64,000 nt of DNA from Anaerolineales bacterium UBA3082 (GTDB taxonomy: Bacteria; Chloroflexota; Anaerolineae; UBA7937): positions 13,540 through 77,539 of the forward strand of contig DFBK01000011.1 of NCBI GenBank assembly GCA_002366595.1. Direction: 5' to 3'. The position numbers were made by a program, and so were the translations under genes. The notes below the pieces were generated by a model, which saw only the letters and a program-made list of their open reading frames with translations, did no database searches and had not been told where the DNA came from. Shown here piece after piece: positions 1 through 64,000 of this stretch (positions within the stretch are counted from its first letter, which is position 1; every line of letters starts with the position of its first letter).

Positions 1-262
1 TGCGGCATATGGGTCTTTATCGGCGATGCGGACTTGATATGTGTATGTACTGGGAGAACGGGGTGCCGTTGGCCGAGGGGAAAGTGTGCCCTGGATCGGC
101 TCTGCCTGCGGCAGGGTAATGGAGCATCCTGCCGATGCCAAAACGGCGATGAAGAACAAACCCATAGTGGTTGCCAAACTATATGCACAGCGCCTCGGCA
201 TCACTATCTCTAATCTTGTCCGCCCTCTTGAGGGGCTAGACTAGGATGCTCGTGAAAGGGTA

Positions 263-2896
263 TCAACCTTGCAACTCCACCTTCACCCAATCCAACATAA
301 TTCCCAAGTCTCTACTGTCCTCGCTTAACCCCGCGGCCCGAGGGTTCCAGGTGTCGGTTTCCAAGCGAAGGACTGGGTTGCGACCCGCGAAGTCAGCCAA
401 GAGGATCGCTGGCACCGAAGCGCGATATGTATCGAACTCTGGGCCCAGTTCGAACTCGTCCAGCAACACTTCGTTCAAGTAAAGGGATACGTTGGACGAG
501 GGTGTTCCCTCTGGCCGGGGGCTTGCCATCCGGAGAGTCACCCCCATTGCCCTAGATGCCTTGAGCGGGGGCAGTGCTATCTGAGCGACTTGCCCCGTCC
601 ATCGGAAGTCGATCGTATCCAGACCTCTTTCTTTATGGTAGAAGCCTCCAAGCAGAAAGTTTGAATCCAACAAGCCTATGTCTAGGTAAAAGGGGTAAGC
701 GGGCTTGCTCTCGGCCTCCTCCGTCGAAAGCAAGAGGTAGATCTCGAGGGGTAGAGTAAAGCGGAGTCTCTGGGTCGGGATATGCTCATACGAGTGTTCC
801 AAGGCTGGTACGTCGATCCAAAGCCCCTCGCGTGGAATGAGAACGAACTCATCCGAGAATGGGGCTGGGGCGTCATCCCCTTTGATCAGAAACAGCTCCT
901 TCCCTTTGCGTTGCCAATCTCTGGCTAGTTTCTCTAGGGCCGGAATATCCCTTTTGGCGCCTCGAAACCCGAATATCTCTCTCTGGAAGATGTACTGGAG
1001 GGGCGTACCGACAAGATCGCTAACCCCTACCGCCTGGCTTTGGGGGACCAGCACCATCGCCTCTTCGGGAAGAAGGTTTGCCAAAACCTGCAACTGACTC
1101 GCCGCTCCTTGGTATTCCACGTGCCCTATGATATACCAATCCACTCGCAGAAGCAAGAGGATGAGGACAACGCTGAGGGCCAAGGAAAGGTACCGTTCCC
1201 ATCCTCCGAGAGGCGCGCTATCTCGGGCCCAGAGAAGGGCATAGGCGGCTAGGATGAGGAAAGAGGGGATCACCACCGGCACATAGCGGCGCATGACGTA
1301 GATATGGTGGGGGTTGGCCAGAGTGCGATAGAGATACAAGGTGGAGAAAAGGGAAGCGATAGCCAGGAAGTAGAGGTTTTTCGGCGAGAGGTCTCGCCAA
1401 AGAACGGCTGAGGCACCCACTGCCGCCAGCCATATCCCCAAAGGCGAGAGGTACCATCCCAGTCGTACCAGGTTCTGGTGATCATAATTGGGGATCCAGG
1501 CGTCGACGTACCAATAGTAGAAGGATTCAACATGACCAAGGGCAGGCCGTACAAAGTAGCCGTAGAGGGCCAGAAGGCAAACCATGATGATCAGTGCCCC
1601 CAGGATTCCCCTCCGGCGAGACCATAGAGCATCCCCCAAGCGGGAGATCCTATCGGCTCGAGCCAGGAGGAGAAAGTAGCCCATGAGGGCCAATGAGAGG
1701 CCCCAGAGAAGGCGAGTGGAGGTGAGGCCCAACCCCTCCAGCACCTGGCTGTAGGTGTCCTTGACATAGGGCCAAGAAAAAGCCCGCCAGTGAAGCAAGG
1801 AATGCGAAACCATGAAAAGTAGGGGCAGGAAGAACCAAGCGTGAGCGGCTCTCAGCCGGCGAGAGAGGCTCAAGTAAAGGAAGAAAATCAAGGGAGGGAT
1901 CAGGAGCAAAGGTGCATCTATGCGGGTCAGAAGCACCGCGCCGAGGGAGAGCCCTGCCGCCAGAGCGAAGAGCCGCTGGGGTCGTTGCCCGTCAACCCAA
2001 GCGGCGAAGGCATAGATCGCACTAAAGACGAGAAACTGGGATAGTGCTTCCGAGGTCGGATAGCGGGCGAACCAAATCTGGGCAGCGGTGATAGTAAGGA
2101 GGAACGCGGCTAGACCGGCAACTCGAGCGTCGAAGAGCCTCCGGGTAGCGAAATACACGCTCAATACCCCCAGCAACCCCCAGCAAGGAGTAGCGTATAG
2201 GCTACCATTGAGACCAAAGAGGCGATGAAAGAGAGCTATCCAGAGGGGATGCAAGGGCAGGAATTGAGGACTGATGAGGCCTCTCTCCAAGTCGATGATG
2301 TAGAAACCGGGAAACCTCAAGTAGCGGGCCGTAGAACTTGGAGGCTGCTCGCGGAGCAGCAGAGGAGCTAGCAAGGGATCCAACTCGCCCAGTTCCTTAT
2401 CTTCGATGCGGAGGGAACCGGTAGTGGCGATATTAGCTCCCTGGCTCACGTAAACGCCAGCATCGGCCCCTCCAAACAGGTATTCGTGCGGATGGAAGAA
2501 CAGCGCTGCCGCCAGGGCCAGGATGCCTGCCAAGACGAGAGTGTGGCGAGAGGGATGCCAGCGGGTTGTCGGAAGAGCTACAGCGCGCGCGTGGAGGAGG
2601 TATAGGACAAGTGCCGAGAGGTAACCGAGGAGTAGAAAGACCAAATTGCGAAGAGTAAGCCAACCTATCTCTCCCAGCAGCAGAGCGATGCAGGAAGTAA
2701 GGAGCACGCTGAGGAGTAAGGAAAGAAAGCAAAGATCGGGCACGTCCTCTGTAGATTCCTGGCTTTCGGTCGGCAGCGTCTCCGGTCTAAAGGCCCCGAA
2801 CGCGGCCAGGGTGGCATAGCCCGGAAGGAAAAAGAACAGAGGCAACGAAATCAACGCTTGTAGAACCGCGGTCAAGTTGGGCAAGCTCGCGCACAC
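263..2896 (-). CDS. Large polytopic membrane protein (877 aa), GT-C-like (ArnT/PMT-family-like) putative glycosyltransferase with C-terminal soluble domain
   Basis: Long ORF. The N-terminal ~640 aa contain >12 hydrophobic helices with short loops, typical of COG1807/ArnT-like GT-C enzymes. The C-terminal ~230 aa are hydrophilic. No clear catalytic motif could be verified by eye. Confidence 0.55.
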   Translation of the reverse strand: MCASLPNLTAVLQALISLPLFFFLPGYATLAAFGAFRPETLPTESQESTEDVPDLCFLSLLLSVLLTSCIALLLGEIGWLTLRNLVFLLLGYLSALVLYLLHARAVALPTTRWHPSRHTLVLAGILALAAALFFHPHEYLFGGADAGVYVSQGANIATTGSLRIEDKELGELDPLLAPLLLREQPPSSTARYLRFPGFYIIDLERGLISPQFLPLHPLWIALFHRLFGLNGSLYATPCWGLLGVLSVYFATRRLFDARVAGLAAFLLTITAAQIWFARYPTSEALSQFLVFSAIYAFAAWVDGQRPQRLFALAAGLSLGAVLLTRIDAPLLLIPPLIFFLYLSLSRRLRAAHAWFFLPLLFMVSHSLLHWRAFSWPYVKDTYSQVLEGLGLTSTRLLWGLSLALMGYFLLLARADRISRLGDALWSRRRGILGALIIMVCLLALYGYFVRPALGHVESFYYWYVDAWIPNYDHQNLVRLGWYLSPLGIWLAAVGASAVLWRDLSPKNLYFLAIASLFSTLYLYRTLANPHHIYVMRRYVPVVIPSFLILAAYALLWARDSAPLGGWERYLSLALSVVLILLLLRVDWYIIGHVEYQGAASQLQVLANLLPEEAMVLVPQSQAVGVSDLVGTPLQYIFQREIFGFRGAKRDIPALEKLARDWQRKGKELFLIKGDDAPAPFSDEFVLIPREGLWIDVPALEHSYEHIPTQRLRFTLPLEIYLLLSTEEAESKPAYPFYLDIGLLDSNFLLGGFYHKERGLDTIDFRWTGQVAQIALPPLKASRAMGVTLRMASPRPEGTPSSNVSLYLNEVLLDEFELGPEFDTYRASVPAILLADFAGRNPVLRLETDTWNPRAAGLSEDSRDLGIMLDWVKVELQG

Positions 2897-2959
2897 CTTT
2901 CTGGTTTGGAAGGAAATTCGCCTTTGCCTCTCGTACCGTCCGAGGGGAGAGAGGCGGTC

Positions 2960-4228
2960 CTAGTCAGAGTTCTCCTTGTCTGCACCTAGTCTGGCGTAAA
3001 CTACTTCTATCTCCCCCACGTGTTCCTCTAGAGTCTTCACCGGCTGTATGTTGTTCTTCAGGCCCTCCAGAATAGATGGGTTAGCCACTATCTCTCGCAA
3101 GAGATGGGAGAGATGGGCTACATCGCCAGGAGGAAATAGGAACCCATCAACGCCATGACGCACCTTTTCCGCCAAGGCGCCTATGCCTGAGGCAATTACT
3201 GGAACTCCAGCGGCGAATGCCTCTTCTACGACCAGGGGGGACACCTCGTACCACAAGGAGGGGATAACGACGACGTCAGCCTGGGCTAGGGTAGACCACA
3301 ATTGTGAACGGGGGATGAGGCCGCGGAAGGTTATGGAGGAGTCCCCCACCATCTCTCTTAGCGCGCAAGTGTAATCTGGGAAAGCCTGTTCATCCCCACA
3401 TACGGCGAGGGTGGCCGGGACGGAGCCTAGGCTCTGGAAGGCCTGGACCAGGGTGTGAAGTCCCTTCTGCCAGGCGATCCCTCCGAGATATAGAAAGTTC
3501 AAGCCATCTTCGGCTCGCCCGGGCAAGCTATCGATGGGAGGGTCTATCCCATGTTCTATGAGGCGGACCTTTTCTTTCGGGAGGCCCTGTCTCGAGAAGA
3601 TGGAACGCACAAACTCAGTGGGGCAGATTATCAGATCGGTCGCCGCGAGGGCCTTTCTTAAGAGTCTATCTCTGTAAGCAAAGAGGCCCGCGGCAAGGGG
3701 TCCAGGAAAGAGGGGAGCAGGGATCCCAACTCTAGGGGCCGCGCAAGAATAAGCGCAGTTGAGCCAAAGCCTAGGGCCTGGGCACAACTTGTTATCTCCC
3801 CACCGCAGAAGTTGGGCATTAGGGCAGAGAAACCAATAGTCATGCAGGGTCAAAACCGTGGGGATGCCCCGGTCTTTGGCGATGACCATCAACCTATCAG
3901 AGAGGCCCTTAAGGTGCTGAAAATGTATCAAATCGGGAGCTTCTTCCTCTAACACTTCTGTGAAACTTTCGTCCACAAAAGGGTTGCGAAAGGAAGAGAG
4001 GAATAGCGATAAAGGGTTTCGGGCCGCCATATCGTAAAGGGTATATACCTTCAAGCCGTCGGAGCCAAATCTCATCCCCAGCCTTCTTTCACCTGAGGTT
4101 TCTCCCCGACAGAAGACTATGACCTCGTGTCCCCTATTCTTCAAGGCTCGAGACAGGTTTTGGGTGTATATCTCAGTGCCCCCGATCTTCTGGGGAGGAT
4201 ACTGATGGACTACCTGTAGGATGCGCAT
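2960..4228 (-). CDS. Glycosyltransferase family 4 (GT-B fold)
   Basis: N-terminus 'MRILQVVHQYPPQKIGGTEIYTQNLSRALKNRGHEVIVF' is a Glyco_trans_4-like beginning. The C-terminal Glycos_transf_1 region has the 'NFLYLGG...KG' start and an E-x7-E-like 'EVSPLVVEEAFAAGVPVIAS'. Confidence 0.85.
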   Translation of the reverse strand: MRILQVVHQYPPQKIGGTEIYTQNLSRALKNRGHEVIVFCRGETSGERRLGMRFGSDGLKVYTLYDMAARNPLSLFLSSFRNPFVDESFTEVLEEEAPDLIHFQHLKGLSDRLMVIAKDRGIPTVLTLHDYWFLCPNAQLLRWGDNKLCPGPRLWLNCAYSCAAPRVGIPAPLFPGPLAAGLFAYRDRLLRKALAATDLIICPTEFVRSIFSRQGLPKEKVRLIEHGIDPPIDSLPGRAEDGLNFLYLGGIAWQKGLHTLVQAFQSLGSVPATLAVCGDEQAFPDYTCALREMVGDSSITFRGLIPRSQLWSTLAQADVVVIPSLWYEVSPLVVEEAFAAGVPVIASGIGALAEKVRHGVDGFLFPPGDVAHLSHLLREIVANPSILEGLKNNIQPVKTLEEHVGEIEVVYARLGADKENSD

Positions 4229-4238
4229 AAATCGTCTC

Positions 4239-5498
4239 TCAGCGGGTGACTTCCTCGTAAATGCCCTTGATCTTCCGGTAGATTATATCCCAAGTGTAGG
4301 AGCGCACGACCTTCTCGTACCCTCGCTCTCCCAATCGCTGAGCCAGATCTTTATTCTCCAGGATTGACCTTATGCTCTGGGACAAGGCGGGAACATCGCC
4401 GAAGGCAACTAGTAGGCCATCCTGACCGTCTTCTACCACCTCTGGCACCCCCCCGGCTAAGGCTCCGATGACCGGTTTTCGATTGACCCATGCCTCAAGA
4501 TAGGCGATGCCGAAGGCGTCCACACGGGAGGGCATGGCCAAGACTGCTGCTGAGGCTAGAAGGTCCCTTTTCTCCGCCTCATCAACAGATCCAAGCAACC
4601 TTATCCGCCTCCGCACCCCCTTTGAAAGTCCCTGATAATACCTTTTGAAGGAGCCCAAAGGCCTCCCTGCTAGAATCAGCTCCGCGTCTATCCCTTTGGC
4701 CCAGAGCCGTTGCATGGCTCGTATGAGGTGGACCGCCCCCTTATCATAAGTTATCGTGCCCAGAAAGGCCACTATCTGCCCCCGTAACCCATATCGCTCT
4801 CGAAAACGCTGTGCATTGCCTCCCTGCAACTGGCGAGGATTCACTCCTACCCCCACCTTGCGTACCCTCGTCGCTTCCATGCCCAACTCAATAAGGTATT
4901 CCCTCTCCAGCTCGGTGAGGGTTATTACTATTTCGCTACCCCGCAACGCTTCCAATTGGTGGCGCATGGTGTGATGCCGCACCACAGAACGCTCCCCTGG
5001 TTCTCCGAGGTGGAGAAGAGGGGTCATGACAAAAGGCAACCCACGGGCACGAGCATAGCGCCATGCAACGATGACCGGATATTCAAAGGATATATTGACG
5101 CCGTGGACGATGGAGAAGGGTTCTTCTTGAGCAGCCAAAACCCTCTCTAGGGTTGGCACCCAGGGCATGTAGCGGGACATAGTCCGAAGGAGAGGTGTGG
5201 TGTCGAAAGGCAAGCCCGAGACCTCAATGGCCGATCTCCGCAGGAGGTAAAAGGAATAAGGGGTCAGGGGCAGATGACGCACTGGACACCGCTGTATCTT
5301 CACGCCGTTATGGACCTCTTTCTTCCTCTCTATCGGCTTCTTGCCCCTGGCCCAGATATGCTCTGTTACTCCTGCGTCGCTGGTGACGACGGTGACCCGG
5401 TTTCCATCCCCCACCAGCCTCTCTGAGATCTCCCGAAGGTAAGTCTCCGCCCCCCCGATATGAGGCCAGTAGAAAGCAGAAACATGTAAGACTTTCAT
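4239..5498 (-). CDS. Glycosyltransferase family 4
   Basis: 'MKVLHVSAFYWPHIGGAETYLREISERLVGDGNRVTVVTSD' is a GT4 N-domain. The C-terminal part has 'IVAFLGTITYDKG...AMPSRVDAFGIAYLEAWVNRKPVIG', matching the Glycos_transf_1 pattern. Confidence 0.85.
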   Translation of the reverse strand: MKVLHVSAFYWPHIGGAETYLREISERLVGDGNRVTVVTSDAGVTEHIWARGKKPIERKKEVHNGVKIQRCPVRHLPLTPYSFYLLRRSAIEVSGLPFDTTPLLRTMSRYMPWVPTLERVLAAQEEPFSIVHGVNISFEYPVIVAWRYARARGLPFVMTPLLHLGEPGERSVVRHHTMRHQLEALRGSEIVITLTELEREYLIELGMEATRVRKVGVGVNPRQLQGGNAQRFRERYGLRGQIVAFLGTITYDKGAVHLIRAMQRLWAKGIDAELILAGRPLGSFKRYYQGLSKGVRRRIRLLGSVDEAEKRDLLASAAVLAMPSRVDAFGIAYLEAWVNRKPVIGALAGGVPEVVEDGQDGLLVAFGDVPALSQSIRSILENKDLAQRLGERGYEKVVRSYTWDIIYRKIKGIYEEVTR

Positions 5499-5894
5499 AC
5501 TCTGCCTGACCTGTTGTCTGTCAATCTGGGCAAAGTATAGCGCATTGTGAGAGTGCAGTCAACGAAGATACCAAAAACTGCGGGGTGGAGAGCGAGGATG
5601 GGCAAGTGGGTAGCAAGCAACGGTTACGAGGCAGAGGTCACGGTTATTGTGTATCCTGGATTTTGCAGAAAGGAAGGGGGCGTGAGTGGGATGAAGTAGG
5701 AGTTGTAGGCCCGCTCGAGGGGCGTAAGATTCTAAGAGCCGATTTGTGAATCCTGCTTTCCTACGGTTGGGCGCTTGACCCAAGGGGTGAATAGGAAGAG
5801 AGATGGTCGCTATTTGGAACAGGCAGATAGGCTATGATTTCGAGGCCAAGAACCTGACGACAGGCCCGATGCGAGATCACGGACTCTAATCTCC

Positions 5895-7745
5895 CTATTT
5901 CACGACGAGAGGGAAGAAGAACTTCTCCACCGGGCCTACATAGAGGGTCACGGGTTGGATGATGTAGGGACTGTTGAGTACCCCTGGGCCGCCATCGATA
6001 GTGATCGAACTGAGATCGTAGGTGCCGGCCGGGTATCCTGAGGCATCCACCGCGACGATGATTTGGGAAGGGGAACTGGCGGTGGCAGTCCCGGAACTGG
6101 GCGTCACCGAGACGACCTCTGGTTGGCTCGCCGTGGCCGTCCAGTTGATGCTTCCTAAGCCTCGATTTCTTATGGTGATGGTATGGTAGGAGGGGGTCGT
6201 GTTCCCACCTTCCTGGTGAAGGAATAGAAGAGACTCCTTGTCCACAGAGAGGGTAGGAGGGGAGGGGTATAGCCCCGTATGCTGAGCGTTCTGGTGGAAG
6301 ATAGGCCAGGGGAGTTCAGCATCCGCCGAGGGACCCACCTCCCAGACATAGAGATAGCCGTGAGTCTGGTCGAAATGGTCGGATCCACCGATAGAGATCT
6401 CCAGTTTGCCATCGTGGTCGATGTCGCCTATCGCCGGTGAGCCGAAAAGGGAAAAAGTGGTAGAGAGGATCTCTTCCAAGGAGCCGTTCCTACCGTAGAT
6501 CTGAACGTCCCAGAGCATGGCAAAGAGTATTTCTAGTTCTCCGTCCCCGTCGTAATCAGCCATGGTAGGGGACGAGCGGATGAAATGATTGGTACTCATG
6601 CTATTCCGAGGGGTGACGGGCCAGCCTGCAACTGGGCTACCGTCGTGGTGCCAGGCGTAAACCTTTCCTTGCTCGAGGTCTCCAGAGCCGATGATGATCT
6701 CTAGATCACCGTCGTTGTCGAGGTCGGCCAGGGCTGGGGAACTGAAGCCGGGGAACTCCGTGGCCGCTGGCCACCCGGGCAGGAGATTCCCATTTCTATC
6801 CCAAGCGTAGACGGCCAGGGTAGTGGGATTGCCCTGGGCCCACCAATACCAACCAGTGCCAACTACGATTTCCAGATAGCCATCGTTGTTGATATCGCCT
6901 ATCGCCGGGGATGAATAGATGGTTTCGTTAATCCAATTCTTGACCAGGACATTGCCGTCCTTGTCGAAGACGTAGAGGTATCCGCCGTCGTAGGTGGGAG
7001 GCGTGATATGAGAATTGCCCGTGATGTCGGCCCCGATGATGATCTCCAGCCCTTCCACGTCAGGGCGCAGATCCGCTATGGCAGGACTCGACCAGATGGA
7101 ATCCCAGTTATCGTGCTCCCAAATCTTTTGGCCATTGTGATCGATCAGGTAGATCCAGCGATCCCAGCCTCCAAAGGCGATTTCCAGATCACCATCCCCA
7201 TCCACATCTCCTAGGGCCGGAGAGGAGAAGACGCCGTCAGTATGCCCATCTCCGTTTTGATCGTAGGTATAGAACTTCCAGAGAAAGGTCCCATCGGCCC
7301 CGTTGTAGGCTACCAGACCACCATGTTGGGCTAGGTCGCCTGGATCGCCTCCTACGCTGACGACTACCTCCATGTCGCCATCGTTGTCAATATCTCCTGC
7401 CGCAGGTGAGGAGTTGATTGGGGCTTCGGCATTCCTCTGCCAGAGGATGCTCCCATCATAGTTAACGGCCACCAGCCAGTAGGGGTTGGCGCTGCTGGTG
7501 CCCACCGCTGTGGTGCCCACTAGGATCTCGTCGTAACCGTCGTTATCGATGTCGGCAAAGATGGGAGACGATTCGATCACTTGGCCGCCCGGAAGTTGCA
7601 CCGGGAAGCCTGGTTTGGTAGAGGCGGAAAGGGGGGCAGAAGCAGCGGGAGTGCGAATAGCCGAAATCAACCAAGTAAACCCTATAATCCAAAGGGAAGA
7701 GATCAACCATCGTATAACCTCTTCCCTTCTTGCTCCTCTCATCAA
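5895..7745 (-). CDS. Secreted/membrane-anchored FG-GAP (VCBS-like) repeat beta-propeller protein with C-terminal Ig-like domain
   Basis: An N-terminal hydrophobic signal/anchor is followed by about eight repeats carrying a Ca-binding-like 'D-x-D/N-x-D-G-x-x-E' motif (DIDNDGYDE, DIDNDGDME, DVDGDGDLE, DINNDGYLE, DLDNDGDLE, DYDGDGELE, DIDHDGKLE), each preceded by 'SSPA'. This is the classic FG-GAP blade signature. The C-terminal ~110 aa are a Ser/Thr-rich beta-sandwich-like segment. Confidence 0.8.
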   Translation of the reverse strand: MMRGARREEVIRWLISSLWIIGFTWLISAIRTPAASAPLSASTKPGFPVQLPGGQVIESSPIFADIDNDGYDEILVGTTAVGTSSANPYWLVAVNYDGSILWQRNAEAPINSSPAAGDIDNDGDMEVVVSVGGDPGDLAQHGGLVAYNGADGTFLWKFYTYDQNGDGHTDGVFSSPALGDVDGDGDLEIAFGGWDRWIYLIDHNGQKIWEHDNWDSIWSSPAIADLRPDVEGLEIIIGADITGNSHITPPTYDGGYLYVFDKDGNVLVKNWINETIYSSPAIGDINNDGYLEIVVGTGWYWWAQGNPTTLAVYAWDRNGNLLPGWPAATEFPGFSSPALADLDNDGDLEIIIGSGDLEQGKVYAWHHDGSPVAGWPVTPRNSMSTNHFIRSSPTMADYDGDGELEILFAMLWDVQIYGRNGSLEEILSTTFSLFGSPAIGDIDHDGKLEISIGGSDHFDQTHGYLYVWEVGPSADAELPWPIFHQNAQHTGLYPSPPTLSVDKESLLFLHQEGGNTTPSYHTITIRNRGLGSINWTATASQPEVVSVTPSSGTATASSPSQIIVAVDASGYPAGTYDLSSITIDGGPGVLNSPYIIQPVTLYVGPVEKFFFPLVVK

Positions 7746-7840
7746 AGCCCCTCTCCCCTCCGACCGGGCTGTATTGCTCAGTCTATGTCCAGTATTCCCC
7801 GCCCTACTGTCGGTGTCAATGGGAAGAAGGTACTAACAGT

Positions 7841-10800
7841 TCAGGGCTCGGTGACCGTCACTTCCCCCAAGGGGACCCTATCTCCTTGTAGTTGCCCGTC
7901 TTCATTCAGCACCGCCAAGCGTTCCATGGTGGAGAGCAGATACATCCCTGCCTCTAGTTGATATCTTCCCGGAGGCGCATCATCGTAAACGAGAAGCTCA
8001 TATTCGTCCCTCACTATCTCGCCCTCCTCCCAAACGGATGTGGGATACCAACCCCCCAAGGGCTGGTTATCCTGCTGTGCCCATATCTTGGAACTCTCGT
8101 CTAGCAAATGGGTGAAGACTGTGTAGTCCTCATCCATCGTCCGCTCCGCTCGCCAATAGAGCGTCAGATGCAACTTCTCCCCTGCAGTTACAGTGTGGGC
8201 ATCCAAGTCATAACCAAGCAGAGCCACCTCATCCCCCAGGCCGACCTCCAAGGGATGCTCTATGGCCGCAAGGTCGATGAACTCTTTTGGCCTAACGATC
8301 ACCAGTGGAAGCTCAACCTTAGTGCTTCTCACGCCTGACTGACGGTCGATGGTCGGCAGGGATCGCGCTTGGTAGTCTATCTCCTCATAGATATCAACTA
8401 CGAGCCGGTAGACCCCTATTGGCAGGTCGAAGGGGATGTAGAACTCATCTTCCACCATCTCCCCCTTGGCCCACTGTGTGGTGGGGAGACCTTTACGGTG
8501 CGGCTGGTCATCGATCTGCCACAACAGGTGATAGTCTTCATTGTGGAGGGCGACTCGAACGAAGTAGTCCTTTTCTAACTCCTCCAAAGCCTGCCAATAG
8601 AGACTAAGGTGCAATATCGGCCCTGGACACAGCCCATTTCGCCCTATTGCCTCTTCCTCGCTTAACACATAACCCAAAAGCGCGATCTTTCCCCCCAGGT
8701 CGACTTGCATAGAATTCGCTATCTCAGACGGGGAGGGTATCCGACGCCTGTCTTGGGGGCCTAGATAGTTGACTAAAGGTTCCTGATCTTCAATGACGGA
8801 TACCCATCCAGCAGGGGTGGAATAGGGCTCGAGGATTTTCCAATCAGAGGAGAGCGAGATAGATGCCGGACCGTATGAATCGGGAGTCTCGATGACAAAA
8901 GGAACATCTATCAGTTGGCCCGGGGCGATGATTAAGGGCGGCTCCAGGGACAATTCCCCGGAGGCGATTTCCTTCCCATCCCGCAGCCACTGGTAGCGGA
9001 CCCGATAAGGAGTCAAAGAATCCCTCACGTAACTGCTGCGACCCCGGTTGTATAGTCGCACATAAAGAAGAAAGGGACTTCCTTTTGGCACTTGGCAAGG
9101 GACCTCAAACGATGTCAAGAGAGTGGGGTAGTCAATCGGCGGGCTGAGCCGATAGGCGTAGTCGTCCCCTGAGCGATGTACCTCTGTGAGATATGGCGAA
9201 AGACGAGGTATGCTCTCTTGGATGCTTTGCCATTGCTCCTCCGCGAACTCAGCCTGGTGAAGGATGATATAATCCACCCCTAGCCCTTGTAGGAGCTCCA
9301 AGGATCTGATGGAGGGGAATTCCTCTAACTTACGGGCGATCTGAAAGTATAGATCAGGGTAGAAGCCTCCATATCCATTTACGAGATTTTTCCAATGGTA
9401 AGTGGAGTAGTACACACGCCTGGCCTCGAACCAGTGCTCACGGGTCAGGGTATAAAGGGGTAACTCGACTACTGCTAACTCACCCTCCTGCGATGCTAAC
9501 CAGTGGTAGACCTCGGGGACTCTAGGACCATGAGGTGCTAGCTCCAATTTCATCGGCACGGAGATATATTCGATGGCTACTAAAGAAACCATGACCAACC
9601 ATAGGGAGGTTTTGATGCCCTCCTTCTTGACTACTCCAGGCTCAGCAGCCGGTGAACATCTCTCGATCCGTCTCCATAGACTGGAGACCCCAAAACCGGC
9701 TAGGACGCTGAGGGCCAATACTACAAGAACCCCGAATCTGGCAGGGACACGAAACAGTCGAAATCCTGGCACATAGTTGTATAACCAGTGATAAGGTAGA
9801 TAGAGAGATAGCCGGGACTTGGAAAACTGTCCGCCGGTGCCCAGGGAGAGGATGAAAGCCATAACCAGGAGACAGAGGTAGAGGAAAGGGATGGTCTTGC
9901 CCTTCCCCCGGCCTATCAGCAGATCCGAGGTCAAGGAACCGGTCGACAATAGCATGGTAAGCACACCGAAGAGGGCCAAGCCGATGGCTAGAAATCCGGG
10001 AAAGAGCGAATGCTCTGTTAGGTTCAGATAGGGGTCGGCCTCTGCCCGGGAACGTGCTATCCGGCCATAGAGCCAATTGCTTGTCGGTGCTGTTACATAG
10101 TCAGTGAAAAAGGCTCCATACCACTTGACCTCCTCCAATGGACGCTCTAACCCCAACTTTTGGCTAGTGTCAAAGTATGGCTTGGCCAATGGCAAGCTAA
10201 TGGCTGCCGTAGCTAGGACGAAGAGAGCAAGCCGGAGGAAGAGCGCTCGGGATCGCAGGCTCCTCTGCAGCATCAAATAGACAGCGATGAAAAGCCCCGT
10301 TGAGAGAGCCAGGAACACAGCATAGTAATAATCAGATTGGGCCTGAAGATTGAAAAATAGGACAAGTAGGCCAAGATGCTGTTTGGCTTTGGTCTGCATA
10401 AACTTGTGGAGGTAGAGAAGGGTGAAGGGCATCCACTCGGTCGTCATCAGGTTGAGATGGCCAAGGTGGGCGAATCTGTAGGGACAAAAACCGAAGATGA
10501 GCCCTGCAATTACACCCGCCCAGCGGTTGCCTGTGAGATGGGTGACCAGAAGATAGATCCCAAAAGAAGAGAGGGTGAAGGAGACGAGAATGAGCAAGTT
10601 ATAGGCCAGGATCGGGTTCCCACAGAGAAACAAGATAGGGGAAGCCAGCAAGGCGCTGGCCAATGTATTGGGGTGCCAAGTTAGTGTTCGAGGAAAGGGA
10701 TAGAATATGTTTGAATCGAACAGGCGCAACGGATCGGTGGTCAGTTGACGGAGATCCCAAGCGAGCATCCACGCATGCTCAAGAGGATCGCCACCAAAGT

Positions 10801-19983: not shown

Positions 19984-20575
19984 AAAGCGTAACAGAGAAC
20001 TCATCCACTCCAGATTATATCCCATCTCAACGGAAAGATAAAGTTCGCCACGCGCCTCTGAGGAAAGTCACTATGTATCCAAGAATACAGACTAGGTCGA
20101 AGAAGAGGCAGGTGACCAATGTGGGGAATCCGAGGTGGTGCCAGCGCGAGGGGATTATCTCCCTCAGCCCCACCATGAATAAGGTGGCCATGGGAACGAT
20201 AGCCACATAGAGGTATCGAGCATGAGGGAAATGGGAGGAGGGGCCAACGAGGGAAGAACCGAGCGACGAGGCGCAAAAGAGAACTCGTTCACTCGAGATT
20301 ATACCCCATCCCGGCGAAAGGACAAAGTTCGCTACGCGCCTCCGAAGAAAGGCACCACATATCCGAGGAGACAGATTGTGTCGAAGAGGAAGAAAGAGGT
20401 GAGAAAGAGGGGGAATCCAAGGTGGTGCCGGTGCGAGGGGATTATCTCCCTCAGCCCGACCATGAACAAAGTGGCCATGGGAACGATAGCCACATAGAGG
20501 TATCGAGCATGAGGGAAATCGAGGCGAGCATGAGGGAAATCGGAGGAGGGGTCAAGAGGGTGTGTCCGAAGAACC
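19984..20575. repeat. Tandem direct duplication (~290 bp x 2) covering the 3' end of the downstream GT-C-like gene plus an intergenic relic copy
   Basis: Copy 1 (~19984-20270) and copy 2 (~20271-20575) align colinearly, sharing e.g. 'gagaactc.tccactc.agattata.cccatc', 'aaagttcgc.acgcgcctc.ga.gaaag', 'ggtggtgcc.g.gcgaggggattatctccctcagccc.accatgaa.aa.gtggccatgggaacgatagccacatagaggtatcgagcatgagggaaat', with small indels. Copy 2 also contains an internal 21-bp tandem duplication ('agcatgagggaaatcgaggcg' / 'agcatgagggaaatcggagga') encoding an in-frame 'ARLDFPH' x 2 in the protein. Confidence 0.85.
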
Positions 20576-21885
20576 ACCATAATTAAGGTGATCGCTGCGC
20601 AGGCGAAGAGATAGAGTAGGCTCTTGAGTTGCCAGGAAGCCAGACGCTGCTTCCCATTTCTCCATGCTCTGGCAGCGAGGAGGGCCAAGCCGGCTATGGA
20701 AGCGATATTGACTGTGGCTAGCACAAGGTACCATGGAGCATCCAGTCCCAGGTAGCGCACTCCGAAGCGTGCCCAAAAGGTCTCGAACAATAATTGCATC
20801 CCGGAGAGATAGAGTTGCCGGTACTGGATTGACTTCCGCCAATGCTCCAGGGAGTGAACGATCTTCGGAGCGTAACGGAAATGCAACCAATCCTCAGCGA
20901 CCCGATAGACCCAGGGTTTTAGATCCCAGCTGAGTGTGTTTGTCTCCGACATGGCCTCTCCAGCCCGGAAATCGACCGCCATAGCGATGATCCCTACCCC
21001 CATGGCTACCACGAGCCCGAGAAAGGCCCACCGCCAAGCACGGGACCTCGAAGCGATCCTTCCGGGAAGGGATAAAAGGAGGCCGGCTCCCGCGAAGGGG
21101 ATCATCACCAGCGCACTTGACTTGGTCCAGATACCGAGAGGTATCAAAAGGCCAAGGGAGAGACTTGACCAGAAGGAGATCCCGCACTTGAAGGACCTCA
21201 CCGAGAGATAGACGAAGAGGCTACAGATGAGTTCCGCTAAGTGATCATTGTTGATGGTGCTGGTCATGAAGGTATGGGCGGGTATGAAGAGTACAAGGGT
21301 GGGGATGCCAAGGGTTAGGAAGGGCTCTTTGGGGAAAAGCTCCCTAGCCGTCAAGAAGGCAACGAGTACCACCAGGGTGCTCAAGGCCACCGAAACGAGG
21401 CGCGCCGCGTAAGCCTGGGTAGCCACATCTTGCTCTTCCAGTGGAGCGAGGAGAAGCGCGTTGAGGAGGTAGTAGGATGGGGAATGAGACAACTGGCTAG
21501 GGCCTGGGATATCGGGCGGTTGAGGGGCGATGCGTGCCTCTGGTGGAACAAAGGCAGCCGGTTGATAACGGCCAACGTCCTGCTCGATCATCGAGGCGAC
21601 GATCTCCCTACTCACAGAGGGGAAGATATCCCCTTCCTGGGGCAGACTTCGCCTCTCCAAGATGAGTTTGACATATTCGAAATGAGAGGGCTCATCTGGG
21701 GCTTGCCATAGAGGTACAACACTACTATATATCACACCCCGAACCATGGCTAAGGCTAGAAGAAGTACGAGGGGCTTGATTCGACCATCTTGGAGGTGCT
21801 TCATACCAGAATACTCGCTACGATTCTTGAGCGCTGAAGTATGATCACATTCCACGCGATAGACGGATGAGCCGCCTTCTCGCAA
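20332..21885 (-). CDS. Polytopic membrane protein, GT-C-like/DUF2142-like putative glycosyltransferase
   Basis: Multiple TM helices. The first extracytoplasmic loop carries the acidic motif 'WQAPDEPSHFEY', and GT-C enzymes typically carry a D/E-rich motif in loop 1. The C-terminal ~70 aa are encoded inside the tandem repeat. The likely start is the internal 'MKHLQDG' near 21804. Confidence 0.55.
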   Translation of the reverse strand: MREGGSSVYRVECDHTSALKNRSEYSGMKHLQDGRIKPLVLLLALAMVRGVIYSSVVPLWQAPDEPSHFEYVKLILERRSLPQEGDIFPSVSREIVASMIEQDVGRYQPAAFVPPEARIAPQPPDIPGPSQLSHSPSYYLLNALLLAPLEEQDVATQAYAARLVSVALSTLVVLVAFLTARELFPKEPFLTLGIPTLVLFIPAHTFMTSTINNDHLAELICSLFVYLSVRSFKCGISFWSSLSLGLLIPLGIWTKSSALVMIPFAGAGLLLSLPGRIASRSRAWRWAFLGLVVAMGVGIIAMAVDFRAGEAMSETNTLSWDLKPWVYRVAEDWLHFRYAPKIVHSLEHWRKSIQYRQLYLSGMQLLFETFWARFGVRYLGLDAPWYLVLATVNIASIAGLALLAARAWRNGKQRLASWQLKSLLYLFACAAITLIMVVLRTHPLDPSSDFPHARLDFPHARYLYVAIVPMATLFMVGLREIIPSHRHHLGFPLFLTSFFLFDTICLLGYVVPFFGGA

Positions 21886-21899
21886 AGGGTTGTCTTTGG

Positions 21900-23519
21900 T
21901 TATACTGGCTTCGCTCTTGGAAGACGAAGGGTCGCGTCTTTGTCCCTTAAGCGTATTCTGTAGATCTCAGGTTCCTCTCGATACAACGTCAGCTCATAGT
22001 TACTTCGCAAAATCTCCAGGCTGTTCCAGAAAGAGGGGGAGAGATCTTTTACATAATAGACCGGGATGTCATGAAGTAAAAGGACATCTATAGCTTCTAC
22101 CAAGCCAGGTTCCAATTCTTCTACCCTATACCTCCCAAGTCGTGGGTCTGCGGTGGGAATCCGGCGATAATTCAGGGCAGACCGTTGGCCATGGAAGATG
22201 ATTAAATCATTATATGCATACGACAGGAAGACCGCATTTCCTTCAGTTCCGTTGACAAACTCCTGCACGTATTGAACCAGAGACTCAGCGGTCTTGTTTC
22301 TCTGTCTAACCTCTATCAGAGTTTGATAGGCTGGGTAGATGATCAAGGCGAGGATGAGGGAGACGCAAATCACAGCTAGCAACCCAGTTGCCACTTTCCG
22401 TTGGAAGAGATAGACGATGCCATGCGAGATCACGAGAGAGACCATGGGCAGGATGGGCAGGAGAAAGCGAGCATTGATGCCCGTTGGCGCGAAGGCGTAG
22501 AAGCCGTAGAAGGTCAGAATAACCAGCGATATTCCTGTTATGAGTATGGCCTGTGGCCGGGGCATGGCTAGTAGACCTATGGCACCCCAAAGTAGCAATA
22601 CCTGATAATTGCGGAGGATGGTTTTCGCTCCCTCCACGAGGCTTCTACCACCCACTGGAGAACTACCCAATGCGTACCTCCAGTCGAATGCAGGCCAAGG
22701 ATACCACCCATGTTGGGGACTATAGGCTGTGGTTAGGAAGCCACCGTAGTAGTATCTGTTGTAGAGAAGAATGGTAGTGGCAGTGAGCGTCAACGCCACG
22801 AAGAGGCCACAATCTGCAGGGTCCTTGAACGCTTTCCATCGTCTAGCATACAGAGCATAGGCTAGAATGGGAAGCCATATAGTCATCGCGCTATAGCGTA
22901 TGAAACAGGCATATCCCAGTAGCAACCCGCCGAGCAACGACACTCCAAACCTGAGCCTGCCCCTGTAGCGCTGAGCATAGAGGTACAAGACCAGCCCCCA
23001 CAGAATAAAGGTCAGACTGGGCACTCCCGACCAGGCATCCGTGGAGAAGAAAACGTAAGTGGGAGTAGCGGCTAGCAGCATTGCGGCAACGATGCCGACC
23101 TGGAAGTTGAAGAGGAGTGCCCCCAGGACAAATGTGGCAAAGATGCCTAGGATGCCGAAGAAAGGGGCTACGTAGAAAGCAACGTGAGGCGTCTTGAAAA
23201 GAGATTGGGCCAAGGCCAGGAGCAGGGGAAACCCGATGCTGAATCCCAGATAGAAGTCGGGATCCCCCGGTCTCCGCACTTGGAAAGCATATGGGGAAAA
23301 GTAAGGACCGGCCAACTGGTTGTTGTCATCGTGATAGGATGGGCGGCGGACTTCGACCAGCCTCTGACTGGCATAGAGGTACCCTATCTGGTCATGACCC
23401 TCCATGACGGTCTTTGCGTGGGAGAGGTACAGAAGAGCAGCGATGAGGAGGAGTACACCAATCGATGCGATATGGTGAGGACTGTATTGTGTCCTTCCAA
23501 GAGGCCTGGAGGAGATCAC
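21900..23519 (-). CDS. Polytopic membrane protein, GT-C-like (ArnT/PMT-family-like) putative glycosyltransferase
   Basis: 539 aa with ~12-14 hydrophobic helices ('IGVLLLIAALLYL', 'VAFYVAPFFGILGIFATFVLGALLF', ...). An early loop carries 'DQIGYLYASQRL'. The C-terminal ~100 aa form a soluble domain. Confidence 0.5.
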   Translation of the reverse strand: MISSRPLGRTQYSPHHIASIGVLLLIAALLYLSHAKTVMEGHDQIGYLYASQRLVEVRRPSYHDDNNQLAGPYFSPYAFQVRRPGDPDFYLGFSIGFPLLLALAQSLFKTPHVAFYVAPFFGILGIFATFVLGALLFNFQVGIVAAMLLAATPTYVFFSTDAWSGVPSLTFILWGLVLYLYAQRYRGRLRFGVSLLGGLLLGYACFIRYSAMTIWLPILAYALYARRWKAFKDPADCGLFVALTLTATTILLYNRYYYGGFLTTAYSPQHGWYPWPAFDWRYALGSSPVGGRSLVEGAKTILRNYQVLLLWGAIGLLAMPRPQAILITGISLVILTFYGFYAFAPTGINARFLLPILPMVSLVISHGIVYLFQRKVATGLLAVICVSLILALIIYPAYQTLIEVRQRNKTAESLVQYVQEFVNGTEGNAVFLSYAYNDLIIFHGQRSALNYRRIPTADPRLGRYRVEELEPGLVEAIDVLLLHDIPVYYVKDLSPSFWNSLEILRSNYELTLYREEPEIYRIRLRDKDATLRLPRAKPV

Positions 23520-23648
23520 AATTCACCCCGATGATAAGCCGAGGAAGCAGGCTTGGGATTATTTTTAGGCAAGATAACGCCCGCCTCTCCACACGCTTGG
23601 GCCCGAGGTGGGAACCGTCCACCATGGTACAAGGAATCTCCGAGGGAG

Positions 23649-25067
23649 TCAAGGATAGGCTTCGACATAGATAGGGCTGGGACCAATGGCCACGGTCACC
23701 AAGCCGTCCTCTATGCCTGTATCGTCGCTCCCGTCCGTCAGTATGCGCTCTGTCCCGTACTTGTCCACGACGCGTAACTGACCAGAAGGGAGGTATGTCA
23801 CCGGAAAGCCCATGAGTCTCGTTTGCTCTGAGGTCCATAACACCACCTTTTTCGTCGTGCCACCTCGGAGTGAGAATACGTGACCTTCGATGTCAGCATG
23901 GCCTGTCTCGATGCTGTCCATCTGCCGGAGGTACCTGGCCCCCGCCAGTTCCTCCGTCAAGGTCTCATAGGCAAGATAGGCCGGCTTGGGGGTGCCGCTT
24001 TGGTCGAGAAGAGCACTATGATAGAACCCGGGCCATTCGAGGGTGAACCAGATGATGGATTCGAGGTCCGTGGACATCCCACGCACGTTGAGGATGGGGA
24101 CGTAGTCGGCCTGGGTCTCCAGATCGGCGGCGCTACAAGGAGAGTCCACCGGAAAACATCGCTTGGCCGTCTCGGTGAGGATCAGAGGCTTATCGTATCC
24201 ATGCTGCACCAGGGTATCCCTTATGATAGCAGCCTTGCCCAACAGTCCCTTTGTGGTGCATTGGGGAGGGTCGAAACAGGTGTACCCCTCGTTGATCTGC
24301 TCCGCGTAGAAGTGGAAACTGACGATGTCGAAGTAGTCGCCTCCACCTTCCTCCATTACTTGGTCTAGGAAATCGAGGTTTACACTTCCGACCATGGCCA
24401 GACCGCCCAGGAGGATCTGAGCCTCAGGATCCAACGCCTTAACGGTGTCATGCGCTACTGTGAGAAGGCTCACATACTCGGGGATATCGCTCCCCATGCA
24501 GCCTATGGTACCGGTCTCCCGCCAATTGTCGGGTTCATTGTATATCTCCCAATATTTCACGTTATAGGGGCTATCCTTGTAGCGGCTGACGGCTGCGCTA
24601 AGGAAATCGGCCAGATATTGATTATCGTAGAGTGGTCCGCAGTCGGTAGTCGCAGCCCAACTAGTAGGGTTCTTCCAGATATAGACGATGGGGGTGAGCC
24701 CTGCTTCGGCTACTTTGGCCAACCTATCGTCATAGATGTCCCAGTTGTAACTACCCTTAGTTGGCTCCACCTCATCCCACCTTAGGTTAACGCGAATCCA
24801 TTTCATTCTGGCCTCTGTAGCCCTGGAGAGGAGTTGATAATCGTGAGTCTCGGTACCAAAGGGCGCGACCCAACTGGGATCGTGGTACTTTGTCACTAGT
24901 GGGAGGTAGGCTGTGGTGGTGAGGCCTTCCGTAGCCACAACTTGGCTCTGGTTCTCCGTCGCATGAGGGTGTGCGGAGTTGACGGATGCGCTCAGTGACA
25001 GTATTACCAGAACGACTGCCGAAAGAAGGTATGCCCCTGCCCATTTTCCTGCTGATTTTCCTCTCAC
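23649..25067 (-). CDS. Secreted glycoside hydrolase, clan GH-A TIM-barrel (GH5/GH39-like)
   Basis: N-terminal signal/anchor ('AYLLSAVVLVILSLSASVNSA'). 'IRVNLRWDEVEPTKGSYNWDIYDDRL' matches the beta-strand 3/4 region of GH-A enzymes. 'YWEIYNEPDNW' contains the NEP acid/base catalytic glutamate signature. Confidence 0.75.
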   Translation of the reverse strand: MRGKSAGKWAGAYLLSAVVLVILSLSASVNSAHPHATENQSQVVATEGLTTTAYLPLVTKYHDPSWVAPFGTETHDYQLLSRATEARMKWIRVNLRWDEVEPTKGSYNWDIYDDRLAKVAEAGLTPIVYIWKNPTSWAATTDCGPLYDNQYLADFLSAAVSRYKDSPYNVKYWEIYNEPDNWRETGTIGCMGSDIPEYVSLLTVAHDTVKALDPEAQILLGGLAMVGSVNLDFLDQVMEEGGGDYFDIVSFHFYAEQINEGYTCFDPPQCTTKGLLGKAAIIRDTLVQHGYDKPLILTETAKRCFPVDSPCSAADLETQADYVPILNVRGMSTDLESIIWFTLEWPGFYHSALLDQSGTPKPAYLAYETLTEELAGARYLRQMDSIETGHADIEGHVFSLRGGTTKKVVLWTSEQTRLMGFPVTYLPSGQLRVVDKYGTERILTDGSDDTGIEDGLVTVAIGPSPIYVEAYP

Positions 25068-25127
25068 GGTTCTAGACTGCTCCTCTGCCCGATCTCTAGG
25101 AACGCGGCTCCAACTTGGCCGCGGATG

Positions 25128-26543
25128 CTAGTACGCTCCCTTTTGTTTCAGTACGGCTCCGATAGTCATGCATAGGATTTGGATGTCGAGAAGGAGAGAC
25201 CAATGTTGGATATAGTAGAGATCGTCCTCAGTGTGAAGATGCATAGGTCTATCGCTTCGCCCGTGGACCTGCCACCAGCCGGTGATCCCCTGGGGCACAG
25301 AAAAGCGTTTTAGTTGCCACTGCTCGTAGCGATCCACCAGCCAGGGCATCTCGGGACGGGGACCCACCAGGCTCATCTCGCCTTTGAGGACATTGAAAAG
25401 CTGGGGCAATTCGTCTAGGCTCATGCGTCGCAGAAACCGGCCCAGTCGTGTGACTCGGGGATCGTTCTCCACCTTATGGATGATCTCGCCATCCTCAGTT
25501 TGGGTGAGTACCTCGTCGAGGCGTTCCTCGGCGTCGGGGACCATAGTGCGGAATTTGTACATCTGGAAGGGTTTACAGTTCTCGCCCACTCGCTCTTGCT
25601 TGAAGATCGCTGGCCCCTTGGAGCCAAGTTTGATGAGAAGGGCTATCAAGGCTATCAAGGGGGCAAGAAAAAGGATCAATATGGTCGCCACTATCAGATC
25701 GAAGGCTCGTTTCACCACCCTCTGGTAACCATTGATGGCTGGCTCGCGCAGATTGATCAGGGGTAGACCACCGAAATGTTCAGTCGTGGCTTGGAAAAAG
25801 GCTAGGTCGAAGAAATCGGGGACCACTCTCACATTCACCGGCAGCCTTTGAAGGTCAATGACTAGGTTCACCAACTTGCGATGGGCCCGCAGCGGGAGAG
25901 CAAAGACCACTTCATCCACTTTATGCTCTTTCACCACCCGACACGTATTCCCCAACCCCCCTAAAATGGGCAGATCTGCACAGATCTTCTCCTGCTTTGG
26001 GGCTTCGTCATCAAGGAAGCCGATCAATCTTAAACCGGCCTCTCGACCTTCCTTCATAATCCGGCCTACCTTACGGCCCGCCTTGCCCGCCCCGATGATC
26101 AGAACCCTCGTAGTTCCGTACCTTCGTCCCACCGCAACTCTGAATATCAGGCGCAAAAAGAGCCGGAAGATGAGGAGAAGAGCCAAGTCGATGGCCACGA
26201 AGTAGACGAAGAGCAAACGAGATAGGTCGCGATAGGAGAGATAGAGGGCCCCTGCAAGGGCAAAACTGGCCATCGAGACGGCTACTGGGATGATCCGGAG
26301 TTCGTCAACCGCCTTGAGAACTCGCACGTTATTATAGACGGATAGGAGAACAAAGGTCAAGAGCCAGATGGCCAGGGCTAAGCCGTAGATTTGAGGGCCT
26401 AGTCGGGTGCCCTCAGGAAGCAAAGGCTTCCCCCAGGGGAGATGCCTGCGAGCCAGGCAGGCTAGATAGAGGGATAGTTGGGTCAAGGCGAGATCGCAGG
26501 CAACCAGGAAGATGACGAAGTTAACGCTGGCCCTTCTGGGCAT
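25128..26543 (-). CDS. Polyprenyl-phosphate sugar-1-phosphate transferase, large WbaP/EpsB-type initiating phosphoglycosyltransferase
   Basis: N-terminal 4-5 TM helices and a central Rossmann-like 'VLIIGAGKAGRKVGR'. The C-terminal Bac_transf domain reads 'KRAFDLIVATILILFLAPLIALIALLIKLGSKGPAIFKQERVGENCKPFQMYKFRTM...DELPQLFNVLKGEMSLVGPRP'. Confidence 0.9.
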   Translation of the reverse strand: MPRRASVNFVIFLVACDLALTQLSLYLACLARRHLPWGKPLLPEGTRLGPQIYGLALAIWLLTFVLLSVYNNVRVLKAVDELRIIPVAVSMASFALAGALYLSYRDLSRLLFVYFVAIDLALLLIFRLFLRLIFRVAVGRRYGTTRVLIIGAGKAGRKVGRIMKEGREAGLRLIGFLDDEAPKQEKICADLPILGGLGNTCRVVKEHKVDEVVFALPLRAHRKLVNLVIDLQRLPVNVRVVPDFFDLAFFQATTEHFGGLPLINLREPAINGYQRVVKRAFDLIVATILILFLAPLIALIALLIKLGSKGPAIFKQERVGENCKPFQMYKFRTMVPDAEERLDEVLTQTEDGEIIHKVENDPRVTRLGRFLRRMSLDELPQLFNVLKGEMSLVGPRPEMPWLVDRYEQWQLKRFSVPQGITGWWQVHGRSDRPMHLHTEDDLYYIQHWSLLLDIQILCMTIGAVLKQKGAY

Positions 26544-26570
26544 CTAACTTCTCCATTCGATGATGAAACT

Positions 26571-26909
26571 CTACAGAGCCTCGTTCCGCTCCATCGATTC
26601 TCGGAGCAATGTAGCCACATGATCACTCATGAGAACGAATTGACAGTCGGGATGCTTGCTCTTTAAGCCGTCGAGGATCCCCCAGTGCTGTTTGATCACC
26701 GGCATCTTGGTCTCCACGGCTAATAGATGAGGTCTCTCGCTCTCGAAAAGGCGCAGGAACTCCTCACAACTTTGCTTTTCGGCGATGCCATCATTCCAAA
26801 TAACTTCGAAGTCATCATGGGCCAAGAGCGTGGCCGCCATGGCCGTCACAGGGGGATAGATAAATGAAAGCAGATGAGACCATTGGAACTGCCGGTTCTG
26901 AGTCGACAC
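26571..26909 (-). CDS. Hypothetical small protein (112 aa) with Rossmann/B12-binding-like pattern, possibly a domain fragment
   Basis: The alternating hydrophobic/charged pattern 'AATLLAHDDFEVIWNDG...EEFLRLFESERPHLLAVETKMPV...KSKHPDCQFVLMSDHVATLL' resembles a flavodoxin-like / B12-binding fold. No partner catalytic domain is present downstream. Confidence 0.3.
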   Translation of the reverse strand: MSTQNRQFQWSHLLSFIYPPVTAMAATLLAHDDFEVIWNDGIAEKQSCEEFLRLFESERPHLLAVETKMPVIKQHWGILDGLKSKHPDCQFVLMSDHVATLLRESMERNEAL

Positions 26910-26949
26910 CGGGCTATCTTTCCCTTAAAGAGGTGAGAACCGATATGGT

Positions 26950-27699
26950 TTATCGATCTTCGCCTTTGCCTTCAGCGAACCTCTGCTGCAACACCCGTAG
27001 AATGAAAAGGGGATTACCAATTAGGTATCGCCGCCACATCCGTCTGGGTTCCACCATCAATCTGAAAAGCCATTCCATCCCGTGGTCTAGCATCCATCTG
27101 GGGGCCCGAGGCACCTTCTCAGCCACGAAGTCGACCAGAGCGCCTACCCCCCACACGACGGCAACATCCAAGACGGCGAAATTATTCTCTATCCATCTCT
27201 CCTGCAAAGGTGTACCCAGGCCTACAAAAAGGATGTCGGGCTTCCGCTTGTTGATCTCTCCAACGACCTTGGCATCATCGTCGAAATATCCGTGGTGTGT
27301 CCCAGCGATGGCCAGACGGGGGTATCGCGACTTCAACCTCTCAGCTGCTTTGGCCGCTACGCCTGGCTCCCCTCCCAATAGGTAGGTAGAGATTCCCTTC
27401 TTTTCGCAAGTCTCGCTAAGGTAGTAGATCCAGTCCGCACCGGTCATCCTCTCCGGCAACTCTTCACCCAATAGGCGAGCCCCCAGTTTGACCCCTGCTC
27501 CATCGCAATAGAGTAGATCCGCGGAATTGAGGATCCGCCTCAACTCCGGGTCTTCCCAGGCTGAGTTAAGGGAGTGGACGTTGGCGTACATCACCTTGTG
27601 CTTCTTGCCGGAAAGAACAAAGGCCTCAATCTGCTCCTCAAAGCCCCTCGAATCCAAACGGTCGACTTTGACCCCTAATATCTCCACGCGATCACCCAC
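26950..27699 (-). CDS. Glycosyltransferase family 26 (WecB/TagA/CpsF family)
   Basis: 'VEILGVKVDRLDSRGFEEQIEAFVLSGKKHKVMYANVHSLNSAWEDPELRRILNSADLLYCDGAGV' matches the WecG/TagA-family core. The size (249 aa) is typical. Confidence 0.85.
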   Translation of the reverse strand: MGDRVEILGVKVDRLDSRGFEEQIEAFVLSGKKHKVMYANVHSLNSAWEDPELRRILNSADLLYCDGAGVKLGARLLGEELPERMTGADWIYYLSETCEKKGISTYLLGGEPGVAAKAAERLKSRYPRLAIAGTHHGYFDDDAKVVGEINKRKPDILFVGLGTPLQERWIENNFAVLDVAVVWGVGALVDFVAEKVPRAPRWMLDHGMEWLFRLMVEPRRMWRRYLIGNPLFILRVLQQRFAEGKGEDR

Positions 27700-28041
27700 A
27701 GAGCCTTACCCTTATGATATTCTCCTCTAAACCTTTGCGGGGCGGCTAGATACACAGTTCACCTTCTAATCTTATGGCTGCGCGGGGCCAAACCTAGAAG
27801 CGATGTAAGCAGCCAAGGCCCGCTCCAGATACCGCGGTTCCTTCCGCCACTGATAGATGGTTCTTACCCGCCAATAGGTGTTGCTAATTCCCCTCTCTTG
27901 AAAAAGGCTTCCAGTTCAATGGCCTTCTGGCACGCCTCCAGCGCCTCGTCAGCCTGCCCAACGGGACGATAATTCTCGAAATATAGAGGTGGACCTCTGA
28001 GGGAACCTTCTCGTGCTATCACCTATCGCCTGGGCCGTGGC

Positions 28042-28908
28042 CTACAGATCCTGGGAGATCAGGAAATCGATAACGCGCAGGCCCTTCTCTTCAGGCCAGA
28101 TTTCCTCCTCCACCAGCAGGGGAACCAGATCCGGAAGGTAGCCGTAGAGGCGCATATCACCCCAGGTCGCTATTTCGACCTCACGCAGCTGTTGATATAA
28201 TCCCTGGGCCAGGAGTTTTTCGCCTTCCCCCATAGTCTCGCAGATCTTAGCGAAGTGATAGAGAGCATAGGGGTTATAGGGGTCTATGTTTAGGATCTTC
28301 TGCAGCACCGGAAGGGCTCTATTGGGGTCACCGGCCTTGAGATAGGCATCGGCCAGTTTAAGGTAGTTCACCTCCGCCCTCTCTCCCACACTACTACCCC
28401 CCAACTTCATCTGACTTCTCTCGTACTGGGCTATCGCCTCCTCGGCCAAGCCAAGGCCATCGTAGATATCGCCTATTGTGAGGTGAATCAGTGGGTCACG
28501 AGGCCGCAACTCATCCACTTTAGAGAGCGCATCTATGGCGAGGAGAAGATCCCCTTGCAGGTAGTGGGCTTTGGCCATAGTATTGTAGGCTTCAGCGTTG
28601 GTGGCATCCCACTTCATAGCCCGTCGCAGATAGCCTGCGCTTGAGTCCAGTTTGGCCTGTAGACCATTCGAGTGAAGGTTAATGGGCGTAAAGGTTATGA
28701 CCTCCCACTCGCTGGATTCCAGCCCTTGCTCTTTCAGTGTTTTCTCTAATATGTTGCTGCCTTGGTACAAGTAAAAGCCACTGGCAAGATAAGGCCAGAT
28801 CAATAGCGCCAGTGCCAGGAGAAGGCCAGCGTTGGCTAGGAGAAGAAACCTCTTCACTAGTGTCGGGAATCCAGTCGAGAGGCTGGCAAGTACCTGGTGA
28901 GAACTCAT
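28042..28908 (-). CDS. Membrane-anchored tetratricopeptide (TPR) repeat protein
   Basis: N-terminal TM ('LLLANAGLLLALALLIWPYL') followed by TPR-like helical hairpins ('AEAYNTMAKAHYLQGDLLLAIDALSKV', 'LIHLTIGDIYDGLGLAEEAIAQYERS', 'NYLKLADAYLKAGDPNRALPVLQKIL', 'PYALYHFAKICETMGE'). Confidence 0.75.
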   Translation of the reverse strand: MSSHQVLASLSTGFPTLVKRFLLLANAGLLLALALLIWPYLASGFYLYQGSNILEKTLKEQGLESSEWEVITFTPINLHSNGLQAKLDSSAGYLRRAMKWDATNAEAYNTMAKAHYLQGDLLLAIDALSKVDELRPRDPLIHLTIGDIYDGLGLAEEAIAQYERSQMKLGGSSVGERAEVNYLKLADAYLKAGDPNRALPVLQKILNIDPYNPYALYHFAKICETMGEGEKLLAQGLYQQLREVEIATWGDMRLYGYLPDLVPLLVEEEIWPEEKGLRVIDFLISQDL

Positions 28909-29230
28909 CGCTTTTCTTCCTTTATTCTCCCCCTGTCTGGAGAGCCTTGATACTCGATTCCGAAGGCGCCAAAAACCCTTACCATCACCACGACCACTCC
29001 GGCGATGGCTGTGTTCAGCCTCTTCTTGGGCACTATAGGAGATCTAGGCTCCACAGCGGGAATGGCGAAGCGGGGCACTGACCCTAGAAGGTGCCCGACA
29101 AGAATATCCCCGCTAGCAAGGCCTAATACTCCCTTGAGGATAGGAGATGCCACGGAGGTGGTGACGTCCAGCCTGAGGAATAGAGAATCTGCGGTAGGAG
29201 TATGCGACGCCAAACGAGAGGGTTGTGAAA

Positions 29231-30040
29231 TTAGAGTTGCTCTGCGAAGACCCTGCTATAGCGAACAAATACCAGATAGCCTAAAGCGAGGAAGGCCAAT
29301 GCGGTTACCACGGTTCTAGCGAGGAAGTCGAAAGCGGGAGGCGCTCCGTGGTAGAGTATCACTCTATAAGAAGCGATAAGGGAGGCCATAGGGTTCAAGA
29401 TATAGGCCAGGCGCTGAATATCCAGAGCCACTCCAAATATAGTCCGGTAGTGAGGCAATATCGTGATGGGGTAAAACACCGGGGTTAGGAAGAACCATGC
29501 CAGCATGGCCACGTCCATTATCGCCGCCGTATCCCGATAGAAGACATTGAGTGTGGAGAGAAAGAAGGCTACACCGAGGGTGAGGATTACCTGGATCAGA
29601 ATTATCATCGGCAGAAGCAAAGCCCATACGGTTAGGGGCGTCCTGAAGACGAACATCATACCGAAGAGAACGGCCAGAGCCAGTAGGAAGTTGACCAAGT
29701 TGGCCAGCACGGTGGAGAGAGGGAGCACCTCCCGAGGAAAGTATACTTTCTTTATCAAATGGGCATTGCCAACAACGCTATAGACGGATGTCATCACGCT
29801 GCTGGAGAAGAAGTTCCAAGGCAGAAGGGCGCAGAGGACGAAGACTGGAAAGCGATCGATAGTGTTGTTGGGCAACATGATGGTAAAGACGATGGTAAAG
29901 ATGACCATCATCATTAGGGGGTTCAGGAGGGACCAGAGAAAGCCCAAGAGCGAGTTCTTGTAACGTACCTTAAGGTCCCGGGCAGCGAGATTCCTAACCA
30001 ACTCGCGATAGGTGACCACTTCTCTCAACCTAGCAACCAC
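29231..30040 (-). CDS. wzm: ABC-2 type transporter permease (Wzm/TagG family)
   Basis: Starts with the typical 'ELVRNLAARDLKVRYKNSLLGFLWSLLNPLMMMVIF' and has six predicted TM helices. Its size (269 aa) is typical of polysaccharide ABC-2 permeases. Confidence 0.85.
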   Translation of the reverse strand: MVARLREVVTYRELVRNLAARDLKVRYKNSLLGFLWSLLNPLMMMVIFTIVFTIMLPNNTIDRFPVFVLCALLPWNFFSSSVMTSVYSVVGNAHLIKKVYFPREVLPLSTVLANLVNFLLALAVLFGMMFVFRTPLTVWALLLPMIILIQVILTLGVAFFLSTLNVFYRDTAAIMDVAMLAWFFLTPVFYPITILPHYRTIFGVALDIQRLAYILNPMASLIASYRVILYHGAPPAFDFLARTVVTALAFLALGYLVFVRYSRVFAEQL

Positions 30041-30223
30041 CGCGGTCTTTCTCCCCCTTGTTCAAAAAGCCACCGTTGGCCACAGAGATCAAGTGGAGAT
30101 GCTAGCACAACCTCCCTTCCCTGGCAACTTCCCGTGGCCCTTGCAGAGGGAAGGGAACGGAGGCAGTAAGGGAAACTCAGACCGAGCCAAGAGGGGATAG
30201 ATACCAAGTCGCCGAAGCGAAGG

Positions 30224-31432
30224 CTACGATCTTAGGCAGGCATTGTAGATCTCAACGATCTCTTTTCCCGCCTTCTCCCACGAATAGCGTTCAACAGCCC
30301 TCTTGCGCAATCGACGCCCCAACCCTAGGGCCCGTTCTTCGTCGTTGAGCAGGGAGTTTATGGCCCCGGCCAAAGCCACGGGATTCCCCGACTCGGCGTA
30401 AACACCCCCATCCCCCAGGTACTCACGGCTCACCGGTGTGTCGAAAGCCACCGTAGGAAGAGCCATGGCCATATAGTTCAGAAGTTTCCCGCACCCCTCG
30501 GTGGCTGATATCTTGGGGGCCACCGCCACATCACCCAAAGCCAGGTAGCGCGGTGCCTCCCAATAGGGTATTCTCCCCGTGAAGATCACTCGATCCTCGA
30601 TACCCAGATGTTGGGCTCTCATTTGATAATGCTCTACGTTGGGGAAGCCCATGATGAGGAAATGTGTGTCTGGGAGGTTCTCACGGAGTCGCGCTATACC
30701 CTCTAGAAGTAGCCCGATCCCTTGCCACTCGGTCAAAAGCCCTAGATATACTACTACTCTATGGCCAGCAGGAATTCCCCAACGAGACCTCAATAGGGCT
30801 TTACCCCCTTCTTCGTTGGGGGGGCGGAAAAATTCGGCGTTAACGCAATCGGGGATGATATGGATCCGCCGACTGTCACAGTCAAATTCATTGCAGAGGA
30901 TGTTCATAGCGTGGCGTGAACTGGTGATGATCGCTCTGGGCAGGCGATCGATGATTTGCTCCAACTGCCGCATAGGGCGATAAAAGAGGCCATCGGGTTT
31001 TAGGAAACCGTGGTCGATCATCTCACTGGTCATGCTGCCCTGAAGGTCGAAGACTAAAGGGATGCGCAGGAGGAGGCTCATAGGATAGCCGATCAGAGCA
31101 CCTTCATGGATATGGGCGTGTATGATTTCTGGCCTCTTGCGCAAGGCCACAGATAGCGATTTGATAAATAAAAGGAGGTCGAAAGCGATCTTGTGGCGAG
31201 AGGAACCCACCTCATACTCCTGTCGCCAAGGGATGCTCAATGTGCGCTCGATATCTAACCCTTCCACATCTTGACCGTTGTGATAGGTGCAGATGGTGAC
31301 CTCATGTCCCATTTTCTGGAGGATGGAAGCCTCCTCTAAGATGCGAACATGGCCCCCATAGTCGGCGAAAAAGGAGGTGGGGGCGATCATCAACACTTTG
31401 AATCTCTTCACCTGGTGGCTGCCAGCATCCAA
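30224..31432 (-). CDS. Glycosyltransferase family 4
   Basis: 'FKVLMIAPTSFFADYGGHVRILEEASILQKMGHEVTICT' is a GT4 N-domain. The C-terminal region has 'VVYLGLLTEWQGIGLLLEG...' and 'ISATEGCGKLLNYMAMALPTVAFDTPVSREYLGDGGVY'. Confidence 0.85.
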   Translation of the reverse strand: MDAGSHQVKRFKVLMIAPTSFFADYGGHVRILEEASILQKMGHEVTICTYHNGQDVEGLDIERTLSIPWRQEYEVGSSRHKIAFDLLLFIKSLSVALRKRPEIIHAHIHEGALIGYPMSLLLRIPLVFDLQGSMTSEMIDHGFLKPDGLFYRPMRQLEQIIDRLPRAIITSSRHAMNILCNEFDCDSRRIHIIPDCVNAEFFRPPNEEGGKALLRSRWGIPAGHRVVVYLGLLTEWQGIGLLLEGIARLRENLPDTHFLIMGFPNVEHYQMRAQHLGIEDRVIFTGRIPYWEAPRYLALGDVAVAPKISATEGCGKLLNYMAMALPTVAFDTPVSREYLGDGGVYAESGNPVALAGAINSLLNDEERALGLGRRLRKRAVERYSWEKAGKEIVEIYNACLRS

Positions 31433-31582
31433 ATGCGAATTCTCCGAAAGGCAGCTTTTGCCTGGAAATCGAAAGCGTGACCTTGCTTCGCCTTCCGCCG
31501 TTATGCGTATTGATTTGTGAGGACGCCTGAAGAGGGAACCATCCCTCGACTCCTATTATACCACAGATTCTGCCTCCGCTTG

Positions 31583-31853
31583 CTATGTCAGGCGAGGATC
31601 CCATAGAAAAGGGGTGATATTCTGGGTTTGCGGTTGGTAGAGGCGTCTACCAGACTTGGTTGGTGGGCCATGCTTCGGATGCTTGCTTCTCCGGCCCCCG
31701 GCCTGGCAAGTACCGGGGCAGGTGGGACAGGCTGTCATCCACCACCAGGATTCCGTATTTTTCCCAGGCAGGGATTGATCGGCCAAGGCCCTCAAGCAGT
31801 GGGCCAGTGTCGATGCGGCGTCGTAGGCCGGGATCACTACCTAGGCAATTCAT
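31583..31853 (-). pseudogene. Remnant of a GT2 (polyprenyl-phosphate glycosyltransferase-like) gene, frameshifted and truncated
   Basis: One frame reads '(V/M)IPAYDAASTLAHCLRALADQSLP', the GT2 N-terminal consensus. The following GT2 segment 'WEKYGILVVDDSLSH' is in a different frame (ORF 31647-31853), and no GT2 body follows. The GTG start overlaps the stop of the upstream flippase-like gene (GTGA at 31837), so the pair was originally translationally coupled. Confidence 0.65.
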
Positions 31854-32883
31854 CCGCCTTTTGCCATCTCACCTCCTCGGTTGGCTTGCCATGGGCCTCC
31901 GGCCCCGCTAATCGAAAGAGCTGATAGCCGGCCTTCCAGGTGAAGAGCCCACCCAGCACCATCATGGGCAGGTAGACTATTAGGTGAAGCACTACCGTAT
32001 AGGCCAAGGCTGTCCCGCTCTCTATCCCGATAGTCGTGAGGGTGAGATAGCCAAGGTAGTGGAATACCCCCACCCGTCCTGGCGAGGTGGGTATCGCCAC
32101 TCCTACCTGGAGAACCACTAGGAGGAGCAGGGAACTCCACCAGGGTGCAACGATCCCCATACTGGAGAGAACCAACCAGTTAGTAGAGGCAGCCACAGCC
32201 CAGATCCCTGCTGACAACCCCAGTGACCAAACGACCACCCTCCAAGAGCCCAAAGAATCCACCCCTTCCAAAGCCACCATCACCTTCTGAAGAAGGCTTT
32301 TGACCAAAGAGTAGGGGGTCAACGCGCTCAGTCTATGCAAGCAGCTTGTTACCCATTCACGATTTCGGGCGGTGAGGAGAAGAGCGACGGAGAGGGCAAG
32401 CAAAATGGCAGCCGCTGCCAGTTCCCAACGACTCAGCCAAGATGGGAGAGAGATCACTGCCAAGAGCAAGGCGACCGAAATAAGGAGCATGATGGCCTCT
32501 AGGGTCTTCTCCACGACGATAGTCACCAGAGCCGAGGCCTTGCTGCGCTCTTCCAACTCACCCACCAGGTAGGCTCTAGCTAACTCCCCAACCCTCACCG
32601 GCAAAGCTGCATTGAGTGCCATTCCCACCAGCAAAATGCGAAAGAGTTGCCAACAACCAAGATCCCCCTGTCGTGGGTAAAAGAGCCACTTCCAGCGGTA
32701 AGCCTTCCCGGCGAGAGTGAGCAGGACCGAAAGAAAAGCCAAAAGCAACCAACCCGGCTGCACACTGGCAGCCGCCTGAGCTACTTGTTTCATATCAACA
32801 TCGCGAAGGGCGATTAAGAGCAAGAGCGCACCCAAAAGCGATCCCAAGGCTAGGCGGATGCCCATCGAGACTCTCTGGCCCAT
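31837..32883 (-). CDS. Flippase-like polytopic membrane protein (LPG-synthase-TM / UPF0104 family-like)
   Basis: 348 aa with ~8 TM helices. The N-terminus 'LALGSLLGALLLLIALRDVDMKQVAQAAASVQPGWLLLAFLSVLLTLAGKAYRWKWLF' is typical of this family, which is frequently paired with GT2 genes. Confidence 0.65.
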   Translation of the reverse strand: MGQRVSMGIRLALGSLLGALLLLIALRDVDMKQVAQAAASVQPGWLLLAFLSVLLTLAGKAYRWKWLFYPRQGDLGCWQLFRILLVGMALNAALPVRVGELARAYLVGELEERSKASALVTIVVEKTLEAIMLLISVALLLAVISLPSWLSRWELAAAAILLALSVALLLTARNREWVTSCLHRLSALTPYSLVKSLLQKVMVALEGVDSLGSWRVVVWSLGLSAGIWAVAASTNWLVLSSMGIVAPWWSSLLLLVVLQVGVAIPTSPGRVGVFHYLGYLTLTTIGIESGTALAYTVVLHLIVYLPMMVLGGLFTWKAGYQLFRLAGPEAHGKPTEEVRWQKADELPR

Positions 32884-32884
32884 A

Positions 32885-34237
32885 TCACTCGCCTCCCGTA
32901 TCCCGGGCGGGGGTTGGCGATGGAGCCGACCTCGCCTGAAGGTTATAGAGGGCGGCCATCAGGCCCAGCATAATCCAGAGAATAAAGCCTGGTGGGGCAC
33001 CGAGCTTTATGGCATCGGTGAGTCCATAAACCTGATGGGCGAGCATCCCTGAGAAAAGTCCCACGGTCAGTAGACGAATAGAACGACTCTGGCTGCCCCG
33101 GTAGACCCGCCAAGCGCAGACGCAGAAAGTGGTGAGCAGGGCTAGGTAGGCTACGAGGCCGGGGATGCCCAGATCTACCGCTACTTGCAAGAAATTGTTG
33201 TGGGCGTGAGGCACCTTGGCGTTGGGGCCGGATAGGAAATATGGATACAGGGCATCACCCACATAAGGGAACATGTTCAGACCGATCCCGGTGTAGGGAA
33301 AGTCCTGGATCATGTATAGGGCTCGCTGCCAGACCTCAAACCTGCCCACGGCGGTGCCTGTCACGTCCAGCATCAGCATCGAGTCGAGAAAACTCTCCGC
33401 ACCAACCGACCAGGCTCGAGCCAAAGCGCTCACCGCCAGCGAGGGCACTGAGAGCAGAAACCAGCGGTTGCGGGAGATAGCCAACACGATCAGGCCGCTG
33501 GCCACCCCTATGTAGGCACTTCTGGACTGAGTCAGGATCAACACCCCAGCCGTGAGAATGAGGGAGAGGGTCGCCAGGAGCGAGGAGGTCTTGCGAGACA
33601 AGAGCAGCCTCGCCCACGCTTTCCATCCCCCACGCTTCACGGCAGGGGTAGTCACCAGAGCGATCCCGGGATTGGAACCCCAAACTGCCAGGCAGGTAGC
33701 CAAGGAGAGGGGCAGCACCAGGGCTAAAGCGCCGCCCACCTGGTTGGGGTGAAACCCACCACCGGGCGAACTGGTGATGTTGTGGATCAGCCGTGGCAAC
33801 CGCCCATATATGGGGCCGAGGGGGAGAACCTTGTGAGCGATCCAATCGGTGCCTATCAATGACAAGCAGGAGATCCCCACACCAAAGGCGATAAGCAGCG
33901 CCGCCCAGCCCCAGACCCCTCTGGCGCTCTCGGCACTATTCACTACGCCGTAGAAGAAGGCCACCCCCAAGACAATGCCTAGTAACTTGGGCAGGCTCAC
34001 TTCTGGCAGGGCTGAGGCCCAAAGGCTAACCGGGAGCATCAGCAGCAGGCAAAGGATGGGAATATCCATGGGGGTGCGGACCGTGGGACGGCCGATCGCT
34101 CTCCAACGGGCCAGCCAAGGGAGGAGGAGGATGAGCAAAGCCGGCACGCTGAGAGTCGAGGGGAACAAGAGGAATGGCGCCGCCACTAGGAGACACGCTA
34201 TCTCTAGTTCATTCAGTCGCTGAGCGATCACTCTCAC
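32885..34237 (-). CDS. O-antigen ligase / Wzy_C-domain membrane protein (polymerase, ligase or O-oligosaccharyltransferase-like)
   Basis: ~12 TM helices. A periplasmic loop carries the Wzy_C signature 'HAHNNFLQVAVDLGIPGLVAYLALL' (H-x-H-N-x-[FY]-L...G-x-x-G). Confidence 0.75.
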   Translation of the reverse strand: MRVIAQRLNELEIACLLVAAPFLLFPSTLSVPALLILLLPWLARWRAIGRPTVRTPMDIPILCLLLMLPVSLWASALPEVSLPKLLGIVLGVAFFYGVVNSAESARGVWGWAALLIAFGVGISCLSLIGTDWIAHKVLPLGPIYGRLPRLIHNITSSPGGGFHPNQVGGALALVLPLSLATCLAVWGSNPGIALVTTPAVKRGGWKAWARLLLSRKTSSLLATLSLILTAGVLILTQSRSAYIGVASGLIVLAISRNRWFLLSVPSLAVSALARAWSVGAESFLDSMLMLDVTGTAVGRFEVWQRALYMIQDFPYTGIGLNMFPYVGDALYPYFLSGPNAKVPHAHNNFLQVAVDLGIPGLVAYLALLTTFCVCAWRVYRGSQSRSIRLLTVGLFSGMLAHQVYGLTDAIKLGAPPGFILWIMLGLMAALYNLQARSAPSPTPARDTGGE

Positions 34238-34289
34238 GATCGTCTCCTAGATGGCTCCGATCTCTGCGTGCTGTCTCAGCTTCGTCGCC

Positions 34290-36293
34290 TCAACTTCCTC
34301 TGTAGTAGTAAAACGAGACCTTGCTGGGGCTCACTTTGTTGAGAACGACACCTAAGATGTTGCTGCCAACTGTAGCCAACCTCTCACCGGCAATGCGTGT
34401 GGCTTCTCGTTGGGTTCTGCCCGCTTCGACTGTCAGCAAGACTCCGTCCACATGCTTGCCCAGAACATCCGCATCAGTCACAGCCAGGATCGCTGGGCTG
34501 TCGAAAAGGACAAGGTCGGCTTTGCTTTTGAGTTCCTCGACCAACGTTTCAATACGAGCCGATTGCAGCAACTCCGACGGGTTGGGAGGCAGAGGCCCGC
34601 TAGTGATGAGCCTGAGGTTCTTGACTTCTGTCTCTCGGAGATACCGGTCTAGATCCGGGTGGTCTTCTAGCAGGAAGTCGCTCAGTCCCTTGTCATTGGG
34701 CAGACCGAAGAGGGTGTGCAGGACGGGGCGTCTGAGGTCCGAGTCCACGAGAATGACTGAACTATTCCCTTGTGCCAGAACTACGGCAAGGTTAGCCGCG
34801 ATGGTGCTTTTCCCTTCCATGGCCGTGGGACTTGCTATCAGAAAAGTGCTCGGCGTGTCCTCAATGGCGGCTTCAAGTCGGGTGCGCAACATGCGGAAAC
34901 TTTCGGCAGCAGGGGAAAGGGGATCCCTGAGAGCGACGGGTTGAGTTTCGCTCTTTGCTTCGAAGGTCACAATTGAACCCAGTGTCGGCAGTCCAACCGC
35001 TTGAGTTACATCCTCCGCAGTGGTGATTGATTGGTCAAGGTACTCGAGGGTGAAGACCGCACCCATGGCCAACATGGCACCCACAACCGAGCCCAGGAGG
35101 GTGTTGAGCCTCTTGCGAGGGCGGATGGGGCTTTCGGGCTCCGTAGCAGCCACTGCGAAGCGAACCAGAGTCTCCTCTGTTTGGCCGGCCATCTGCACCT
35201 CTGCCACCTTCCGTGCTATCATCTGGTAGGTCTCCCAGCCCAGATCCCTAGCGCTGGTGAGGTCGCGTTCCCTAGCGCGCTCCTGCTCCAGTTGCTCCTG
35301 CAATTGAAGGATCTCCTGCTGGAGAGAGCCTTCATCGATAAGTGCTAGGACTTGTTCCAGCCTAATTTCCAGATTCGCGATGAGTGTATCAAGTTCGGAA
35401 AGCTGCTGGGCTGGGTCCTCTGTGATCTCGGTCTGCTGATCCAGCAAGACTTGAAGCTCAACCTGCTGACCGGGCGAAACTTGAGGCGCAACGAGTAGGC
35501 CAGAGGACAGCGTCGAGGCTCTTGCTCTTAAGAGCAGGAGTGCTAGACTATTCCTCCCCGTGGTGGAAGAGGGGACACCTTCCCCCAAGCTCTCTCGAAG
35601 GGTCTTGGCGTCAGCGAGCAGGCGGTCCAAGGCCCGTTGAGCCGCGTAGTAGTCGTCCAGGGTAGCCTCCTTGGCACTTATTTCGTTGGTCAGAGTGGCG
35701 ATCTGGTTGTTCCCCAGGAACTCAGTTAGGGCTGCCTCTGCCTCTTGGTAGTCGCCTAGTGCCTCGTCTACCTGAATCTGAAGGCCAGCAGGTGACTGGG
35801 TAGTTCCAACATATAGGCTGTTGACATAGCCTTCATAGGCATGCGCCCAGGCATTGGCAATAGTTGTGGCCTTCTCTGGGGAGTCCGCTTCGACCAGGAT
35901 CCTGATTAGGTCCCCGTCCAGTTTTGCCTCTACCATCCCGAGAAGCATCCCTGCTTCACCCTCCTCAGGCTCTAAGATGGAGCCGATCTCCCCGATTACC
36001 TGCGAGCCTATGGTGCTGTTGGTAACTAGGGCGGTGAGGGCCTTCCGGCGTTCCTGCATGTTTATGATTGGCGCTACATCTTCTTCAGTCAAGGTCCTGT
36101 ACCGGGGCTCAAGGACGATCTCCGATCCTGACCTGACGATCAGCACCCCCGCCTCAGCCTGGTATATGGGGGGCGTCAGGAAGCTGACAACAAGGGCTGT
36201 CGCGCCAGCCAGAAAGGTACCCAGCACGATCAGCCATAACCACCTGCGGATTACAGCCAAATACTGCCTTAGTTCTATACCCTCATATTCCAT
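34290..36293 (-). CDS. wzc: Polysaccharide co-polymerase / tyrosine autokinase (Wzc/EpsB-like, PCP2b)
   Basis: N-terminal Wzz-like region with a TM ('LWLIVLGTFLAGATALVVSFL'), a long coiled-coil periplasmic segment and a second TM. The C-terminal P-loop domain has Walker A 'SPTAMEGKSTIAANLAVVLA', Walker B-like 'VILVDSDLRRP' and the C-terminal Tyr cluster 'SFYYYRGS'. Confidence 0.85.
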   Translation of the reverse strand: MEYEGIELRQYLAVIRRWLWLIVLGTFLAGATALVVSFLTPPIYQAEAGVLIVRSGSEIVLEPRYRTLTEEDVAPIINMQERRKALTALVTNSTIGSQVIGEIGSILEPEEGEAGMLLGMVEAKLDGDLIRILVEADSPEKATTIANAWAHAYEGYVNSLYVGTTQSPAGLQIQVDEALGDYQEAEAALTEFLGNNQIATLTNEISAKEATLDDYYAAQRALDRLLADAKTLRESLGEGVPSSTTGRNSLALLLLRARASTLSSGLLVAPQVSPGQQVELQVLLDQQTEITEDPAQQLSELDTLIANLEIRLEQVLALIDEGSLQQEILQLQEQLEQERARERDLTSARDLGWETYQMIARKVAEVQMAGQTEETLVRFAVAATEPESPIRPRKRLNTLLGSVVGAMLAMGAVFTLEYLDQSITTAEDVTQAVGLPTLGSIVTFEAKSETQPVALRDPLSPAAESFRMLRTRLEAAIEDTPSTFLIASPTAMEGKSTIAANLAVVLAQGNSSVILVDSDLRRPVLHTLFGLPNDKGLSDFLLEDHPDLDRYLRETEVKNLRLITSGPLPPNPSELLQSARIETLVEELKSKADLVLFDSPAILAVTDADVLGKHVDGVLLTVEAGRTQREATRIAGERLATVGSNILGVVLNKVSPSKVSFYYYRGS

Positions 36294-36314
36294 TTTTCCT
36301 CCAATAACGCCTGC

Positions 36315-36590
36315 TTATTCTATTTTTTCTGCTTGGTTAGTGGCCGATCTTTCTTCCTGCGGTATGGTTCTTAGTCTCACTGACAGGCCTGCCAACTCGG
36401 CCGCCCATTGCTTAATCGATTCTAGGTTTTTTGGGTTCGGTTTGGCCTCGTATTCGCGGGTGAGTTCTGCCAACACCTCGGCGATCCTCCTGATCCTCCT
36501 CAGGAGTTCCAGGTCAGCGTTGGTCAAGATAGAACTGGTCATTTGCACCTTAACTACCTCCTTCGGTGCTCCCGTCTTCGTGGTATTCAA
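36315..36590 (-). CDS. Hypothetical small helical protein (91 aa)
   Basis: ORF immediately upstream of wzc in the same orientation. Predicted all-helical ('ADLELLRRIRRIAEVLAELTREYEAK'). No recognisable motif. Confidence 0.4.
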   Translation of the reverse strand: MNTTKTGAPKEVVKVQMTSSILTNADLELLRRIRRIAEVLAELTREYEAKPNPKNLESIKQWAAELAGLSVRLRTIPQEERSATNQAEKIE

Positions 36591-36848
36591 CGGATACGCT
36601 TTCTGGTCAGAAGCTGCAACAGGCGATGCCTTCTACGATGACCGATATAGGTATGCCACCCATGGTTAGGTAACATCTGGAGCAGCCCCGCCCCTGGGCC
36701 ACGCTCGCAAGTGGGCTCCCTGGGGGAGCGATCCTCGGTGTCAAGGTTCTCGCTATGAAAGCCCTCTTTGTCCAGCGACTCCTGCTGCTTCACTACGACT
36801 ATCACCTTTCCTGGAGATCAAGACATAACGCCTTGCTACAGGGCTCTC

Positions 36849-38024
36849 TCATCTTGATGCCTTCCTGTTGAGCAAGGAGTTGGCGACGAGGAGCAGAAGC
36901 CGCGGTTGGGTTAGAGCGAGTTTAAAGAAGGCGTTCTTGAACACGTCTCTATTGTGGGTGGCCAGAAGATTCCTGGTTCTCGTGTTCAGCAACTCCAACA
37001 ATCGGTCGTAATCGCGGTCACCGAACCTATTCAAAACGGCCCGCATCAGAGAGTGAAGGTCGAGTTCCGCCTTCAGACCTCGAACCGTCCTTCGGTAAGG
37101 TGCTTGTCCCACTATGGCCCTGACCGCTGCCCTGGCGCCTCTTAAGCCAGCAACGACTCCTCCCACCGTCGTGGCCTTGACTTGTCCTCCAGCGTCCCCG
37201 ATGAGGAGGATCCTGGAATTCGAGATGGCGCGTGATGGTTTCAGTAGAGGATCGTGTAGAGGGACCTGAGCGGCTTGAAACTCGAGGGTTTCACACCCTT
37301 GTGAAGATAGAAAGCCCTCCAGATTATCCCTAACCCCCTTACCGTTCCTGGAGATCAGGCCTATGACTGCTCTGGCCTCTGATTCCGGGATAAGCCAGTA
37401 GAAGAACTCGGTTCGCTCTCTATCAAACCATACCTTTACGGAATCTGCTGAGGCTTGGTTGGGCAATACCACCTTCGCTTGAGCGATGGTTACCGTCTCC
37501 CTGGAGTCTCTTGAGGCAGCCTTGGCCACATTGCTAAGGACGCCGTCAGCCCCTATGAGCACGTTGGTGGTGATGGTGTACTGTCTGCCCTGGACAACGT
37601 TCTCCAAGGAAAGGAGTAACTTGTTCCCTTCGTCCTCAAAACCCAAGAAACGGAAGCCTGGGTATATTTTGGCGCCTTCCTCGGCGGCTTTCCTAGCCAA
37701 CAACTCGATGAGTCTCTGCCTTTCAATTACTAGGTCGGGCTCTTGTAGTGCCACCCAGGAGTGTCGGTGGGCAGAAATCAGCTCCATTCTATTGACCTTG
37801 TTTAAGATAGCCTCAGGCGGGACGAAGCCTAGAACTTCACTCAACTTGCTGGTGACGATCAGTGTCCTAGGAGGCTGGCCTAGACCTTCGTGCACATCAT
37901 ATAGTTGAACCGGGATGCGCTCTTTGGCCAGAAGATAGGCTGCAAATAAACCCGCGGTAGAAGCACCGACGATGACAACGTTATTTTGGTCCATTGGAAC
38001 TCTCATACCCTTCGCTGGTGACAT
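36849..38024 (-). CDS. FAD-dependent oxidoreductase, geranylgeranyl reductase (GGR/ChlP) family
   Basis: N-terminal FAD dinucleotide-binding 'NVVIVGASTAGLFAAYLLAK...QLYD', plus the GGR-family C-terminal motif 'ILLIGDAGGQVKATTVGGVVAGL' (GDAAG-x(n)-TGGG-like). Confidence 0.75.
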   Translation of the reverse strand: MSPAKGMRVPMDQNNVVIVGASTAGLFAAYLLAKERIPVQLYDVHEGLGQPPRTLIVTSKLSEVLGFVPPEAILNKVNRMELISAHRHSWVALQEPDLVIERQRLIELLARKAAEEGAKIYPGFRFLGFEDEGNKLLLSLENVVQGRQYTITTNVLIGADGVLSNVAKAASRDSRETVTIAQAKVVLPNQASADSVKVWFDRERTEFFYWLIPESEARAVIGLISRNGKGVRDNLEGFLSSQGCETLEFQAAQVPLHDPLLKPSRAISNSRILLIGDAGGQVKATTVGGVVAGLRGARAAVRAIVGQAPYRRTVRGLKAELDLHSLMRAVLNRFGDRDYDRLLELLNTRTRNLLATHNRDVFKNAFFKLALTQPRLLLLVANSLLNRKASR

Positions 38025-38086
38025 CTGAAATCGGTATCTGCTTCAAATAGCCATTCGACCATACCAGAGATGTTACTATCCCCAGG

Positions 38087-38377
38087 CTAGACCTGTCTCT
38101 TCTTCTCGCCCGCTTGTTCAGTGCCTTCTTGGCGCGGGGAAGAGAAGCCCGCCAGGCTACTGAGGGCCATGGCTATGCCGCCCGCAACACAGATAGCCAG
38201 AGCGAGGTAGGGCCTAGTTCCCACGAAGGCGATGGCGAGCAAGGAAAATAGAATCCATAAAGAAAGGGGCTCCAAAATCGTGATTAGAGATTTCATCGCC
38301 CTTCCATAGCAAGACTGGGTATCAAGCCTTCTGGGCCGAAAGTTCTTCTTCCACAAGTATGCCCTTGCGGAAGTCAA
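38087..38377 (-). CDS. Hypothetical small membrane protein (96 aa)
   Basis: Two hydrophobic helices ('LSLWILFSLLAIAFV', 'LALAICVAGGIAMALSSLAGF'). It overlaps the transaldolase 3' end by ~56 bp, so its coding status is uncertain. Confidence 0.3.
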   Translation of the reverse strand: MTSARAYLWKKNFRPRRLDTQSCYGRAMKSLITILEPLSLWILFSLLAIAFVGTRPYLALAICVAGGIAMALSSLAGFSSPRQEGTEQAGEKKRQV

Positions 38378-39101
38378 CTATCCCTCTGAGACGGTATCCT
38401 GCCTGCTGAGCATCGTTGTAGAACATCTTCACTGTATCCAGCGAGTACTCGTGCAGATCTTTACCAACCAAGGGTAACTTTCTCAGAATGTCGTGAGTGA
38501 CAGTGATGATGTGACACCCGACAGCATCGGCCTGGAATATATTGAGCAATTCACGGGGACTGGCCCAGATCAACTCAAGGTTTGGATACGGGCGCAGTAG
38601 TTGCACGGCTGCTGCCATCAAGGGCACGGGATCATGTCCGGTATCCGCAACACGCCCAGCGAAGACCGAAACAAAGCAGGATGGCCCTTCAGCAAGACAC
38701 TGGCTGATGTCCCGCACTTGATCCAATGTCATCATTGCCGTCACGTTCAATTTCACGCCAGCACGTGCCAACCTGCGCACCAGATCACAAGACGACTGAC
38801 CATGGGTGTTGGTGATGGGAATCTTGACATAGACGTTTTCGCCCCACGAGGAAATCTCTAACGCCTGACGTTCCATCTCGTCAAACTCGTCGGAGAAAAC
38901 CTCGAAGGAAATGGGGCGGTCAGGGATGGTGGCAGTGATTTCTTGGGCGAAGGCGCGATAGTCACTGACCTCCGCTTTGCGCATCAGAGTGGGATTCGTA
39001 GTGAATCCCTTGATCAGAGGGTTGCGATACAGTTCGAGCATGCCGGCCTTGTCGGCCCCGTCGGCGAAGATCTTGATGCTCAGATCGGCTAACCTTTTCA
39101 T
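38322..39101 (-). CDS. Transaldolase / fructose-6-phosphate aldolase family protein (TalC/Fsa-like)
   Basis: 'MKRLADLSIKIFADGADKAGMLELYRNPLIKGFTTNPTLMRKA' matches the Fsa/TalC N-terminal consensus (FaDgA...GvTTNP.L). Start taken at the internal Met (39101) that abuts the gmhB stop; the longest ORF extends to 39146. Confidence 0.75.
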   Translation of the reverse strand: MKRLADLSIKIFADGADKAGMLELYRNPLIKGFTTNPTLMRKAEVSDYRAFAQEITATIPDRPISFEVFSDEFDEMERQALEISSWGENVYVKIPITNTHGQSSCDLVRRLARAGVKLNVTAMMTLDQVRDISQCLAEGPSCFVSVFAGRVADTGHDPVPLMAAAVQLLRPYPNLELIWASPRELLNIFQADAVGCHIITVTHDILRKLPLVGKDLHEYSLDTVKMFYNDAQQAGYRLRGIVDFRKGILVEEELSAQKA

Positions 39102-39652
39102 CCTTTTTCCTCCTGCGCAGGCTGTGTGCGGCGCTGCAAAACCCAACCAACCGCTTCAATGAGTGAGCCAACCCGATGATCTGGGTTGTCCGGCTGTCTC
39201 TCTCTGTAACCATGGTCCACGAAGACGGTTTTGCACCCGGCGCGCTGCCCGGCTTCAATGTCTTTCCAGCGATCTCCCACCATGAAGCTGGCAGACAGAT
39301 CGATCTCCCAATCCTGTGCAGCCTCAAGTAGCAGGCCGGGCTCTGGCTTGCGACATGGGCAGTGGTCCGCATCGTCGTGATAACATACCCGCATGTCATC
39401 CAATGGCAGTCGTTTGCGCAGTACCTGATTCATCGCCTCTACGACTTCACGACGCTGAGTGCCCCGGGCTACACCTGGCTGGTTCGTCACAACGATGAGC
39501 AGGAAACCCGCTTCGTGTAATGAAGTGCAGGCCTCAACCACACCAGGCAGAATCTTCAGTTCGGCTAGGCTGCTAGGGGAATAGGGCCTGCCCTTCCGCG
39601 CAATGGCACGATTCAATACGCCATCCCGATCGAGAAAAACGGCCTGGTGCAT
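39098..39652 (-). CDS. gmhB: D-glycero-D-manno-heptose 1,7-bisphosphate phosphatase (HAD family, GmhB-like)
   Basis: HAD motif I 'AVFLDRDGVLN', motif II 'LIVVTNQ', and the GmhB-typical Cys-rich Zn-binding loop 'CYHDDADHCPCRKP' followed by 'GDRWKDIEAG'. Confidence 0.8.
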   Translation of the reverse strand: MHQAVFLDRDGVLNRAIARKGRPYSPSSLAELKILPGVVEACTSLHEAGFLLIVVTNQPGVARGTQRREVVEAMNQVLRKRLPLDDMRVCYHDDADHCPCRKPEPGLLLEAAQDWEIDLSASFMVGDRWKDIEAGQRAGCKTVFVDHGYRERQPDNPDHRVGSLIEAVGWVLQRRTQPAQEEKG

Positions 39653-39655
39653 GGT

Positions 39656-40249
39656 TCAGCTCACTGATTCCCACTTCATCGGCGACATTTGCAAAGCCGG
39701 ATGGGAAACCAGCAGGTGCCAGATCAGGGCCTGGAAGGACTCGGTATGGGGAGTGATGGTTTCCGGGTTCACTGGGGGGATGACCGCGCAGGCGTTGGCG
39801 ACCTGAGCAGTGTAACCACCGTCCCGGCCCACCACGCCGCAAATAGACGCTCCCACCTCCCGGGCGTATTGCAGGGCGCGCACCAGGTTGGGACTGATGT
39901 TATGCTCCAGGTCCCCGCCGCCGACCGAGAAGACAAAGATCATATCATTGCCGTTTAGGCGGCTCCCCTTCAGCCAGTTGACAAAGACCGATTCCCAGCC
40001 GTCGTCGTTGACCCGGGCGGTCAGTTCGGACACGTTGTCGGTGGGCGTGTAGGCCTCTATACCGACGATCTTTCGGAAGTCGTTCACAGCGTGGGAGGCA
40101 TGGCCAGCGCCGCCGACGCCCAGGAAGAAAAGCCGGCCGCCACGCTCACGAAGGGCGACCAGGAGATTAATCATCCTGTCAATGGCCTCCACGTCCAGAT
40201 TGCCCAGGATCTGGGATGCTTCTGACAGGTAATCTGTTGTGTATGACAT
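39656..40249 (-). CDS. gmhA: Sedoheptulose-7-phosphate isomerase (SIS domain, GmhA)
   Basis: 'GGRLFFLGVGGAGHASHAVNDF' and 'NDMIFVFSVGGG' are SIS-domain phosphosugar-binding motifs. The size (197 aa) matches GmhA. Confidence 0.85.
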   Translation of the reverse strand: MSYTTDYLSEASQILGNLDVEAIDRMINLLVALRERGGRLFFLGVGGAGHASHAVNDFRKIVGIEAYTPTDNVSELTARVNDDGWESVFVNWLKGSRLNGNDMIFVFSVGGGDLEHNISPNLVRALQYAREVGASICGVVGRDGGYTAQVANACAVIPPVNPETITPHTESFQALIWHLLVSHPALQMSPMKWESVS

Positions 40250-40384
40250 GCTTATCTCTACGACATTCTATGAGCCCGTAGCGAGCGGTGCTTGAGTGAC
40301 GAGTCGAAAGCCGCTTGGTCTGGTTTCGACAAGTTCAACCCAAGGGATGTGTCGCTTCGTCCCCTTCGGCAGGATCGGGCGACA

Positions 40385-41374
40385 TTAGAAATTCACCAGC
40401 ACCTTGGCGCCCTCGAAGTCGAAGTCGAAGGGCATCTCGCGGAGGCCCTCAGCAGCCATCGCTTGGCGCAGCCGGACTTTGTGATTATTGGGACAGTAGA
40501 ACATGAAGAAACCACCGCCGCCTGCTCCCATGATCTTGCCCCCCAAGGCGCCATTCTCCTTGGCGATATCGTACCAGCGGTCGATCTCCGGATGGCTGAT
40601 CTTGCCCGAGCGACGCTTCTTGTTCTGCCAATGCTCATCCAGCAAGAGGCCAAATCGCTCTAGATCGCCCTTCTTTAGCGCTTCCTTGATCCGGTACCCC
40701 AATTCCTTGGTACGATGCAGACTGTCAACTACGGCGGTGTCACCACGTTGCGTATCAACCTCCTGATCCTGTAGAATGTCCCGGCTGTGCCGGATGATAC
40801 CGGTGTAGAAGAGGAGGATGCAGTTGCGTAACTCCTCCATCGTGCTCCTGGAGATGCTTAGAGGACTGACGTGGACCGTGCCATCGGGGTCGATATCTAG
40901 ACAGGTGATGCCACCGAAAGCCGCCAGGTAGTGATCGTGTTTGCCTACGGGGTGGTGGGCTAGGTTCATCTCGATATGACAGGCTTGCTCGGCTAGGACT
41001 GGGGTCGGCACCTGCTCACGTTTGAAGGCATAGAGTGCGGTCAGGAGAGCGACGAGATAGCTCCCCGATGAGCCCAGGCCAGTGCCAGCTGGGACATCAG
41101 CCATGGAGACGATCTCCAAAGAGGTGTTGAGGTTGAGAAGCTTCAGCGTTGGGCGTACCAGGTCATGTTGGATGTCATCAACGCGGCTTACCTCCTCATA
41201 TCGGGAGTACTTGATCCGCAGCAGATTGTCGGCAGCCGGACGATTGGTATATACGTAAACGTACTTGTTAATGGCACCGCTGAGGATGAATCCGCCGTAG
41301 TGAGAATAATAAGAGGGCAGGTCAGTTCCACCCCCTCCCAGCGAGATCCGTAAGGGCGCTCTGGTTAAGATCAT
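40385..41374 (-). CDS. hddA: GHMP-family sugar kinase, D-glycero-alpha-D-manno-heptose 7-phosphate kinase (HddA-like)
   Basis: N-terminal 'ILTRAPLRISLGGGGTDL' and GHMP motif 2 'PAGTGLGSSGSYLVALLTAL'. It lies adjacent to gmhA, gmhB and the nucleotidyltransferase. Confidence 0.8.
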   Translation of the reverse strand: MILTRAPLRISLGGGGTDLPSYYSHYGGFILSGAINKYVYVYTNRPAADNLLRIKYSRYEEVSRVDDIQHDLVRPTLKLLNLNTSLEIVSMADVPAGTGLGSSGSYLVALLTALYAFKREQVPTPVLAEQACHIEMNLAHHPVGKHDHYLAAFGGITCLDIDPDGTVHVSPLSISRSTMEELRNCILLFYTGIIRHSRDILQDQEVDTQRGDTAVVDSLHRTKELGYRIKEALKKGDLERFGLLLDEHWQNKKRRSGKISHPEIDRWYDIAKENGALGGKIMGAGGGGFFMFYCPNNHKVRLRQAMAAEGLREMPFDFDFEGAKVLVNF

Positions 41375-41375
41375 G

Positions 41376-42089
41376 TCACTCTCCCTTCTCCCAGATGGCT
41401 TTCACCCGCTGCAGATCCTCCGGTGTATCAATCCACCAGAGATCTTCGCCTTGGGACATCCGATAGCCATATATCGCTTCTCCACGAGCCAGCAAAGATG
41501 GGAATAGATCATGACCGAAGTCAGATGGCGTACCGTCCGGGATGGCATCCAATACCTCTGGCTCTAGTACGAGGATCCCTGCGCTGACCCAGCCGCTGAA
41601 TACTTGGTGAGACTTCGGTTTCTCCACAAACCGGGTGATCCGGTCCTGGTCATCTAGATCAGCGATACCGCTGGCGATGGGGTCATCCCGATGGTAAAGT
41701 GCGATGGTGGCGATACCGCCCTTAGCCAGGTGGAAGACGACAAGCCGGTTCAAGTCACAAGTGGTCAGGTTATCGCCGTAGAGAACGAGGAAGGTGCTGT
41801 CGAACTGCTCTCGCACTCTTCTCACGGCCCCAGCCGTGCCAAGAAGTTCCGGTTCAAAGGAGTAGGTGATATGCACGCCCCAGCGTGAGCCATCGCCAAA
41901 GTGCTCAACGATCGTTTGAGGATGGTGGTGAAGGTTTATCACTGCCTCGCGAATGCCGTGGCGCGCGAGCAACTCCAGATTGTGTTCTAGAATAGGCTTG
42001 TCCCTTACGAGAACCATCGGTTTGGGGATGTGCTCGGTGAGAGGGCGGAGGCGAGTGCCCTGGCCCGCCGCCAGGATCATAGTCTTCAT
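41376..42089 (-). CDS. hddC: Sugar-1-phosphate nucleotidyltransferase, D-glycero-alpha-D-manno-heptose 1-phosphate guanylyltransferase (HddC-like)
   Basis: 'MKTMILAAGQGTRLRPLTEHIPKPMV' is the NTP-transferase signature G-x-G-T-R-L. A short 237-aa form as in HddC, with a 1-bp gap to hddA. Confidence 0.8.
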   Translation of the reverse strand: MKTMILAAGQGTRLRPLTEHIPKPMVLVRDKPILEHNLELLARHGIREAVINLHHHPQTIVEHFGDGSRWGVHITYSFEPELLGTAGAVRRVREQFDSTFLVLYGDNLTTCDLNRLVVFHLAKGGIATIALYHRDDPIASGIADLDDQDRITRFVEKPKSHQVFSGWVSAGILVLEPEVLDAIPDGTPSDFGHDLFPSLLARGEAIYGYRMSQGEDLWWIDTPEDLQRVKAIWEKGE

Positions 42090-42104
42090 GGTTGTGACTG
42101 ATTG

Positions 42105-43121
42105 TTAATTGTCAGCATCCGTCAACTTTACAACTCGGCCAGTCGCTGCGGATTCATAGACCGCGTACGCGAGCCTCAGGGCCTGCCACCCGTCGTAGCC
42201 GTTGCCGAGGGGCTGCCGATCCTCCCGAATGGCCGTCACGAACTCTCGCCATTCTTCCTCCCAGGAGACATCTGGGCCTGGAAACTCGAAACGCTTCTCC
42301 TCCGGGGGCCCTGATTGGGAGAGTCTCTTTCCCCAGATCAAACGTTCCAGCCCATAACTCCCCCCTAGCCCCTCCACAATCAGGTAACCTTCTCGGCCGA
42401 ATATCTCGAAGGAGAAGAGGTTCTTCCATTGAGTCCAACTGGCATGAAGGGAAGCCACCTGCCCTTTGGCTTTACGGAGAAGAGCAAACGCGTTATCCTC
42501 GACGGGCGTATTCCAGAATGAGGTTCCTGTGAAACCCACCACCTCATGAAAATCGCCCAGAAACCAGCGGAAGAGATCCAGAGCATGGATGCCTTGATCC
42601 AGCAACTCTCCACCGCCAGATATCTCCGGATTAGCCCGCCATTCCTTATCGTAGCCTGGCCTCCCGCCATGCCCGTAGCGGCAGCGAATGAAATAGAGCT
42701 CGCCGATAGCCCCTTGATCGAACAACTCACGTGCCTTCCGAATGGCGGCATGGTGTCGATGGTTGAAGCCCGTCTTCAGTTTGACCTTGTTTGCGCGAGC
42801 CGCCTTGACTATTTGCCAGGATTCTTCCGCGTTCCGTCCCAGGGGCTTCTCACAGAGGACATGCTTGCCATTCCGCGCCGCTTCTATGCTTATAGGCGCC
42901 AACCAGTCGTTGCTGGTGGAGACAATGACGGCCTCCACATCATCCCTGGCGACGACCTTTTGCCAGTCGGTTGTAGCCAAGCAGCCCATCTCTCTGGCCA
43001 GCGGTCTAGCCCGGCCCTCGTCCACGTCGGCCACAATTACCAACTCGTCACCAGGAGATTGGCGCACGACATCTGCCCGGCGGCAACCGATGAGACCACA
43101 CCCCACTATCCCGACACGCAT
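42105..43121 (-). CDS. Gfo/Idh/MocA family NAD(P)-dependent oxidoreductase (nucleotide-sugar dehydrogenase-like)
   Basis: 'MRVGIVGCGLIGCRRADVV' Rossmann motif and 'EKPLGRNAEE' (the EKP motif) typical of this family. Confidence 0.8.
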   Translation of the reverse strand: MRVGIVGCGLIGCRRADVVRQSPGDELVIVADVDEGRARPLAREMGCLATTDWQKVVARDDVEAVIVSTSNDWLAPISIEAARNGKHVLCEKPLGRNAEESWQIVKAARANKVKLKTGFNHRHHAAIRKARELFDQGAIGELYFIRCRYGHGGRPGYDKEWRANPEISGGGELLDQGIHALDLFRWFLGDFHEVVGFTGTSFWNTPVEDNAFALLRKAKGQVASLHASWTQWKNLFSFEIFGREGYLIVEGLGGSYGLERLIWGKRLSQSGPPEEKRFEFPGPDVSWEEEWREFVTAIREDRQPLGNGYDGWQALRLAYAVYESAATGRVVKLTDADN

Positions 43122-43123
43122 AG

Positions 43124-43990
43124 CTACTTCAGTTTGTCCATCAGCGGCCGCAAGGTGTACGGATCCATGCGGCGCAGAGTGAACCAGGGCGCAGACATCA
43201 CCTCGGCGATGCGGTCAGCGTCCCAGGACTGCCAGTCATCGTAGGGAGCAGCAATGAGTTTGCCAGTCAACCCATCCGAGTCATCCGAGGCCAGGAACAC
43301 GACCAGTTGTGCCGGCAGCTCTCGAGGCACGCCACCCTCGCCGGTCTCCCTCAACCGGCGGATGCGAGCCAGCAGGTCGCCTGCCCGCTCACCGGCCGTC
43401 AACACTTGGTCTTGCAGGCGAGTATCCACGGCACCAGGGGCGACAACGTTGACCTGGATGTTGAACTCTTTGACCTCTTCGGCCAGGGTCTCGGTCAGCC
43501 GCACACTAGCCGTCTTGGAGACGCCGTAGGCCGTGAAGCGCGGGAGCGGCGATGTCGCGCCCCCTCCAGAGAAGTTAACAATCTTCCCCTGCCGAGATTC
43601 TATCATGTGGGGCAGTACAGTATGGCAACACATAAACGTGCCAAGGAGATTGATCTGGATCGCCTGGATCCACTCATCCACATCTATGTCCCACATGGGA
43701 CCAATGGGGCCGTAGACACCGGCGGCGTTGACCAAGATGTCAATCTGGCCATAGGTGGTCAAGGTGGCCTCAACCAGCTGTAACACATCATCCTGTCTGG
43801 ACACGTCCGTGCGGATGACCTGAACCTGACCACCCATCTTCCGAATTTGGGCTGCAACCTGCTCAAGCTCGGTCTGGGTGCGGGAGGCGATGGCGAGGCG
43901 CGCACCTTCTCGGGCGAACGCCAGAGCAATGGCTTCGCCGATGCCACGTCCCCCGCCGGTGATGATGGCGACTTTGCCTTGCAGCCTCAC
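43124..43990 (-). CDS. Short-chain dehydrogenase/reductase (classical SDR)
   Basis: 'GKVAIITGGGRGIGEAIALAFAREGA' is a TGxxxGxG cofactor motif. 'NAAGV' and a catalytic Y-x3-K ('YGVSK') are present. Confidence 0.8.
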   Translation of the reverse strand: MRLQGKVAIITGGGRGIGEAIALAFAREGARLAIASRTQTELEQVAAQIRKMGGQVQVIRTDVSRQDDVLQLVEATLTTYGQIDILVNAAGVYGPIGPMWDIDVDEWIQAIQINLLGTFMCCHTVLPHMIESRQGKIVNFSGGGATSPLPRFTAYGVSKTASVRLTETLAEEVKEFNIQVNVVAPGAVDTRLQDQVLTAGERAGDLLARIRRLRETGEGGVPRELPAQLVVFLASDDSDGLTGKLIAAPYDDWQSWDADRIAEVMSAPWFTLRRMDPYTLRPLMDKLK

Positions 43991-45315
43991 GATTGACTCC
44001 TTCCCAGCGAAATACCCCGGCCGATCCCAGAGTAGGCAAACCCTAGTTGAATCATTTCTGTCGGGTCGAAGACATTCCTGGTATCAATGAACAGTGGCCG
44101 ACGCATGGCAGCGCGCAGGCAGGGTAAATCCAGGTCGTGAATGCCCGCCCACTCGGTTACGAGCACGAGGGCATCACTGCCCTCAGCAGCAGCATAGGGG
44201 TCGGGACAGGGTTCAAAGGGGGGCAGGTCGGCCACTTCATCCAGGCGGGCCAGTGGGTCGAAGGCTTTGACGGAAGCCCCCTGGGCGACCAAATCACGGA
44301 TGATGTCCAGGGCGATAGATCGGCGCAGAGTGCTGGTGCCGGGCTTATAGGTCAGGCCTAGGATGCCTACCTGAAGGCCCTCCAGCGAGTCGTATATCCT
44401 CTGCAGGCGTCGCCCCACCAGGCTGGCACGCGCCTGATTGACGACCATCACCGCGTCTATCATGGGGGTGTCACACCCGTGTTGCTGACCGAGCCTCTGG
44501 AGTGCCCGAATCTCGCGCCCCAGGGTGCCCCCGGCGAACCCCAGTCCCGGCTTGAGAAAGGCGTACCTACTGATTCGCCGATCAAGCTTCATAATCTGAG
44601 CTACCTGCAATGCGTCGGCGCCGACTTCATCGCACAGGCTGGCCATCTCATTGATAAAGCTGATGGAGGCGGCCAGAAAGGCATTGGAGGCATGCTTCGC
44701 CATCTCCGCGGTGCGCAGGCCGGTGATGACAATGGGCCGACCCAGGGGGCGATAGAGGGCCGCAATCCGTTCAGCCACGGCAGGGTCATTGGCACCCACC
44801 ACGAAACGGTCCGCACGGCGGAAGGTATCCACCGCTGCTCCCAGACGCAGGAACTCCGGCACGTAGGCCACGTCGAGGGCTGCCGCCGGATTCTCCTCCC
44901 GCACAATGGCGGTGATGCGCTCGCAGGTACCTACCGGCACCTGAGCACTGACGATCAGGATCAACTCCCCAGACATGGCCTGTCCGATATGCCGGGCTGC
45001 TTCGAAGATGCTGGTCAAATCCGATTCATCATCAGGTCCCACTGGCGTGTCGATGGCGATGTAGGCAAACTCGGCTCCGTGCAGTGCCTCTCTGTAGTCA
45101 GTCGTATACTTCAACCGCCCGGACCGCACGTTGCGGCGCATGATCGTTTTGAGTTTCGGCTCGTACACCGGAGGTTGGCCGGCGTTCAAGGCAGCCACAA
45201 CCCTCTCGTCATCACCCACTCCGCACACCTGGTGCCCCATGTCGGCTAGGCACGCAGACAACACCGACGCCTGATGCCAGAGGCCGACTATGCAGATGTT
45301 CGCCAATGTGCTCAC
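43987..45315 (-). CDS. Nucleotide-sugar dehydrogenase (UDP-glucose/GDP-mannose dehydrogenase family)
   Basis: N-terminal Rossmann 'ICIVGLWHQASVLSACLADMGHQV' and a central catalytic Cys in 'GLGFAGGTLGREIRAL' (GGxCxxKD-like region is 'FAGGTLG'). The three-domain length (442 aa) fits the family. The 4-bp ATGA overlap with the SDR gene indicates coupling. Confidence 0.75.
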   Translation of the reverse strand: MSTLANICIVGLWHQASVLSACLADMGHQVCGVGDDERVVAALNAGQPPVYEPKLKTIMRRNVRSGRLKYTTDYREALHGAEFAYIAIDTPVGPDDESDLTSIFEAARHIGQAMSGELILIVSAQVPVGTCERITAIVREENPAAALDVAYVPEFLRLGAAVDTFRRADRFVVGANDPAVAERIAALYRPLGRPIVITGLRTAEMAKHASNAFLAASISFINEMASLCDEVGADALQVAQIMKLDRRISRYAFLKPGLGFAGGTLGREIRALQRLGQQHGCDTPMIDAVMVVNQARASLVGRRLQRIYDSLEGLQVGILGLTYKPGTSTLRRSIALDIIRDLVAQGASVKAFDPLARLDEVADLPPFEPCPDPYAAAEGSDALVLVTEWAGIHDLDLPCLRAAMRRPLFIDTRNVFDPTEMIQLGFAYSGIGRGISLGRSQS

Positions 45316-45406
45316 TCCTGTCTTTGCCTGATGGCAGATGGCTGATGGCCCAAGACCGACCGCCGACGGCCGACCGGAACGAATGACGGCAGTCCGTAAT
45401 CAGCGG

Positions 45407-46612
45407 TCAGCCGTCGATCCGCTGGATGACCCCCTGCTCGCGCATCACCCGCTCTGCCTCTTCCAGGTACTCTTTCGTGCCCCGCTGCTTACGGATCCAG
45501 GCAATATACTCCACCACGCTCTGCTCCACTGGGATGGTGGGCTCCCATCCCAGGACGCGAAGTTTGGAGATGTCCGACACGGTGTGGCGGGTGTCTCCGA
45601 GCCGGAACTCGCCGGGAATGAGGGGCTCCAGATCGCTGTCGAAGGCATCCAACATGATGCGGGCGAACTCCAGGACGGTGACCGCTCGGCCACCGCCCAC
45701 ATTGAAGACCTCAAAGTTGGCCCGGTCATCTTCCAAGACTAAGAGGTTAGCCCGGGCGACGTCACAGACATTAACGTAGTCGCGCAGTTGTTGGCCATCC
45801 TCATAGATGATGGGGGGCAGGCCATGGAGCAGGCGGAGAGCGAAGCGGCGAGCGATGCCAGAGTAGGCGTTGTAGAAGGAGTTGCGGGGCCCCTGCACGT
45901 AGGTGTAGCGCATGCAGACCGTAGGGATACCGTAGCGCCGGCCCAGCCGATCGGCCAGCAGTTCGATGGCGTACTTGGAGATGCCATAGGCAGTACCAGG
46001 GCTGACCGTGTCTTCGTCAATCAACACCGGCTGCATGACCCCACCACAGTCGGGGCAATGGATTTCCCAGTCGCCGCGTTTCAATTGTTCCAATGGGCGT
46101 GGGGCAGGGATGTGGATGGCGGATGACAGAAGATGGAAGGTGGAAGAATGGAGCGCGGCCAGTTGTTCATGGACGGTGGGCGGGTTGATGCCGCCGGCGC
46201 AGGTGGGGCAGAGATACCGACCCTCACCACACACCGCCTGGGACGAGGCGAAGGTGATCTTTTGCACAGGGTAGCGCTCCCGGTTGGAGACAATGAGCTC
46301 GAAGAGGAGAGCAGCGCTCTCTGTGTTGGTATGAATAAAGGTGGAGAAATCGGGCATGTAGTCCTGGTAGGCAGCCAGGTGAAAGACGTAGTCCACACCC
46401 CGGAGCGCCCGGCTCAGATCATCTTGGTTCACCACGTCGCCCTGGATGAACTCAGCCTCTTTCGGCATGTAGGAGGGCTTGCCTCTAGGGTGTACCCGGG
46501 GTTGCAGGTTGTCCAGGATGCGGACACGATAGCCCTTTTCCAGCAGCAGATCAACCGTATGGGAGCCGATGAAACCAGCCCCGCCGGTCACAAGCACTTT
46601 TGGTGATGGCAT
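45407..46612 (-). CDS. Extended-SDR NAD-dependent epimerase/dehydratase with ~50-aa four-cysteine (zinc-ribbon-like) insertion
   Basis: 'KVLVTGGAGFIGSHTVDLLLEKGYRV' is the TGGAGFIG motif. The catalytic Ser region is 'FASSQAVCGEG', and Y-x3-K is 'YGISK'. About 70 residues separate the catalytic Ser and Tyr, versus ~25 in typical extended SDRs. The insert contains 'CGEGRYLCPTCAGG' and 'CPDCGGV'. Confidence 0.8.
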   Translation of the reverse strand: MPSPKVLVTGGAGFIGSHTVDLLLEKGYRVRILDNLQPRVHPRGKPSYMPKEAEFIQGDVVNQDDLSRALRGVDYVFHLAAYQDYMPDFSTFIHTNTESAALLFELIVSNRERYPVQKITFASSQAVCGEGRYLCPTCAGGINPPTVHEQLAALHSSTFHLLSSAIHIPAPRPLEQLKRGDWEIHCPDCGGVMQPVLIDEDTVSPGTAYGISKYAIELLADRLGRRYGIPTVCMRYTYVQGPRNSFYNAYSGIARRFALRLLHGLPPIIYEDGQQLRDYVNVCDVARANLLVLEDDRANFEVFNVGGGRAVTVLEFARIMLDAFDSDLEPLIPGEFRLGDTRHTVSDISKLRVLGWEPTIPVEQSVVEYIAWIRKQRGTKEYLEEAERVMREQGVIQRIDG

Positions 46613-46700
46613 TTAGATACCATATAGGTGGTAGTACCTCGTGACGGAGAGCGTGGGATATGCAAATATCTACAGCCAGCCGTCGGCCGTCGGGCACGGG

Positions 46701-47366
46701 CTAATAGTTGCTGCCCGACAGCACATACCAAGCCGCACCGAAGAGGAGTTTGATATCAAGCCAGAGGGACCAGTTATCAATGTACTCCAGGTCAAGTTTG
46801 ATCCACTCTTTGAACTCTTTGGGCTTGCCTCGGACGTGCCAGAGGCAAATCATGCCGGGGGTGACGCTGAGTTTGCGCCGTTGCCACTCTTCAAAATGTT
46901 CCCACTCCGCAGGACCGACTGGGCGGGGGCCGACTAGGCTCATGTCGCCTTTGAGGACGCTCCAGAGTTGGGGCAGTTCATCCAGGCTGAACTTGCGTAA
47001 GACGCGGCCCACGGGCGTAACCCGCGGGTCATTTTTTAGTTTGAAGGTGGGGCCGTTCCTCTCGTTGTATTGCCAGAGGTCTTTCTTCAGTCCGTCGGCG
47101 TTGACGACCATGGTACGGAGTTTGTAGCCGGTGAATCTTTTGCCGCCTTTTCCAATCACAACCCATTGATAGAGAACAGGACCAGGTGAGGTAATCTTGA
47201 TAACTGCGCCGATAGCGAGCAGAAGCGGAGTTAAGATAACCAACGACATGGCAGAAATACCCACATCAAGTATCCGTTTCACACCCAATTGCCATCGAGA
47301 AGCAAGCAGACGTGTCTGACCAAGATGCCTCAGGGGCATTTTCTCTGGAGACACATCATGCAGCAT
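46701..47366 (-). CDS. Small monotopic phosphoglycosyltransferase (PglC/WcaJ-C-terminal-like sugar transferase, Bac_transf)
   Basis: 'KRILDVGISAMSLVILTPLLLAIGAVIKITSPGPVLYQWVVIGKGGKRFTGYKLRTMVVNAD...DELPQLWSVLKGDMSLVGPRP' is the complete Bac_transf signature in a 221-aa protein. Confidence 0.9.
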   Translation of the reverse strand: MLHDVSPEKMPLRHLGQTRLLASRWQLGVKRILDVGISAMSLVILTPLLLAIGAVIKITSPGPVLYQWVVIGKGGKRFTGYKLRTMVVNADGLKKDLWQYNERNGPTFKLKNDPRVTPVGRVLRKFSLDELPQLWSVLKGDMSLVGPRPVGPAEWEHFEEWQRRKLSVTPGMICLWHVRGKPKEFKEWIKLDLEYIDNWSLWLDIKLLFGAAWYVLSGSNY

Positions 47367-48588
47367 GCTGCCGCTCCTTCCGCTTTTTCTCTGTTACACC
47401 ACCTTGACCTACGTTATCTTGTTGATGCAGGATCTTGTGATAGAACTTCTCTAACTGAGTAGTGAGCATTTCCCACGAAAGTTGCTCTTCTGCTATCCGC
47501 CTGGCATTGGAGCCCATTTCCTCCCGCAAGCCTTGATCTTCCAGGAGAGATAGCGTTGCTCTGGCAAAGCCTTGAGGATTATCATTGGCCAACAAGCCGA
47601 TATTGTGCTCTCTGAACAACACCGATACATCACCCACCGGACAGGTTATGATTGGTCTGCCTACGGCAAGGTAATCGTTTATCCTTGACGGCCACCTCGC
47701 TTGGTTACTAGTAGTGTTGCAGAGAGGAAGCATTAGTATGTCACAAGCGGCGAGATATCTAACCAAATTCTCGTAATCGACGTAACCGGTTTCTATCACG
47801 GCGGTAGCGCTAATTTCGTGTAGCGCGATATTTGCTCTATGATTGCCAATCATAATCAACTTGCAGTCGCTATGACGCTTATGAATAACCGCGAAGGCAT
47901 TTAAGAGGAGTGCAGCGTCCTTCGGCTGCAATACCCCCAAATGGCCGAGTAAAGGAGCCTCGAGAGGGAGGCCGAGGGCCCGTCGCGCCTCGAACTGGTC
48001 TAGTGGTCTGATCCGCTCAACGTCTGAACCTTGAGGAATCCTCATGATGGTGCTTTCATTCACCTGCAGGGAGAGCGCGCGCTGATAGAGCGCTTGACTG
48101 ATCACTGTAGTGCCATCTGCATACTTGCGAAAGGCTTCCTCGAAAAAGGTTTCTATCGGAGCTAGCATGCGCCACAGCAGTTGATTTGGTCGCTCATAGA
48201 TTGTCCCACCTCTGCCCCACCAGTCCGCCCAATCCAATACGAGTTTGCTTTGCTGCATGGTTTTGTGGTAAAGCGCCGGAAGAATGACCGCAGGTCGTGA
48301 ATCGAACGCATGAACAAGGTCGAAAGACCGATCATGAACATATGCTATGCGATTCAGCGTGTCCCAAGGATCCCAACCTGATCGGGTGACTCCCCAAAGG
48401 AGGTCAGGCGTCTCAAACACCTTTAGGCCTTCAATGACCTTCTCCCTAAACCCGTAGCGCAAAGTAGGAGAGATTGTCAGTAGCGTGACCCGATGCCCTC
48501 GCCGCGCTAGGTGTCGACCGAAGTGATAGGCTCGAAAGAAGGTACCACCGCGCCAGGCAACATTGTGGTTGAGCATCAAGATGCGCAT
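47356..48588 (-). CDS. Glycosyltransferase family 4
   Basis: 'MRILMLNHNVAWRGGTFFRAYHFGRHLARRGHRVTLLT' is a GT4 N-domain. The C-terminal domain has 'LLGHLGVLQPKDAALLLNAF' and 'PLCNTTSNQARWPSRINDYLAVGRPIITCPVGD'. Start taken at the internal Met abutting the upstream stop; the longest ORF extends to 48681. Confidence 0.8.
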   Translation of the reverse strand: MRILMLNHNVAWRGGTFFRAYHFGRHLARRGHRVTLLTISPTLRYGFREKVIEGLKVFETPDLLWGVTRSGWDPWDTLNRIAYVHDRSFDLVHAFDSRPAVILPALYHKTMQQSKLVLDWADWWGRGGTIYERPNQLLWRMLAPIETFFEEAFRKYADGTTVISQALYQRALSLQVNESTIMRIPQGSDVERIRPLDQFEARRALGLPLEAPLLGHLGVLQPKDAALLLNAFAVIHKRHSDCKLIMIGNHRANIALHEISATAVIETGYVDYENLVRYLAACDILMLPLCNTTSNQARWPSRINDYLAVGRPIITCPVGDVSVLFREHNIGLLANDNPQGFARATLSLLEDQGLREEMGSNARRIAEEQLSWEMLTTQLEKFYHKILHQQDNVGQGGVTEKKRKERQHAA

Positions 48589-48589
48589 A

Positions 48590-49759
48590 TCACGCTCGCG
48601 CTGCTTCTTCCAGAATCTCGAGAGTGCGGGCAGCGCTTCGTTTCCAAGTGTAATCTTTCGCCCTCTGTCGTCCACGCACAATCAAGCTCTGGTGCAAGGA
48701 TCGATCATGCAGTACACGTTCCATGCCATCGGCAATAGAGTCCTCGTCAAGTGGATCCACCAACACGGCGGCGTCTCCGGCCAATTCGGCCATGCTGCCG
48801 CTATTTGAAGTCACGACCGGACAGCCGCAGGCCATAGCTTCCAAAGCGGGATATCCGAAGGTCTCGTAGAGCGATGGGATCACCGCCAAATCAGCGCCCA
48901 AGTAGGTGGCTGCTGCCAAGTGATGATCCAGCCTATCAGTAAATACCACATCCTCTAGCACACCGGCCTGCTTGGCTACCATTCGCAGTTCATCAAATGA
49001 AACGCTGATCTCGCTGCCCACCAGAAGTAGGACATGGCGCAGGTTTGTGCGTCGTTTCAACAAGCCGAAAGCACGAATTAAGCGAGCGTGATTCTTGTAG
49101 CCATAGGTTGACGATACATACAAGATGTACGGTCGGCCTGCGGTTAGTTCAGCGCCCACTCGTCGCTCCGGGGCATCCTGCGGCACCTCTGCCAGCCTCC
49201 AGATATCCCATGAAAGTCCATGCGGCACAATACTTACTTTCTCTGCTGGCACTCCCGTCCAGTGCACAAGATCACGCTTGGAATGTTCCGTAAAGATGAT
49301 GACACTTACCGCTTTTTTCAGAGACAATGGCAACATGTAGCGCAGGTAGGCCCCGCGCAATCGCCCATAAGCCTCTGGCATTTCGTAGAACTGAAGGAAT
49401 TGCACTGCCAGCACCACGGGGGTCTTGGTTAGCAAAGGCGCTACTGTTGCAGTAGCAAAGAATACATCCAGCCGTTGACTGGCAATAGCAGCAGCCAACC
49501 CAGTTTGCTGGTAGAGAACACGCGGTGGGCGACTAACCGGAACGCCGGGGAGCCTCACTATTTCGACGTTCGACGGAATTGTCTCCAGCACTGGGTCTGC
49601 CCAAGCTGGCGTAAATAGAATGAATTGATGCTGAGGGCCTTGGATGACAAACTCTGTCAACAGTGATTGTAGATACACTCGCATTCCGCCCGGTCCCTGC
49701 CGGCTTGTCGCTTCTCCAGGCGAGATATTGTCTATGCCAATGCGTAGAGAACGGCTCAT
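48590..49759 (-). CDS. Glycosyltransferase family 4
   Basis: 'YILYVSSTYGYKNHARLIRAF' and the 'PSLYETFGYPALEAMACGCPVVTSNSGSMAELAGDAAVLVDP' Glycos_transf_1 core (E-x7-E). Confidence 0.85.
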   Translation of the reverse strand: MSRSLRIGIDNISPGEATSRQGPGGMRVYLQSLLTEFVIQGPQHQFILFTPAWADPVLETIPSNVEIVRLPGVPVSRPPRVLYQQTGLAAAIASQRLDVFFATATVAPLLTKTPVVLAVQFLQFYEMPEAYGRLRGAYLRYMLPLSLKKAVSVIIFTEHSKRDLVHWTGVPAEKVSIVPHGLSWDIWRLAEVPQDAPERRVGAELTAGRPYILYVSSTYGYKNHARLIRAFGLLKRRTNLRHVLLLVGSEISVSFDELRMVAKQAGVLEDVVFTDRLDHHLAAATYLGADLAVIPSLYETFGYPALEAMACGCPVVTSNSGSMAELAGDAAVLVDPLDEDSIADGMERVLHDRSLHQSLIVRGRQRAKDYTWKRSAARTLEILEEAARA

Positions 49760-51509
49760 CGCTTACGCAACAAGAATGAGCCTAAGCTGAGGTACTCTAG
49801 GCCGGAGTTGGAGAACACGTGCAAGGCGTCAGCGACATTGCACACCACTGGCTCCCCATGTAAGTTATACGAAGTGTTGAGCACCGCGCCAATTCCGGTG
49901 AGTTTTTCGAACTGCTTGATCAGCGCGTAATACGCTGGGTTCCACCGCTCTTCGACAATCTGCGGCCGCAGTGTCATATCATATGAGTGCATCGCCGCTC
50001 GCAGTTCGCGCTTTGCTCGAGCGGTGGAATGGAACGCCAAGATCATGTAAGGCGCTGGGACATTCTTTGGGTTGATCAGGTAATCATGTGCTCGTTCAGC
50101 CAAGATGCTCGGTGCGAATGGCATCCAAAAGTCGCGGCTCTTGATCTGGTCATTGATCACCCGTACGATATCAGGGTTAGATGGATGAGCCAGAATGCTG
50201 CAGTTGCCAAGTGCCCGTGCGCCCCATTCCATCCGCCCGTCGCGACGGGCCACGACTTTTCCTTCCCTAGCAGTTGTGCTACGTGTTGGATCATGTCGCC
50301 CGGTTTCTCGATGATGTATTGCGCAGCCAGGTTATGATCGCGTATGTAACGCTCGATGTCCGCGTCGGTATACTGGGGCCCCCAGTACAAATCGCGAATG
50401 GATTCGCCCTCCCAGGGGAGACCTTGGCGCTCGCAACATTGTTTATAGCCGTAATATGCCGCACCAATTGCGCCGCTTTCGTCGCCACAGCTTGGGAAGA
50501 TGAATAACTCCTCCACCTCGGGCATTTCCATCACGCACATATTCGCTTTGACATTCATGAATACGCCACCAGACAGGACGACCGTCCGGATCCCGGTTGC
50601 GGCAATGGCATTCTGGACCAACTTGACGATCAGCTCCTCAATTAACCGTTGAATCGCCCCAGCAATGGAGTCGAACCGGTGTCCCCTCAGCCGCTCTTGG
50701 AGATAATACGGGACCAATTGGCTGCGCACCTTCACACGCAACGAGAGAGTGTCGTCAACCAAGCCTATGAGTTCAGCAAAAACAGGGTAGGTCTTATCTA
50801 TGTTGTACTCGCTGCAGTATGGCGCCAGCCCCATCACCTTGTATTCGTGCTCAAGTGGTTTCATCCCCATGTACTCAGTAATCTGGGAATACAAGTGTCC
50901 CAGTGAGTTGGTATCATCAATCTGTGCAATCCGGGTTAGCATGCTGTCTTTGGCGACACTTATCGTTCCGGAGAGACCGTCGCCTTCACCGTCAAGCGTG
51001 ATGACAAGCGATGGTTTGCCAATGAACGGGCTGCCATACCAACAATAAGCATGGGCAGTGTGGTGATCCACAAACAGAATGCGATCCTCCGGAACGGGCA
51101 ACACCTCCAGAAGGGGTTTCACCCTGTCACCGGAGGCCAGAGCAGTGCCGATTCTCTGGACTGCACGCCGACCCGCTGTGCCAACTGGCCTCAACGACGG
51201 TAGCCGGTATTCGAGGCGCCTCATCCATACTCGAGGAGTGTGAGAGATATGGGAGAGACCTCGCTTGAACTCGCTTCTGACCATGGATCCCAGGAACGCC
51301 CGGTGACCCAGGAAACAAACTAAATCCACGTCGCCTGGGCCAATGGCTGAAGTCTCTATCAGCCACTTGACAGCGCGCCTGGGGAAACCAGTTTCGTTCT
51401 TGATCCGCGTGAACCGCTCCTCGCTCACGCAGGCGATCACCCTCCCATCCTGGAGAAGGCACGCAGTCGCCAGGTGACCATCATTGATTCCGAGAATGTA
51501 CATGTTCAA
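49756..51509 (-). pseudogene. Carbamoyltransferase (NodU/CmcH family) interrupted by a single frameshift
   Basis: The N-terminal ORF (50157-51509) reads 'MNMYILGINDGHLATACLLQDGRVIACVSEERFTRIKNETGFPRRAV', the NodU/CmcH N-domain. The C-terminal ORF (49756-50253) reads 'RRDGRMEWGARALGNCSILAHPSNPD...', the conserved EFGPRALGNRSIL region. The two frames overlap over ~100 bp. Near 50262-50270 one frame gives 'LGKEKSWP' and the adjacent frame gives 'GKVVARRDG', consistent with a 1-nt indel. Confidence 0.75.
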
Positions 51510-51575
51510 TCTTCTCTCGAATGTTACCTGTAATTACCAGGTGATTGCCGTCCCCATCCGAATACACTCGCCCGT

Positions 51576-53330
51576 TCATTTCGCATCGGTCGGTTGGTCA
51601 CACTCACGAGCCCTCGTTTCAGAGGTGTCTACCTTGACGATGTAATACTTAATCGTGCCAATATTGACTTGATATACGATCTCGGTAATCGGGATTCCTC
51701 TCCACATTGATGAGGTCATCGGCTGAATCTTATTGTTGTCAGCAAGATATTGAATTCCCTGCAATTGCACGAAGCACGCTAACTGATTGCGCTCCAAATA
51801 CCTCAGAAACTCATAGCTATTGACCAGCCCATCCAGGTTTGTGATGCGCCGATGGCTGAAGTAGCCCAACACGCCTGCGTTCCAGGAACCTACCACAGAG
51901 TCAGGGGGGAGGTTCTTATCAATCCATTGGGCCGCCAGATAATTGGCCTCCGATGCCTCCACGTTAGGATATACGGGCCGCTGAGCATCAGAAAGCCAGA
52001 GGGGCAAGATAATCACAGCCAATAGTCCTACAGCGCGACCAGCCCAAACGGCTGCCGTGTTGCTTTTGAGCCAACATTTTGCGAATTGCCACAATAGGCG
52101 TAGAGTGGACGCTCCTAGAAAAGTCAAGACCATATATTCAGGCACCAGCCACCACCATGTCCCACTAGTAACTAGGAATGATGGGAACAAGATGACGTAG
52201 GCTCCAAAGTGCAAAAGAGTAAACAGGAATAGAAGCCAATTGCGCCTAAAGCTCTTTGATTCTCTTCTAACTATCTCTGAGGACGACTGCAATCTGCGTG
52301 CACCATAAACCAAAACACTCGCTGCAATCAACAAACTTGAGATCAAGGCCAAAAGGAGCATCCATCCACCGCTGCTTGGATTAGTGAGAGCAGCGTAGAA
52401 TGTTGGAAACAACAGTCTCACCCCTCCACTCATGAACGAACGAGGCATAGCGAATGTCCCAAATAAATGTCCAACTAGATATAGGGTCGCTGCGACTGCC
52501 ATCTGGAGAGCAAAGAGTAAATAATTCATACCTCCAAGTTCGCGGATAAGCATCTCAGTTTCCAGAAGTTTTGCCGCCCCACTAACTGGTAGTAAATGAC
52601 CGAAGTAGACTTGGTTAATGAGAAGATAAGGCACAATCACTACTGCACAAGGAGCAACGATCAGTCCGGAGACCCGGATGCGTTCTGTCCATCCTTTGGG
52701 CCATGTCTTCCATAATAGAGTGATCCACACTATCGGCATCAACAGGTACGCGTCCGTTCGCGCCAGAAAAGTAAATCCCACTAGCAACCCGAGCAGAATC
52801 AACTGCTTATGCTTTGTGGAAACACCATTCGCACGAAACTCTTTTACGTAGTAATAGCTCGTAGCGCCCAGTAACATTGCATACAGAGGGCTCTCCATCC
52901 CCGCAAGCATCTTGGTAACTAGTCCGGGGGAGAACAACCAGATCCAAGCTACAACAATGGCAATGCGTTTGCCGCCAACAATGCGCGCCAGGGCATACAG
53001 GAACCAAGCAGACGCTATATGAATAAGGGCATTTGTCACTGCAAAGATACGCACTTGGGTGGTTGGATCGGAGACTCCAAACCATGTAGACAGCTTCGTC
53101 ACTGCAAGAATAGTTAGGAACCATAGAGGTTGAACCCCGTTCGTCAAATTCACACCATCAAAGGTCAATCTTCCACTGTTCAAGTAATTTCGCCCGATCT
53201 GAAAGTAATAGAAGGCGTCGTCAATGCGCATCAAGTAGGAGCGGTCTTGCATCCAGATGAAGACAAGATAGATCACCAGGGCGACAGCCATACCAAATTG
53301 AACCAGGAAATCGTCCTTGCGACTTGTCAT
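51576..53330 (-). CDS. Polytopic membrane protein, GT-C-like putative glycosyltransferase (584 aa from internal start)
   Basis: ~13 hydrophobic helices. An early loop carries 'DDAFYYFQIGRNYLNSGRLTFDG', a DD/DE-type GT-C loop-1-like motif. Start chosen at 'MTSRKDD' so that it abuts the upstream GT4 stop; the longest ORF extends to 53573. Confidence 0.5.
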   Translation of the reverse strand: MTSRKDDFLVQFGMAVALVIYLVFIWMQDRSYLMRIDDAFYYFQIGRNYLNSGRLTFDGVNLTNGVQPLWFLTILAVTKLSTWFGVSDPTTQVRIFAVTNALIHIASAWFLYALARIVGGKRIAIVVAWIWLFSPGLVTKMLAGMESPLYAMLLGATSYYYVKEFRANGVSTKHKQLILLGLLVGFTFLARTDAYLLMPIVWITLLWKTWPKGWTERIRVSGLIVAPCAVVIVPYLLINQVYFGHLLPVSGAAKLLETEMLIRELGGMNYLLFALQMAVAATLYLVGHLFGTFAMPRSFMSGGVRLLFPTFYAALTNPSSGGWMLLLALISSLLIAASVLVYGARRLQSSSEIVRRESKSFRRNWLLFLFTLLHFGAYVILFPSFLVTSGTWWWLVPEYMVLTFLGASTLRLLWQFAKCWLKSNTAAVWAGRAVGLLAVIILPLWLSDAQRPVYPNVEASEANYLAAQWIDKNLPPDSVVGSWNAGVLGYFSHRRITNLDGLVNSYEFLRYLERNQLACFVQLQGIQYLADNNKIQPMTSSMWRGIPITEIVYQVNIGTIKYYIVKVDTSETRARECDQPTDAK

Positions 53331-53331
53331 A

Positions 53332-54543
53332 TCACCTATGCTCTGCAGCGACCCAATTGGAAAGTGTTTCATAGACTTGTGCGACGCGGTCATAATAGGT
53401 CTCCCAGGTAAAATTGCGGACATACTCAAGCGCCGATCGTCCCATCTCTTTGCGCAACCGTTCATTAGTGTAGAGCTGCGAAATTCTATCTTGTAGAGCC
53501 CTAACGTCACGAATAGGCACAACGAACCCATCTTGACCATCGCGCGCGATAGAGCCGGCGTTCTCACTAACAACGAGTGGCAGCCCGCAGGCCATGGCTC
53601 CGTAGGTTACCAGGGCTGAACCTTCTACTAGCGAGGGCAACACAAAGACCGAAGCATTGCTAAAGTACGTATGAAGCTCTAATTGGGGAACGTGGTCAAT
53701 GTGCCGGTAGGTACCCGCATACTCTTTGAGCAAGGGTAGTATTTCAGGTGTCGGTGCCCCGATGAGCACGAGTTCACTGTGGGGAAGTCTCAGTCGCCGA
53801 TAGGCCTCTAAGAGGTACTGCACGCCTTTGCGTAACTGGAGGGTACCCGCAAACAGAATCCGAAAACAGTCATCGCTTTTTGAAGACGGCTTATAGACGC
53901 GCTGATCGTAACCGTAAGGAACCAGAACGAGTTTGCTCTTTTCTACCCCTGCCCGAACGCAACCGTCAAATACGGTTTGTGACCCAACCAGAACCCGATC
54001 AGCCATGGCAATCTCTGCACACGTTCGAGCAGTCCACAAATCCTGAGAGGCATCAGGAGGAACATCATAGCGTTTCCATTCTTCCTCCATAACGGCATTC
54101 GCCACCACAGGATGCATAATCTTCAAGTCCAGGATGCAGGAAGCGCCCGCCATCTTTGCCCTACGCATTGATAAAAGTGAACAACCGTCAAAGCCATGGA
54201 AAATATCACTCTCTGCAGCATAGCGCGCTGCCCAGTAATCAAACAGCACATTCTGTATGTAGTACCAGGGCAACCTGCGACCTCCGATTGCTGGTGTCTT
54301 CTTAGCCAGGCGTGCTGCCGCCTCTGCCCACCAGAAGCTCCTAACTTTGTCCAGTTGCAGTTCTGGCAGATTCCGATTCAATCGTCGTGCCTGGGGTAAG
54401 GCTAACGATAACAATTTACCGGAAAGCGATCCCGGCTTGTAGTAGACAGTTGTCAGCAGGAACTTGAGATAGCCGGCTCTCTGTGCAGCCAGGGCGGTAT
54501 GATAAGCTTGGTTCTTGCTAGCATTTGCGACGATCACATTCAT
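53332..54543 (-). CDS. Glycosyltransferase family 4
   Basis: C-terminal 'FRILFAGTLQLRKGVQYLLEA...LPSLVEGSALVTYGAMACGLPLVVSENAGSIARDGQDGFVVP' Glycos_transf_1 pattern. Confidence 0.8.
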   Translation of the reverse strand: MNVIVANASKNQAYHTALAAQRAGYLKFLLTTVYYKPGSLSGKLLSLALPQARRLNRNLPELQLDKVRSFWWAEAAARLAKKTPAIGGRRLPWYYIQNVLFDYWAARYAAESDIFHGFDGCSLLSMRRAKMAGASCILDLKIMHPVVANAVMEEEWKRYDVPPDASQDLWTARTCAEIAMADRVLVGSQTVFDGCVRAGVEKSKLVLVPYGYDQRVYKPSSKSDDCFRILFAGTLQLRKGVQYLLEAYRRLRLPHSELVLIGAPTPEILPLLKEYAGTYRHIDHVPQLELHTYFSNASVFVLPSLVEGSALVTYGAMACGLPLVVSENAGSIARDGQDGFVVPIRDVRALQDRISQLYTNERLRKEMGRSALEYVRNFTWETYYDRVAQVYETLSNWVAAEHR

Positions 54544-55979
54544 AGTTCTATTTCGTGCTTTCGTTCAGTCCTATTCCGGAAGTCTACTTGGGCTTTATAG
54601 TCGAGTTTCTGTGCCGTCAATCCCATGGCCACAAGCGCCCATACATATCCACCGAAAGAGTAGTAGTAAAACAAAACGTTGTCTGTAGCAGCACCAACCA
54701 GGTAAGTAACCAGGGATCCAAACGCGGCCAGCGTCAAGGTTCGGGCCAAGTTGCTTCGAGATAACCGATAGGCTCGCCAACAAGTGTATAACAACGCAAG
54801 AAGGCTTAGGACGAAGAGCGTAGTGCCAATCAGCCCGACCTCACTCAGCAGGCGCACATACTCGCTATGAACAAGTCCGCCGGTTACCTCGAAGCTAGCG
54901 CTCCCAATATGGCCAAACAGCTGAGAGATGATCCCGAGTCCGGATCCAATTAGGGGACTGGGCTCGAAAAAAAGATTCAAGGCTGTAGTCCATAAACCCA
55001 CTCTATCTCCGAAAGACCCAACAACGAGTTCCTCCAGCGAGCGAGAGGTCGTCAACCAAGTGAAGAGATTCAGACCCCCAAGGCGTGTCAACCATTCTGG
55101 CAGTATTGCTAGCAGTCCGAGAAGTATGATGAGGAGAAGAGATGCCTGAATATACTGTTTGCGTAGCGCCAGAATACTCAGTAAGGCCACGCCTGCTCCC
55201 AACATGACGATGCGGACTCCGGTCCAGATAATCAGGCCTGAGAACACAATTATAAGCAGCGTATAGATGACTCTTCTGAAATTGGTTTGAGCGTTCAATA
55301 ACAGAAAGTAGCCTAGAATAACAAGGGTGCCAAAGAAGAAGGGGAGCGAAACCAGTCGGTGGGAGTCCTTTATATACAAGGTGTAACGTCCTGCATAGGC
55401 GAGCGCCAGCGTTATGACCTGGAATGCCAATCCACTAAAGATTAACGCTGCAACAAGGAGACGCAAGTCGCGCGCAGACAGACCGGCGGCAAGCACAAGC
55501 GCAAATAACCAAAACGGATAGAGCAAATAGAGCCAGGTCTTCACTCCAGCAAATGGTGCCGGAGATCTGAACAACATAGCCAGGCCAAAGAGAAGAAATG
55601 CTATATACAACTTCTGGGTGGCTATTGCCTTGACAATGCGGCCAGGTCCAATCGTCAGGCTCGGCAACAACAAGAAGACAAAGGCCCTCCAGCCGCCCTC
55701 GTAGATACCAGCGATGTAAACCTTCTCGCCCAGTATATAGGGTGAAACGTCCAGGGCGCTACTAATGAAGATCAGAACGAACATCAGCGCAGGTCGCAAC
55801 TGTCCAAGTCGTAATATTAGCACTGTGGACAATATCAATAATCCAATTGCAGACATCTGCAATGGGGCTACTGCGGTCGCTGCGCCAGCCGCAATCATAA
55901 GGATCAGACTAACTGTTACCAAGCTAGCAGGAGCAGTGCTCGGTTTCCAAACTGGATGTAGGGACATTGCCTCGCCCAT
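54540..55979 (-). CDS. O-antigen polymerase/ligase-like membrane protein (Wzy_C domain)
   Basis: ~12 TM helices. A periplasmic loop carries 'GLVHSEYVRLLSEVGLIGTTLFVL', the Wzy_C H-x-x-[YF]...E-x-G-x-x-G signature. Confidence 0.7.
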   Translation of the reverse strand: MGEAMSLHPVWKPSTAPASLVTVSLILMIAAGAATAVAPLQMSAIGLLILSTVLILRLGQLRPALMFVLIFISSALDVSPYILGEKVYIAGIYEGGWRAFVFLLLPSLTIGPGRIVKAIATQKLYIAFLLFGLAMLFRSPAPFAGVKTWLYLLYPFWLFALVLAAGLSARDLRLLVAALIFSGLAFQVITLALAYAGRYTLYIKDSHRLVSLPFFFGTLVILGYFLLLNAQTNFRRVIYTLLIIVFSGLIIWTGVRIVMLGAGVALLSILALRKQYIQASLLLIILLGLLAILPEWLTRLGGLNLFTWLTTSRSLEELVVGSFGDRVGLWTTALNLFFEPSPLIGSGLGIISQLFGHIGSASFEVTGGLVHSEYVRLLSEVGLIGTTLFVLSLLALLYTCWRAYRLSRSNLARTLTLAAFGSLVTYLVGAATDNVLFYYYSFGGYVWALVAMGLTAQKLDYKAQVDFRNRTERKHEIEL

Positions 55980-56478
55980 CTACAATACCTCGATGTTCAC
56001 TAACAACCGCTCAAATCGTGTCCAGTTTTAGGGGGCACTTCAGGCACTATTGCATTAAATCGGACTTTTGAACGAGCAACAGTATATCTAACGGTTTCTG
56101 TTCAATCCTATCCGATCGTGTGGACAAAACCCGGTTCTCCAGATGGCAGATGAATAGTAGGGGAAGAGGGAGTCCGATTCTGTGGCACATCCTTAGAACC
56201 CACCGGCTCCATCGAAGAAGAGCTACGTCCTCCTTGATAATTGAAAACCCTGCTAACTCGAGCTCGTGAACTATCTCTTCCCTAGAGAAGCCTTGCACCA
56301 CATGATCCAGATGATAGAGAGGGGGCGGTAAAAGCGGCACACTTATCAGAAGCCTGCCATGGGGACGAAGAACCCGCCACATTTCTCGCAGTGCATCCTG
56401 GCGTGCCGCCAAATGTTCGATAACCTCTATGCACTGCAGCATATCAAACGATTGGTCTGCAAGAGGCAACCTCTCCGC
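55975..56478. repeat. Direct repeat copy A (~504 bp, ~95% identical to 57715-58218)
   Basis: Both copies begin 'cccatctacaatacctcgatgttcactaacaaccgctcaaatcgtgtccagtttta' and run colinearly through '...cgattggtctgcaa.aggcaac.tctccgc' with scattered mismatches. The repeat covers the 3' half of a methyltransferase ORF plus ~70 bp downstream. Confidence 0.9.
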
Positions 56479-56619
56479 TCTGGCGAAATGGATGAAGATG
56501 TTCCCTGCTATGTGGGTCTCCACCTTCGCCTCTTTCCATTCTCTGCGGCGGAGAGCACTTTCTGGAAGGTTCTTCTCCAGACAGAGAAGTTCGGCTCTAC
56601 CACGCCTTCTCCTGTCCAT
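56047..56619 (-). pseudogene. Truncated SAM-methyltransferase paralog (lacks motif I), remnant
   Basis: The 190-aa ORF's C-terminal 150 aa are near-identical to the full MT at 57788-58621 ('CIEVIEHLAARQDALREMWRVLRPHG.LL.SVPLLPPP.YHLDHVVQGFSREEI.HELELAGFSIIKEDVALLRWSRWVLRMCHR.GLPLPLLFICHLENRV'). It lacks the N-terminal 'LDVGCGGG' SAM-binding motif. Confidence 0.7.
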
Positions 56620-56676
56620 GAGGCAGTACGCCGTGTGCCATTCTCCATATCGAGAAACCCACGTCGTTCAACTTGG

Positions 56677-57651
56677 TCAGCCATAAGTCCGCGCCCGCTG
56701 CTTATTGAGCCAGAGCCAGTATCGCAGACATCCCTCTTCGAGGCCGATGTCTGGTTTCCATCCAAGTACTTGTTGGGCCAGGGTGATGTCTAGTACGTTG
56801 ATAGGGACATCAAAAGGCCGACTTGCGCTGTAGTTCACCACCAACTTCCGTCCCATAACTCCTTCGACCACTTCGAGCAGATCATTAAGGCTGATGCCTC
56901 TCCCGCTACCTACGTTCATTAGTCGGGTGGAGGGCATCCGCTCAAGCAGCTTACAAACTGCTACACCCAAATCGTCAACGTGGAAGTAGTCTCGGATAAC
57001 GCTGCCGTCTCCCCAGATCTCAAAGGGCTGTTCTGTTAGAGCTGCGTTCAACATAGCTGCTATTACCCCTTGCCTGCGCCCAAGATCTTGACGCTCACCA
57101 TAGGGATTGGCACAACGCAGGATGTAGTATCTCACCCCGTGCAGATGGTAAAAAAGGTACAAATACTTCTCAACAGCAAGATTTGTGATACCATATGAGC
57201 AGACGGGGCTTGTGGGATGGCTCTCCGATATTGGATTACTCTGTGGTATACCATAGACTGTGCCCCCGGACGAGATGTAGATGATCACGCTGTTTCCCAG
57301 CTTTGTTGCTTCTTCGAGCAACCCCAGGGCTCCTACTATCGTAGTCTGAACATCTTGCACAGGGTCAAGATTGGACTCAGCAGGCAAGCTTGTACCGATG
57401 CAATGAATCACAACTTCAACGCTTTGCAGAGCAGCTCTAAGGGCCTTGCGATCAAGGAAATCACCCACAACGAAGTCAATCTGTTGATCAATTTCTCGCC
57501 GTCCCGTAAGCGGTTTTGCTGTGCGACTGAATACCCTTACAGGGTAACCCTGACACACCAGTTCCTCAGCAATGTGAGATCCGATGAAGCCGGCTCCCAA
57601 GACCAGACAGTTCTGCTTCTTTGGCTGTCTAGTATCAGCCTCGGAAGTCAT
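56677..57651 (-). CDS. NAD-dependent epimerase/dehydratase (extended SDR)
   Basis: 'NCLVLGAGFIGSHIAEELVCQGYPVRVFSR' Rossmann motif, 'YISSGGTVYG' and 'YGITNLAVEKY' (Y-x3-K). Confidence 0.8.
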   Translation of the reverse strand: MTSEADTRQPKKQNCLVLGAGFIGSHIAEELVCQGYPVRVFSRTAKPLTGRREIDQQIDFVVGDFLDRKALRAALQSVEVVIHCIGTSLPAESNLDPVQDVQTTIVGALGLLEEATKLGNSVIIYISSGGTVYGIPQSNPISESHPTSPVCSYGITNLAVEKYLYLFYHLHGVRYYILRCANPYGERQDLGRRQGVIAAMLNAALTEQPFEIWGDGSVIRDYFHVDDLGVAVCKLLERMPSTRLMNVGSGRGISLNDLLEVVEGVMGRKLVVNYSASRPFDVPINVLDITLAQQVLGWKPDIGLEEGCLRYWLWLNKQRARTYG

Positions 57652-57714
57652 TGTGCTATTCCCTTGACAGCAGGTTTTTCCCTGGTAGCGAGTGCCCTTT
57701 GATATTGGTACATA

Positions 57715-58218
57715 CCCATCTACAATACCTCGATGTTCACTAACAACCGCTCAAATCGTGTCCAGTTTTAGGGGGGCGCTTCACGCGCTATTGCACCAAA
57801 TCGGACTTTTGAACGAGCAATAGTATATCTAACGGTTTCTGTTCAATCCTATTCGATCGTTTAGAGAAAACCCGGTTCTCCAGATGGCAGATGAATAGTA
57901 GGGGAAGAGGGAGTCCGGTTCTGTGGCACATCCTTAGAACCCACCGGCTCCATCGAAGAAGAGCTACGTCCTCCTTGATAATTGAAAACCCTGCTAACTC
58001 AAGCTCGTGAAGTATCTCTTCCCTAGAGAAGCCTTGCACCACATGATCCAGATGATAGAAAGGGGGCGGTAAAAGCGGAACACTTACCAGAAGCTTGCCA
58101 TGGGGACGAAGAACCCGCCACATTTCTCGCAGTGCATCCTGGCGTGCCGCCAAATGTTCGATAACCTCTATGCACAGCAGCGTATCAAACGATTGGTCTG
58201 CAAAAGGCAACATCTCCG
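57715..58218. repeat. Direct repeat copy B (partner of 55975-56478)
   Basis: See copy A. This copy is the 3' half of the intact methyltransferase gene plus the downstream spacer. Confidence 0.9.
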
Positions 58219-58621
58219 CCGACGCTTGCGCGACAAATGCCTTCGAAAGACGTTTTGCACAAAGTCGCCACTGCGTAAGTTCTACATGTTTCCTGTCGAA
58301 ATCTATCCCTCCTACCCAACTAGAGCGGGAAGCAAGCGTTTCAAGCATATACATGCCCCCGCCGCACCCAACATCAAGACATCGCCCCAAATCTTCCTGC
58401 GGTAACAACCGCTCGACGATGGGCATCTGAGCCGCCCCTCGAACCGTGTTGCCATTTGCCAGGAATAAACGTCCCATTACCTTGGCCCACTCACCTATGC
58501 GCCAACGTAGGGTGATCTTGGGCTGGCGTCGTGCTATTGAATCATCTTGTTTGAAACCCCGTTGTGTCATCGAAGGCTTACACCTTTCATACTGGCGAGA
58601 GTAGACTGGTGAGCAATGCAC
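57788..58621 (-). CDS. Class I SAM-dependent methyltransferase
   Basis: Motif I 'CLDVGCGGGMYMLETLA', acidic post-I 'GIDFD', and motif II/III 'FDTLLCIEVIEHL'. Confidence 0.8.
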   Translation of the reverse strand: MHCSPVYSRQYERCKPSMTQRGFKQDDSIARRQPKITLRWRIGEWAKVMGRLFLANGNTVRGAAQMPIVERLLPQEDLGRCLDVGCGGGMYMLETLASRSSWVGGIDFDRKHVELTQWRLCAKRLSKAFVAQASAEMLPFADQSFDTLLCIEVIEHLAARQDALREMWRVLRPHGKLLVSVPLLPPPFYHLDHVVQGFSREEILHELELAGFSIIKEDVALLRWSRWVLRMCHRTGLPLPLLFICHLENRVFSKRSNRIEQKPLDILLLVQKSDLVQ

Positions 58622-58646
58622 CCTCAGTTATTAGCAGAGGTGCACC

Positions 58647-60491
58647 TCACTCACTACACTGGCCAACAAAACCAGTGGGTAACCGCGCGAACGCACCTAA
58701 ACCTGGACACGTCTTTCCCAGTAGTCTTTGCCAATCTGCGACCGAGAACCTGGTAGTCTCGACTCGTCTGAGATGCATCTGCTGAAACCAGACATCACCT
58801 ATGCCATAATTCATCACCGCGATATAGGGATCAAGTGGCGTTAGCTCGGGATTCAAAATCAAAAAACTAGCCCTCACCCAGTCCCCATCCGTTGCTGCCA
58901 ACTGATAAAAAACAGTACTGTTGTTTCGCTTATCCACCACGGTAATGGCAGCTTTTTGTTGGCCCGCAACATCCGTCCGGTAGCCAAAAGTAAGCAGATT
59001 AATAGACCCTGGGGCTAACTGAACCGGTGCACGAAACACAGCGCGCGGGAAGTGGATGTTTCCGGACACATCCCGGGTCCAAACCCCCTGGATACGCACA
59101 GAAGGGAGGCCGTTGAGAACCTCTGCATAGTCTAGTCCCCCAACGAAGAATCGGGCTTGTTGAAAACTGTCGTCAGGCCAGATTAACCACTGCCAAGCAT
59201 CTGGTTGATCTTGTTGATCCCTTCTTGCTCCGAAGGCACCATTTGCCAGTATATCTTGCCCTAACTGTATTTGAATCTGTGCCTGCCCCAAGAGAGAAGT
59301 CAGACGGGTGGATTCGTTGTACTCTTTGTCAAATTCTGCCTGCAATGAGAACGCCGAAGCCTGATCTCCGGTCGATTGATAAGCCTGAACCAGCAATTCA
59401 GTTCCTCGAAGGTCTGCCGGGCGTAGCTGGTGATAGCGTTCAAGCAGTTCGGCGGCACGCTTCCAATGTCCCACTCTTCCCAGCACTTCGCCAGCCACTA
59501 GATAAATCTGAGCATTTTCGGCAGCAACTTCCATGGATGAGGACACGGTTGAATCAACCTTCGTAGCGCTCGGTTCAGGCGAAAGCTTTAAGTTGAGCAC
59601 GTGCCAGATGGCACTGTTGGGAAATCGTGCCAGCATCTCGACAACAAGGTTCTGTGCGTCCTGTCGCCGTCCGCGCCAATCTAATAAGGAAGTTAGCTTA
59701 TAAACATCGTTCTCACCCCATATTCGCCGATCAAGCAGAGCCAGTGCCACGCTACCCCAGTCTTCTGGTGCCTCCAGGGTGGAAGGCAGAGTGAAATACC
59801 TGAGTTCAGTGCGCAGCGCCTCCGCCTCTTCGGTCTTACCCCTGAGGCTTAGAACCTGTTCGAGCCGATACAGACTCTGTAAATTGTTGTACTTGATCTC
59901 CAGCGATTTTCTGAAAACATCCTCTGCTTTAGCAAGTTGTCCTTGTTCCAGGTACTGCTTGCCACCCATCACGAGGCTGGACAGTAGCCGTTCCCGGGCC
60001 CAAGGCCATTTTTCTGGCAACCGATCCCAGAAAATCTCGTACCAATAGGCCGCAGAAGGATAATTAGCCACGACAAATTGATGGTTGGCGATTGCTAGGG
60101 CACTAAAAAGATCCAAATCGGACGCTTTCATCTGGTTAGCGGTCAGCCAGTCTTCCATGTCACGATCTTGTCGAATGGCGTAAGACAACACCTGTGCGTC
60201 CTTGACCCTTATGCCCTCAGGATCTACTATCCTGGCAGCCGACAAAACGTTAACAACTCGCAATAGGCCACCGCTATGTACATCACTTGCCAGCCCTTGT
60301 CCGATGAAAAACATATGCTCGTCAGGAGCCGGGGGACGTACAGCGATGTAATCCATAAGGGTGTGCAGACTATCTATCCGCAATGCGTTGACGAACCCAA
60401 GGCGCACGATAGGCCTGACGTTCAACAGAACCAAGATGCCTATAGCGATAAACATTAAGCGTACACGAACAGATAGATACTTACTCCGCAT
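58647..60491 (-). CDS. Membrane-anchored TPR-repeat protein (614 aa)
   Basis: N-terminal TM ('LMFIAIGILVLLNV') followed by multiple TPR-like hairpins ('YLEQGQLAKAEDVFRKSLEIKYNNLQSLYRLEQVLSLRGKTEEAEAL', 'AQIYLVAGEVLGRVGHWKRAAELLERYHQL', 'LLVQAYQSTGDQASAFSL'). The C-terminal ~200 aa form a beta-rich domain. Confidence 0.7.
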   Translation of the reverse strand: MRSKYLSVRVRLMFIAIGILVLLNVRPIVRLGFVNALRIDSLHTLMDYIAVRPPAPDEHMFFIGQGLASDVHSGGLLRVVNVLSAARIVDPEGIRVKDAQVLSYAIRQDRDMEDWLTANQMKASDLDLFSALAIANHQFVVANYPSAAYWYEIFWDRLPEKWPWARERLLSSLVMGGKQYLEQGQLAKAEDVFRKSLEIKYNNLQSLYRLEQVLSLRGKTEEAEALRTELRYFTLPSTLEAPEDWGSVALALLDRRIWGENDVYKLTSLLDWRGRRQDAQNLVVEMLARFPNSAIWHVLNLKLSPEPSATKVDSTVSSSMEVAAENAQIYLVAGEVLGRVGHWKRAAELLERYHQLRPADLRGTELLVQAYQSTGDQASAFSLQAEFDKEYNESTRLTSLLGQAQIQIQLGQDILANGAFGARRDQQDQPDAWQWLIWPDDSFQQARFFVGGLDYAEVLNGLPSVRIQGVWTRDVSGNIHFPRAVFRAPVQLAPGSINLLTFGYRTDVAGQQKAAITVVDKRNNSTVFYQLAATDGDWVRASFLILNPELTPLDPYIAVMNYGIGDVWFQQMHLRRVETTRFSVADWQRLLGKTCPGLGAFARLPTGFVGQCSE

Positions 60492-61638
60492 CGCGAATTG
60501 AGTGTCCTAAGAGCCAGTTGGCGCAGTCTTCAATGTTTTGGACCGATGGGTTGAGTTTGTACGTAATAGACCTCGTACCAGCAAATGAATTGTATAGATT
60601 CAACAAAGAGAAAGGCGCAACAGCCTTAGCATACCGCTGCAGACGCCTGTAGACCAAGTAAGCCCGCACTCGAAGAGGAAGCTTGCGCAACTTCTCTTCA
60701 GAAGCCGCTTCCTCCACGCCTAGCTCCAACCTTCGTTTTCGCCAAAGGCGTAACTGGTAATCACAGCCTGCGTAGTACTCTCTCAAATTTTTTAGTTCAT
60801 ATGGACAGTGGTTTAAGTACCGCAGCTTAACTCTCTGTAATGTTGCATAATGTCCGTTAACAAAGAAGTTGCCCGCCAACGGTAGCATAATTCCCCTCAT
60901 CACTTCCGGGTCTTTCAGCACCGCGTAGCTCTGCTTCCGTGAATCTGTGAAAATATCACTCACCCCGATTGATGTAGAACCTCTGCCCAACAGAACGAGT
61001 TGCTTACGAATTTCAACACATCTGGAGCAGTGCAGCAGGGCAGAGGCGAGACAATAGTAATCTGGGTGAATAGGTTGATACGGGCCTTCTTCTTCAGATA
61101 TCTGTTCCAGGAGATGCTTGGCATAGCAAACTGGCTGTGTTGGGAAAGGAACGTCGAGTGTGGTGTATATGCTCTCAAGCAACGGCGCAGTATCCAGCAA
61201 GCATGTCGTGGCGTCACCTGTCTGAATCACCAAAGTGTTCCTTTGCCGCTTGACAAAGAAGTCGTTAGGATAATATACGGCATTGTAAGAAGACAGGAGG
61301 GACGGCCCGTTCCATTCTCGGATGGCTTTTGCATAGCTTTCTAAACAGTCAGGGAGCAAGAAGTCATCATCTCCGATACAAATCAGGTATTGCCCTGTAG
61401 CCTGGCGGTATGCATTATTCCAGTTGGCAACGCCCGGAACATCACAGCCAGTATTCACATACTTGATCCGCCGATCTGCGAAGCCGGTCACCATCGAACC
61501 CGTTCCATCAGAAGAATTATTGTCAGAAATCACAAGTTCAAAATCATGCCAGGTCTGCTGCAGAACAGACCGGATGGCAAACTGAAGCAAGTGTGCTCTA
61601 TTCTTTGTAGGGATCAACATCGAGAAGGTGGGTTCCAT
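60481..61638 (-). CDS. Glycosyltransferase family 2
   Basis: 'FSMLIPTKNRAHLLQFAIRSVLQQTWHDFELVISDNNSSDGT' and DxD 'ICIGDDDFLLPD'. Confidence 0.85.
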   Translation of the reverse strand: MEPTFSMLIPTKNRAHLLQFAIRSVLQQTWHDFELVISDNNSSDGTGSMVTGFADRRIKYVNTGCDVPGVANWNNAYRQATGQYLICIGDDDFLLPDCLESYAKAIREWNGPSLLSSYNAVYYPNDFFVKRQRNTLVIQTGDATTCLLDTAPLLESIYTTLDVPFPTQPVCYAKHLLEQISEEEGPYQPIHPDYYCLASALLHCSRCVEIRKQLVLLGRGSTSIGVSDIFTDSRKQSYAVLKDPEVMRGIMLPLAGNFFVNGHYATLQRVKLRYLNHCPYELKNLREYYAGCDYQLRLWRKRRLELGVEEAASEEKLRKLPLRVRAYLVYRRLQRYAKAVAPFSLLNLYNSFAGTRSITYKLNPSVQNIEDCANWLLGHSIRDAE

Positions 61639-61694
61639 AGGCTGTTGTAACTAACTTTCAGACAGGTTCACTTCCGGTTACACGGATGTTGTTG

Positions 61695-63074
61695 TCAAGT
61701 AGTGAGTTTCTGATCGATTGCGGCTCTACACATTAATGGATAGAGAATAGTAGCCGGAACCGATAGAAAGACAAAAGCAACCATGATGCCTACAACCCCC
61801 ATCTGCCGCCCCAGGCATATTGAAATCGGCACGACCAGAATGTTGGTCAGAACTCCCAACACAAGTTGGCCTCGTAATAAACCAAACCCATTGAGCACAA
61901 TCGAGTAGGTGCTGTTCCATACGTACATGATTGTCCATATAGCCATCATGACAACCAGACCCGTATTGTCAATCTGCTTTCCAGTCCATATCCATAACAA
62001 CGGTCGGTAGAAAGCTACCATGACCAAGCAGCCACCAGTCATCAGTGCCACGCTGGCCCAGGCCAGGCGGCGCATGGCAGATCTAGCCCAGGGCCAATCG
62101 CCAGCGGCCTGTGCGTCTGTGAACGCAGACCAGAAAGGCGTTATGATGGATAGGTGAAAACCAATTAACAAGAAGAACAACCGCTGCACCACATTGAAAT
62201 CTCCTGCCGCATCTAGGCCCAGCACTTGGCTGGTTATATAGGTGTTCGAATACATTCCAATTGCAGATAGCATCGAAAGAAGCCAAAACTGCAAGCCAAG
62301 GCCCGCCAGGTCGCGGATGCAGGCTACAAGCTCATTCCTGCCAATTTGGACCAGACGCCAGCCCCGACTTCTTTGAAAAACGATCAGTCCCGCTAATCCT
62401 GATAGCGTAAATGATCCGAAGAATACTGACGTAACCACGTAAAACGGAGCCCGGAGCGCAATCGCTAATGACACGAAGATCAAAGCTCCCAGTTTGGGCA
62501 ACGCATCAAACGGTGCATTCCAAAACGAACTCTGGTATGCAAAAAAACCGGCGCTGTATAGCTGTAAAGGAATAAGTAGCAAGATCAAGTTTGCAATGAC
62601 TGCCAGCCAGCAGACTCCCTGAGTCGCGAGCCTCAAGTCGGCGATATTGAAGACGGATGTCCAGGGGATGATTGGAGACAGGGTTGTCAGAAGAATACCG
62701 ACGAGCACTACGAGGAAAAGAAGTGTGTATAGGGTCGAAAAGAAGTACTGGCGGGCTGTCTGGTCTTTGGATGCGTCGCCGGCCCATGCGGCCAGCTTGT
62801 TCCGTAGCCCGTTACTTACTCCAAAATCCAGGCTTCCACTTAGAGCCATGAAAGAGGTGAGCACGGCGTACAACCCAAATTCCTCACGTGAGAAGTAGCG
62901 GGTGATCATGCCCAACATGAGGAAATTGGCCACCATGCCCAAAATGCGGCCCCCAACCATCGCCCCAGACCCAGCAACTGCATTGCGTAATCTTATATTC
63001 TGAGATAAAGTGGCCTTGAGAGCGAAGCCGAACTGATTCGTCATAAACAACTTCCTATCAGCGCTGTGTATCAT
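61695..63074 (-). CDS. wzx: Oligosaccharide flippase (Wzx, MOP superfamily polysaccharide biosynthesis protein)
   Basis: ~12-14 TM helices. The N-terminal 'ALKATLSQNIRLRNAVAGSGAMVGGRILGMVANFLMLGMITRYFSREEFGLYAVLTSFMAL' is the Polysacc_synt family beginning. The likely start is the internal 'MTNQFGF' (~63044). Confidence 0.8.
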   Translation of the reverse strand: MIHSADRKLFMTNQFGFALKATLSQNIRLRNAVAGSGAMVGGRILGMVANFLMLGMITRYFSREEFGLYAVLTSFMALSGSLDFGVSNGLRNKLAAWAGDASKDQTARQYFFSTLYTLLFLVVLVGILLTTLSPIIPWTSVFNIADLRLATQGVCWLAVIANLILLLIPLQLYSAGFFAYQSSFWNAPFDALPKLGALIFVSLAIALRAPFYVVTSVFFGSFTLSGLAGLIVFQRSRGWRLVQIGRNELVACIRDLAGLGLQFWLLSMLSAIGMYSNTYITSQVLGLDAAGDFNVVQRLFFLLIGFHLSIITPFWSAFTDAQAAGDWPWARSAMRRLAWASVALMTGGCLVMVAFYRPLLWIWTGKQIDNTGLVVMMAIWTIMYVWNSTYSIVLNGFGLLRGQLVLGVLTNILVVPISICLGRQMGVVGIMVAFVFLSVPATILYPLMCRAAIDQKLTT

Positions 63075-63313
63075 TCTTACTTAGAGTTTCCGAGCGGCTG
63101 AGCGCGTGCTAATCACTTTGTTTCTCTTTGCCATGGACAAAACAAGGATGGAGTCGAGCGTGCAACGCAACGTTCGGACGGCGTTCTAGGCCAGCACGCA
63201 CACACTGACCAGCAGATAAGCAGGTTCTTGTGAGCTGGACTCATAGCCCTCGCTTGTATATCATATTTCTCAAAGCGTCATCCCAGCTGTACCGGCTATC
63301 CACCATCAGTGGG

Positions 63314-64000
63314 CTATCTTGGGGGACAGTCCTCGGCCAACTCTCGAATTTGATAGAGCAGTATCAACTCATTAGTACACTTGAGCTCGTCTCGAATTTG
63401 CCGCTCGATCTCTCGCTGGAACGCCCGAGATGAGATCAGAATTGGTTCTGATCTGCCCTTAGAATCGGCTGGAGCAATAATTGGGATCCCATTCAACTGC
63501 TTGCCCTGATAGTGAGAATTAGAATCCACAAAAGCGCAGATGTTTGACTCGGTCAGCTTACTTGTAGCTAATAGCCTTAACGTATGTGTGCCAACTCCCC
63601 ACACAATAATGGGTCTACCACTGGCTGCAAGGTCATCAATCATTTGGCGTATGCGGTCGTCAACTTTCTGCGATTGGCGGATATATTCGACCAAGCCTTG
63701 CTCTGTCTCCAGATCCCGTACAGGATGTGCCGGGCGCAAATCGTCCTTCTTGAATATGGCGGAGATGACTGGCATCGTTGTACCATAACTCTGCTCACGT
63801 GCGTCTTGCCGACAGAAAACCTGAACAAAGCCATTTGACTGCATCAGATTGGCAAGAGAAGTAGCGGAAAAGAAGTTAATATGCTCGGTGCTGAATTGTT
63901 GAAAAGGGGCATCCGGCCAGCGCGCAAACTGAGTGGCATCTGGCACTTCCACAAACATCAGCCCTTCTGTGGAGAGCATGTAACGCGTTTTGGCCAGCGC
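63314..64000 (-). CDS. SAM-dependent methyltransferase with C-methyltransferase-like C-terminal domain (partial; 5' end beyond window)
   Basis: The ORF remains open to the window edge. 'GLMFVEVPDATQF' is a post-motif III MT region. The C-terminal 'GRPIIVWGVGTHTLRLLATSKL...ICAFVDSNSHYQGKQLNGIPII' resembles the Rossmann-like C-terminal domain of sugar C-methyltransferases. Confidence 0.6.
   Translation of the reverse strand, partial: ALAKTRYMLSTEGLMFVEVPDATQFARWPDAPFQQFSTEHINFFSATSLANLMQSNGFVQVFCRQDAREQSYGTTMPVISAIFKKDDLRPAHPVRDLETEQGLVEYIRQSQKVDDRIRQMIDDLAASGRPIIVWGVGTHTLRLLATSKLTESNICAFVDSNSHYQGKQLNGIPIIAPADSKGRSEPILISSRAFQREIERQIRDELKCTNELILLYQIRELAEDCPPR

Follow-up and report, generated by a model that had tools for sequence, protein, structure and literature searches.

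A composite single-strand glycan biosynthesis island with Wzx/Wzy, ABC-transporter and GT-C genes in Anaerolineales bacterium UBA3082

The window, the whole 64,000-nucleotide stretch analysed here, forms the central part of a gene island for the synthesis of cell-envelope glycans, which spans at least 79 kb on a single strand. The host is an uncultured member of the Chloroflexota. The island is probably a patchwork specific to this lineage, in which separable modules that evolve rapidly serve two or more glycans; one glycan would be exported by an ABC transporter and then decorated extracytoplasmically. ORF calling gives 51 non-nested minus-strand ORFs covering positions 263–63979, consistent with the more than 45 consecutive minus-strand genes of the original prediction. 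Each plus-strand ORF of at least 100 aa is nested within a longer minus-strand ORF. Same-strand glycan genes run at least 10 kb beyond both ends of the window; the cluster predicted to be 64 kb long is confined to one strand as claimed, but exceeds the window. One end cuts through a gene for a 440-aa methyltransferase, whose C-terminal part lies at 63314–64000 (Methyltransf_14 and Methyltransf_23) and which is visible in full length in another locus. All genes described below are on the minus strand. Family assignments are based on Pfam or NCBIfam HMM searches with the model cutoffs applied, which confirmed the predicted Wzx, Wzy_C, Wzt and Wzm families.

Wzt and Wzm are present in one copy each. 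Wzt (17934–19175) consists of an ABC ATPase and a C-terminal carbohydrate-binding domain (ABC_tran; Wzt_C, 114.9 bits), and its residues 40–403 align to the full length of a solved O-antigen Wzt from Aquifex (8DKU/7K2T) with an E-value of 6e-74, carbohydrate-binding domain included. Wzm (29231–30040) is an ABC-2 permease (ABC2_membrane, 48.9 bits; NF050109), and its top NCBIfam permease model is a galactan exporter. The two genes are 10.06 kb apart, as against about 10 kb in the original prediction. The same block contains GT4 genes at 2960–4228 and 4239–5498 (Glycos_transf_1 and Glyco_transf_4), at 12338–13489, 13551–14732 and 15284–16474, and at 30224–31432, and a GT2 gene for 501 aa at 16471–17976 (Glycos_transf_2, 112.7 bits). 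A 187-aa coiled-coil protein (14746–15309) is encoded among the three GT4 genes of 12338–16474, and the order of these four genes is kept in relatives. The large polyprenyl-phosphate phosphoglycosyltransferase (PGT) at 25128–26543 is of the WbaP/WcaJ type (Bac_transf, 227 bits, plus CoA_binding_3; TIGR03025, 445 bits, cutoff 296). The GT26 enzyme (26950–27699) belongs to the WecG/TagA family (Glyco_tran_WecG, 213.9 bits; TIGR00696, 144 bits, cutoff 69). A 415-aa SAM methyltransferase (11094–12341; Methyltransf_11) is a candidate chain-end capping enzyme; it is found in a 75% relative and missing from an 86–88% relative. Further genes encode a glycoside hydrolase of GH5 type whose N-terminus is a signal or an anchor (23649–25067; Cellulase, 35.6 bits), a membrane-anchored TPR protein (28042–28908; TPR families) and an FG-GAP beta-propeller protein, either secreted or anchored, whose C-terminus is BACON_2-like (5895–7745; FG-GAP_3, 106 bits). 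The last has a 91% ortholog in the nearest relative, which shows 75–94% protein identity to window genes.

Five GT-C enzymes were predicted, and all five are found: four by Pfam, with two scores just below the threshold, and one by its structure model. The PMT_2/GT39-like protein at 263–2896 (877 aa, about 12 TM helices) scores 37.2 bits with PMT_2 (cutoff 26.1) and has an 86% ortholog in the nearest relative. The proteins at 20332–21885 and 51576–53573 each score 25.1 bits with PMT_2, slightly below the same cutoff. The latter, PMT_2-like, lies in the low-GC module; its top homologues, annotated as GT39, show 31–32% identity, in a search that did not return the query protein itself, so that the result of no close homologue is weak. 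The protein at 21900–23519 matches GT22 (25.0 bits, cutoff 23.8), and its homologues bear PMT_2, GT22 or STT3. The fifth (7841–10936) has no Pfam match of its own, and its homologues bear PTPS_related (PF10131), YfhO (PF09586) or DUF6311 (PF19830). Its AlphaFold (AF2) model (pLDDT 78) shows a GT-C fold at about residues 1–600, followed by C-terminal beta-sandwich domains; the best Foldseek matches of the model are STT3 (8AGE_A, E-value 5.5e-10) and DPY19. The first loop contains an invariant D50. The protein shows a weak profile match to Wzt carbohydrate-binding chains (E-value 0.003), and in four Vicinamibacterales loci the transmembrane domain of this family adjoins GT2 genes, Wzt (about 40% identity) and Wzm. 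The membrane-anchored, CBM-like jelly-roll protein at 19150–19896 (AF2 pLDDT 89.8) resembles CBM6, CBM16 and CBM22 and phage baseplate proteins. It is a stand-alone version of a domain fused elsewhere to GT87, YfhO and PMT_2 proteins. Neither a polyprenyl-phosphate-sugar synthase nor a GtrA-type flippase that could serve the five GT-C enzymes is clearly encoded in the window.

Between 31.4 and 38.0 kb lies the Wzc-like protein (34290–36293), a BY-kinase fused to a PCP with Wzz, GNVR and CbiA domains (TIGR01007, 177.7 bits, cutoff 108). Its Walker A, A' and B-like motifs are present, as is YYY in the C-terminal tail. Its gene and that of a geranylgeranyl-reductase-family flavoprotein (36849–38024; TIGR02032, 129.9 bits, below the cutoff of 158.8) show 88% nucleotide identity to the nearest relative. 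The Wzy_C domain is also the domain of O-antigen ligases and O-oligosaccharyltransferases, which ABC-dependent pathways require, and the Wzy_C protein at 32885–34237 (82.9 bits) may be either a polymerase or such an enzyme. It matches the PEP_O_lig_1 ligase model weakly and no solved ligase or oligosaccharyltransferase by sequence. It is only 37% conserved in the nearest relative, versus 82–91% for its neighbours. The adjacent polytopic, "flippase-like" protein (31837–32883) belongs to LPG_synthase_TM (PF03706, 149.8 bits; TIGR00374, 66.6 bits, cutoff 43.2).

The GC content drops to 0.48–0.52 across 52–64 kb. This end encodes a Wzx-type MOP flippase with about 9 or more TM helices (61695–63074; Polysacc_synt, 30.9 bits, cutoff 28.2) and a second Wzy_C protein with about 11 (54540–55979; 39 bits, cutoff 31.7), a candidate Wzy polymerase. 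HMM searches also assign a GT4 (53332–54543), an NDP-sugar epimerase/dehydratase (56677–57651), a methyltransferase (57788–58621), an anchored TPR protein (58647–60491) and a GT2 (60481–61638). Two GT4 genes (47356–49759; HMM) and a small PGT with the catalytic domain only (46701–47366; Bac_transf, 198.8 bits) are nearer the centre. Genes for nucleotide-sugar modification at 42105–46612 encode, by HMM, a GFO/IDH/MocA oxidoreductase, an SDR, a UDP-glucose 6-dehydrogenase and an epimerase/dehydratase. The NDP-heptose supply operon (38322–42089) consists of a transaldolase (TIGR02134, 340 bits, cutoff 282), a GmhB-like phosphatase, a very divergent GmhA-like SIS protein, an HddA-like kinase and a nucleotidyltransferase. 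GmhB, GmhA, HddA and HddC are the best or near-best models for the heptose genes, yet all scores are below their own cutoffs.

Several genes are decayed. The N-terminal remnant of a GT2 gene (31432–31837) is frameshifted, with VVIPAYDAASTLAHCLRALADQS followed by ILVVDD in another frame; it adjoins the LPG_synthase_TM gene, and three other loci contain an intact GT2 at its position. A 102-aa Wzc-like PCP fragment (28905–29213), with the proline-rich motif and TM2, is 45% identical to Wzc residues 378–428. The carbamoyltransferase gene (49756–51509) is split by a single frameshift between 50334 and 50265, with Carbam_trans_N and Carbam_trans_C on two ORFs, based on alignment to an intact 594-aa homologue. 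The methyltransferase at 56047–56619 (HMM) is N-truncated, and a tandem duplication of 287 bp (19987–20519; 1.9 copies, 83%) repeats the 3'-terminal part of the GT-C gene 20332–21885. These five features are recombination scars, several of them at module junctions. The 112-aa ORF at 26571–26909, which has no Pfam match, is probably a fragment of a B12-binding radical-SAM gene, judging from inspection of its sequence only.

The nearest relative does not keep the island as a single unit. One of its contigs retains the order from the GT-C gene 20332–21885 through Wzt to the GT-C gene 263–2896. Another carries, in order, genes for the geranylgeranyl reductase, Wzc, Wzy_C, the flippase-like protein, a GT2, a GT-C, a GH5, the jelly-roll protein, Wzm (82% to the Wzm of the window) and a Wzt paralogue, Wzt'. 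Here, Wzm and Wzt' are adjacent, and no Wzx is seen within the 22 kb examined. Nucleotide synteny ends in a gap at about 38.3 kb (~38.37 kb), upstream of which the DNA of the relative is unrelated. The Wzc-Wzm-Wzt' block and the Wzt-to-GT-C block are likely to be separate loci in one genome, although the two contigs could come from different strains. The split over two contigs, the synteny break, the low-GC end and the junction remnants all speak against the one coherent "supercluster" of the original prediction. However, Wzm and Wzt occur only once each in the window, and the genes that lie between them could serve one pathway together with them; modules 3 and 4, described below, would then be harder to tell apart.

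The modules probably work as follows. Module 1 (from beyond 64 kb to 46.7 kb, of lower GC) would be an ordinary Wzx/Wzy-dependent repeat-unit pathway with the small PGT, four glycosyltransferases, Wzx and the candidate Wzy_C polymerase, to which methyl- and carbamoyltransferases and one GT-C for a side branch after flipping would be added. Unusual-sugar genes are present directly upstream, beyond the window. Module 2 (46.6–38.3 kb) would supply sugars through a UDP-glucuronate-type dehydrogenase and a transaldolase-fed NDP-heptose pathway. Module 3 (38.0–31.4 kb) would combine regulation with a decayed decoration system: the geranylgeranyl-reductase-like flavoprotein, the fused Wzc BY-kinase co-polymerase and the Wzy_C protein 32885–34237 (polymerase or ligase) would be joined by what is left of a GT2/flippase-like/GT-C grouping, intact in the relative, which we infer to be a three-component decoration system. 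In the ABC pathway (module 4), the GT4 and GT2 enzymes would polymerise a chain in the cytoplasm. The Wzt carbohydrate-binding domain would bind the finished chain, and Wzm/Wzt would export it. Extracytoplasmic GT-C enzymes would then attach residues from polyprenyl-phosphate sugars. Two of them would each be served by a dedicated beta-sandwich module for glycan binding, in one case fused as the C-terminus of 7841–10936 and in the other the stand-alone jelly-roll protein 19150–19896, and the GH5 hydrolase would trim the product.

The metagenomic origin of the contig, its heterogeneous GC content and the 287-bp repeat could suggest an assembly chimera of unrelated contigs. This is extremely improbable and already largely refuted. 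Three assemblies from other samples (JGI 3300001749, Logan SRR5324181 and Logan SRR1313318) are 100% identical to about 56 kb of the window (1–14228, 15128–36004, 35930–42234 and 58146–64000). They cross the interval between Wzm and Wzt and the junction of Wzc with the geranylgeranyl-reductase gene, and several further contigs of 50–200 kb encode the same proteins. The assembly is sound. An integrated dual-chain pathway, as for Lactococcus Rha-CWPS or Enterococcus EPA, is unlikely, though far less so than a chimera. In this pathway, a backbone exported by the ABC transporter would receive oligo- or polysaccharide grafts on the outer side of the membrane. The second PGT would start these units, Wzx would flip them, a Wzy_C or GT-C protein would polymerise them under the control of Wzc, and a GT-C enzyme would transfer them. 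Every needed part type is on one strand, Wzc lies between the two halves, five GT-C enzymes, two with glycan-binding modules, would suit glycan-to-glycan transfer, and a mechanistic precedent exists (PMC9574508). However, the nearest relative carries the two halves on different contigs, and there Wzc shares its locus with an adjacent Wzm-Wzt' pair, while the 22 kb examined contain no Wzx; the Wzx/Wzy half differs in GC, its GT-C has no close homologue in the weak search mentioned above, and several junction genes are decayed.

Less probable than the dual-chain pathway, though more so than a chimera, is O-glycosylation of surface proteins, such as an S-layer protein, as in the slg systems of Geobacillus/Paenibacillus, combined with direct protein mannosylation by PMT-like GT-C enzymes. 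The Wzy_C protein 32885–34237 would act as an O-oligosaccharyltransferase that attaches the capped, ABC-exported glycan to protein. The PGT, Wzm/Wzt with Wzt_C, methyltransferase and Wzy_C match the slg parts list, PMT_2-type enzymes are related to protein O-mannosyltransferases, and genes for a lipoprotein and for a conserved FG-GAP protein that is secreted lie within the block or next to it. None of the 51 ORFs contains an SLH or S-layer domain by HMM, however, and the poor conservation of the Wzy_C protein relative to its neighbours and its lack of sequence matches to solved ligases or oligosaccharyltransferases also disagree with this role.

The original interpretation is supported in part. 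Its alternative of at least two glycans, or a single one built on both membrane faces, fits the two initiating PGTs, the single sets of Wzx/Wzy and of Wzm/Wzt, and the five GT-C enzymes. As it stated for capsule/EPS and protein glycosylation, these two and a wall polysaccharide are inseparable from sequence alone. Wzx, both Wzy_C proteins, the Wzc BY-kinase, one GT26, two PGTs and three GT2 genes, one a remnant, were all correctly predicted. Of about thirteen GT4 genes claimed, only nine have HMM support.

In Klebsiella and E. coli, which are diderms with Wza and WaaL, independent cps (Wzx/Wzy/Wzc) and rfb (Wzm/Wzt) loci are adjacent and recombine as modules. The island is similar, except that an OPX protein is absent. 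A PGT and Wzm/Wzt, the latter bearing a C-terminal domain, also occur in the slg clusters of Geobacillus and Paenibacillus, together with a methyltransferase for capping and a transferase of Wzy_C type, whereas the island has no S-layer gene. The Aneurinibacillus GDP-D-glycero-D-manno-heptose pathway shares the GmhA/HddA/GmhB/HddC-type activation genes, but the enzymes here score less than the NCBIfam equivalog models require, and the GmhA-like protein has diverged strongly.

The combination had been considered unusual on the ground that the three assembly logics are normally alternatives. It looks unusual but has precedents: single characterised loci already mix them (PMC9574508, PMC11127046). 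Lactococcus cwps and Streptococcus GAC each unite an ABC transporter and a Wzx-family flippase with GT-C enzymes and a Wzz-like protein in a single locus (PMC9574508). Lactococcus cwps, Streptococcus gac/rgp and Enterococcus epa resemble the island in a PGT-primed, ABC-exported backbone, a Wzx-family flippase, extracytoplasmic GT-C enzymes and a Wzz-like regulator on the same strand, and in a conserved backbone half beside a hypervariable decoration half (PMC9574508, PMC7188991). The island differs in host phylum, is 3–4 times larger, lacks an rml or rhamnosyltransferase signature, and has a fused BY-kinase, true Wzy_C proteins, at least five GT-C enzymes and a heptose pathway. A link between its halves is only hypothetical, and an LCP ligase, a GtrA-family flippase and a GacI/J-type synthase are absent from the window.

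O antigens of either origin, ABC or Wzx/Wzy, are decorated by GT-C three-component systems (PMC11127046). These GtrABC-like/GT136 systems also place a GT-C, sometimes with a backbone-binding CBM, inside glycan loci (PMC11127046). Here, the cognate polyprenyl-phosphate-sugar synthase is a remnant only (31432–31837), and the candidate flippase is of the LPG_synthase_TM family, not GtrA, MATE or SMR. Compared with the mycobacterial arabinogalactan/LAM region Rv3779–Rv3809c, the island lacks Emb/Aft families, DprE1/2 and a UbiA-type synthase, and has a complete Wzx/Wzy/Wzc set. The two are alike in Wzm/Wzt-type export of a cytoplasmically polymerised chain and in multiple GT-C enzymes, some with C-terminal CBMs, extending it outside from polyprenyl-phosphate sugars (PMC3044687, PMC11127046).

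The 51 ORFs of the window are consecutive and all encoded on the minus strand (263-63979), based on an ORF listing and simple tiling. All of them were scanned against Pfam, and 30 against NCBIfam. Nearly all family assignments of the original prediction are confirmed by these profiles, including one GT26 and two intact GT2 enzymes, while the count of about 13 GT4 enzymes is reduced to nine. The island is also larger than first described. It extends past the window at both ends on the same strand, and its total length is at least 79 kb. Downstream, beyond 263, are genes for a lipoprotein with the lipobox LASAGC (window 1-245 and L003, the stretch beyond the low end of the window), a sixth GT-C, a GT2-GT4 fusion, two GT2 enzymes and a methyltransferase. 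The sixth GT-C (window 1-245 and L003 14064-16631) is a paralogue of the 1031-aa GT-C at 7841-10936, and is split into ORFs of 553 aa and 52 aa. Upstream, beyond 64000, are methyltransferases, an RmlD-like reductase, a TPP enzyme, a NeuB-cupin protein and a DegT aminotransferase.

In a 400-kb ENA contig, the window occupies 18040-82039. It is matched with 100% identity by assemblies from three other samples at 1-14228, 15128-36004, 35930-42234 and 58146-64000. These identical segments take in the entire interval from Wzm to Wzt, and thus the arrangement is not a chimera of separate contigs. The original prediction had named such a chimera as one danger to its reading; it is rejected here for most of the window. 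The Rfam scan of the window gave zero matches. The promoter and terminator scan of 27-46.9 kb found fewer promoter-like sites than in shuffled sequences and yielded no operon boundaries.

Module 1 (64+ to 46.7 kb) would be a conventional Wzx/Wzy-dependent repeat-unit pathway. It contains a small PGT (46701-47366; Bac_transf, 198.8 bits), GT4 and GT2 enzymes, Wzx, a candidate Wzy_C polymerase (54540-55979), methyl- and carbamoyltransferases, and one GT-C. Wzx (61695-63074) is a polytopic protein of the MOP family, which exceeds the Polysacc_synt cutoff by a small margin (30.9 bits against 28.2). The public gene call of Wzx uses a different start codon. Another polytopic protein with the Wzy_C domain is encoded at 32885-34237, and could be a polymerase or a ligase; the domain is common to polymerases, ligases and O-OTases. 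The sequence search of solved structures with the Wzy_C protein returned only noise and no solved relative. The GC content of 52-64 kb is 0.48-0.52, compared with 0.53-0.62 over the remainder of the window. The low-GC stretch coincides with the Wzx/Wzy module, which is consistent with its separate acquisition. The GT-C of this module has 16 distant homologues, none above 32% identity, in a weak search that did not recover the protein itself, and this is only suggestive of the absence of the module from relatives.

Module 2 (46.6-38.3 kb) would supply nucleotide sugars and includes a UDP-glucose dehydrogenase. The profile match of the NDP-sugar epimerase/dehydratase at 45407-46612 is in two pieces (approximately 6-132 and 199-377), and its Rossmann domain would therefore contain about 65 inserted aa. 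At 38322-42089 is a candidate NDP-heptose run, composed of a transaldolase, a GmhB-like phosphatase, a very divergent GmhA-like SIS protein, an HddA-like kinase and a nucleotidyltransferase. The transaldolase is above the NCBIfam cutoff and is bona fide. The four enzyme types of the GDP-D-glycero-alpha-D-manno-heptose pathway (GmhA isomerase, HddA kinase, GmhB phosphatase and HddC guanylyltransferase) are found in a single run, all under their equivalog cutoffs (168 against 600 for HddA, 33-36 against 209-320 for GmhA). The run is likely an NDP-heptose pathway with its own supply of sedoheptulose-7-phosphate.

Module 3 (38.0-31.4 kb) consists of a geranylgeranyl-reductase-family flavoprotein (GGR, 36849-38024), Wzc, the second Wzy_C protein, a flippase-like protein and a GT2 remnant. 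Wzc (34290-36293) is a fused PCP/BY-kinase with Wzz and GNVR domains (TIGR01007, 177.7 bits against 108). Its motifs are MEGKST (Walker A), VILVDSDLR (A'), LVLFDSPA (B-like) and the C-terminal YYY. By comparison with archaeal dolichol synthesis, it can be speculated that GGR saturates the polyprenyl carrier.

Below these modules is the block with the ABC exporter and most GT-C genes. The large PGT is encoded at 25128-26543 (Bac_transf, 227 bits). Wzm (29231-30040) is an ABC-2 permease with around 6 TM segments (ABC2_membrane, 48.9 bits against 26.9). Wzt (17934-19175) has a C-terminal carbohydrate-binding domain (Wzt_C, 114.9 bits), and is aligned end to end with the solved full-length Wzt of Aquifex (8DKU/7K2T; residues 40-403, E 6e-74). 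The two genes are separated by 10.06 kb and nine ORFs in three independent assemblies, whereas the nearest relative has an adjacent pair of Wzm and Wzt'. A tblastn search near Wzm with the Wzt' of the relative revealed no remnant of a second Wzt. The candidate for the chain-end modification recognized by Wzt is the methyltransferase at 11094-12341, which has no specific family match. It is present in the relative with 75% identity, and missing from a separate relative with 86-88% identity (L094, 10680-10964).

Substrate flow through the modules can be proposed from the established logic of the component families. The carbohydrate-binding domain of Wzt would recognize the completed chain, and Wzm and Wzt would export it. 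After export, GT-C enzymes would add residues at the outer face, and a GH5 hydrolase would trim the product. Among the 51 ORFs, there is no Poly_export match in Pfam for a Wza/OPX outer-membrane exporter. This agrees with the lack of LPS-type outer-membrane genes in Chloroflexota, and is expected if the host has no LPS outer membrane (PMC8871954). The architecture of the Chloroflexota cell envelope is still disputed (PMC8871954).

Four GT-C enzymes are detected by Pfam, two of them above the cutoff for PMT_2 or GT22 and two around 1 bit below. The fifth, at 7841-10936, has no Pfam match of its own; PTPS_related, YfhO or DUF6311 is detected in its homologues. The family shares an invariant aspartate in the first external loop. 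The AlphaFold model of 7841-10936 (pLDDT 78, pTM 0.68) matches STT3, the catalytic subunit of oligosaccharyltransferase, and the C-mannosyltransferase DPY19; beta-sandwich domains follow the GT-C domain. No match was found in the solved-structure sequence search with the 877-aa GT-C (263-2896). A scan of the genome collection gave no match when seeded by the 1031-aa protein alone, while an alignment of 7 sequences found matches, with no species representative closer than 36%. For two GT-C families, the closest named genomes are MAGs of Anaerolineae and of other Chloroflexota (at most 36% identity to 7841-10936). This places the host in the phylum Chloroflexota, with Anaerolineae as the probable class. 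In six Anaerolineae loci (L008, L016, L022, L059, L066 and L089), the 7841-10936 family is found in tandem arrays, with five GT-C genes in a row in L089. In four loci of Vicinamibacterales (Acidobacteriota; L030, L031, L057 and L074), the transmembrane GT-C domain of this family has GT2 genes and a Wzt/Wzm pair as neighbours, and their Wzt is around 40% identical. These four loci indicate that the association between GT-C and the ABC transporter recurs across phyla. A defence-system or phage reading, raised by weak GT4-conflict matches in Pfam, is rejected, as these matches are secondary under far stronger generic GT4 matches.

The protein at 19150-19896 (248 aa) is encoded between a GT-C gene and Wzt, and has no Pfam match. 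Its model (pLDDT 89.8) is a membrane-anchored jelly-roll, which resembles CBM6, CBM16 and CBM22 and phage receptor-binding modules. The family contains about 1,370 clusters, and elsewhere the domain is fused to GT87, YfhO, PMT_2 and DUF6541 polytopic proteins. Based on the predicted fold and these fusions, the protein is most readily interpreted as a detachable accessory of the adjacent GT-C that binds glycan. The carbohydrate-binding modules of EmbC and of the GT136 founder are a parallel (PMC3044687, PMC11127046).

Several gene remnants are seen at the junctions. A frameshifted N-terminal remnant of GT2 (31432-31837, in a 404-bp gap) adjoins the LPG_synthase_TM flippase-like gene. Three relatives (L092, L093 and L095) have an intact GT2 at this position, followed by GT-C either directly (L092 and L093) or after about 6 kb (L095). 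This suggests that a three-component unit of GT2, flippase-like protein and GT-C decayed in the window. The polyprenyl-phosphate-sugar synthase of such a system is a membrane-associated GT2. The remnant is the only GT2 adjoining the flippase-like gene, and the two intact GT2 enzymes have no predicted TM segments. For the small flippase of such a system there is no GtrA match, and the LPG_synthase_TM protein is the candidate. Immediately after Wzm, a 102-aa ORF (28905-29213) retains the proline-rich motif and TM2 of PCP/Wzc proteins, with 45% identity to residues 378-428 of Wzc, and is probably a fragment left by a rearrangement. The 112-aa ORF at 26571-26909 reads as the N-terminal, B12-binding end of a radical-SAM enzyme of class B, with no HMM support, and is a probable gene fragment. 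A full B12-binding radical-SAM gene is seen in the comparable cluster L095. The methyltransferase at 56047-56619 (190 aa) matches only positions 39-95 of Methyltransf_11, without the N-terminal SAM-binding part, and is probably truncated. The N- and C-domain ORFs of the carbamoyltransferase at 49756-51509 are separated by one frameshift (between 50334 and 50265) near a purine-rich run. Either the gene is a pseudogene or the frameshift is an error of the assembly. The 3' end of the GT-C at 20332-21885 is repeated in the downstream gap through a tandem duplication of 287 bp (19987-20519; 1.9 copies, 83% identity). The independent JGI assembly, 100% identical at 15128-36004, has a gap of the same length here. 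Judged from the sequences, these scars mark a surface-glycan region that evolves fast and recombines.

Comparison with the nearest relative (75-94% protein identity) indicates that the island is probably not one machine. Its gene order is GT-C, jelly-roll, Wzt, GT2, GT4, coiled-coil protein, GT4, GT4, methyltransferase, GT-C, FG-GAP, GT4, GT4 and GT-C, and this order of the Wzt block is present on contigs from three metagenomes. The orthologues of GGR (91%), Wzc (84%) and Wzm (82%) are on a separate 106-kb contig from the same metagenome, with the order GGR, Wzc, Wzy_C (37%), flippase-like protein (47%), intact GT2, GT-C, GH5, jelly-roll paralogue, Wzm and Wzt paralogue (57%). Nucleotide identity across GGR and Wzc is 88%. 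The similarity stops in the gap at around 38.37 kb. Upstream of this break, the relative has an epimerase, a phosphomannomutase and toxin-antitoxin-type genes, with no heptose or Wzx/Wzy modules.

These split contigs weigh against an integrated pathway producing two chains, which is unlikely even though its component families are confirmed. In its full form, at least six GT-C enzymes, an unusually large set that includes the paralogue beyond the window, would decorate or cross-link an ABC-exported backbone outside the membrane. Each would be guided by its own glycan-binding module, 19150-19896 being one of these modules, Wzx-flipped units would be among the donors, and a GGR-like enzyme would tailor the polyprenyl carrier. 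Such a dual-chain assembly of the Chloroflexota envelope is doubtful; if true, it would be the first genetic handle on a poorly understood envelope. As a part of this doubtful scheme taken as a whole, the family of 19150-19896 would be a free-standing jelly-roll partner of GT-C, anchored in the membrane and not described before. A protein glycosylation system of the S-layer type would use some of the same kinds of enzymes, the Wzy_C domain being also that of O-OTases. It is quite improbable, because neither an S-layer gene nor a recognizable O-OTase is present, and Pfam detects no S-layer or SLH domain in the 51 ORFs.

The preferred reading is a modular composite, and the island shows surface-glycan loci diversifying through module shuffling. 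Our literature search found no description of a glycan locus of Anaerolineae. As a verified stretch of at least 79 kb whose modules and breakpoints are defined, the island gives the question of the Chloroflexota envelope a useful map. Current models of glycan assembly are not overturned. More original leads are the accessory-domain family of GT-C, with its membrane-anchored jelly-roll, and the association of GT-C with Wzt. The widespread GT-C family related to YfhO, PTPS_related and DUF6311, with C-terminal beta-sandwich domains and next to Wzm/Wzt in two phyla, and the membrane-anchored jelly-roll family may each outweigh the supercluster.

The island is a composite envelope-glycan island of a known kind. 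The interpretation given in the original prediction is supported in part. Its combination of three assembly logics was originally considered unusual, as these are normally alternatives; the locus is not exceptional on that account, since there are precedents in single loci (PMC9574508, PMC7188991, PMC11127046). The lactococcal cwps and streptococcal gac/rgp clusters each combine an ABC-exported rhamnan with a Wzx-family flippase, GT-C enzymes (WpsJ, WpsI and GacL) and a Wzz-like protein (PMC9574508), and the enterococcal EPA cluster is similar to them (PMC7188991). Three-component systems with GT-C modify ABC-made and Wzx/Wzy-made O antigens alike (PMC11127046). The mycobacterial arabinogalactan region likewise contains a Wzm/Wzt exporter and many GT-C enzymes. 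In Klebsiella, the cps and rfb loci adjoin each other. The island in the window differs from the known composite loci in its phylum, its size, the number of its GT-C genes and its unusual candidate flippase family.

Follow-up and report, generated by a model that had tools for sequence, protein, structure and literature searches.

GT-C enzymes are glycosyltransferases that are embedded in the membrane. Families with the GT-C_A fold mainly take lipid-phosphate-monosaccharide donors (PMC10920833), and the commonest documented role of bacterial GT-C enzymes of the PMT_2 and YfhO types is side-chain decoration (PMC9574508, PMC5836110, PMC8035078). In lactococci, the DUF2142 proteins WpsI and WpsJ have been proposed as a GT-C polymerase and transferase, and WpsH is a co-polymerase with two helices (PMC9574508, PMC12599335, PMC9746298).

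Here we analysed a window of 64,000 nucleotides from Anaerolineales bacterium UBA3082, in which an initial annotation had described five membrane proteins (A to E) as paralogous-looking, GT-C-type glycosyltransferases of one locus. A–E are new members of the known GT-C superfamily, and what the window contains is a composite of cell-envelope glycan modules rather than one locus. We consider it probable that A–E represent five GT-C subfamilies that serve different modules of this composite, in the roles proposed below.

Five GT-C proteins of five subfamilies

All five reading frames are present and, like every other feature located here, lie on the minus strand. A (263–2896; 877 amino acids) and E (51576–53330; 584 amino acids) are PMT_2-type proteins, C (20332–21885) is of the DUF2142/PMT_2 type, D (21900–23519; 539 amino acids) is of the GT22/PMT_2 type, and B (7841–10936; 1,031 amino acids) has a GT-C fold and belongs to an unnamed family. 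Consistent with their description as polytopic, each has 7–16 hydrophobic segments by hydropathy, some of which overlap. The acidic early-loop motif attributed to them is conserved in all five families, immediately behind membrane helix 1 or its equivalent: D145 in A (aligned with D43 of D), D50 in B, D37–E38 in C, D43 in D and D37–D38 in E. Inspection of the sequences showed basic N termini, so by the positive-inside rule the first loop is predicted to face outwards. Soluble C-terminal domains, also claimed for all five, were found in A, B, D and E, but C ends in membrane helices.

The GT-C assignment is supported by HMM matches, profile–profile comparison and the fold of B, and on this evidence all five are superfamily members that are plausibly catalytic. 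A scores 37.2 bits against PMT_2 (PF13231; cut-off 26.1) and D scores 25.0 bits against GT22 (cut-off 23.8) and 22.1 against PMT_2; C (25.1–25.3 bits) and E (25.1–25.4 bits) fall about 1 bit below the PMT_2 cut-off, and the Pfam match of B is sub-threshold only. When relatives were searched for PMT_2, PMT, GT22, STT3 or DUF2142, matches were found for 32 of 42 in the D family (to PMT_2, best E 3e-16), 12 of 32 in the E family (to PMT_2; some relatives are named GT39) and, among 41 relatives of C, 22 for DUF2142 (best E 2e-21) and 14 for PMT_2. C itself has no DUF2142 match at E ≤ 0.01. For B, the one protein modelled, structural matches support a GT-C_A type fold; for A, C, D and E this fold is predicted from their PMT_2, GT22 or DUF2142 matches. 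Nearly all homologues of A–E are annotated as hypothetical.

‘Paralogous-looking’ was nevertheless too strong a term. By BLASTP, A and D are the sole matching pair (27.6% identity over 174 amino acids), with no match for any other pair. Alignment to the D family with hhalign gave probabilities of 99.0% for A (residues 116–378, E 3e-18), 96.8% for B, 96.6% for C and 95.7% for E. The five are remote superfamily relatives, and they are not inherited together: in around 35 long loci with C relatives, D and A each occur once and E never.

D has a C-terminal domain of about 140 amino acids. The alignment of its relatives, which begins at residue 16–25, supports the long GTG start. D is absent from between the neighbouring hydrolase gene and C in a 77%-identical relative (L019) and is an insertion at this point in this lineage only. 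E carries the motif RxDDAFYYF, with an invariant DD. Its reading frame can be extended to 53573, but a start at Met82 (53330), directly after the stop codon of the GT4 gene that lies upstream, is likelier. No record identical to E was present in the protein or contig collections searched, and the lower-GC Wzx/Wzy module in which E lies may be strain-variable.

A composite envelope-glycan window

Three parts make up the window: a Wzm/Wzt ABC-transporter module; a module with a polysaccharide co-polymerase (PCP), a Wzy_C protein and a flippase-like protein; and the lower-GC Wzx/Wzy module together with sugar-nucleotide genes. A–E are spread over at least three separate gene modules, contrary to the idea of one locus. 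A and B share the Wzm/Wzt module with enzymes of the GT4 and GT2 families and with a SAM-dependent methyltransferase (11094–12341; Methyltransf_11, 6.9e-11). The Wzt-type ATPase (17934–19175; ABC_tran 7.6e-22) has a C-terminal glycan-binding domain (Wzt_C 3.8e-33), and the Wzm-type ABC-2 permease (29231–30040; ABC2_membrane 7.6e-13) weakly matches the galactan Wzm/RfbD model. The flippase-like membrane protein (31837–32883) belongs to LPG_synthase_TM (PF03706, 1.5e-43) and TIGR00374 (66.6 bits, cut-off 43.2). Beside it, at higher coordinates, lie an O-antigen-ligase or polymerase-like Wzy_C protein (32885–34237; PF04932, 2.7e-23), placed in the GT-C_B class following PMC10920833, and the PCP (34290–36293), which combines Wzz, GNVR and P-loop domains with a tyrosine-kinase-like ATPase. 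A large priming enzyme of the WbaP/WcaJ type, a polyprenyl-phosphate glycosyl-phosphate transferase (25128–26543; Bac_transf 1.6e-67), exceeds the TIGR03025 cut-off at 445 bits; a second Wzy_C-domain polymerase or ligase-like protein (54540–55979; PF04932, 9.1e-10) and a Wzx-type flippase (61695–63074; Polysacc_synt 2.4e-7) lie further along.

In total, the window holds 2 priming transferases, 1 TagA/WecG enzyme, Wzm/Wzt, Wzx, 2 Wzy_C proteins, 1 PCP, 1 flippase-like protein, 11 GT4 and 2 GT2 enzymes, and sugar-nucleotide genes, including a GDP-heptose-type cassette of SIS isomerase, GHMP kinase, HAD phosphatase and nucleotidyltransferase. Eight small intergenic open reading frames gave no match. 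The density of glycan machinery had been called atypical, which is not supported for its GT-C genes in this kind of organism: another contig, which holds a B relative, has five GT-C genes within 12.5 kb.

A cassette of C, a GH5 hydrolase and a bitopic protein

The most notable finding is one that the initial annotation had not framed. C forms a same-strand cassette with a secreted glycoside hydrolase and a small bitopic protein, and this widely conserved cassette recurs in metagenomic loci, often downstream of genes for a priming transferase, PCP, Wzy_C and a flippase-like protein. The probable start of C is Met28 (nucleotide 21804), which matches the start of database entries, and its motif WQAPDEPxH is invariant. 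The hydrolase (23649–25067; GH5, clan GH-A; PF00150, 9.5e-9, 35.6 bits) carries a leader sequence, with NEP found at residue 177 and TE at 298–299; E178, E299, H252, Y254 and W340 are invariant across four homologues, and these include both catalytic glutamates. Proposed at first as a partner of the whole set, it is a real conserved partner of C specifically. The bitopic protein (u19150; 19150–19896; 248 amino acids) has one membrane helix at either end, separated by a hydrophilic loop, and matches no model in Pfam or NCBIfam; its homologues (230–290 amino acids) likewise have hydrophobic ends and a hydrophilic middle.

In 34 of the 60 informative loci (GH5 in 24, u19150 in 16), the C relative has a homologue of GH5 or u19150 within 3 kb; the loci were counted among the best 80 of one pattern-based scan, which is not an unbiased sample. 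Wherever gene order is listed, these homologues are on the strand of the C relative. The 35 long C-relative loci also contain homologues of the priming transferase (18), Wzy_C (13), the flippase-like protein (12) and PCP (9); in the loci L017 and L018, PCP homologues with 49–71% identity lie upstream of the C relatives.

We propose that C takes a flipped, lipid-linked unit and either polymerises it or moves it onto another chain, that u19150 would act as its co-polymerase or chain-length partner, and that GH5 may trim or release the product. The cassette resembles the lactococcal WpsI/WpsH/WpsJ system, and this division of labour would parallel it; the likeness of u19150 to WpsH is one of topology, with a helix at each end.

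Alternatively, A–E could each add one branch sugar in three-component systems, in which a GT2 enzyme makes an undecaprenyl-phosphate monosaccharide, GtrA flips it and the GT-C protein transfers it, so that none of the five polymerises or ligates. We regard this as possible but doubtful. It agrees with the documented role and donors of such enzymes, and 310-amino-acid GT2 genes lie near GT-C arrays in two contigs (L012 and L017). However, no polyprenyl-phosphate sugar synthase (a GtrB/ArnC/Dpm1/GacI-like GT2 with membrane helices) is recognisable in the window, both GT2 proteins of which look soluble, and no GtrA-type flippase occurs there; the donors may thus be made elsewhere. For C, the tight linkage to GH5, Wzz-like u19150 and the PCP and Wzy_C genes fits chain assembly better than the addition of single sugars, and in lactococci DUF2142 proteins are themselves a proposed polymerase and transferase.

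A and B, their C-terminal modules and a neighbouring propeller

In the composite-locus account that we favour, A and B most likely modify or extend the polymer of the Wzm/Wzt module after export, and their beta-sandwich C-terminal modules would probably hold glycan. In A, about four helices extend the N terminus ahead of the GT-C core, and a soluble region of about 280 amino acids makes up the C terminus. The last approximately 130 amino acids of A are homologous to the C terminus of the methyltransferase (Smith–Waterman z = 8; 0 of 500 shuffles), and both proteins end in GLSEDxRxLG. B consists of a membrane core (residues 1–457, about 12–13 helices) with the invariant D50 in a GDPL motif, a periplasmic alpha/beta domain (464–597) and three beta-sandwich domains, the first of which appears in the structure model at residues 606–715. 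The other two are the tandem repeats of around 110 amino acids that had been reported (35% identity, E 5e-18): copy 1 (8387–8728; residues ~737–850) and copy 2 (7940–8272; residues ~889–999), both modelled as beta-sandwiches. The tandem module is also fused onto three other GT-C genes in contig L012. Relatives of B are often alone in unrelated gene neighbourhoods, so B need not act on the polymer of this locus.

Branching, protein O-glycosylation and trimming, the roles first envisaged, are plausible candidates. It is unlikely, however, that one or more of A–E, especially B, D or A, work on S-layer or other secreted proteins instead of polysaccharide, by O-mannosylation or another form of glycosylation, in the manner of bacterial PMT or TMEM260. 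The best structural matches of B are the protein-glycosylating STT3B, Pmt4, Pmt2 and PglB, and the D-family profile weakly matches the protein O-mannosyltransferase TMEM260 (its top PDB match, E 9e-4) and STT3B; A exceeds the PMT_2 cut-off. Loci for S-layer glycans likewise combine an ABC-transporter pathway with a methyltransferase and a ligase-like Wzy_C protein, and in some Gram-positive bacteria the GDP-heptose pathway supplies the glycans of S-layer proteins. Yet AftD, AftA, ALG9 and ArnT score nearly equally against B, GT-C_A likeness does not predict the acceptor, and the beta-sandwiches of B resemble carbohydrate-binding modules in fold searches. The motif WWDxG is absent from all five proteins, so none is a GT66 oligosaccharyltransferase, and the window yielded neither a candidate acceptor protein nor an S-layer gene. 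That some of A–E are catalytically dead scaffolds or GT-C-resembling transporters is very improbable: Pfam scores are borderline for C, D and E and sub-threshold for B, and NCBIfam has no model for any of the five, but within each family the acidic residues of the first loop and other polar residues vary little or not at all, the fold search with the membrane core of B returned GT-C enzymes only, and no transporter family—the assignment that the initial annotation had named as counting against it—matched in Pfam or NCBIfam at any threshold.

The FG-GAP beta-propeller protein beside B (5895–7745; FG-GAP_3 1.4e-30, FG-GAP 7.6e-25) is secreted or membrane-anchored. Its eight blades and leader, as first described, are real: a hydrophobic leader forms its N terminus, the calcium motif DxDxDG..E is present in seven of the eight SPxxxD repeats, and a weak Ig/BACON-like domain follows at the C terminus. 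Its proposed partnership did not hold, as it adjoins B only in a 75%-identical B relative and has no homologue in the 35 long C-relative loci or in four loci that hold more distant relatives of B; it is not a conserved partner. One C-relative locus (L016) encodes an FG-GAP protein of its own, unrelated to this one.

Five GT-C-type proteins in an envelope-glycan locus

The minus strand carries all of the long ORFs in the 64-kb window, among them the five GT-C candidates of the initial annotation, which the ORF listing recovered at 263-2896 (A), 7841-10936 (B, 1031 aa), 20332-21885 (C), 21900-23519 (D) and 51576-53330 (E). The ORF of E is extendable to 53573; the start at 53330 (Met82), immediately after the stop of the upstream GT4 gene, is likelier. 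For C, Met28 is the probable start, matching database entries, and the long start of D is supported by relatives that align from residue 16-25 onward.

The window is made up of several functional blocks. An ABC-transporter block (about 263-31432) holds A, B and the gene for an FG-GAP protein, six GT4 genes, one GT2 gene, a methyltransferase gene, Wzt with a Wzt_C domain, a two-helix protein of 248 aa (u19150), C, D and a secreted hydrolase (GH5), together with a WbaP/WcaJ-type priming transferase, a TagA/WecG enzyme, a TPR protein, Wzm and one more GT4. Beyond this block lie genes for a flippase-like (TIGR00374) protein, a Wzy_C protein and a polysaccharide co-polymerase (PCP)/kinase (31837-36293), sugar-nucleotide genes with a GDP-heptose-type cassette (36849-46612) and a Wzx/Wzy block (46701-63979) that comprises a small priming transferase, GT4s, a split carbamoyltransferase, E, a second Wzy_C protein, methyltransferases, a GT2 and Wzx.

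By hydropathy, each protein has 7-16 hydrophobic segments, and all five are polytopic in the manner of the GT-C superfamily (about 8-14 helices). The soluble C-terminal domains proposed for the whole set are present in A, B, D and E; C ends in membrane helices. The proposed acidic early-loop motif was recovered as a family-conserved acidic residue (modified DxD) just after the first helix: D50 of B (motif GDPL) and the pairs D37-E38 of C (WQAPDEPxH) and D37-D38 of E (RxDDAFYYF) are invariant, D43 of D is kept in at least 90% of relatives, and D145 of A aligns to D43 of D. On the basis of basic N-termini, we infer that the loop carrying these residues lies outside the membrane.

Pfam searches agree with the GT-C reading of the initial annotation, directly for A (PMT_2, PF13231; 37.2 bits, cut-off 26.1) and D (GT22, PF03901, Alg9-like; 25.0 bits, just over the cut-off of 23.8), as near-misses to the same PMT_2 cut-off for C (25.1-25.3 bits) and E (25.1-25.4 bits), and through PMT_2 or DUF2142 matches in their families. 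PMT_2 is also below cut-off in D (22.1 versus 26.1), and B, which has no PMT_2 match, reaches 17.9 bits for PTPS_related (cut-off 26.4). No NCBIfam model matches any of the five. Among relatives of D, 32/42 match PMT_2 (best, 3e-16) and others match PMT, GT22 or STT3, with GT22 matched by only 7/42; PMT_2 is found in 12/32 relatives of E, some of which are named GT39, and one E relative is the sole match to the GT87 model. In the family of C, DUF2142 (PF09913) is found in 22/41 relatives (best, 2.2e-21) and PMT_2 in 14/41, and C itself does not match the DUF2142 profile at E <= 0.01. The 549 homologues of B are all annotated as hypothetical, with weak precomputed matches to PTPS_related, YfhO or DUF6311 (PF10131, PF09586 and PF19830 among them) in scattered relatives.

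The five had been described as paralogous-looking. Recent paralogy is rejected, because A and D are the only pair with a BLASTP match (27.6% identity over 174 aa). Profile-profile comparison joins all five through D (A-D 99.0%, E 3e-18; B-D 96.8%; C-D 96.6%; E-D 95.7%), with a weak E-C link (33%); these links, set beside the mostly blank BLASTP comparison, indicate remote relatives in one superfamily rather than recent duplicates. Fold similarity to solved GT-C enzymes, as expected of GT-C_A, was found for B. Single-sequence searches of the PDB with A and B returned nothing, and PDB profile searches with the membrane cores of C, E and B nothing credible; histamine-receptor and complement matches in the profile searches were noise or derived from beta-sandwich domains. 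A WWD or W[WYF]DxG motif is present in none of the five, so none is a GT66 oligosaccharyltransferase, a role considered for B in particular and ruled out on the missing WWDxG. Compared with the eukaryotic and archaeal oligosaccharyltransferases (STT3/PglB/AglB, GT66) and with the protein O-mannosyltransferases PMT (GT39) and TMEM260, the five have no WWDxG and no MIR domains, and sequence identity is 9-14%.

In many bacterial surface glycans, GT-C enzymes decide the final structure, and to our knowledge most bacterial GT-C subfamilies are without a characterized member. GT-C enzymes inside envelope-glycan loci are already known; A-E are new uncharacterized members, representing five GT-C subfamilies from a poorly studied phylum, none of which has a structurally solved or functionally tested relative. 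Hypothetical proteins of these families can be labelled as GT-C glycosyltransferases. The B family is large (549 matches), yet no Pfam model matches B itself above cut-off.

C-terminal modules and the FG-GAP protein

An AlphaFold model of B (55 sequences, pLDDT 85, pTM 0.74) has about 12-13 membrane helices and, past the last of them, an alpha/beta domain (residues 464-597) and beta-sandwiches at 606-715, 741-851 and 894-1029. The two tandem C-terminal repeats reported in B are real (35% identity over 116 aa, E 5e-18). A specific function for them was sought and set aside, as Foldseek returned generic tandem beta-sandwiches only (RbmA, arrestins and factor XIII).

The tandem module is carried by other GT-C proteins. 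In one locus from a different metagenome (L012, 12930-22550), a B relative is followed by PMT/PMT_2, PMT_2, YfhO and PMT_2 genes, three of which bear the module of B at 33-42% identity. This array holds five GT-C genes within 12.5 kb, so dense GT-C arrays are not unusual here, and the earlier suggestion that the density of such machinery in the window is atypical fails for this lineage. Other distant B relatives are solitary and in unrelated neighbourhoods, and a scan of genome contigs with B found no relative. The swapping of a tandem beta-sandwich module among different GT-C catalytic cores is modestly new and open to testing, and provides a lead on acceptor recognition.

A different module links A to a soluble methyltransferase (11094-12341). 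Their C-terminal ~130 aa (residues ~740-877 of A, encoded at 263-~660, and ~290-415 of the methyltransferase, at 11094-~11470) are homologous (Smith-Waterman score 65 versus 27 +/- 5 for shuffled sequences, z = 8), and share the ending GLSEDxRxLG. The module is not covered by any Pfam family, and the loop of u19150 has no similarity to it (z 0.1 and 1.2). Its presence in both proteins hints that A and the methyltransferase recognize the same glycan feature.

The FG-GAP protein (5895-7745) carries a hydrophobic leader and eight SPxxxD repeats, of which seven contain calcium motifs, as expected of the eight-blade propeller with a signal peptide that had been predicted. As a conserved partner it did not hold up: the gene is kept only in a 75%-identical relative (gene order C, u19150, Wzt, GT2, GT4, 171-aa gene, GT4, GT4, methyltransferase, B, FG-GAP, GT4, GT4, A); four loci of more distant B relatives lack it, and it is thus not a deep partner of B. 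Among 35 long loci of C relatives, none (0/35) has an FG-GAP homologue; a C-relative locus, L016, encodes an unrelated FG-GAP protein of 1044 aa.

The C-GH5-u19150 cassette and known systems

Loci of C relatives were taken as the best 80 of one pattern-based metagenome scan with the C family, which is not an unbiased sample. The 35 loci at least 7 kb long were used for homologue counts. GH5 homologues are found in 19/35 of these, priming transferase homologues in 18, Wzy_C in 13, flippase-like in 12, PCP in 9 and u19150 in 9; D and A have a homologue in one locus each and E in none. A GH5 or u19150 homologue lies <=3 kb from the C relative in 34/60 informative loci, defined by at least 1.5 kb of sequence beside that relative (GH5 in 24, u19150 in 16). 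Where gene orders are listed, the cassette genes share a strand and are typically arranged as C, GH5, u19150 or as C, u19150; priming transferase, PCP, Wzy_C and flippase-like genes are frequently upstream. In three diverged loci the C relative adjoins a GH5 homologue (31-47% identity), with homologues of PCP (49-71%), Wzy_C (44%), the flippase-like protein (30-34%) and u19150 (40%) nearby.

The GH5 protein (23649-25067) matches PF00150 (35.6 bits, cut-off 23.5) and carries a leader; its NEP motif is at residue 177 and its nucleophile is in the TE at 298-299. E178, E299, H252, Y254 and W340 are invariant, the two Glu having been checked across 4-5 homologues. The profile match, the leader and both catalytic Glu bear out its description as a secreted GH-A hydrolase. 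Homologues of u19150 (19150-19896) are 230-290 aa in length, with hydrophobic segments at both ends flanking a hydrophilic middle. In a 77%-identical relative, a gap of 238 bp separates GH5 from C, with no D in it, which marks D as a lineage-specific insertion.

The conserved C-GH5-u19150 cassette is modestly new and is a concrete three-gene unit for testing. A possible, if rather doubtful, reading is that it constitutes an undescribed, GT-C-based, extracytoplasmic unit of polysaccharide polymerization or ligation, widespread in Chloroflexota-type and other uncultured bacteria, in which C would do the job of Wzy/WaaL, u19150 would set chain length and GH5 would trim or release the polymer. In the locus as a whole, A and B may modify the ABC-exported polymer, their beta-sandwich modules holding it; C with u19150 would polymerize or transfer the flipped lipid-linked unit, the product then being trimmed or released by GH5; and D and E may add further lineage- or strain-specific steps.

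The nearest described system is the 'dual-chain' pathway of lactococcal and streptococcal rhamnose-rich cell-wall polysaccharide (Rha-CWPS), in which WpsI is the proposed GT-C/DUF2142 polymerase, WpsH a two-helix co-polymerase and WpsJ the proposed GT-C transferase; in this scheme, the DUF2142-type WpsI and WpsJ polymerize the Wzx-flipped chain and attach it to ABC-exported rhamnan (PMC9574508, PMC12599335, PMC9746298). Like that system, the window encodes together an ABC-exported polymer route, a Wzx-flipped lipid-linked unit and GT-C enzymes, and 22/41 relatives of C match DUF2142. The protein that follows C, u19150, has a large outer loop between two terminal helices and in this resembles an adjacent WpsH-like co-polymerase, a match of topology only. 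Unlike in Rha-CWPS, the DUF2142 model does not match C itself, the host is Chloroflexota-type rather than a Firmicute, and the window has no WpsA/WpsB (GacI/GacJ-like) pair: neither window GT2 has the features of such a lipid-P-GlcNAc primer pair and no small activator was found, although the pair may be encoded elsewhere in the genome. The conserved GH5 partner is without a counterpart in the lactococcal scheme (PMC9574508, PMC12599335, PMC9746298). If the cassette is confirmed, the lactococcal idea of a GT-C polymerase/transferase would reach well beyond Firmicutes and gain a hydrolase component.

Three- and four-component transmembrane glycosylation systems (CsbB/GtcA/YfhO, GtrA/B/V, ArnC/ArnT and GacI-L; PMC5836110, PMC8035078, PMC9574508) likewise rely on a polytopic GT-C enzyme whose first outer loop bears a modified DxD; B relatives have weak YfhO, PTPS_related or DUF6311 matches, and A matches PMT_2, with C, D and E narrowly below its cut-off. 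However, their defining GT2 lipid-sugar synthase and GtrA flippase were not found in the window, which has the TIGR00374 flippase-like protein and Wzx instead. A membrane GT2 (Und-P-sugar synthase, GtrB/ArnC-like) and GtrA were sought among the annotated genes and eight small intergenic ORFs; the latter, considered as GtrA or activator candidates, gave no match. The mycobacterial arabinogalactan/LAM set (EmbA/B/C, AftA-D and Mpt enzymes) differs in that the window proteins have no sequence-level membership in GT53, GT85, GT87 or GT89 and the decaprenyl-phosphate arabinose donor pathway is absent. Both the three-component systems and mycobacterial Emb/Aft are functional analogues, not family matches.

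Hydrolases are also co-encoded with exopolysaccharide machinery in the case of PslG, BcsZ and PelA, where the partner is a GT2 synthase or Wzy protein. As in those systems, the gene for a secreted clan GH-A hydrolase adjoins, and is conserved with, that for the putative polymerizing enzyme; the partner here differs in being a DUF2142-type GT-C protein.

Distribution and further features of the locus

Named homologues are mostly from Chloroflexota. By one protein, the UDP-glucose dehydrogenase, the species-representative genome closest to the window is an Anaerolineae MAG (87% identity). Records identical to B, C and D were returned, and the gene for A was called on an identical contig (L001); the window DNA is also present in public run SRR1313318, and identical proteins are recorded on a 400-kb ENA contig. 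For E, no identical record was found in protein or contig collections and an exact-sequence look-up was blank. GC content falls from about 0.53-0.62 elsewhere to 0.48-0.52 beyond 52 kb. The GC-poor stretch at 52000-64000 encodes the record-less E, and the Wzx/Wzy block may be strain-variable or acquired. Scanning the window for Rfam families and tRNA genes gave no match.

The genes for Wzt (17934-19175) and the sole ABC-2, Wzm-like permease (29231-30040), both on the minus strand, are about 10 kb apart rather than adjacent. A cassette resembling that for GDP-D-glycero-D-manno-heptose (38322-42089, minus strand) comprises a transaldolase, a HAD phosphatase, a SIS isomerase (weak gmhA match), a GHMP kinase and a nucleotidyltransferase. 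The NodU/CmcH-type carbamoyltransferase (49756-51509, minus strand) is in two ORFs, one for the N domain (50157-51509) and one for the C domain (49756-50253), which share about 97 nt but are read in different frames; this points to a frameshift (pseudogene, recoding or assembly error).

Two Wzy_C-domain proteins, O-antigen ligase or polymerase-like, are encoded at 32885-34237 and 54540-55979 (minus strand). Such proteins are also GT-C-class in current CAZy and structural schemes, giving the window seven, not five, outward-acting polytopic glycan-transfer enzymes.

Near Wzt and a methyltransferase, a 187-aa protein with no family match (14746-15309, minus strand) and the C-terminal ~100 aa of a GT2 (16471-17976, minus strand) both end in long predicted coiled-coil-like helices. 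BLASTP finds no similarity between the two proteins. Such helical ends are reminiscent of the 'ruler' proteins for chain length in ABC-dependent O-antigen systems.

What the first reader, a model, noticed from the sequence alone, without database searches (positions are those of the whole stretch)
36849..38024. Geranylgeranyl-reductase-family flavoenzyme inside a glycosylation locus: possible saturated polyprenol carrier
The ORF has the FAD-binding GxGxxG and the GGR-type 'GDAGG...TTVGG' motif, and it sits between wzc and the heptose cassette on the same strand. GGR homologues reduce isoprene units of polyprenols, including archaeal dolichol. Bacterial glycan carriers are normally fully unsaturated undecaprenyl phosphate. 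A dedicated reductase here would imply a partly saturated polyprenyl-phosphate carrier, which is rare in bacteria and potentially significant for the GT-C enzymes in the cluster.
Basis: inference. Interest (0 to 1): 0.65.

Follow-up and report, generated by a model that had tools for sequence, protein, structure and literature searches.

The report
Carrier-lipid reductase-like flavoenzyme in glycan locus
This gene belongs to a large, uncharacterised bacterial family related to the enzymes that hydrogenate isoprenoid chains, and in many phyla it sits directly behind the enzyme that loads the first sugar onto the lipid carrier, so it probably modifies (most likely partly saturates) that carrier, although it lacks a cysteine that known relatives need for catalysis.

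Summary
The ORF is real: 36849-38024, minus strand, 391 aa. The likely true start is 37994, giving 381 aa. It lies between a Wzc-like kinase and a divergent heptose cassette in a 64-kb, one-strand glycan locus.

- It scores below the curated family cutoff.
- It has an invariant Thr where GGRs have their active-site Cys. That Cys is reported essential in the Sulfolobus enzyme.

It defines a distinct family found in at least 571 species genomes, mainly Acidobacteriota and Chloroflexota.

The key result concerns gene order. In 43 of 79 loci with upstream DNA, the gene directly upstream on the same strand is an initiating phosphoglycosyl transferase: 30 WecA-type and 13 WbaP/PglC-type. These two enzyme superfamilies are unrelated and share only the polyprenyl-phosphate substrate. 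The transferase class switches several times along the family tree.

E. coli CbrA is a distant GGR-like protein reported to saturate the alpha-isoprene of undecaprenyl phosphate, which gives a precedent.

The parts
36849..38024 (-). Maximal ORF (391 aa) of the GGR-like flavoprotein. The probable CDS is 36849-37994 (381 aa, start MDQNN).
37950..37967 (-). GASTAG: dinucleotide-binding loop with Ser in place of the second Gly (GxSxxG).
   Evidence: Coordinates. G10, S12 and G15 are invariant in 34 relatives.
37851..37868 (-). RTLIVT: invariant segment that aligns with the 'RCGEG' segment of Thermoplasma GGR. Thr replaces the active-site Cys.
   Evidence: HMMER alignment to 3oz2. MAFFT alignment with TaGGR. 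No conserved Cys anywhere in 86 family members. Role of the Cys from PMC6309074 and PMC10821996.
37533..37550 (-). ADGVLS: 'DG' FAD-binding motif shared by GGRs and PHBH-fold flavoenzymes.
   Evidence: D150, G151 and S154 are invariant. Coordinates.
37380..37406 (-). FFYWLIPES: counterpart of the GGR catalytic-cavity motif YxWxFP. Here it reads F-x-W-L-I-P, followed after 8 residues by G-L-I.
   Evidence: F198, W200, L201, P203, E204 and S205 are invariant. It aligns with TaGGR YIWVFPKGE. Motif definition from PMC6309074.
37158..37208 (-). LLIGDAGGQVKATTVGG: LxGD FAD motif plus the counterpart of the GGR 'GGG' motif (here VGG), with an invariant Lys.
   Evidence: G266, D267, A268, V272, K273, T276, G278 and G279 are invariant. 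It aligns with TaGGR LVGDAARLIDPITGGG.
36867..36929 (-). C-terminal pair of moderately hydrophobic helices broken at an invariant Pro (FFKLALTQPRLLLLVANSLLN). It may contact the membrane surface; this is inference only.
   Evidence: AF2 helices 352-362 and 365-379. P364 is invariant. Hydropathy shows no transmembrane segment.
38087..38296 (-). Small ORF directly upstream (about 68 aa from ATG 38296, with two hydrophobic stretches). It is conserved in the same position in a 69%-identical relative.
   Evidence: ORF. tblastn gives 62% identity over 68 aa at L001/L002 9539-9742, directly upstream of their homologue. No Pfam or NCBIfam hit.
34290..36293 (-). Wzc-like chain-length determinant and tyrosine autokinase, the next gene downstream.
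   Evidence: Pfam Wzz, GNVR and CbiA. TIGR01007, 177.7 bits, above cutoff. Wzc is also adjacent to the homologue in L089, L090 and L003.
38322..42089 (-). Upstream cassette: transaldolase, GmhB-like phosphatase, weak GmhA-like SIS protein, HddA-like GHMP kinase and a sugar-1-P nucleotidyltransferase. This is a putative NDP-heptose pathway.
   Evidence: Pfam. NCBIfam: transaldolase above cutoff; HddA, GmhA, GmhB and HddC models hit but below cutoffs.
46701..47366 (-). Small monotopic phosphoglycosyl transferase (Bac_transf). It is the nearest initiating enzyme upstream on the same strand, 8.7 kb away.
   Evidence: PF02397 E=6.8e-59. EPS_sugtrans, WbaP and WcaJ models. Distance.
25128..26543 (-). 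Second, large phosphoglycosyl transferase (CoA_binding_3 + Bac_transf) further downstream in the same locus.
   Evidence: Pfam.
31837..34237 (-). Flippase-like (LPG_synthase_TM) membrane protein and a Wzy_C polymerase/ligase-like protein downstream of Wzc.
   Evidence: Pfam. TIGR00374. The same pair occurs in relative L090.

Best explanation
The gene encodes an FAD-binding enzyme of the geranylgeranyl-reductase superfamily. It belongs to a distinct, widespread and so far uncharacterised bacterial family. That family works on the polyprenyl-phosphate carrier lipid of envelope-glycan assembly, or on the polyprenyl-diphosphate-sugar made from it.

The most likely chemistry is hydrogenation of one or more isoprene C=C bonds of the carrier. 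This would give a partly saturated, dolichol-like polyprenyl phosphate that the co-transcribed glycan pathway uses.

Shown here: the fold, the family membership limits, and the conserved gene order with initiating transferases.

Inferred: that the substrate is the lipid, that the reaction is a reduction, and which isoprene unit is affected. The electron donor is unknown.

For: 2. Motifs. GGR cavity and FAD motifs are kept in recognisable form: F-x-W-x-I-P, LxGD and VGG.

3. Gene order. Of 79 non-redundant loci with at least 900 bp upstream, 43 have an initiating phosphoglycosyl transferase directly upstream on the same strand: 30 PF00953 WecA type and 13 PF02397 WbaP/PglC type. Another 18 have one upstream on the same strand within 10 kb. 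Every transferase found is upstream and co-oriented. For other same-strand gene pairs in the same loci the rate is 3 of 414. The two transferase superfamilies are unrelated in fold and share only the polyprenyl-phosphate acceptor (established knowledge; PMC10541605 abstract).

4. Independence. The transferase class directly upstream switches several times along the family tree and across phyla.

5. Other neighbours. DUF218 proteins recur downstream in 20 loci. This is the ElyC/SanA family, which is linked to undecaprenyl-phosphate and lipid II supply (PMC3879167, PMC12176290).

6. Precedent. E. coli CbrA, a GGR-like FAD protein, saturates the alpha-isoprene of C55-P, lipid I and lipid II (PMC8469651). 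It is a distant homologue of this family (hhalign probability 94%, E=9e-8). Haloferax GGR reduces dolichol phosphate (PMC10821996).

7. Anaerobes. The family occurs in MAGs assigned to lineages known as anaerobes (Syntrophaceae, Syntrophorhabdus, Desulfobacteraceae; many Anaerolineae are too). This argues against O2-dependent chemistry.
Against: - The active-site Cys is replaced by an invariant Thr, and no Cys is conserved anywhere in the family. That Cys is present in all GGRs shown to be active and is reported essential in the Sulfolobus enzyme (PMC6309074; PMC10821996).
- The second Gly of GxGxxG is an invariant Ser.
- The N-terminal 'PRTLI' segment resembles group A flavoprotein monooxygenases.
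- The score is below the curated GGR family cutoff.
- In 18 of 79 loci no transferase was found within the DNA held. In the window itself the nearest transferase is 8.7 kb away.
- Many of the 80 genome loci are related Acidobacteriota, so the counts are not independent events.
- No conserved ferredoxin or other electron donor was seen nearby.
- There is no lipid analysis of any organism that carries the family.
Confidence: 0.5

Rival explanations
1. It is an oxygen-dependent flavoprotein monooxygenase, epoxidase or halogenase that modifies the polyprenyl chain or a glycan component rather than reducing a double bond. An example would be squalene-epoxidase-like epoxidation of an isoprene unit.
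Against: The GD motif lacks the monooxygenase signature and instead follows the GGR pattern GDAxx....T.GG. The top sequence and fold matches are GGRs by a clear margin. The family occurs in MAGs of lineages known as obligate anaerobes, such as Syntrophaceae, Syntrophorhabdus and Desulfobacteraceae.
Confidence: 0.12
2. It is a redox tailoring enzyme for the first sugar, acting on the polyprenyl-diphosphate-sugar or on the nucleotide sugar. On this view the adjacency to the initiating transferase reflects the sugar, not the lipid.
For: The loci are rich in sugar-modifying enzymes: epimerases/dehydratases, UDP-glucose dehydrogenase, carbamoyltransferases and amidotransferases. There is a precedent for an FAD enzyme acting on a lipid-linked sugar in DprE1 (own knowledge).
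Against: The partner transferases belong to two unrelated superfamilies that typically transfer different sugar phosphates. The lipid acceptor is therefore the common factor, not the sugar. No known sugar oxidoreductase has the GGR fold as its closest match. The other neighbouring genes differ widely between phyla.
Confidence: 0.12
3. It has lost catalysis, or it acts as an electron-transfer, regulatory or scaffolding partner of the initiating transferase. It would be FixC-like or a pseudo-enzyme rather than a lipid-modifying enzyme.
Against: About 60 positions are invariant across 46-90% identical sequences. They include all FAD-contact motifs and the substrate-cavity motif, which is typical of an active enzyme. 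No FixX, ETF or ferredoxin partner is conserved nearby.
Confidence: 0.08
4. It is an ordinary isoprenoid reductase for another lipid (menaquinone side chain, carotenoid, ether lipid or chlorophyll tail), and its place in the glycan locus is coincidental.
For: All characterised GGR-family enzymes reduce isoprenoid chains of such molecules (PMC6309074; PMC12004948; PMC6166724).
Against: Scores against the ChlP, BchP and archaeal DGGGPL reductase models are far below the cutoffs. No quinone, carotenoid or ether-lipid genes appear among the recurrent neighbours. The glycan context is conserved across many phyla.
Confidence: 0.05

Closest known systems
Archaeal geranylgeranyl reductases: Thermoplasma acidophilum Ta0516 (PDB 3oz2) and Sulfolobus acidocaldarius GGR (PDB 3atq/4opc)
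   Different: Only 17-18% identity. GxSxxG instead of GxGxxG. Thr instead of the active-site Cys. The proline of the '...DPITGGG' loop is replaced by 'KxTTVGG' with an invariant Lys. Bacterial, and found in glycan loci rather than in lipid-biosynthesis contexts.
E. coli CbrA (b3690), colicin M resistance protein
   Same: A bacterial GGR-superfamily FAD protein whose reported substrate is the glycan carrier lipid itself: it saturates the alpha-isoprene of C55-P, lipid I and lipid II (PMC8469651). It is homologous to this family (hhalign probability 94%, E=9e-8). It is the best functional analogue for the proposed role.
   Different: 22% identity. The query scores 25 bits against the CbrA model, whose cutoff is 303. 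CbrA keeps GxGxxG and the Cys (KPCGG) and lacks the Pro of the cavity motif. It is a stand-alone gene between yidR and dgoT, not in a glycan operon.
Haloferax volcanii GGR (HVO_1799) acting on dolichol phosphate
   Same: A GGR-family enzyme needed for saturation of dolichol phosphate isoprene units, i.e. a glycan carrier lipid (PMC5088576; PMC10821996).
   Different: It is the general archaeal membrane-lipid GGR and also saturates diether lipids. It has the canonical Cys ('conserved throughout all archaeal GGRs').
Other bacterial GGR homologues with non-classical substrates: sterol C-24 reductase Bsr of Myxococcota, CruI of green sulfur bacteria, MenJ of mycobacteria
   Same: They show that GGR-family enzymes in bacteria have been recruited to reduce C=C bonds of various isoprenoid-derived lipids (PMC12004948; PMC6166724).
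   Different: Bsr is stated to keep YxWxFP and the Cys. None is reported in operons with phosphoglycosyl transferases. The MenJ comparison rests on my own knowledge and was not tested here.

Membership tests
Geranylgeranyl reductase family (TIGR02032 / canonical GGR) | Whole-protein score above the curated family cutoff | tested here: not met
   129.9-130.1 bits against a cutoff of 158.8. The model is covered end to end, E=1.5e-37.
Geranylgeranyl reductase family (TIGR02032 / canonical GGR) | Three-domain PHBH-type FAD fold closest to solved GGRs | tested here: met
Geranylgeranyl reductase family (TIGR02032 / canonical GGR) | GxGxxG dinucleotide-binding motif | tested here: not met
   The sequence is GASTAG. 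Ser12 is invariant in 34 of 34 relatives. The Rossmann beta-alpha-beta is still predicted.
Geranylgeranyl reductase family (TIGR02032 / canonical GGR) | Active-site cysteine behind the flavin (Cys47 in SaGGR, Cys45 in TaGGR). It is present in all GGRs shown to be active and is reported essential in SaGGR. | tested here: not met
   An invariant Thr aligns with the TaGGR Cys. No column of the 86-member alignment has Cys in more than 42% of sequences. Definition from PMC6309074 and PMC10821996.
Geranylgeranyl reductase family (TIGR02032 / canonical GGR) | YxWxFP(x7-8)GxG catalytic-cavity motif | tested here: inconclusive
   The family has F-Y-W-L-I-P, then 8 residues, then G-L-I. F, W and P are invariant; Tyr is replaced by Phe, Phe by Ile, and the last Gly by Ile. 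The same last-Gly change is reported for the bacterial ScGGR.
Geranylgeranyl reductase family (TIGR02032 / canonical GGR) | LxGD FAD motif and GGG motif | tested here: inconclusive
   LxGD is present (L-I-G-D; G266 and D267 invariant). GGG is V-G-G with both Gly invariant. Non-archaeal GGRs are also reported to vary here, as GEG or REG.
Geranylgeranyl reductase family (TIGR02032 / canonical GGR) | FAD-dependent hydrogenation of isoprenoid C=C bonds | not testable with these tools
   This needs enzyme assays or lipid mass spectrometry.
CbrA (NF008519 / PRK11445), undecaprenyl-phosphate alpha-isoprene saturase | Equivalog-level sequence membership | tested here: not met
   25 bits against a cutoff of 303; only residues 134-301 match. 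22% identity, hhalign E=9e-8. Homologous but a different family.
CbrA (NF008519 / PRK11445), undecaprenyl-phosphate alpha-isoprene saturase | Saturation of C55-P and its derivatives, giving colicin M resistance | not testable with these tools
   The function is known from PMC8469651. It could be tested by expressing the gene in E. coli.
ChlP/BchP geranylgeranyl-(bacterio)chlorophyll/GGPP reductases | Score above the TIGR02023 or TIGR02028 cutoff | tested here: not met
   84 bits against 343, and 43 bits against 505.
Archaeal digeranylgeranylglycerophospholipid reductase (NF041080) | Score above the equivalog cutoff | tested here: not met
   50.5 bits against 580. The label 'digeranylgeranylglycerophospholipid reductase' that JGI gives to relatives is therefore an over-annotation.
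Group A flavoprotein monooxygenases (PHBH type) | GD motif GDAAH...P..G.G.N, and oxygen-dependent lifestyle of hosts | tested here: not met
   The motif is GDAGGQVKATTVGG, without His or Asn. Monooxygenase matches are local only, at 45 bits or less. The family is present in MAGs of lineages known as obligate anaerobes.

The most novel reading that the evidence does not exclude
A large, undescribed family of Cys-less GGR-like flavoenzymes is the dedicated partner of initiating phosphoglycosyl transferases of both superfamilies. It is present in hundreds of species of Acidobacteriota, Chloroflexota, Desulfobacterota, Methylomirabilota, Gemmatimonadota and others. It makes a pathway-specific, partly saturated (dolichol-like) polyprenyl-phosphate carrier. 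If so, saturated glycan carriers are common in major environmental bacterial phyla, and they may insulate exopolysaccharide synthesis from the shared undecaprenyl-phosphate pool. The enzyme would also do this with a catalytic mechanism that differs from canonical GGRs.
Probability: 0.4. Interest if true: 0.78.

Novelty: new variant of a known kind. Interest (0 to 1): 0.62.

Why it matters
Textbooks state that bacterial glycan carriers are fully unsaturated polyprenyl phosphates, and that saturation is an archaeal and eukaryotic trait (PMC5088576). The only bacterial enzyme I found reported to saturate the carrier is E. coli CbrA, which is treated as a colicin-resistance curiosity.

A widespread family built into exopolysaccharide operons next to the carrier-loading enzyme would mean several things:
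- Carrier saturation would be a regular, pathway-linked feature in abundant soil and sediment phyla.
- It would bear on how pathways compete for the limited carrier pool.
- It would bear on the substrate specificity of phosphoglycosyl transferases, Wzy polymerases and GT-C enzymes.
- It would bear on resistance to lipid II-cleaving bacteriocins.
- It would bear on the evolutionary story of dolichol versus bactoprenol.

The missing catalytic Cys also makes the family a useful natural test of the GGR mechanism. The hypothesis is directly testable by expressing the gene in E. coli.

Tried and rejected
- Promoter and terminator scan of 36200-38500. It found nothing above the shuffled expectation.
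- Foldseek against afdb50. The library was not available.
- Primary papers on CbrA (PMC7648152, PMC3430330) and on Haloferax HVO_1799 (PMC3340491). None is held. CbrA and HVO_1799 are therefore cited through reviews.
- Literature searches for a GGR-like gene in exopolysaccharide or phosphoglycosyl-transferase neighbourhoods, and for dihydro-polyprenyl carriers in bacteria. Nothing relevant was found. This is not proof of absence, because subscription papers are not searched.
- Test of whether the WecA-type partners look archaeal or eukaryotic (dolichol-using). They best match the bacterial WecA model, below its cutoff, so this gives no extra hint.
- Test of whether the LssY_C neighbour carries a PAP2 phosphatase domain. 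No hit.
- Test for a transmembrane anchor in the protein. None was found; there is only a moderately hydrophobic C-terminal helix pair.
- Fusion proteins among the top 150 cluster representatives. A few are longer (up to 641 aa), but they match in several pieces and I did not analyse them further.
- Menaquinone, chlorophyll or ether-lipid reductase assignment. Rejected on model scores and on context.
- A full phylogeny with all characterised GGRs. Only TaGGR (reconstructed) and CbrA were included.
Full report
**1. The observation**

The ORF exists as described: 36849..38024 on the minus strand, 391 aa. Most close homologues are 381 aa, and they begin at the equivalent of the internal Met, MDQNN. 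ATG 37994 is preceded by GAGAG, whereas ATG 38024 has no such signal. The real protein is therefore probably 381 aa (36849-37994).

The 'GDAGG...TTVGG' string is present at 37158-37208. The claimed GxGxxG is not. The loop reads GASTAG, and the Ser is invariant in all 34 aligned relatives.

All called genes lie on the minus strand.
- Downstream is a Wzz + tyrosine-autokinase (Wzc-like) gene at 34290-36293.
- Upstream are a transaldolase, a GmhB-like phosphatase, a weak GmhA-like SIS protein, an HddA-like GHMP kinase and a sugar-1-phosphate nucleotidyltransferase.
- Only the transaldolase passes its curated cutoff, so 'heptose cassette' is plausible rather than shown.

The whole 64-kb window is one glycan locus. 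It holds two Bac_transf phosphoglycosyl transferases, many GT4 and GT2 enzymes, two Wzy_C proteins, a Wzx-like protein, Wzm/Wzt, a flippase-like protein, a carbamoyltransferase and three weak PMT_2-like (GT-C) proteins.

**2. What the protein is**

- Pfam sees only a generic FAD_binding_3 domain.
- The best NCBIfam model is the geranylgeranyl reductase family, TIGR02032: E=1.5e-37 with the model covered end to end. The 129.9 bits are below the curated cutoff of 158.8.
- The chlorophyll (ChlP/BchP), archaeal lipid (DGGGPL reductase) and CbrA models are hit far below their cutoffs. The same holds for all 34 aligned relatives.
- A profile of the family finds one full-length match in the PDB, Thermoplasma GGR 3oz2 (E=2e-14). 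Matches to monooxygenases are local.
- The AlphaFold model is confident: pLDDT 88.5, pTM 0.89.

So the protein is GGR-like in sequence and fold.

**3. It is not a canonical GGR**

The literature defines active GGRs by four features (PMC6309074; PMC10821996):
- GxGxxG;
- an active-site Cys behind the flavin, present in every GGR shown to be active and described as essential in the Sulfolobus enzyme;
- YxWxFP(x7-8)GxG;
- a GGG motif.

The family compares as follows:
- It has GxSxxG.
- It has an invariant 'RTLIVT' in which Thr aligns with the Cys of TaGGR 'RCGEG'.
- It has no conserved Cys anywhere.
- It has F-x-W-L-I-P, then 8 residues, then G-L-I.
- It has V-G-G.
- LxGD and the DG motif are kept.

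About 60 positions are invariant across sequences that are only 46-90% identical to the query. That pattern fits an active enzyme rather than a decaying one. The N-terminal 'PRTLIVTSKLSEVL' segment resembles the 'PRAHLLNQRTGEIF' segment of group A monooxygenases.

**4. Size and spread of the family**

- The first search gave 628 hits. Most carry no source name; the few named ones are mainly Chloroflexota or Anaerolineae MAGs.
The phyla are Chloroflexota, Acidobacteriota, Desulfobacterota, Methylomirabilota, Gemmatimonadota, Dormibacterota and some Patescibacteria bins.
- An exhaustive profile search found 602 clusters (50% identity level) at E<=1e-30.
- A search with an acidobacterial member returned 4436 hits at E<=1e-30, all from metagenomes or MAGs.
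- Source names are generic: 'NAD(P)/FAD-dependent oxidoreductase' and 'flavin-dependent dehydrogenase'. Some carry the automatic label 'digeranylgeranylglycerophospholipid reductase'.
- In a neighbour-joining tree the family is monophyletic with respect to TaGGR and E. coli CbrA.

**5. Genomic context, the main new evidence**

In six metagenomic contigs carrying 47-69% identical homologues, the gene is always inside a glycan locus. In four of these it lies directly downstream of a Bac_transf phosphoglycosyl transferase.

I then analysed 87 non-redundant loci: 80 species genomes, 6 metagenome contigs and the window. I used my own ORF calls, HMMs built from the loci, and Pfam checks of cluster representatives. 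Of the 79 loci with at least 900 bp of upstream DNA:

| Situation | Loci |
|---|---|
| Initiating transferase directly upstream, same strand: PF00953 (WecA/MraY, polytopic) | 30 |
| Initiating transferase directly upstream, same strand: PF02397 (WbaP/PglC, monotopic) | 13 |
| Transferase further upstream on the same strand, within 10 kb | 18 |
| No transferase in the DNA held | 18 |

- Every transferase found is upstream and co-oriented.
- For other same-strand neighbouring gene pairs in the same loci, the upstream gene is such a transferase in only 3 of 414 cases.
- The nominal binomial p-value is about 3e-70. It ignores shared ancestry and should be read only as 'very large effect'.
- The transferase class switches several times along the family tree and across phyla. 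The coupling is therefore not one inherited operon.
- The two transferase superfamilies are unrelated in fold and mechanism. They share only the polyprenyl-phosphate acceptor (established knowledge; PMC10541605 abstract).
- The remaining neighbours differ between lineages. Acidobacteriota show AsnB - carbamoyltransferase - GT4 - epimerase - WecA - [this gene] - carbamoyltransferase - DUF218 - UDP-glucose dehydrogenase. Binatia-like loci show GT2 - Bac_transf - [this gene] - methyltransferase - PqqD - AsnB.
- DUF218 recurs downstream in 20 loci. This is the ElyC/SanA family, which is linked to undecaprenyl-phosphate and lipid II supply (PMC3879167, PMC12176290). The pairing persists in a subset of loci that lack any transferase.
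- In the query's own clade the order is looser. Wzc is the direct neighbour in the window, L089 and L090. L090 has Bac_transf - Wzc - [this gene].
- In the window the nearest same-strand transferase is 8.7 kb upstream, with the heptose and sugar-nucleotide genes in between.

**6. Mechanism**

The constant partner is the enzyme that uses polyprenyl phosphate. The protein's nearest characterised relatives all hydrogenate C=C bonds of isoprenoid chains, including phosphate-bearing ones. The simplest reading is that this enzyme acts on the carrier lipid, or on the first lipid-linked intermediate, and most probably saturates one or more isoprene units.

A direct bacterial precedent exists. E. coli CbrA is a GGR-like FAD protein that saturates the alpha-isoprene of C55-P, lipid I and lipid II and thereby blocks colicin M (PMC8469651). 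CbrA is a distant homologue (hhalign probability 94%, E=9e-8, 22% identity). It keeps GxGxxG and the Cys, and it is a stand-alone gene. In Haloferax the GGR is needed for saturated dolichol phosphate.

The presence of the family in MAGs assigned to lineages known as anaerobes (Syntrophaceae, Syntrophorhabdus, Desulfobacteraceae; many Anaerolineae are too) argues against oxygen-dependent chemistry (established physiology).

Three things remain inferred:
- that the lipid, rather than the sugar, is the substrate;
- that the reaction is a reduction, despite the missing Cys;
- the position reduced and the electron donor.

I put about 0.5 on the carrier-saturation model. The remainder is spread over monooxygenase-type modification, sugar tailoring, a non-catalytic or electron-transfer role, and an unrelated isoprenoid reductase.

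**7. Novelty and verdict**

The concept is known: a GGR-superfamily enzyme saturating a glycan carrier occurs in CbrA and in archaeal GGR.

I did not find the following described in the searchable literature:
- a distinct, very widespread, Cys-less family;
- its operonic coupling to initiating transferases of both superfamilies.

I rate it a new variant of a known kind, with interest 0.62. Its refutation criterion was tested and came out in its favour. One motif claim is wrong, a defining catalytic residue is missing, and no lipid data exist.

Noticed in passing
window 1-64000: All called genes of at least 150-180 aa lie on the minus strand and form one very large glycan locus. It holds two Bac_transf initiating transferases (25128-26543 and 46701-47366), two Wzy_C proteins, a Wzx-like protein (61695-63074), a Wzm/Wzt ABC exporter (29231-30040 and 17934-19175), a GH5-like hydrolase, a carbamoyltransferase and several methyltransferases. 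This suggests at least two assembly pathways side by side.
   Followed up: partly
window 38087-38296: A small ORF of about 68 aa with two hydrophobic stretches lies directly upstream of the flavoprotein gene. It is 62% identical to an ORF in the same position in relatives L001/L002 (9539-9742). A partial match sits elsewhere in L090, and it was not found in more distant loci. It might be a small membrane partner.
   Followed up: partly
window 36587-36848; L001 14998-15172: The 174 bases just downstream of the flavoprotein stop codon are 80% identical to a stretch of L001. That stretch spans the start of an unannotated 225-aa gene about 4 kb from the L001 homologue. The 72-aa ORF in the window may be a truncated remnant of that gene.
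   Followed up: partly
L025, L033, L051, L056, L063, L070, L076, L078 and others: Many Acidobacteriota share a conserved operon: asparagine-synthase-like amidotransferase - carbamoyltransferase - GT4 - epimerase - WecA-like transferase - this flavoprotein - second carbamoyltransferase - DUF218 - UDP-glucose dehydrogenase. I did not come across a description of the glycan it makes.
   Followed up: partly
L044, L054, L059, L060, L071: In a subset of acidobacterial loci the flavoprotein is followed by DUF218, an unannotated 297-aa protein on the opposite strand and an LssY_C protein. An ETF-quinone oxidoreductase lies upstream on the opposite strand, and no phosphoglycosyl transferase occurs within 10 kb. 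The pairing with DUF218 therefore survives without the glycan genes.
   Followed up: partly
L005 and L006 (downstream of the homologue): In Binatia-like loci the Bac_transf - flavoprotein pair is followed by a P-loop-like 342-aa protein, a PrmA-like methyltransferase, NTP_transf_5, PqqD, Transglut_core3 and asparagine-synthase homologues. This set resembles lasso-peptide or RiPP maturation genes embedded in a glycan locus.
   Followed up: no
window 38322-42089: The putative NDP-heptose genes are very divergent. HddA-like scores 168 bits against a cutoff of 600, GmhA-like 36 against 320, and HddC-like 93 against 300. Only the staphylococcal-type transaldolase passes its cutoff, with 340 against 282. 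The sugar actually made could be something other than glycero-manno-heptose.
   Followed up: partly
L019, L020: Two bins labelled Patescibacteria/Saccharimonadales carry the typical acidobacterial operon around the homologue, on contigs of 63-158 kb. This could be horizontal transfer or mis-binning.
   Followed up: no
L089 7490-8013: In a 74%-identical relative, a Fic/MazE-antitoxin-like pair on the opposite strand sits between Wzc and the flavoprotein gene. This is the position where the window has two small unannotated ORFs (36315-36805).
   Followed up: no

Follow-up and report, generated by a model that had tools for sequence, protein, structure and literature searches.

What sugar is made by a block of genes whose core enzymes belong to the families of heptose biosynthesis and whose phosphatase gene is followed by a transaldolase gene? 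This question is raised by a locus of Anaerolineales bacterium UBA3082 within the stretch of 64,000 nucleotides that we analysed (hereafter, the window). The earlier note on this DNA described five genes of the locus as a complete GDP-heptose cassette with its own supply of sedoheptulose-7-phosphate (S7P). We consider that the product of the cassette is an activated sugar with seven or eight carbons, destined for a surface polysaccharide, and that, by analogy, its gene set appears to fit the lincomycin octose pathway better than the known heptose pathway. Our literature search found no paper describing the cassette.

Extent and setting of the cassette

The five open reading frames were confirmed at 38322-42089, all on the minus strand, and their enzyme families had been correctly named: a SIS isomerase, a GHMP (not ribokinase-type) kinase, a HAD phosphatase with a Cys loop and a short nucleotidyltransferase. 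The cassette is larger than this five-gene block and consists of nine genes (46612-38322). Because the epimerase, the UDP-glucose-dehydrogenase (UGDH)-like protein, the SDR and the Gfo oxidoreductase are conserved cassette parts, the functional unit reaches 46612.

45407-46612, minus strand: GalE-like extended-SDR epimerase/dehydratase gene (Pfam Epimerase, two stretches)
43987-45315, minus strand: Cys-less UDP-glucose/GDP-mannose-dehydrogenase-family gene (three UDPG_MGDP_dh domains)
43124-43990, minus strand: classical SDR oxidoreductase gene (adh_short, 188 bits)
42105-43121, minus strand: Gfo/Idh/MocA NAD(P) oxidoreductase gene (Pfam GFO_IDH_MocA N and C domains)
41376-42089, minus strand: NTP_transferase (nucleotidyltransferase, NT) gene, 237 aa
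40385-41374, minus strand: GHMP kinase gene, 329 aa
39656-40249, minus strand: SIS/GmhA-like isomerase gene, 197 aa
39098-39652, minus strand: HAD-IIIA/GmhB-like phosphatase gene, 184 aa
38322-39101, minus strand: transaldolase (TAL) gene, 259 aa from ATG (PF00923)

The cassette is surrounded by a Wzy/Wzz/glycosyltransferase polysaccharide cluster, as expected from the surface-polysaccharide setting proposed earlier for the heptose-like genes. The neighbouring oxidoreductases, previously described as adjacent genes that may modify the heptose or a second nucleotide sugar, are integral and conserved members of the cassette rather than optional add-ons.

Core enzymes and the heptose pathway

The cassette shares its four-step logic and enzyme superfamilies (isomerase, GHMP 1-kinase, HAD distal phosphatase and nucleotidyltransferase) with the GDP-heptose pathway of GmhA, HddA, GmhB and HddC, which is known from the S-layer glycan of Aneurinibacillus and the capsules of Campylobacter, Yersinia and Burkholderia. 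According to the first alternative to an octose, the four core enzymes convert S7P to NDP-(GDP-)D-glycero-alpha-D-manno-heptose, the transaldolase raises S7P (F6P + E4P -> S7P + GAP), and the oxidoreductases modify the heptose. We regard this as possible, if rather doubtful. The closest characterised relatives of the core enzymes are GmhA, the heptose-7-phosphate kinases and GmhB with its zinc loop, and the top NCBIfam names are those of heptose enzymes. Moreover, heptoses are common in surface glycans, in which octoses are not known to us, and we are aware of no report of a neutral octose in a bacterial polysaccharide. However, in both cassette variants the core enzymes score just 11-45% of the equivalog cut-offs. 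The description as a complete GDP-heptose cassette is only partly supported: the cut-offs of the NCBIfam heptose equivalogs were missed by gmhA (33.5 vs. 209 bits), HddA (168 vs. 600), alpha-GmhB (86 vs. 250) and HddC (93 vs. 300).

The SIS protein gave no match in a Pfam search at 1e-3, and it scores 26-36 bits against the NCBIfam gmhA models, whose cut-offs are 209-320. Its closest PDB matches are GmhA structures (approximately 35 bits), and the metal-binding and catalytic His/Asp/Glu/His residues of GmhA are aligned. In place of the GmhA phosphate loop STSGxS, the protein has SVGGGxxE(K/H)NIS, which is six residues longer, and all cassette copies share the invariant motifs ASHAVNDFRK and SVGGG...S.N. 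Relatives with E<=1e-30 form 403 clusters at 50% identity. Judged from these features, the protein is a predicted ketose/aldose phosphate isomerase of a divergent GmhA-like subfamily. The HAD phosphatase exceeds the cut-off of TIGR01656 (135 bits) and falls under those of the NCBIfam GmhB models (129 vs. 178; 86 vs. 250); its DxD motif and C-x-H...C-x-C-RKP zinc loop have aligned counterparts in E. coli GmhB (3l8e). We propose that it strips a sugar 1,n-bisphosphate of its distal (C7 or C8) phosphate.

The kinase has both the GHMP N and C domains, and its top NCBIfam match is HddA. In the PDB it matches the heptose-7-phosphate kinases 3k85 (173 bits), WcbL (4usk, 163 bits) and 4n3o (136 bits), whereas galactokinases and mevalonate kinases score below 40 bits, in agreement with the earlier classification. 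It is, by sequence, a putative GHMP-family anomeric sugar-phosphate kinase of the HddA/WcbL/LmbP-like kind, with identities of 76-93% in window-type cassettes and approximately 50% in the common variant. The sugar-1-phosphate nucleotidyltransferase (PF00483, 158 bits) had been taken for HddC. However, its best matches are an Rv-type mannose-1-phosphate guanylyltransferase (153 bits, vs. 93 for HddC) and, in the PDB, the UTP-glucose-1-phosphate enzyme 8x7s (173 bits), with approximately 105 bits for mannose-1-phosphate guanylyltransferases and 64 bits for the HddC structures 5xhw and 6jq8. A match of this kind had been named in the earlier note as evidence against HddC; the enzyme is not HddC-like, and "GDP" is therefore unsupported for the product. 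The common cassette variant has a different nucleotidyltransferase, sited after the kinase and approximately 30% identical to that of the window.

The cassette therefore differs from the GDP-heptose pathway in its remodelled GmhA phosphate loop, in its nucleotidyltransferase and in the wide margins by which the cut-offs are missed. It also carries a linked or fused transaldolase and a tailoring set of Cys-less UGDH-like, Gfo and SDR genes, and we know of no characterised heptose cluster with a transaldolase or with the UGDH-like and Gfo pair. A literature search for a heptose cluster with a transaldolase found none. Heptose tailoring, as far as it is known, relies on extended-SDR and cupin enzymes.

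Another higher sugar would arise if transaldolase/aldolase-type chemistry on an acceptor such as arabinose-5-phosphate or a hexose-6-phosphate gave a stereoisomeric octulose or nonulose, which would then be isomerised, activated and tailored. Such a product would accord with an isomerase subfamily distinguished from GmhA by invariant motifs of its own and by a larger phosphate loop, with the service of the module by two unrelated nucleotidyltransferase types, and with the absence from the sequences of any feature that would fix the acceptor. However, we are aware of no precedent, and the match to the lincosamide genes in size and family is already complete without a new substrate. We consider this alternative unlikely.

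The transaldolase as part of the module

The transaldolase starts at the ATG at 39101, which is preceded by a GGAGGA Shine-Dalgarno sequence and overlaps the HAD stop codon (ATGA); the gene thus abuts the phosphatase gene, as first described. The listed start at 39146 (TTG) was rejected as an upstream extension, because homologues begin at the same residue as the ATG at 39101. The protein passes the NCBIfam model TIGR02134 (340 bits; cut-off, 282) and matches PF00923 with 130 bits. Its earlier assignment to the Fsa/TalC type was not confirmed (fsa_talC, 79.5 vs. a cut-off of 246); the TAL-type Glu/Phe pair is present, and the FSA-type Gln/Tyr pair is absent. All catalytic residues of T. acidophilum TAL are kept (D6, N28, E60, K86, N108, T110, F132, R135, S167 and R169), which makes the ordinary reaction to S7P fully possible.

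The "staphylococcal-type" short transaldolases of TIGR02134 share the family and the full catalytic set of the window enzyme. The members from Staphylococcus and Lactobacillus stand alone and are approximately 48% identical to it, whereas the cassette enzymes form part of a sugar-nucleotide module and in some cases are fused to its other proteins. Stand-alone copies are known from Firmicutes and from a Streptomyces plasmid.

The cassette occurs in at least 522 species-level genomes from more than 12 phyla, archaea included, and its cultured carriers include Rhizobium jaguaris CCGE525, Skermanella stibiiresistens SB22 and Lawsonia intracellularis. In the 80 best of the genome loci, which number at least 522, transaldolase identity is 67-92%. 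In 61 of 77 transaldolase-seeded genome loci, SIS-HAD lies immediately upstream on the same strand, and both genes are present anywhere in the locus in 71. Conversely, a transaldolase lies within 1.5 kb downstream of SIS in 44 of the 49 evaluable SIS-seeded metagenome loci (90%), and a linked copy is missing from the other five. Fusion proteins of the types HAD-TAL (P0007, P0020, P0025, P0028 and P0102), SIS-HAD, HAD-SIS and NT-SIS were found. In an archaeal cassette, the identities are similar, with 62% (NT), 76% (GHMP), 77% (SIS), 74% (HAD) and 85% (TAL). The SIS-HAD-TAL arrangement is far beyond chance. The ATGA coupling, the HAD-TAL fusions, this adjacency, the SIS-seeded linkage and the archaeal copy of the module establish the transaldolase as an integral module part.

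We propose that this enzyme makes the ketose-phosphate precursor, either octulose-8-phosphate from ribose-5-phosphate and a C3 donor or S7P from erythrose-4-phosphate. S7P supply, as suggested earlier for a heptose, is possible given the canonical and complete active site; in addition, NCBIfam annotates the family as a housekeeping transaldolase, and the five SIS-seeded loci manage without a linked copy. However, we would not expect an enzyme that merely duplicated an existing supply to remain translationally coupled or fused to the phosphatase across more than 12 phyla, or to show the highest conservation in the module. The lineage labels of carriers include Burkholderiaceae, Enterobacteriaceae-labelled MAGs, Rhizobium and Acidobacteriota, groups that normally have the pentose phosphate pathway and therefore S7P. 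S7P supply is not the most parsimonious role, because the characterised heptose clusters known to us do without a transaldolase and the lincosamide octose pathway is the only match of which we are aware. That the enzyme is a housekeeping pentose-phosphate transaldolase merely lying beside a sugar-nucleotide operon would agree with its TIGR02134 membership, active site and stand-alone relatives, but this account is disfavoured and very improbable in view of the phosphatase fusions, the ATGA coupling, the 90% linkage from isomerase seeds and the joint transfer with the module into archaea.

Lincosamide comparison and proposed pathway

In the lincosamide GDP-octose pathway, to our knowledge the sole characterised pathway with this gene set, octulose-8-phosphate is the transaldolase product, and the LmbM, LmbL and LmbZ classes perform 6-epimerisation and 6,8-dehydration in lincomycin biosynthesis. 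At the family level, the cassette matches the lincosamide genes LmbR, N, P, K, O, L, Z and M one to one. According to published descriptions, which underlie this matching, K is a phosphatase, M an epimerase, N an isomerase, Z an oxidoreductase, P a kinase, O a nucleotidyltransferase and R a transaldolase, and L belongs to the nucleotide-sugar dehydrogenase family (CcbL, 436 aa) (PMC4351081). The UGDH-like counterpart in cassette locus L024 also has 436 aa, protein sizes are alike in the lincosamide set and the window cassette, and the order Z-P-O corresponds to Gfo-GHMP-NT in the common variant. LmbM, LmbL, CcbZ and CcbS turn GDP-octose into GDP-lincosamide (PMC12945683). As of 2015, CcbK, N, P, O and Z had their closest non-lincosamide relatives in Solibacter, Sorangium and Acidobacteria, and the one for CcbN was named "sugar phosphatase" (PMC4351081), which is consistent with the taxa and SIS-HAD fusions of the cassette. 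LmbR/CcbR has 222 aa, and its closest reported relative is a Cellulomonas short transaldolase (PMC4351081); its parallel with the TIGR02134-type enzyme may reflect analogy rather than shared descent. The lincosamide genes lie in an antibiotic cluster of a few Streptomyces, whereas the cassette lies in a polysaccharide cluster and is spread over its many phyla. Moreover, the lincosamide pathway has the aminotransferase LmbS, which the window cassette lacks, having a classical SDR instead.

The UGDH-like protein (LmbL/CcbL-class) matches TIGR03026 with 342 bits. Aligned to UGDH 4a7p, it has AGGTLGRE in place of GGSCFPKD and GLWHQA in place of GxGxVG. All 21 copies linked to a cassette share this Cys-less signature, and one unlinked UGDH (L020) is canonical. 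Because the catalytic Cys is missing, a uronic acid cannot be made, and the role must differ. Among the 77 loci, 40 have the Gfo gene beside that of the kinase (identity, 45-88%), and the Gfo counterpart in the Lawsonia cassette is annotated as a Gfo/Idh/MocA family oxidoreductase; we propose this LmbZ/CcbZ-class protein as a partner in exocyclic chain modification. The SDR gene sits between the UGDH-like and Gfo genes, is conserved in the common layout, and is proposed to encode a ketoreductase at the position of LmbS. The epimerase (LmbM-class) carries a 64-residue Cys4 insertion; its top PDB match, T. maritima GalE (4zrm), aligns over residues 5-139 and 204-375, and it is 76% identical in loci L001 and L004. 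The common variant is headed by a GalE-like gene of 318 aa. Archaeal and some other loci contain the five-gene core without the tailoring genes, which indicates that the tailoring part is optional.

Because the families equal those of the Lmb genes, with only LmbS missing, we favour an NDP-octose, probably 8-deoxygenated, over a GDP-heptose with a supply transaldolase, and we give this analogy-based assignment an even chance of being correct. What we observed are the families to which the genes belong, their conservation, synteny and fusions, and the catalytic residues; a C5 acceptor instead of a C4 one, the nucleotide and the chemistry of tailoring are inferred. By analogy with LmbR/N/P/K/O, the transaldolase would shift a dihydroxyacetone unit from fructose-6-phosphate or S7P to ribose-5-phosphate, and the resulting octulose-8-phosphate would be converted to octose-8-phosphate by the divergent SIS isomerase, phosphorylated at C1 by the GHMP kinase, relieved of its 8-phosphate by the GmhB-like phosphatase and joined to a nucleotide by the nucleotidyltransferase. 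The epimerase, the Cys-less UGDH-like protein and the Gfo oxidoreductase would then rework the exocyclic chain, and the SDR would reduce a ketone where the lincomycin route transaminates, giving an NDP-8-deoxy-octose. The nine genes would thus represent one horizontally mobile module that makes an NDP higher-carbon sugar de novo, fed by pentose phosphate pathway intermediates and delivering its product to the surrounding Wzy-type polysaccharide cluster.

Gene content and setting of the cassette

The five core genes at 38322-42089 are tightly packed and all lie on the minus strand. The earlier note described this interval as the whole unit. All five genes are present, but the unit is larger than claimed and also takes in the genes of a Gfo/Idh/MocA oxidoreductase (Gfo), an SDR, a UDP-glucose-dehydrogenase-family (UGDH-like) protein and a GalE-like epimerase. 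These four precede the core on the minus strand and are separated by -4 to 91 nt.

Genes of the cassette in the window, from high to low coordinate
46612-45407, minus strand, GalE-like epimerase, upstream of the UGDH-like gene
45315-43987, minus strand, UDP-glucose-dehydrogenase-family protein, upstream of the SDR gene
43990-43124, minus strand, SDR, upstream of the Gfo gene
43121-42105, minus strand, Gfo/Idh/MocA oxidoreductase, upstream of the nucleotidyltransferase gene
42089-41376, minus strand, nucleotidyltransferase (NTP_transferase), 237 aa
41374-40385, minus strand, GHMP kinase, 329 aa
40249-39656, minus strand, SIS-like protein (GmhA-like isomerase), 197 aa
39652-39098, minus strand, HAD-IIIA phosphatase (GmhB-like), 184 aa
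39101-38322, minus strand, transaldolase, 259 aa

The transaldolase gene does abut the phosphatase gene, as had been proposed; its ATG start at 39101, preceded by GGAGGA, forms an ATGA overlap with the phosphatase TGA, and the homologues have the same start residue. A promoter and terminator scan of 36500-47500 detected nothing exceeding shuffled expectation. The kinase and isomerase genes are separated by a 135-nt spacer (40250-40384), which is approximately 80% conserved with 8697-8849 of the homologous locus L001 and missing from three other loci (L002, L004 and L007); a search for promoter-like sites in this spacer detected none.

The surrounding region encodes Bac_transf, three GT4 glycosyltransferases, Wzy_C, Wzz-kinase, LPG_synthase_TM, an ABC-2 permease and a carbamoyltransferase, and the setting of the cassette is a surface-polysaccharide cluster. 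The carbamoyltransferase (NodU/CmcH type; 49756-51509, minus strand) is divided between one ORF for Carbam_trans_N (50157-51509) and an overlapping one for Carbam_trans_C (49756-50253), which suggests a frameshift, a pseudogene or a sequencing error. A gene for a geranylgeranyl-reductase-family flavoprotein (36849-38024, minus strand) is located approximately 300 nt downstream of the transaldolase gene, and it was not seen beside the cassette in the other loci with gene content listed. An LPG_synthase_TM (PF03706) membrane-protein gene recurs near the cassette, at 31837-32883 (minus strand) in the window, at 17851-18903 in L001 and at 10698-11681 in the homologous locus L087; on plasmid 3 of Lawsonia intracellularis, it lies directly 3′ of the transaldolase gene and overlaps it. 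This protein is a candidate flippase or transferase for the cassette product.

Core enzymes and the models of GDP-heptose synthesis

According to the earlier note, the core comprises gmhA, hddA, gmhB and hddC together with an Fsa/TalC-type transaldolase. The last assignment is contradicted by two observations. First, the window transaldolase passed the NCBIfam model TIGR02134 (340 bits, cut-off 282) and failed fsa_talC (TIGR00875; 79.5 bits, cut-off 246). Second, in comparison with the T. acidophilum transaldolase (3s0c), the Schiff-base Lys and the Asp/Glu/Asn/Thr/Phe/Arg/Ser set are all kept, including the Glu/Phe pair that sets transaldolases apart from F6P aldolases, whereas the FSA signature has Gln for Glu and a catalytic Tyr for Phe. 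By both the curated cut-off and the catalytic residues, the enzyme is a member of the TIGR02134 transaldolases. The seed of this model derives in part from Coxiella; that lead was rejected, as the O-antigen region of C. burnetii uses GmhA and a reversed HldE-type enzyme, not the cassette. Stand-alone TIGR02134-type relatives occur in Firmicutes at approximately 48% identity to the window enzyme, and the cassette transaldolases do not form a cleanly separate clade because the copy in the Lawsonia cassette is merely 52% identical. A further TIGR02134-like transaldolase (48% identical) is encoded on plasmid p3211-1 of Streptomyces sp. 3211 (L088, 7465-11424), where it is flanked by a D-arabinono-1,4-lactone oxidase and an HxpB-type phosphatase and adjoined by an MFS transporter; this locus was ruled out as a cassette and represents a different small sugar module.

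The sugar-phosphate enzymes keep the family assignments of the earlier note and fall short of its specific ones. The isomerase scored below the cut-offs of all four gmhA equivalogs (TIGR00441, 33.5 vs. 209; NF010547, 35.8 vs. 320; NF010546, 30 vs. 276; NF001628, 25.8 vs. 265), a copy from the common cassette layout scored 53.7 against the cut-off of 209, and no Pfam SIS match was found at 1e-3. It is thus very divergent, with approximately 35 bits against GmhA models and structures. The metal and catalytic positions of Burkholderia pseudomallei GmhA (His, Glu, Gln/Glu and His in this family) are matched in the alignment by His, Asp (for Glu), Glu and His, and a GmhA-like fold is evident from the sequence. 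The Ser-rich phosphate loop has been replaced: it reads SVGGGDLEHNIS as opposed to the S-T-S-G-x-S of GmhA and is six residues longer. The loop motif SVGGGxxE(K/H)NIS and the motif ASHAVNDFRK are invariant in the cassette copies, and this GmhA-like subfamily comprises 403 clusters at 50% identity. The phosphatase has the HAD-IIIA fold motifs, including the GmhB DxD and zinc loop, but remains below the GmhB cut-offs (NF006506, 129 vs. 178; TIGR00213, 93 vs. 150; NF050049, 86 vs. 250). The closest solved relatives of the GHMP kinase are heptose-7-phosphate kinases of the HddA type (136-173 bits), although the HddA equivalog NF049969 was missed (168 bits, cut-off 600); galactokinases and mevalonate kinases scored <40 bits, in agreement with the earlier note. 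The identification of hddC was not sustained. The nucleotidyltransferase scored 93 bits against the HddC equivalog NF049965 (cut-off 300) and, among solved structures, 64 bits against HddC (5xhw and 6jq8) vs. 173 bits against 8x7s, so it is much nearer to Rv-type/GMPP-type enzymes and PDB 8x7s than to HddC.

The lincosamide parallel and the predicted product

In the lincosamide pathway, ribose-5-phosphate is said to be the acceptor in octulose-8-phosphate formation (the work of Sasaki et al. in 2012), and the steps of 6-epimerisation, 6,8-dehydration, 6-transamination and 4-epimerisation was reportedly described by Wang et al. in 2020. According to work cited in PMC4351081, the transaldolase LmbR forms octulose-8-phosphate, LmbN isomerises it, and LmbP, LmbK and LmbO lead to GDP-octose, which is converted to GDP-lincosamide by LmbM, LmbL, CcbZ and CcbS (PMC12945683). 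The proteins tabulated for celesticetin and lincomycin are, for the core, a transaldolase, a GmhA-like isomerase, a galactokinase-like kinase, a GmhB-like phosphatase and a nucleotidyltransferase and, beyond it, a 436-aa nucleotide-sugar-dehydrogenase-family protein, a Gfo-type oxidoreductase and a GalE-like epimerase (PMC4351081). Compared by these published descriptions, the lincosamide octose genes and the cassette agree exactly in their protein families; the proteins are of similar length, and Gfo, kinase and nucleotidyltransferase follow one another in the order seen in the common cassette layout. In both systems, a transaldolase is encoded with the set of isomerase, kinase, phosphatase and nucleotidyltransferase, and a UGDH-family protein, a Gfo/Idh/MocA oxidoreductase and an epimerase are found beside this core (classes according to PMC4351081). 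The PLP aminotransferase LmbS, which produces the 6-amino sugar, is missing from the cassette, and an SDR is in its place. A lincosamine-like variant with an aminotransferase replacing the SDR inside the cassette was not found across the loci; DegT-type aminotransferase genes occur approximately 5 kb downstream of the cassette in some Acidobacteriota/Thermoanaerobaculia loci (L043, L066, L071 and L073). By analogy, the cassette appears to work like the lincosamide octose pathway at the family level, and it is not a lincosamide cluster.

The closest reported relative of the celesticetin transaldolase CcbR is a short transaldolase of Cellulomonas (PMC4351081), so CcbR and the TIGR02134 enzyme may not be orthologues. 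Such non-orthology could be convergent evidence that modules of this type need a transaldolase, and it could equally indicate that the lincosamide parallel is superficial. No named LmbN or CcbN was present among the 150 best phmmer matches to the isomerase in a representative library, which extended down to approximately 43% identity; ten candidates were checked, and they proved to be a Curtobacterium protein, one protein of an Acidobacteria MAG and unnamed metagenomic proteins.

Two of the upstream proteins have unusual features. The UGDH-like protein differs from UDP-glucose 6-dehydrogenase in lacking both the catalytic Cys, which is replaced by Thr (AGGTLGRE where GGSCFPKD is expected), and the NAD fingerprint GxGxVG (GxGxxG), in place of which it has GLWHQA. 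The Cys-less signature was found in 21/21 cassette-linked copies of other genomes, and the unlinked UGDH of a further locus, L020, is canonical. The window epimerase (45407-46612) is lengthened by approximately 64 residues, inserted at roughly 140-203 and right before YxxxK. The insertion contains two CxxC pairs (CPTC...CPDC) and is possibly a zinc ribbon; L001 and L004 have the same long epimerase at 76% identity.

The predicted core logic, from a ketose-phosphate through an aldose-phosphate, a 1,n-bisphosphate and a 1-phosphate to an NDP-sugar, is not in doubt. On the lincomycin model, the entry compound would be octulose-8-phosphate, and the resulting NDP-octose would undergo 6,8-dehydration, followed by keto reduction, to yield an 8-deoxy-octose; we regard this product, proposed by analogy, as an even call. 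Octulose-8-phosphate is favoured because the family set, the protein lengths and the Gfo-kinase-nucleotidyltransferase order match the lincosamide pathway. The main competing explanation is that of the earlier note, in which sedoheptulose-7-phosphate (S7P) is the substrate and the transaldolase is its supplier. The kinship of the kinase with HddA-type enzymes speaks for it; however, every curated GDP-heptose threshold was missed by the core enzymes, we know of no characterised heptose cluster with a transaldolase or the UGDH-like/Gfo pair, and S7P is already an ordinary metabolite in most carrier lineages. A heptose product is accordingly possible but doubtful. The ordinary active site of the transaldolase and its stand-alone relatives in Firmicutes are weak points of the octose proposal, and the use of yet another acceptor by this enzyme seems unlikely.

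Distribution and linkage of the cassette

A scan with one genome per species recovered at least 522 relatives of the transaldolase (the best 80 of these are 67-92% identical), and metagenomes contain thousands at 80-92% identity, several of which are fusions with the HAD phosphatase. The relatives come from Chloroflexota, Acidobacteriota, Planctomycetota, 'Deltaproteobacteria', Nitrospirota, Methylomirabilota, Patescibacteria, Elusimicrobia, Verrucomicrobiota, Burkholderiales, Coxiellaceae, Holosporaceae, Actinomycetota and others, and they include a Methanomethylicaceae archaeon. Among cultured bacteria, the cassette is carried by Rhizobium jaguaris CCGE525 and Rhizobium sp. CB3060 (on chromids), Skermanella stibiiresistens and Lawsonia intracellularis (an annotated cassette on plasmid 3). 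To our knowledge, no glycan composition has been published for the two Rhizobium strains or L. intracellularis. A query with the copy from an Enterobacteriaceae-labelled MAG found no match in 5,426 E. coli genomes.

Seventy-seven transaldolase-seeded loci had enough upstream sequence to be judged. The isomerase and phosphatase genes immediately precede the transaldolase gene in 61 of them and both occur somewhere in the locus in 71; the kinase is present in 61, a nucleotidyltransferase in 56, the Gfo gene in 40, the SDR in 37 and the UGDH-like gene in 27. As a control for seeding bias, the search was re-seeded with the isomerase in metagenomes, and a transaldolase gene lay no more than 1.5 kb downstream in 44 of 49 evaluable loci. 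Fusions of four types (HAD-transaldolase, SIS-HAD, HAD-SIS and nucleotidyltransferase-SIS) were also found, and it is highly improbable that the transaldolase is merely adjacent to the cassette. The five isomerase-seeded loci without a linked transaldolase and the archaeal locus, which consists of the five-gene core alone, are further weak points of the octose proposal.

In the most frequent layout, the gene order is epimerase, UGDH-like, SDR, Gfo, GHMP kinase, nucleotidyltransferase, isomerase, phosphatase and transaldolase; the cassette in the window belongs to a rarer variant with a different nucleotidyltransferase sited before the kinase and a long epimerase. In the locus of a Coxiellaceae MAG (L055, 4929-10705), the epimerase, UGDH-like, SDR, Gfo and kinase genes are followed directly by the transaldolase gene; no isomerase, phosphatase or nucleotidyltransferase was detected in this 20-kb locus, which is therefore a cassette variant with a split core.

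The searchable literature yielded no description of the cassette and nothing relevant on a transaldolase-containing heptose or octose polysaccharide cluster. We tentatively propose, at slightly less than even confidence, that the cassette is a widespread and horizontally mobile NDP-octose (probably 8-deoxy) pathway, that neutral C8 aldoses are regular constituents of the surface polysaccharides of hundreds of bacterial and some archaeal species, including L. intracellularis and Rhizobium, and that the lincosamine sugar pathway of Streptomyces was recruited from this pool. Should the product be a heptose, the searchable literature would still lack a description of a nine-gene module whose transaldolase is obligatory and sometimes fused, of a family of cysteine-less UGDH-like enzymes and of a distinct GmhA-like isomerase subfamily, and the current annotations of the cassette genes ('transaldolase, pentose-phosphate shunt', 'galactokinase' and 'nucleotide sugar dehydrogenase') are misleading. 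An octose product would mean that a sugar class so far known only from a few antibiotics is common in the envelopes of many uncultured phyla, a pig pathogen and a legume symbiont, and it would make it possible to trace where the lincomycin sugar pathway came from.
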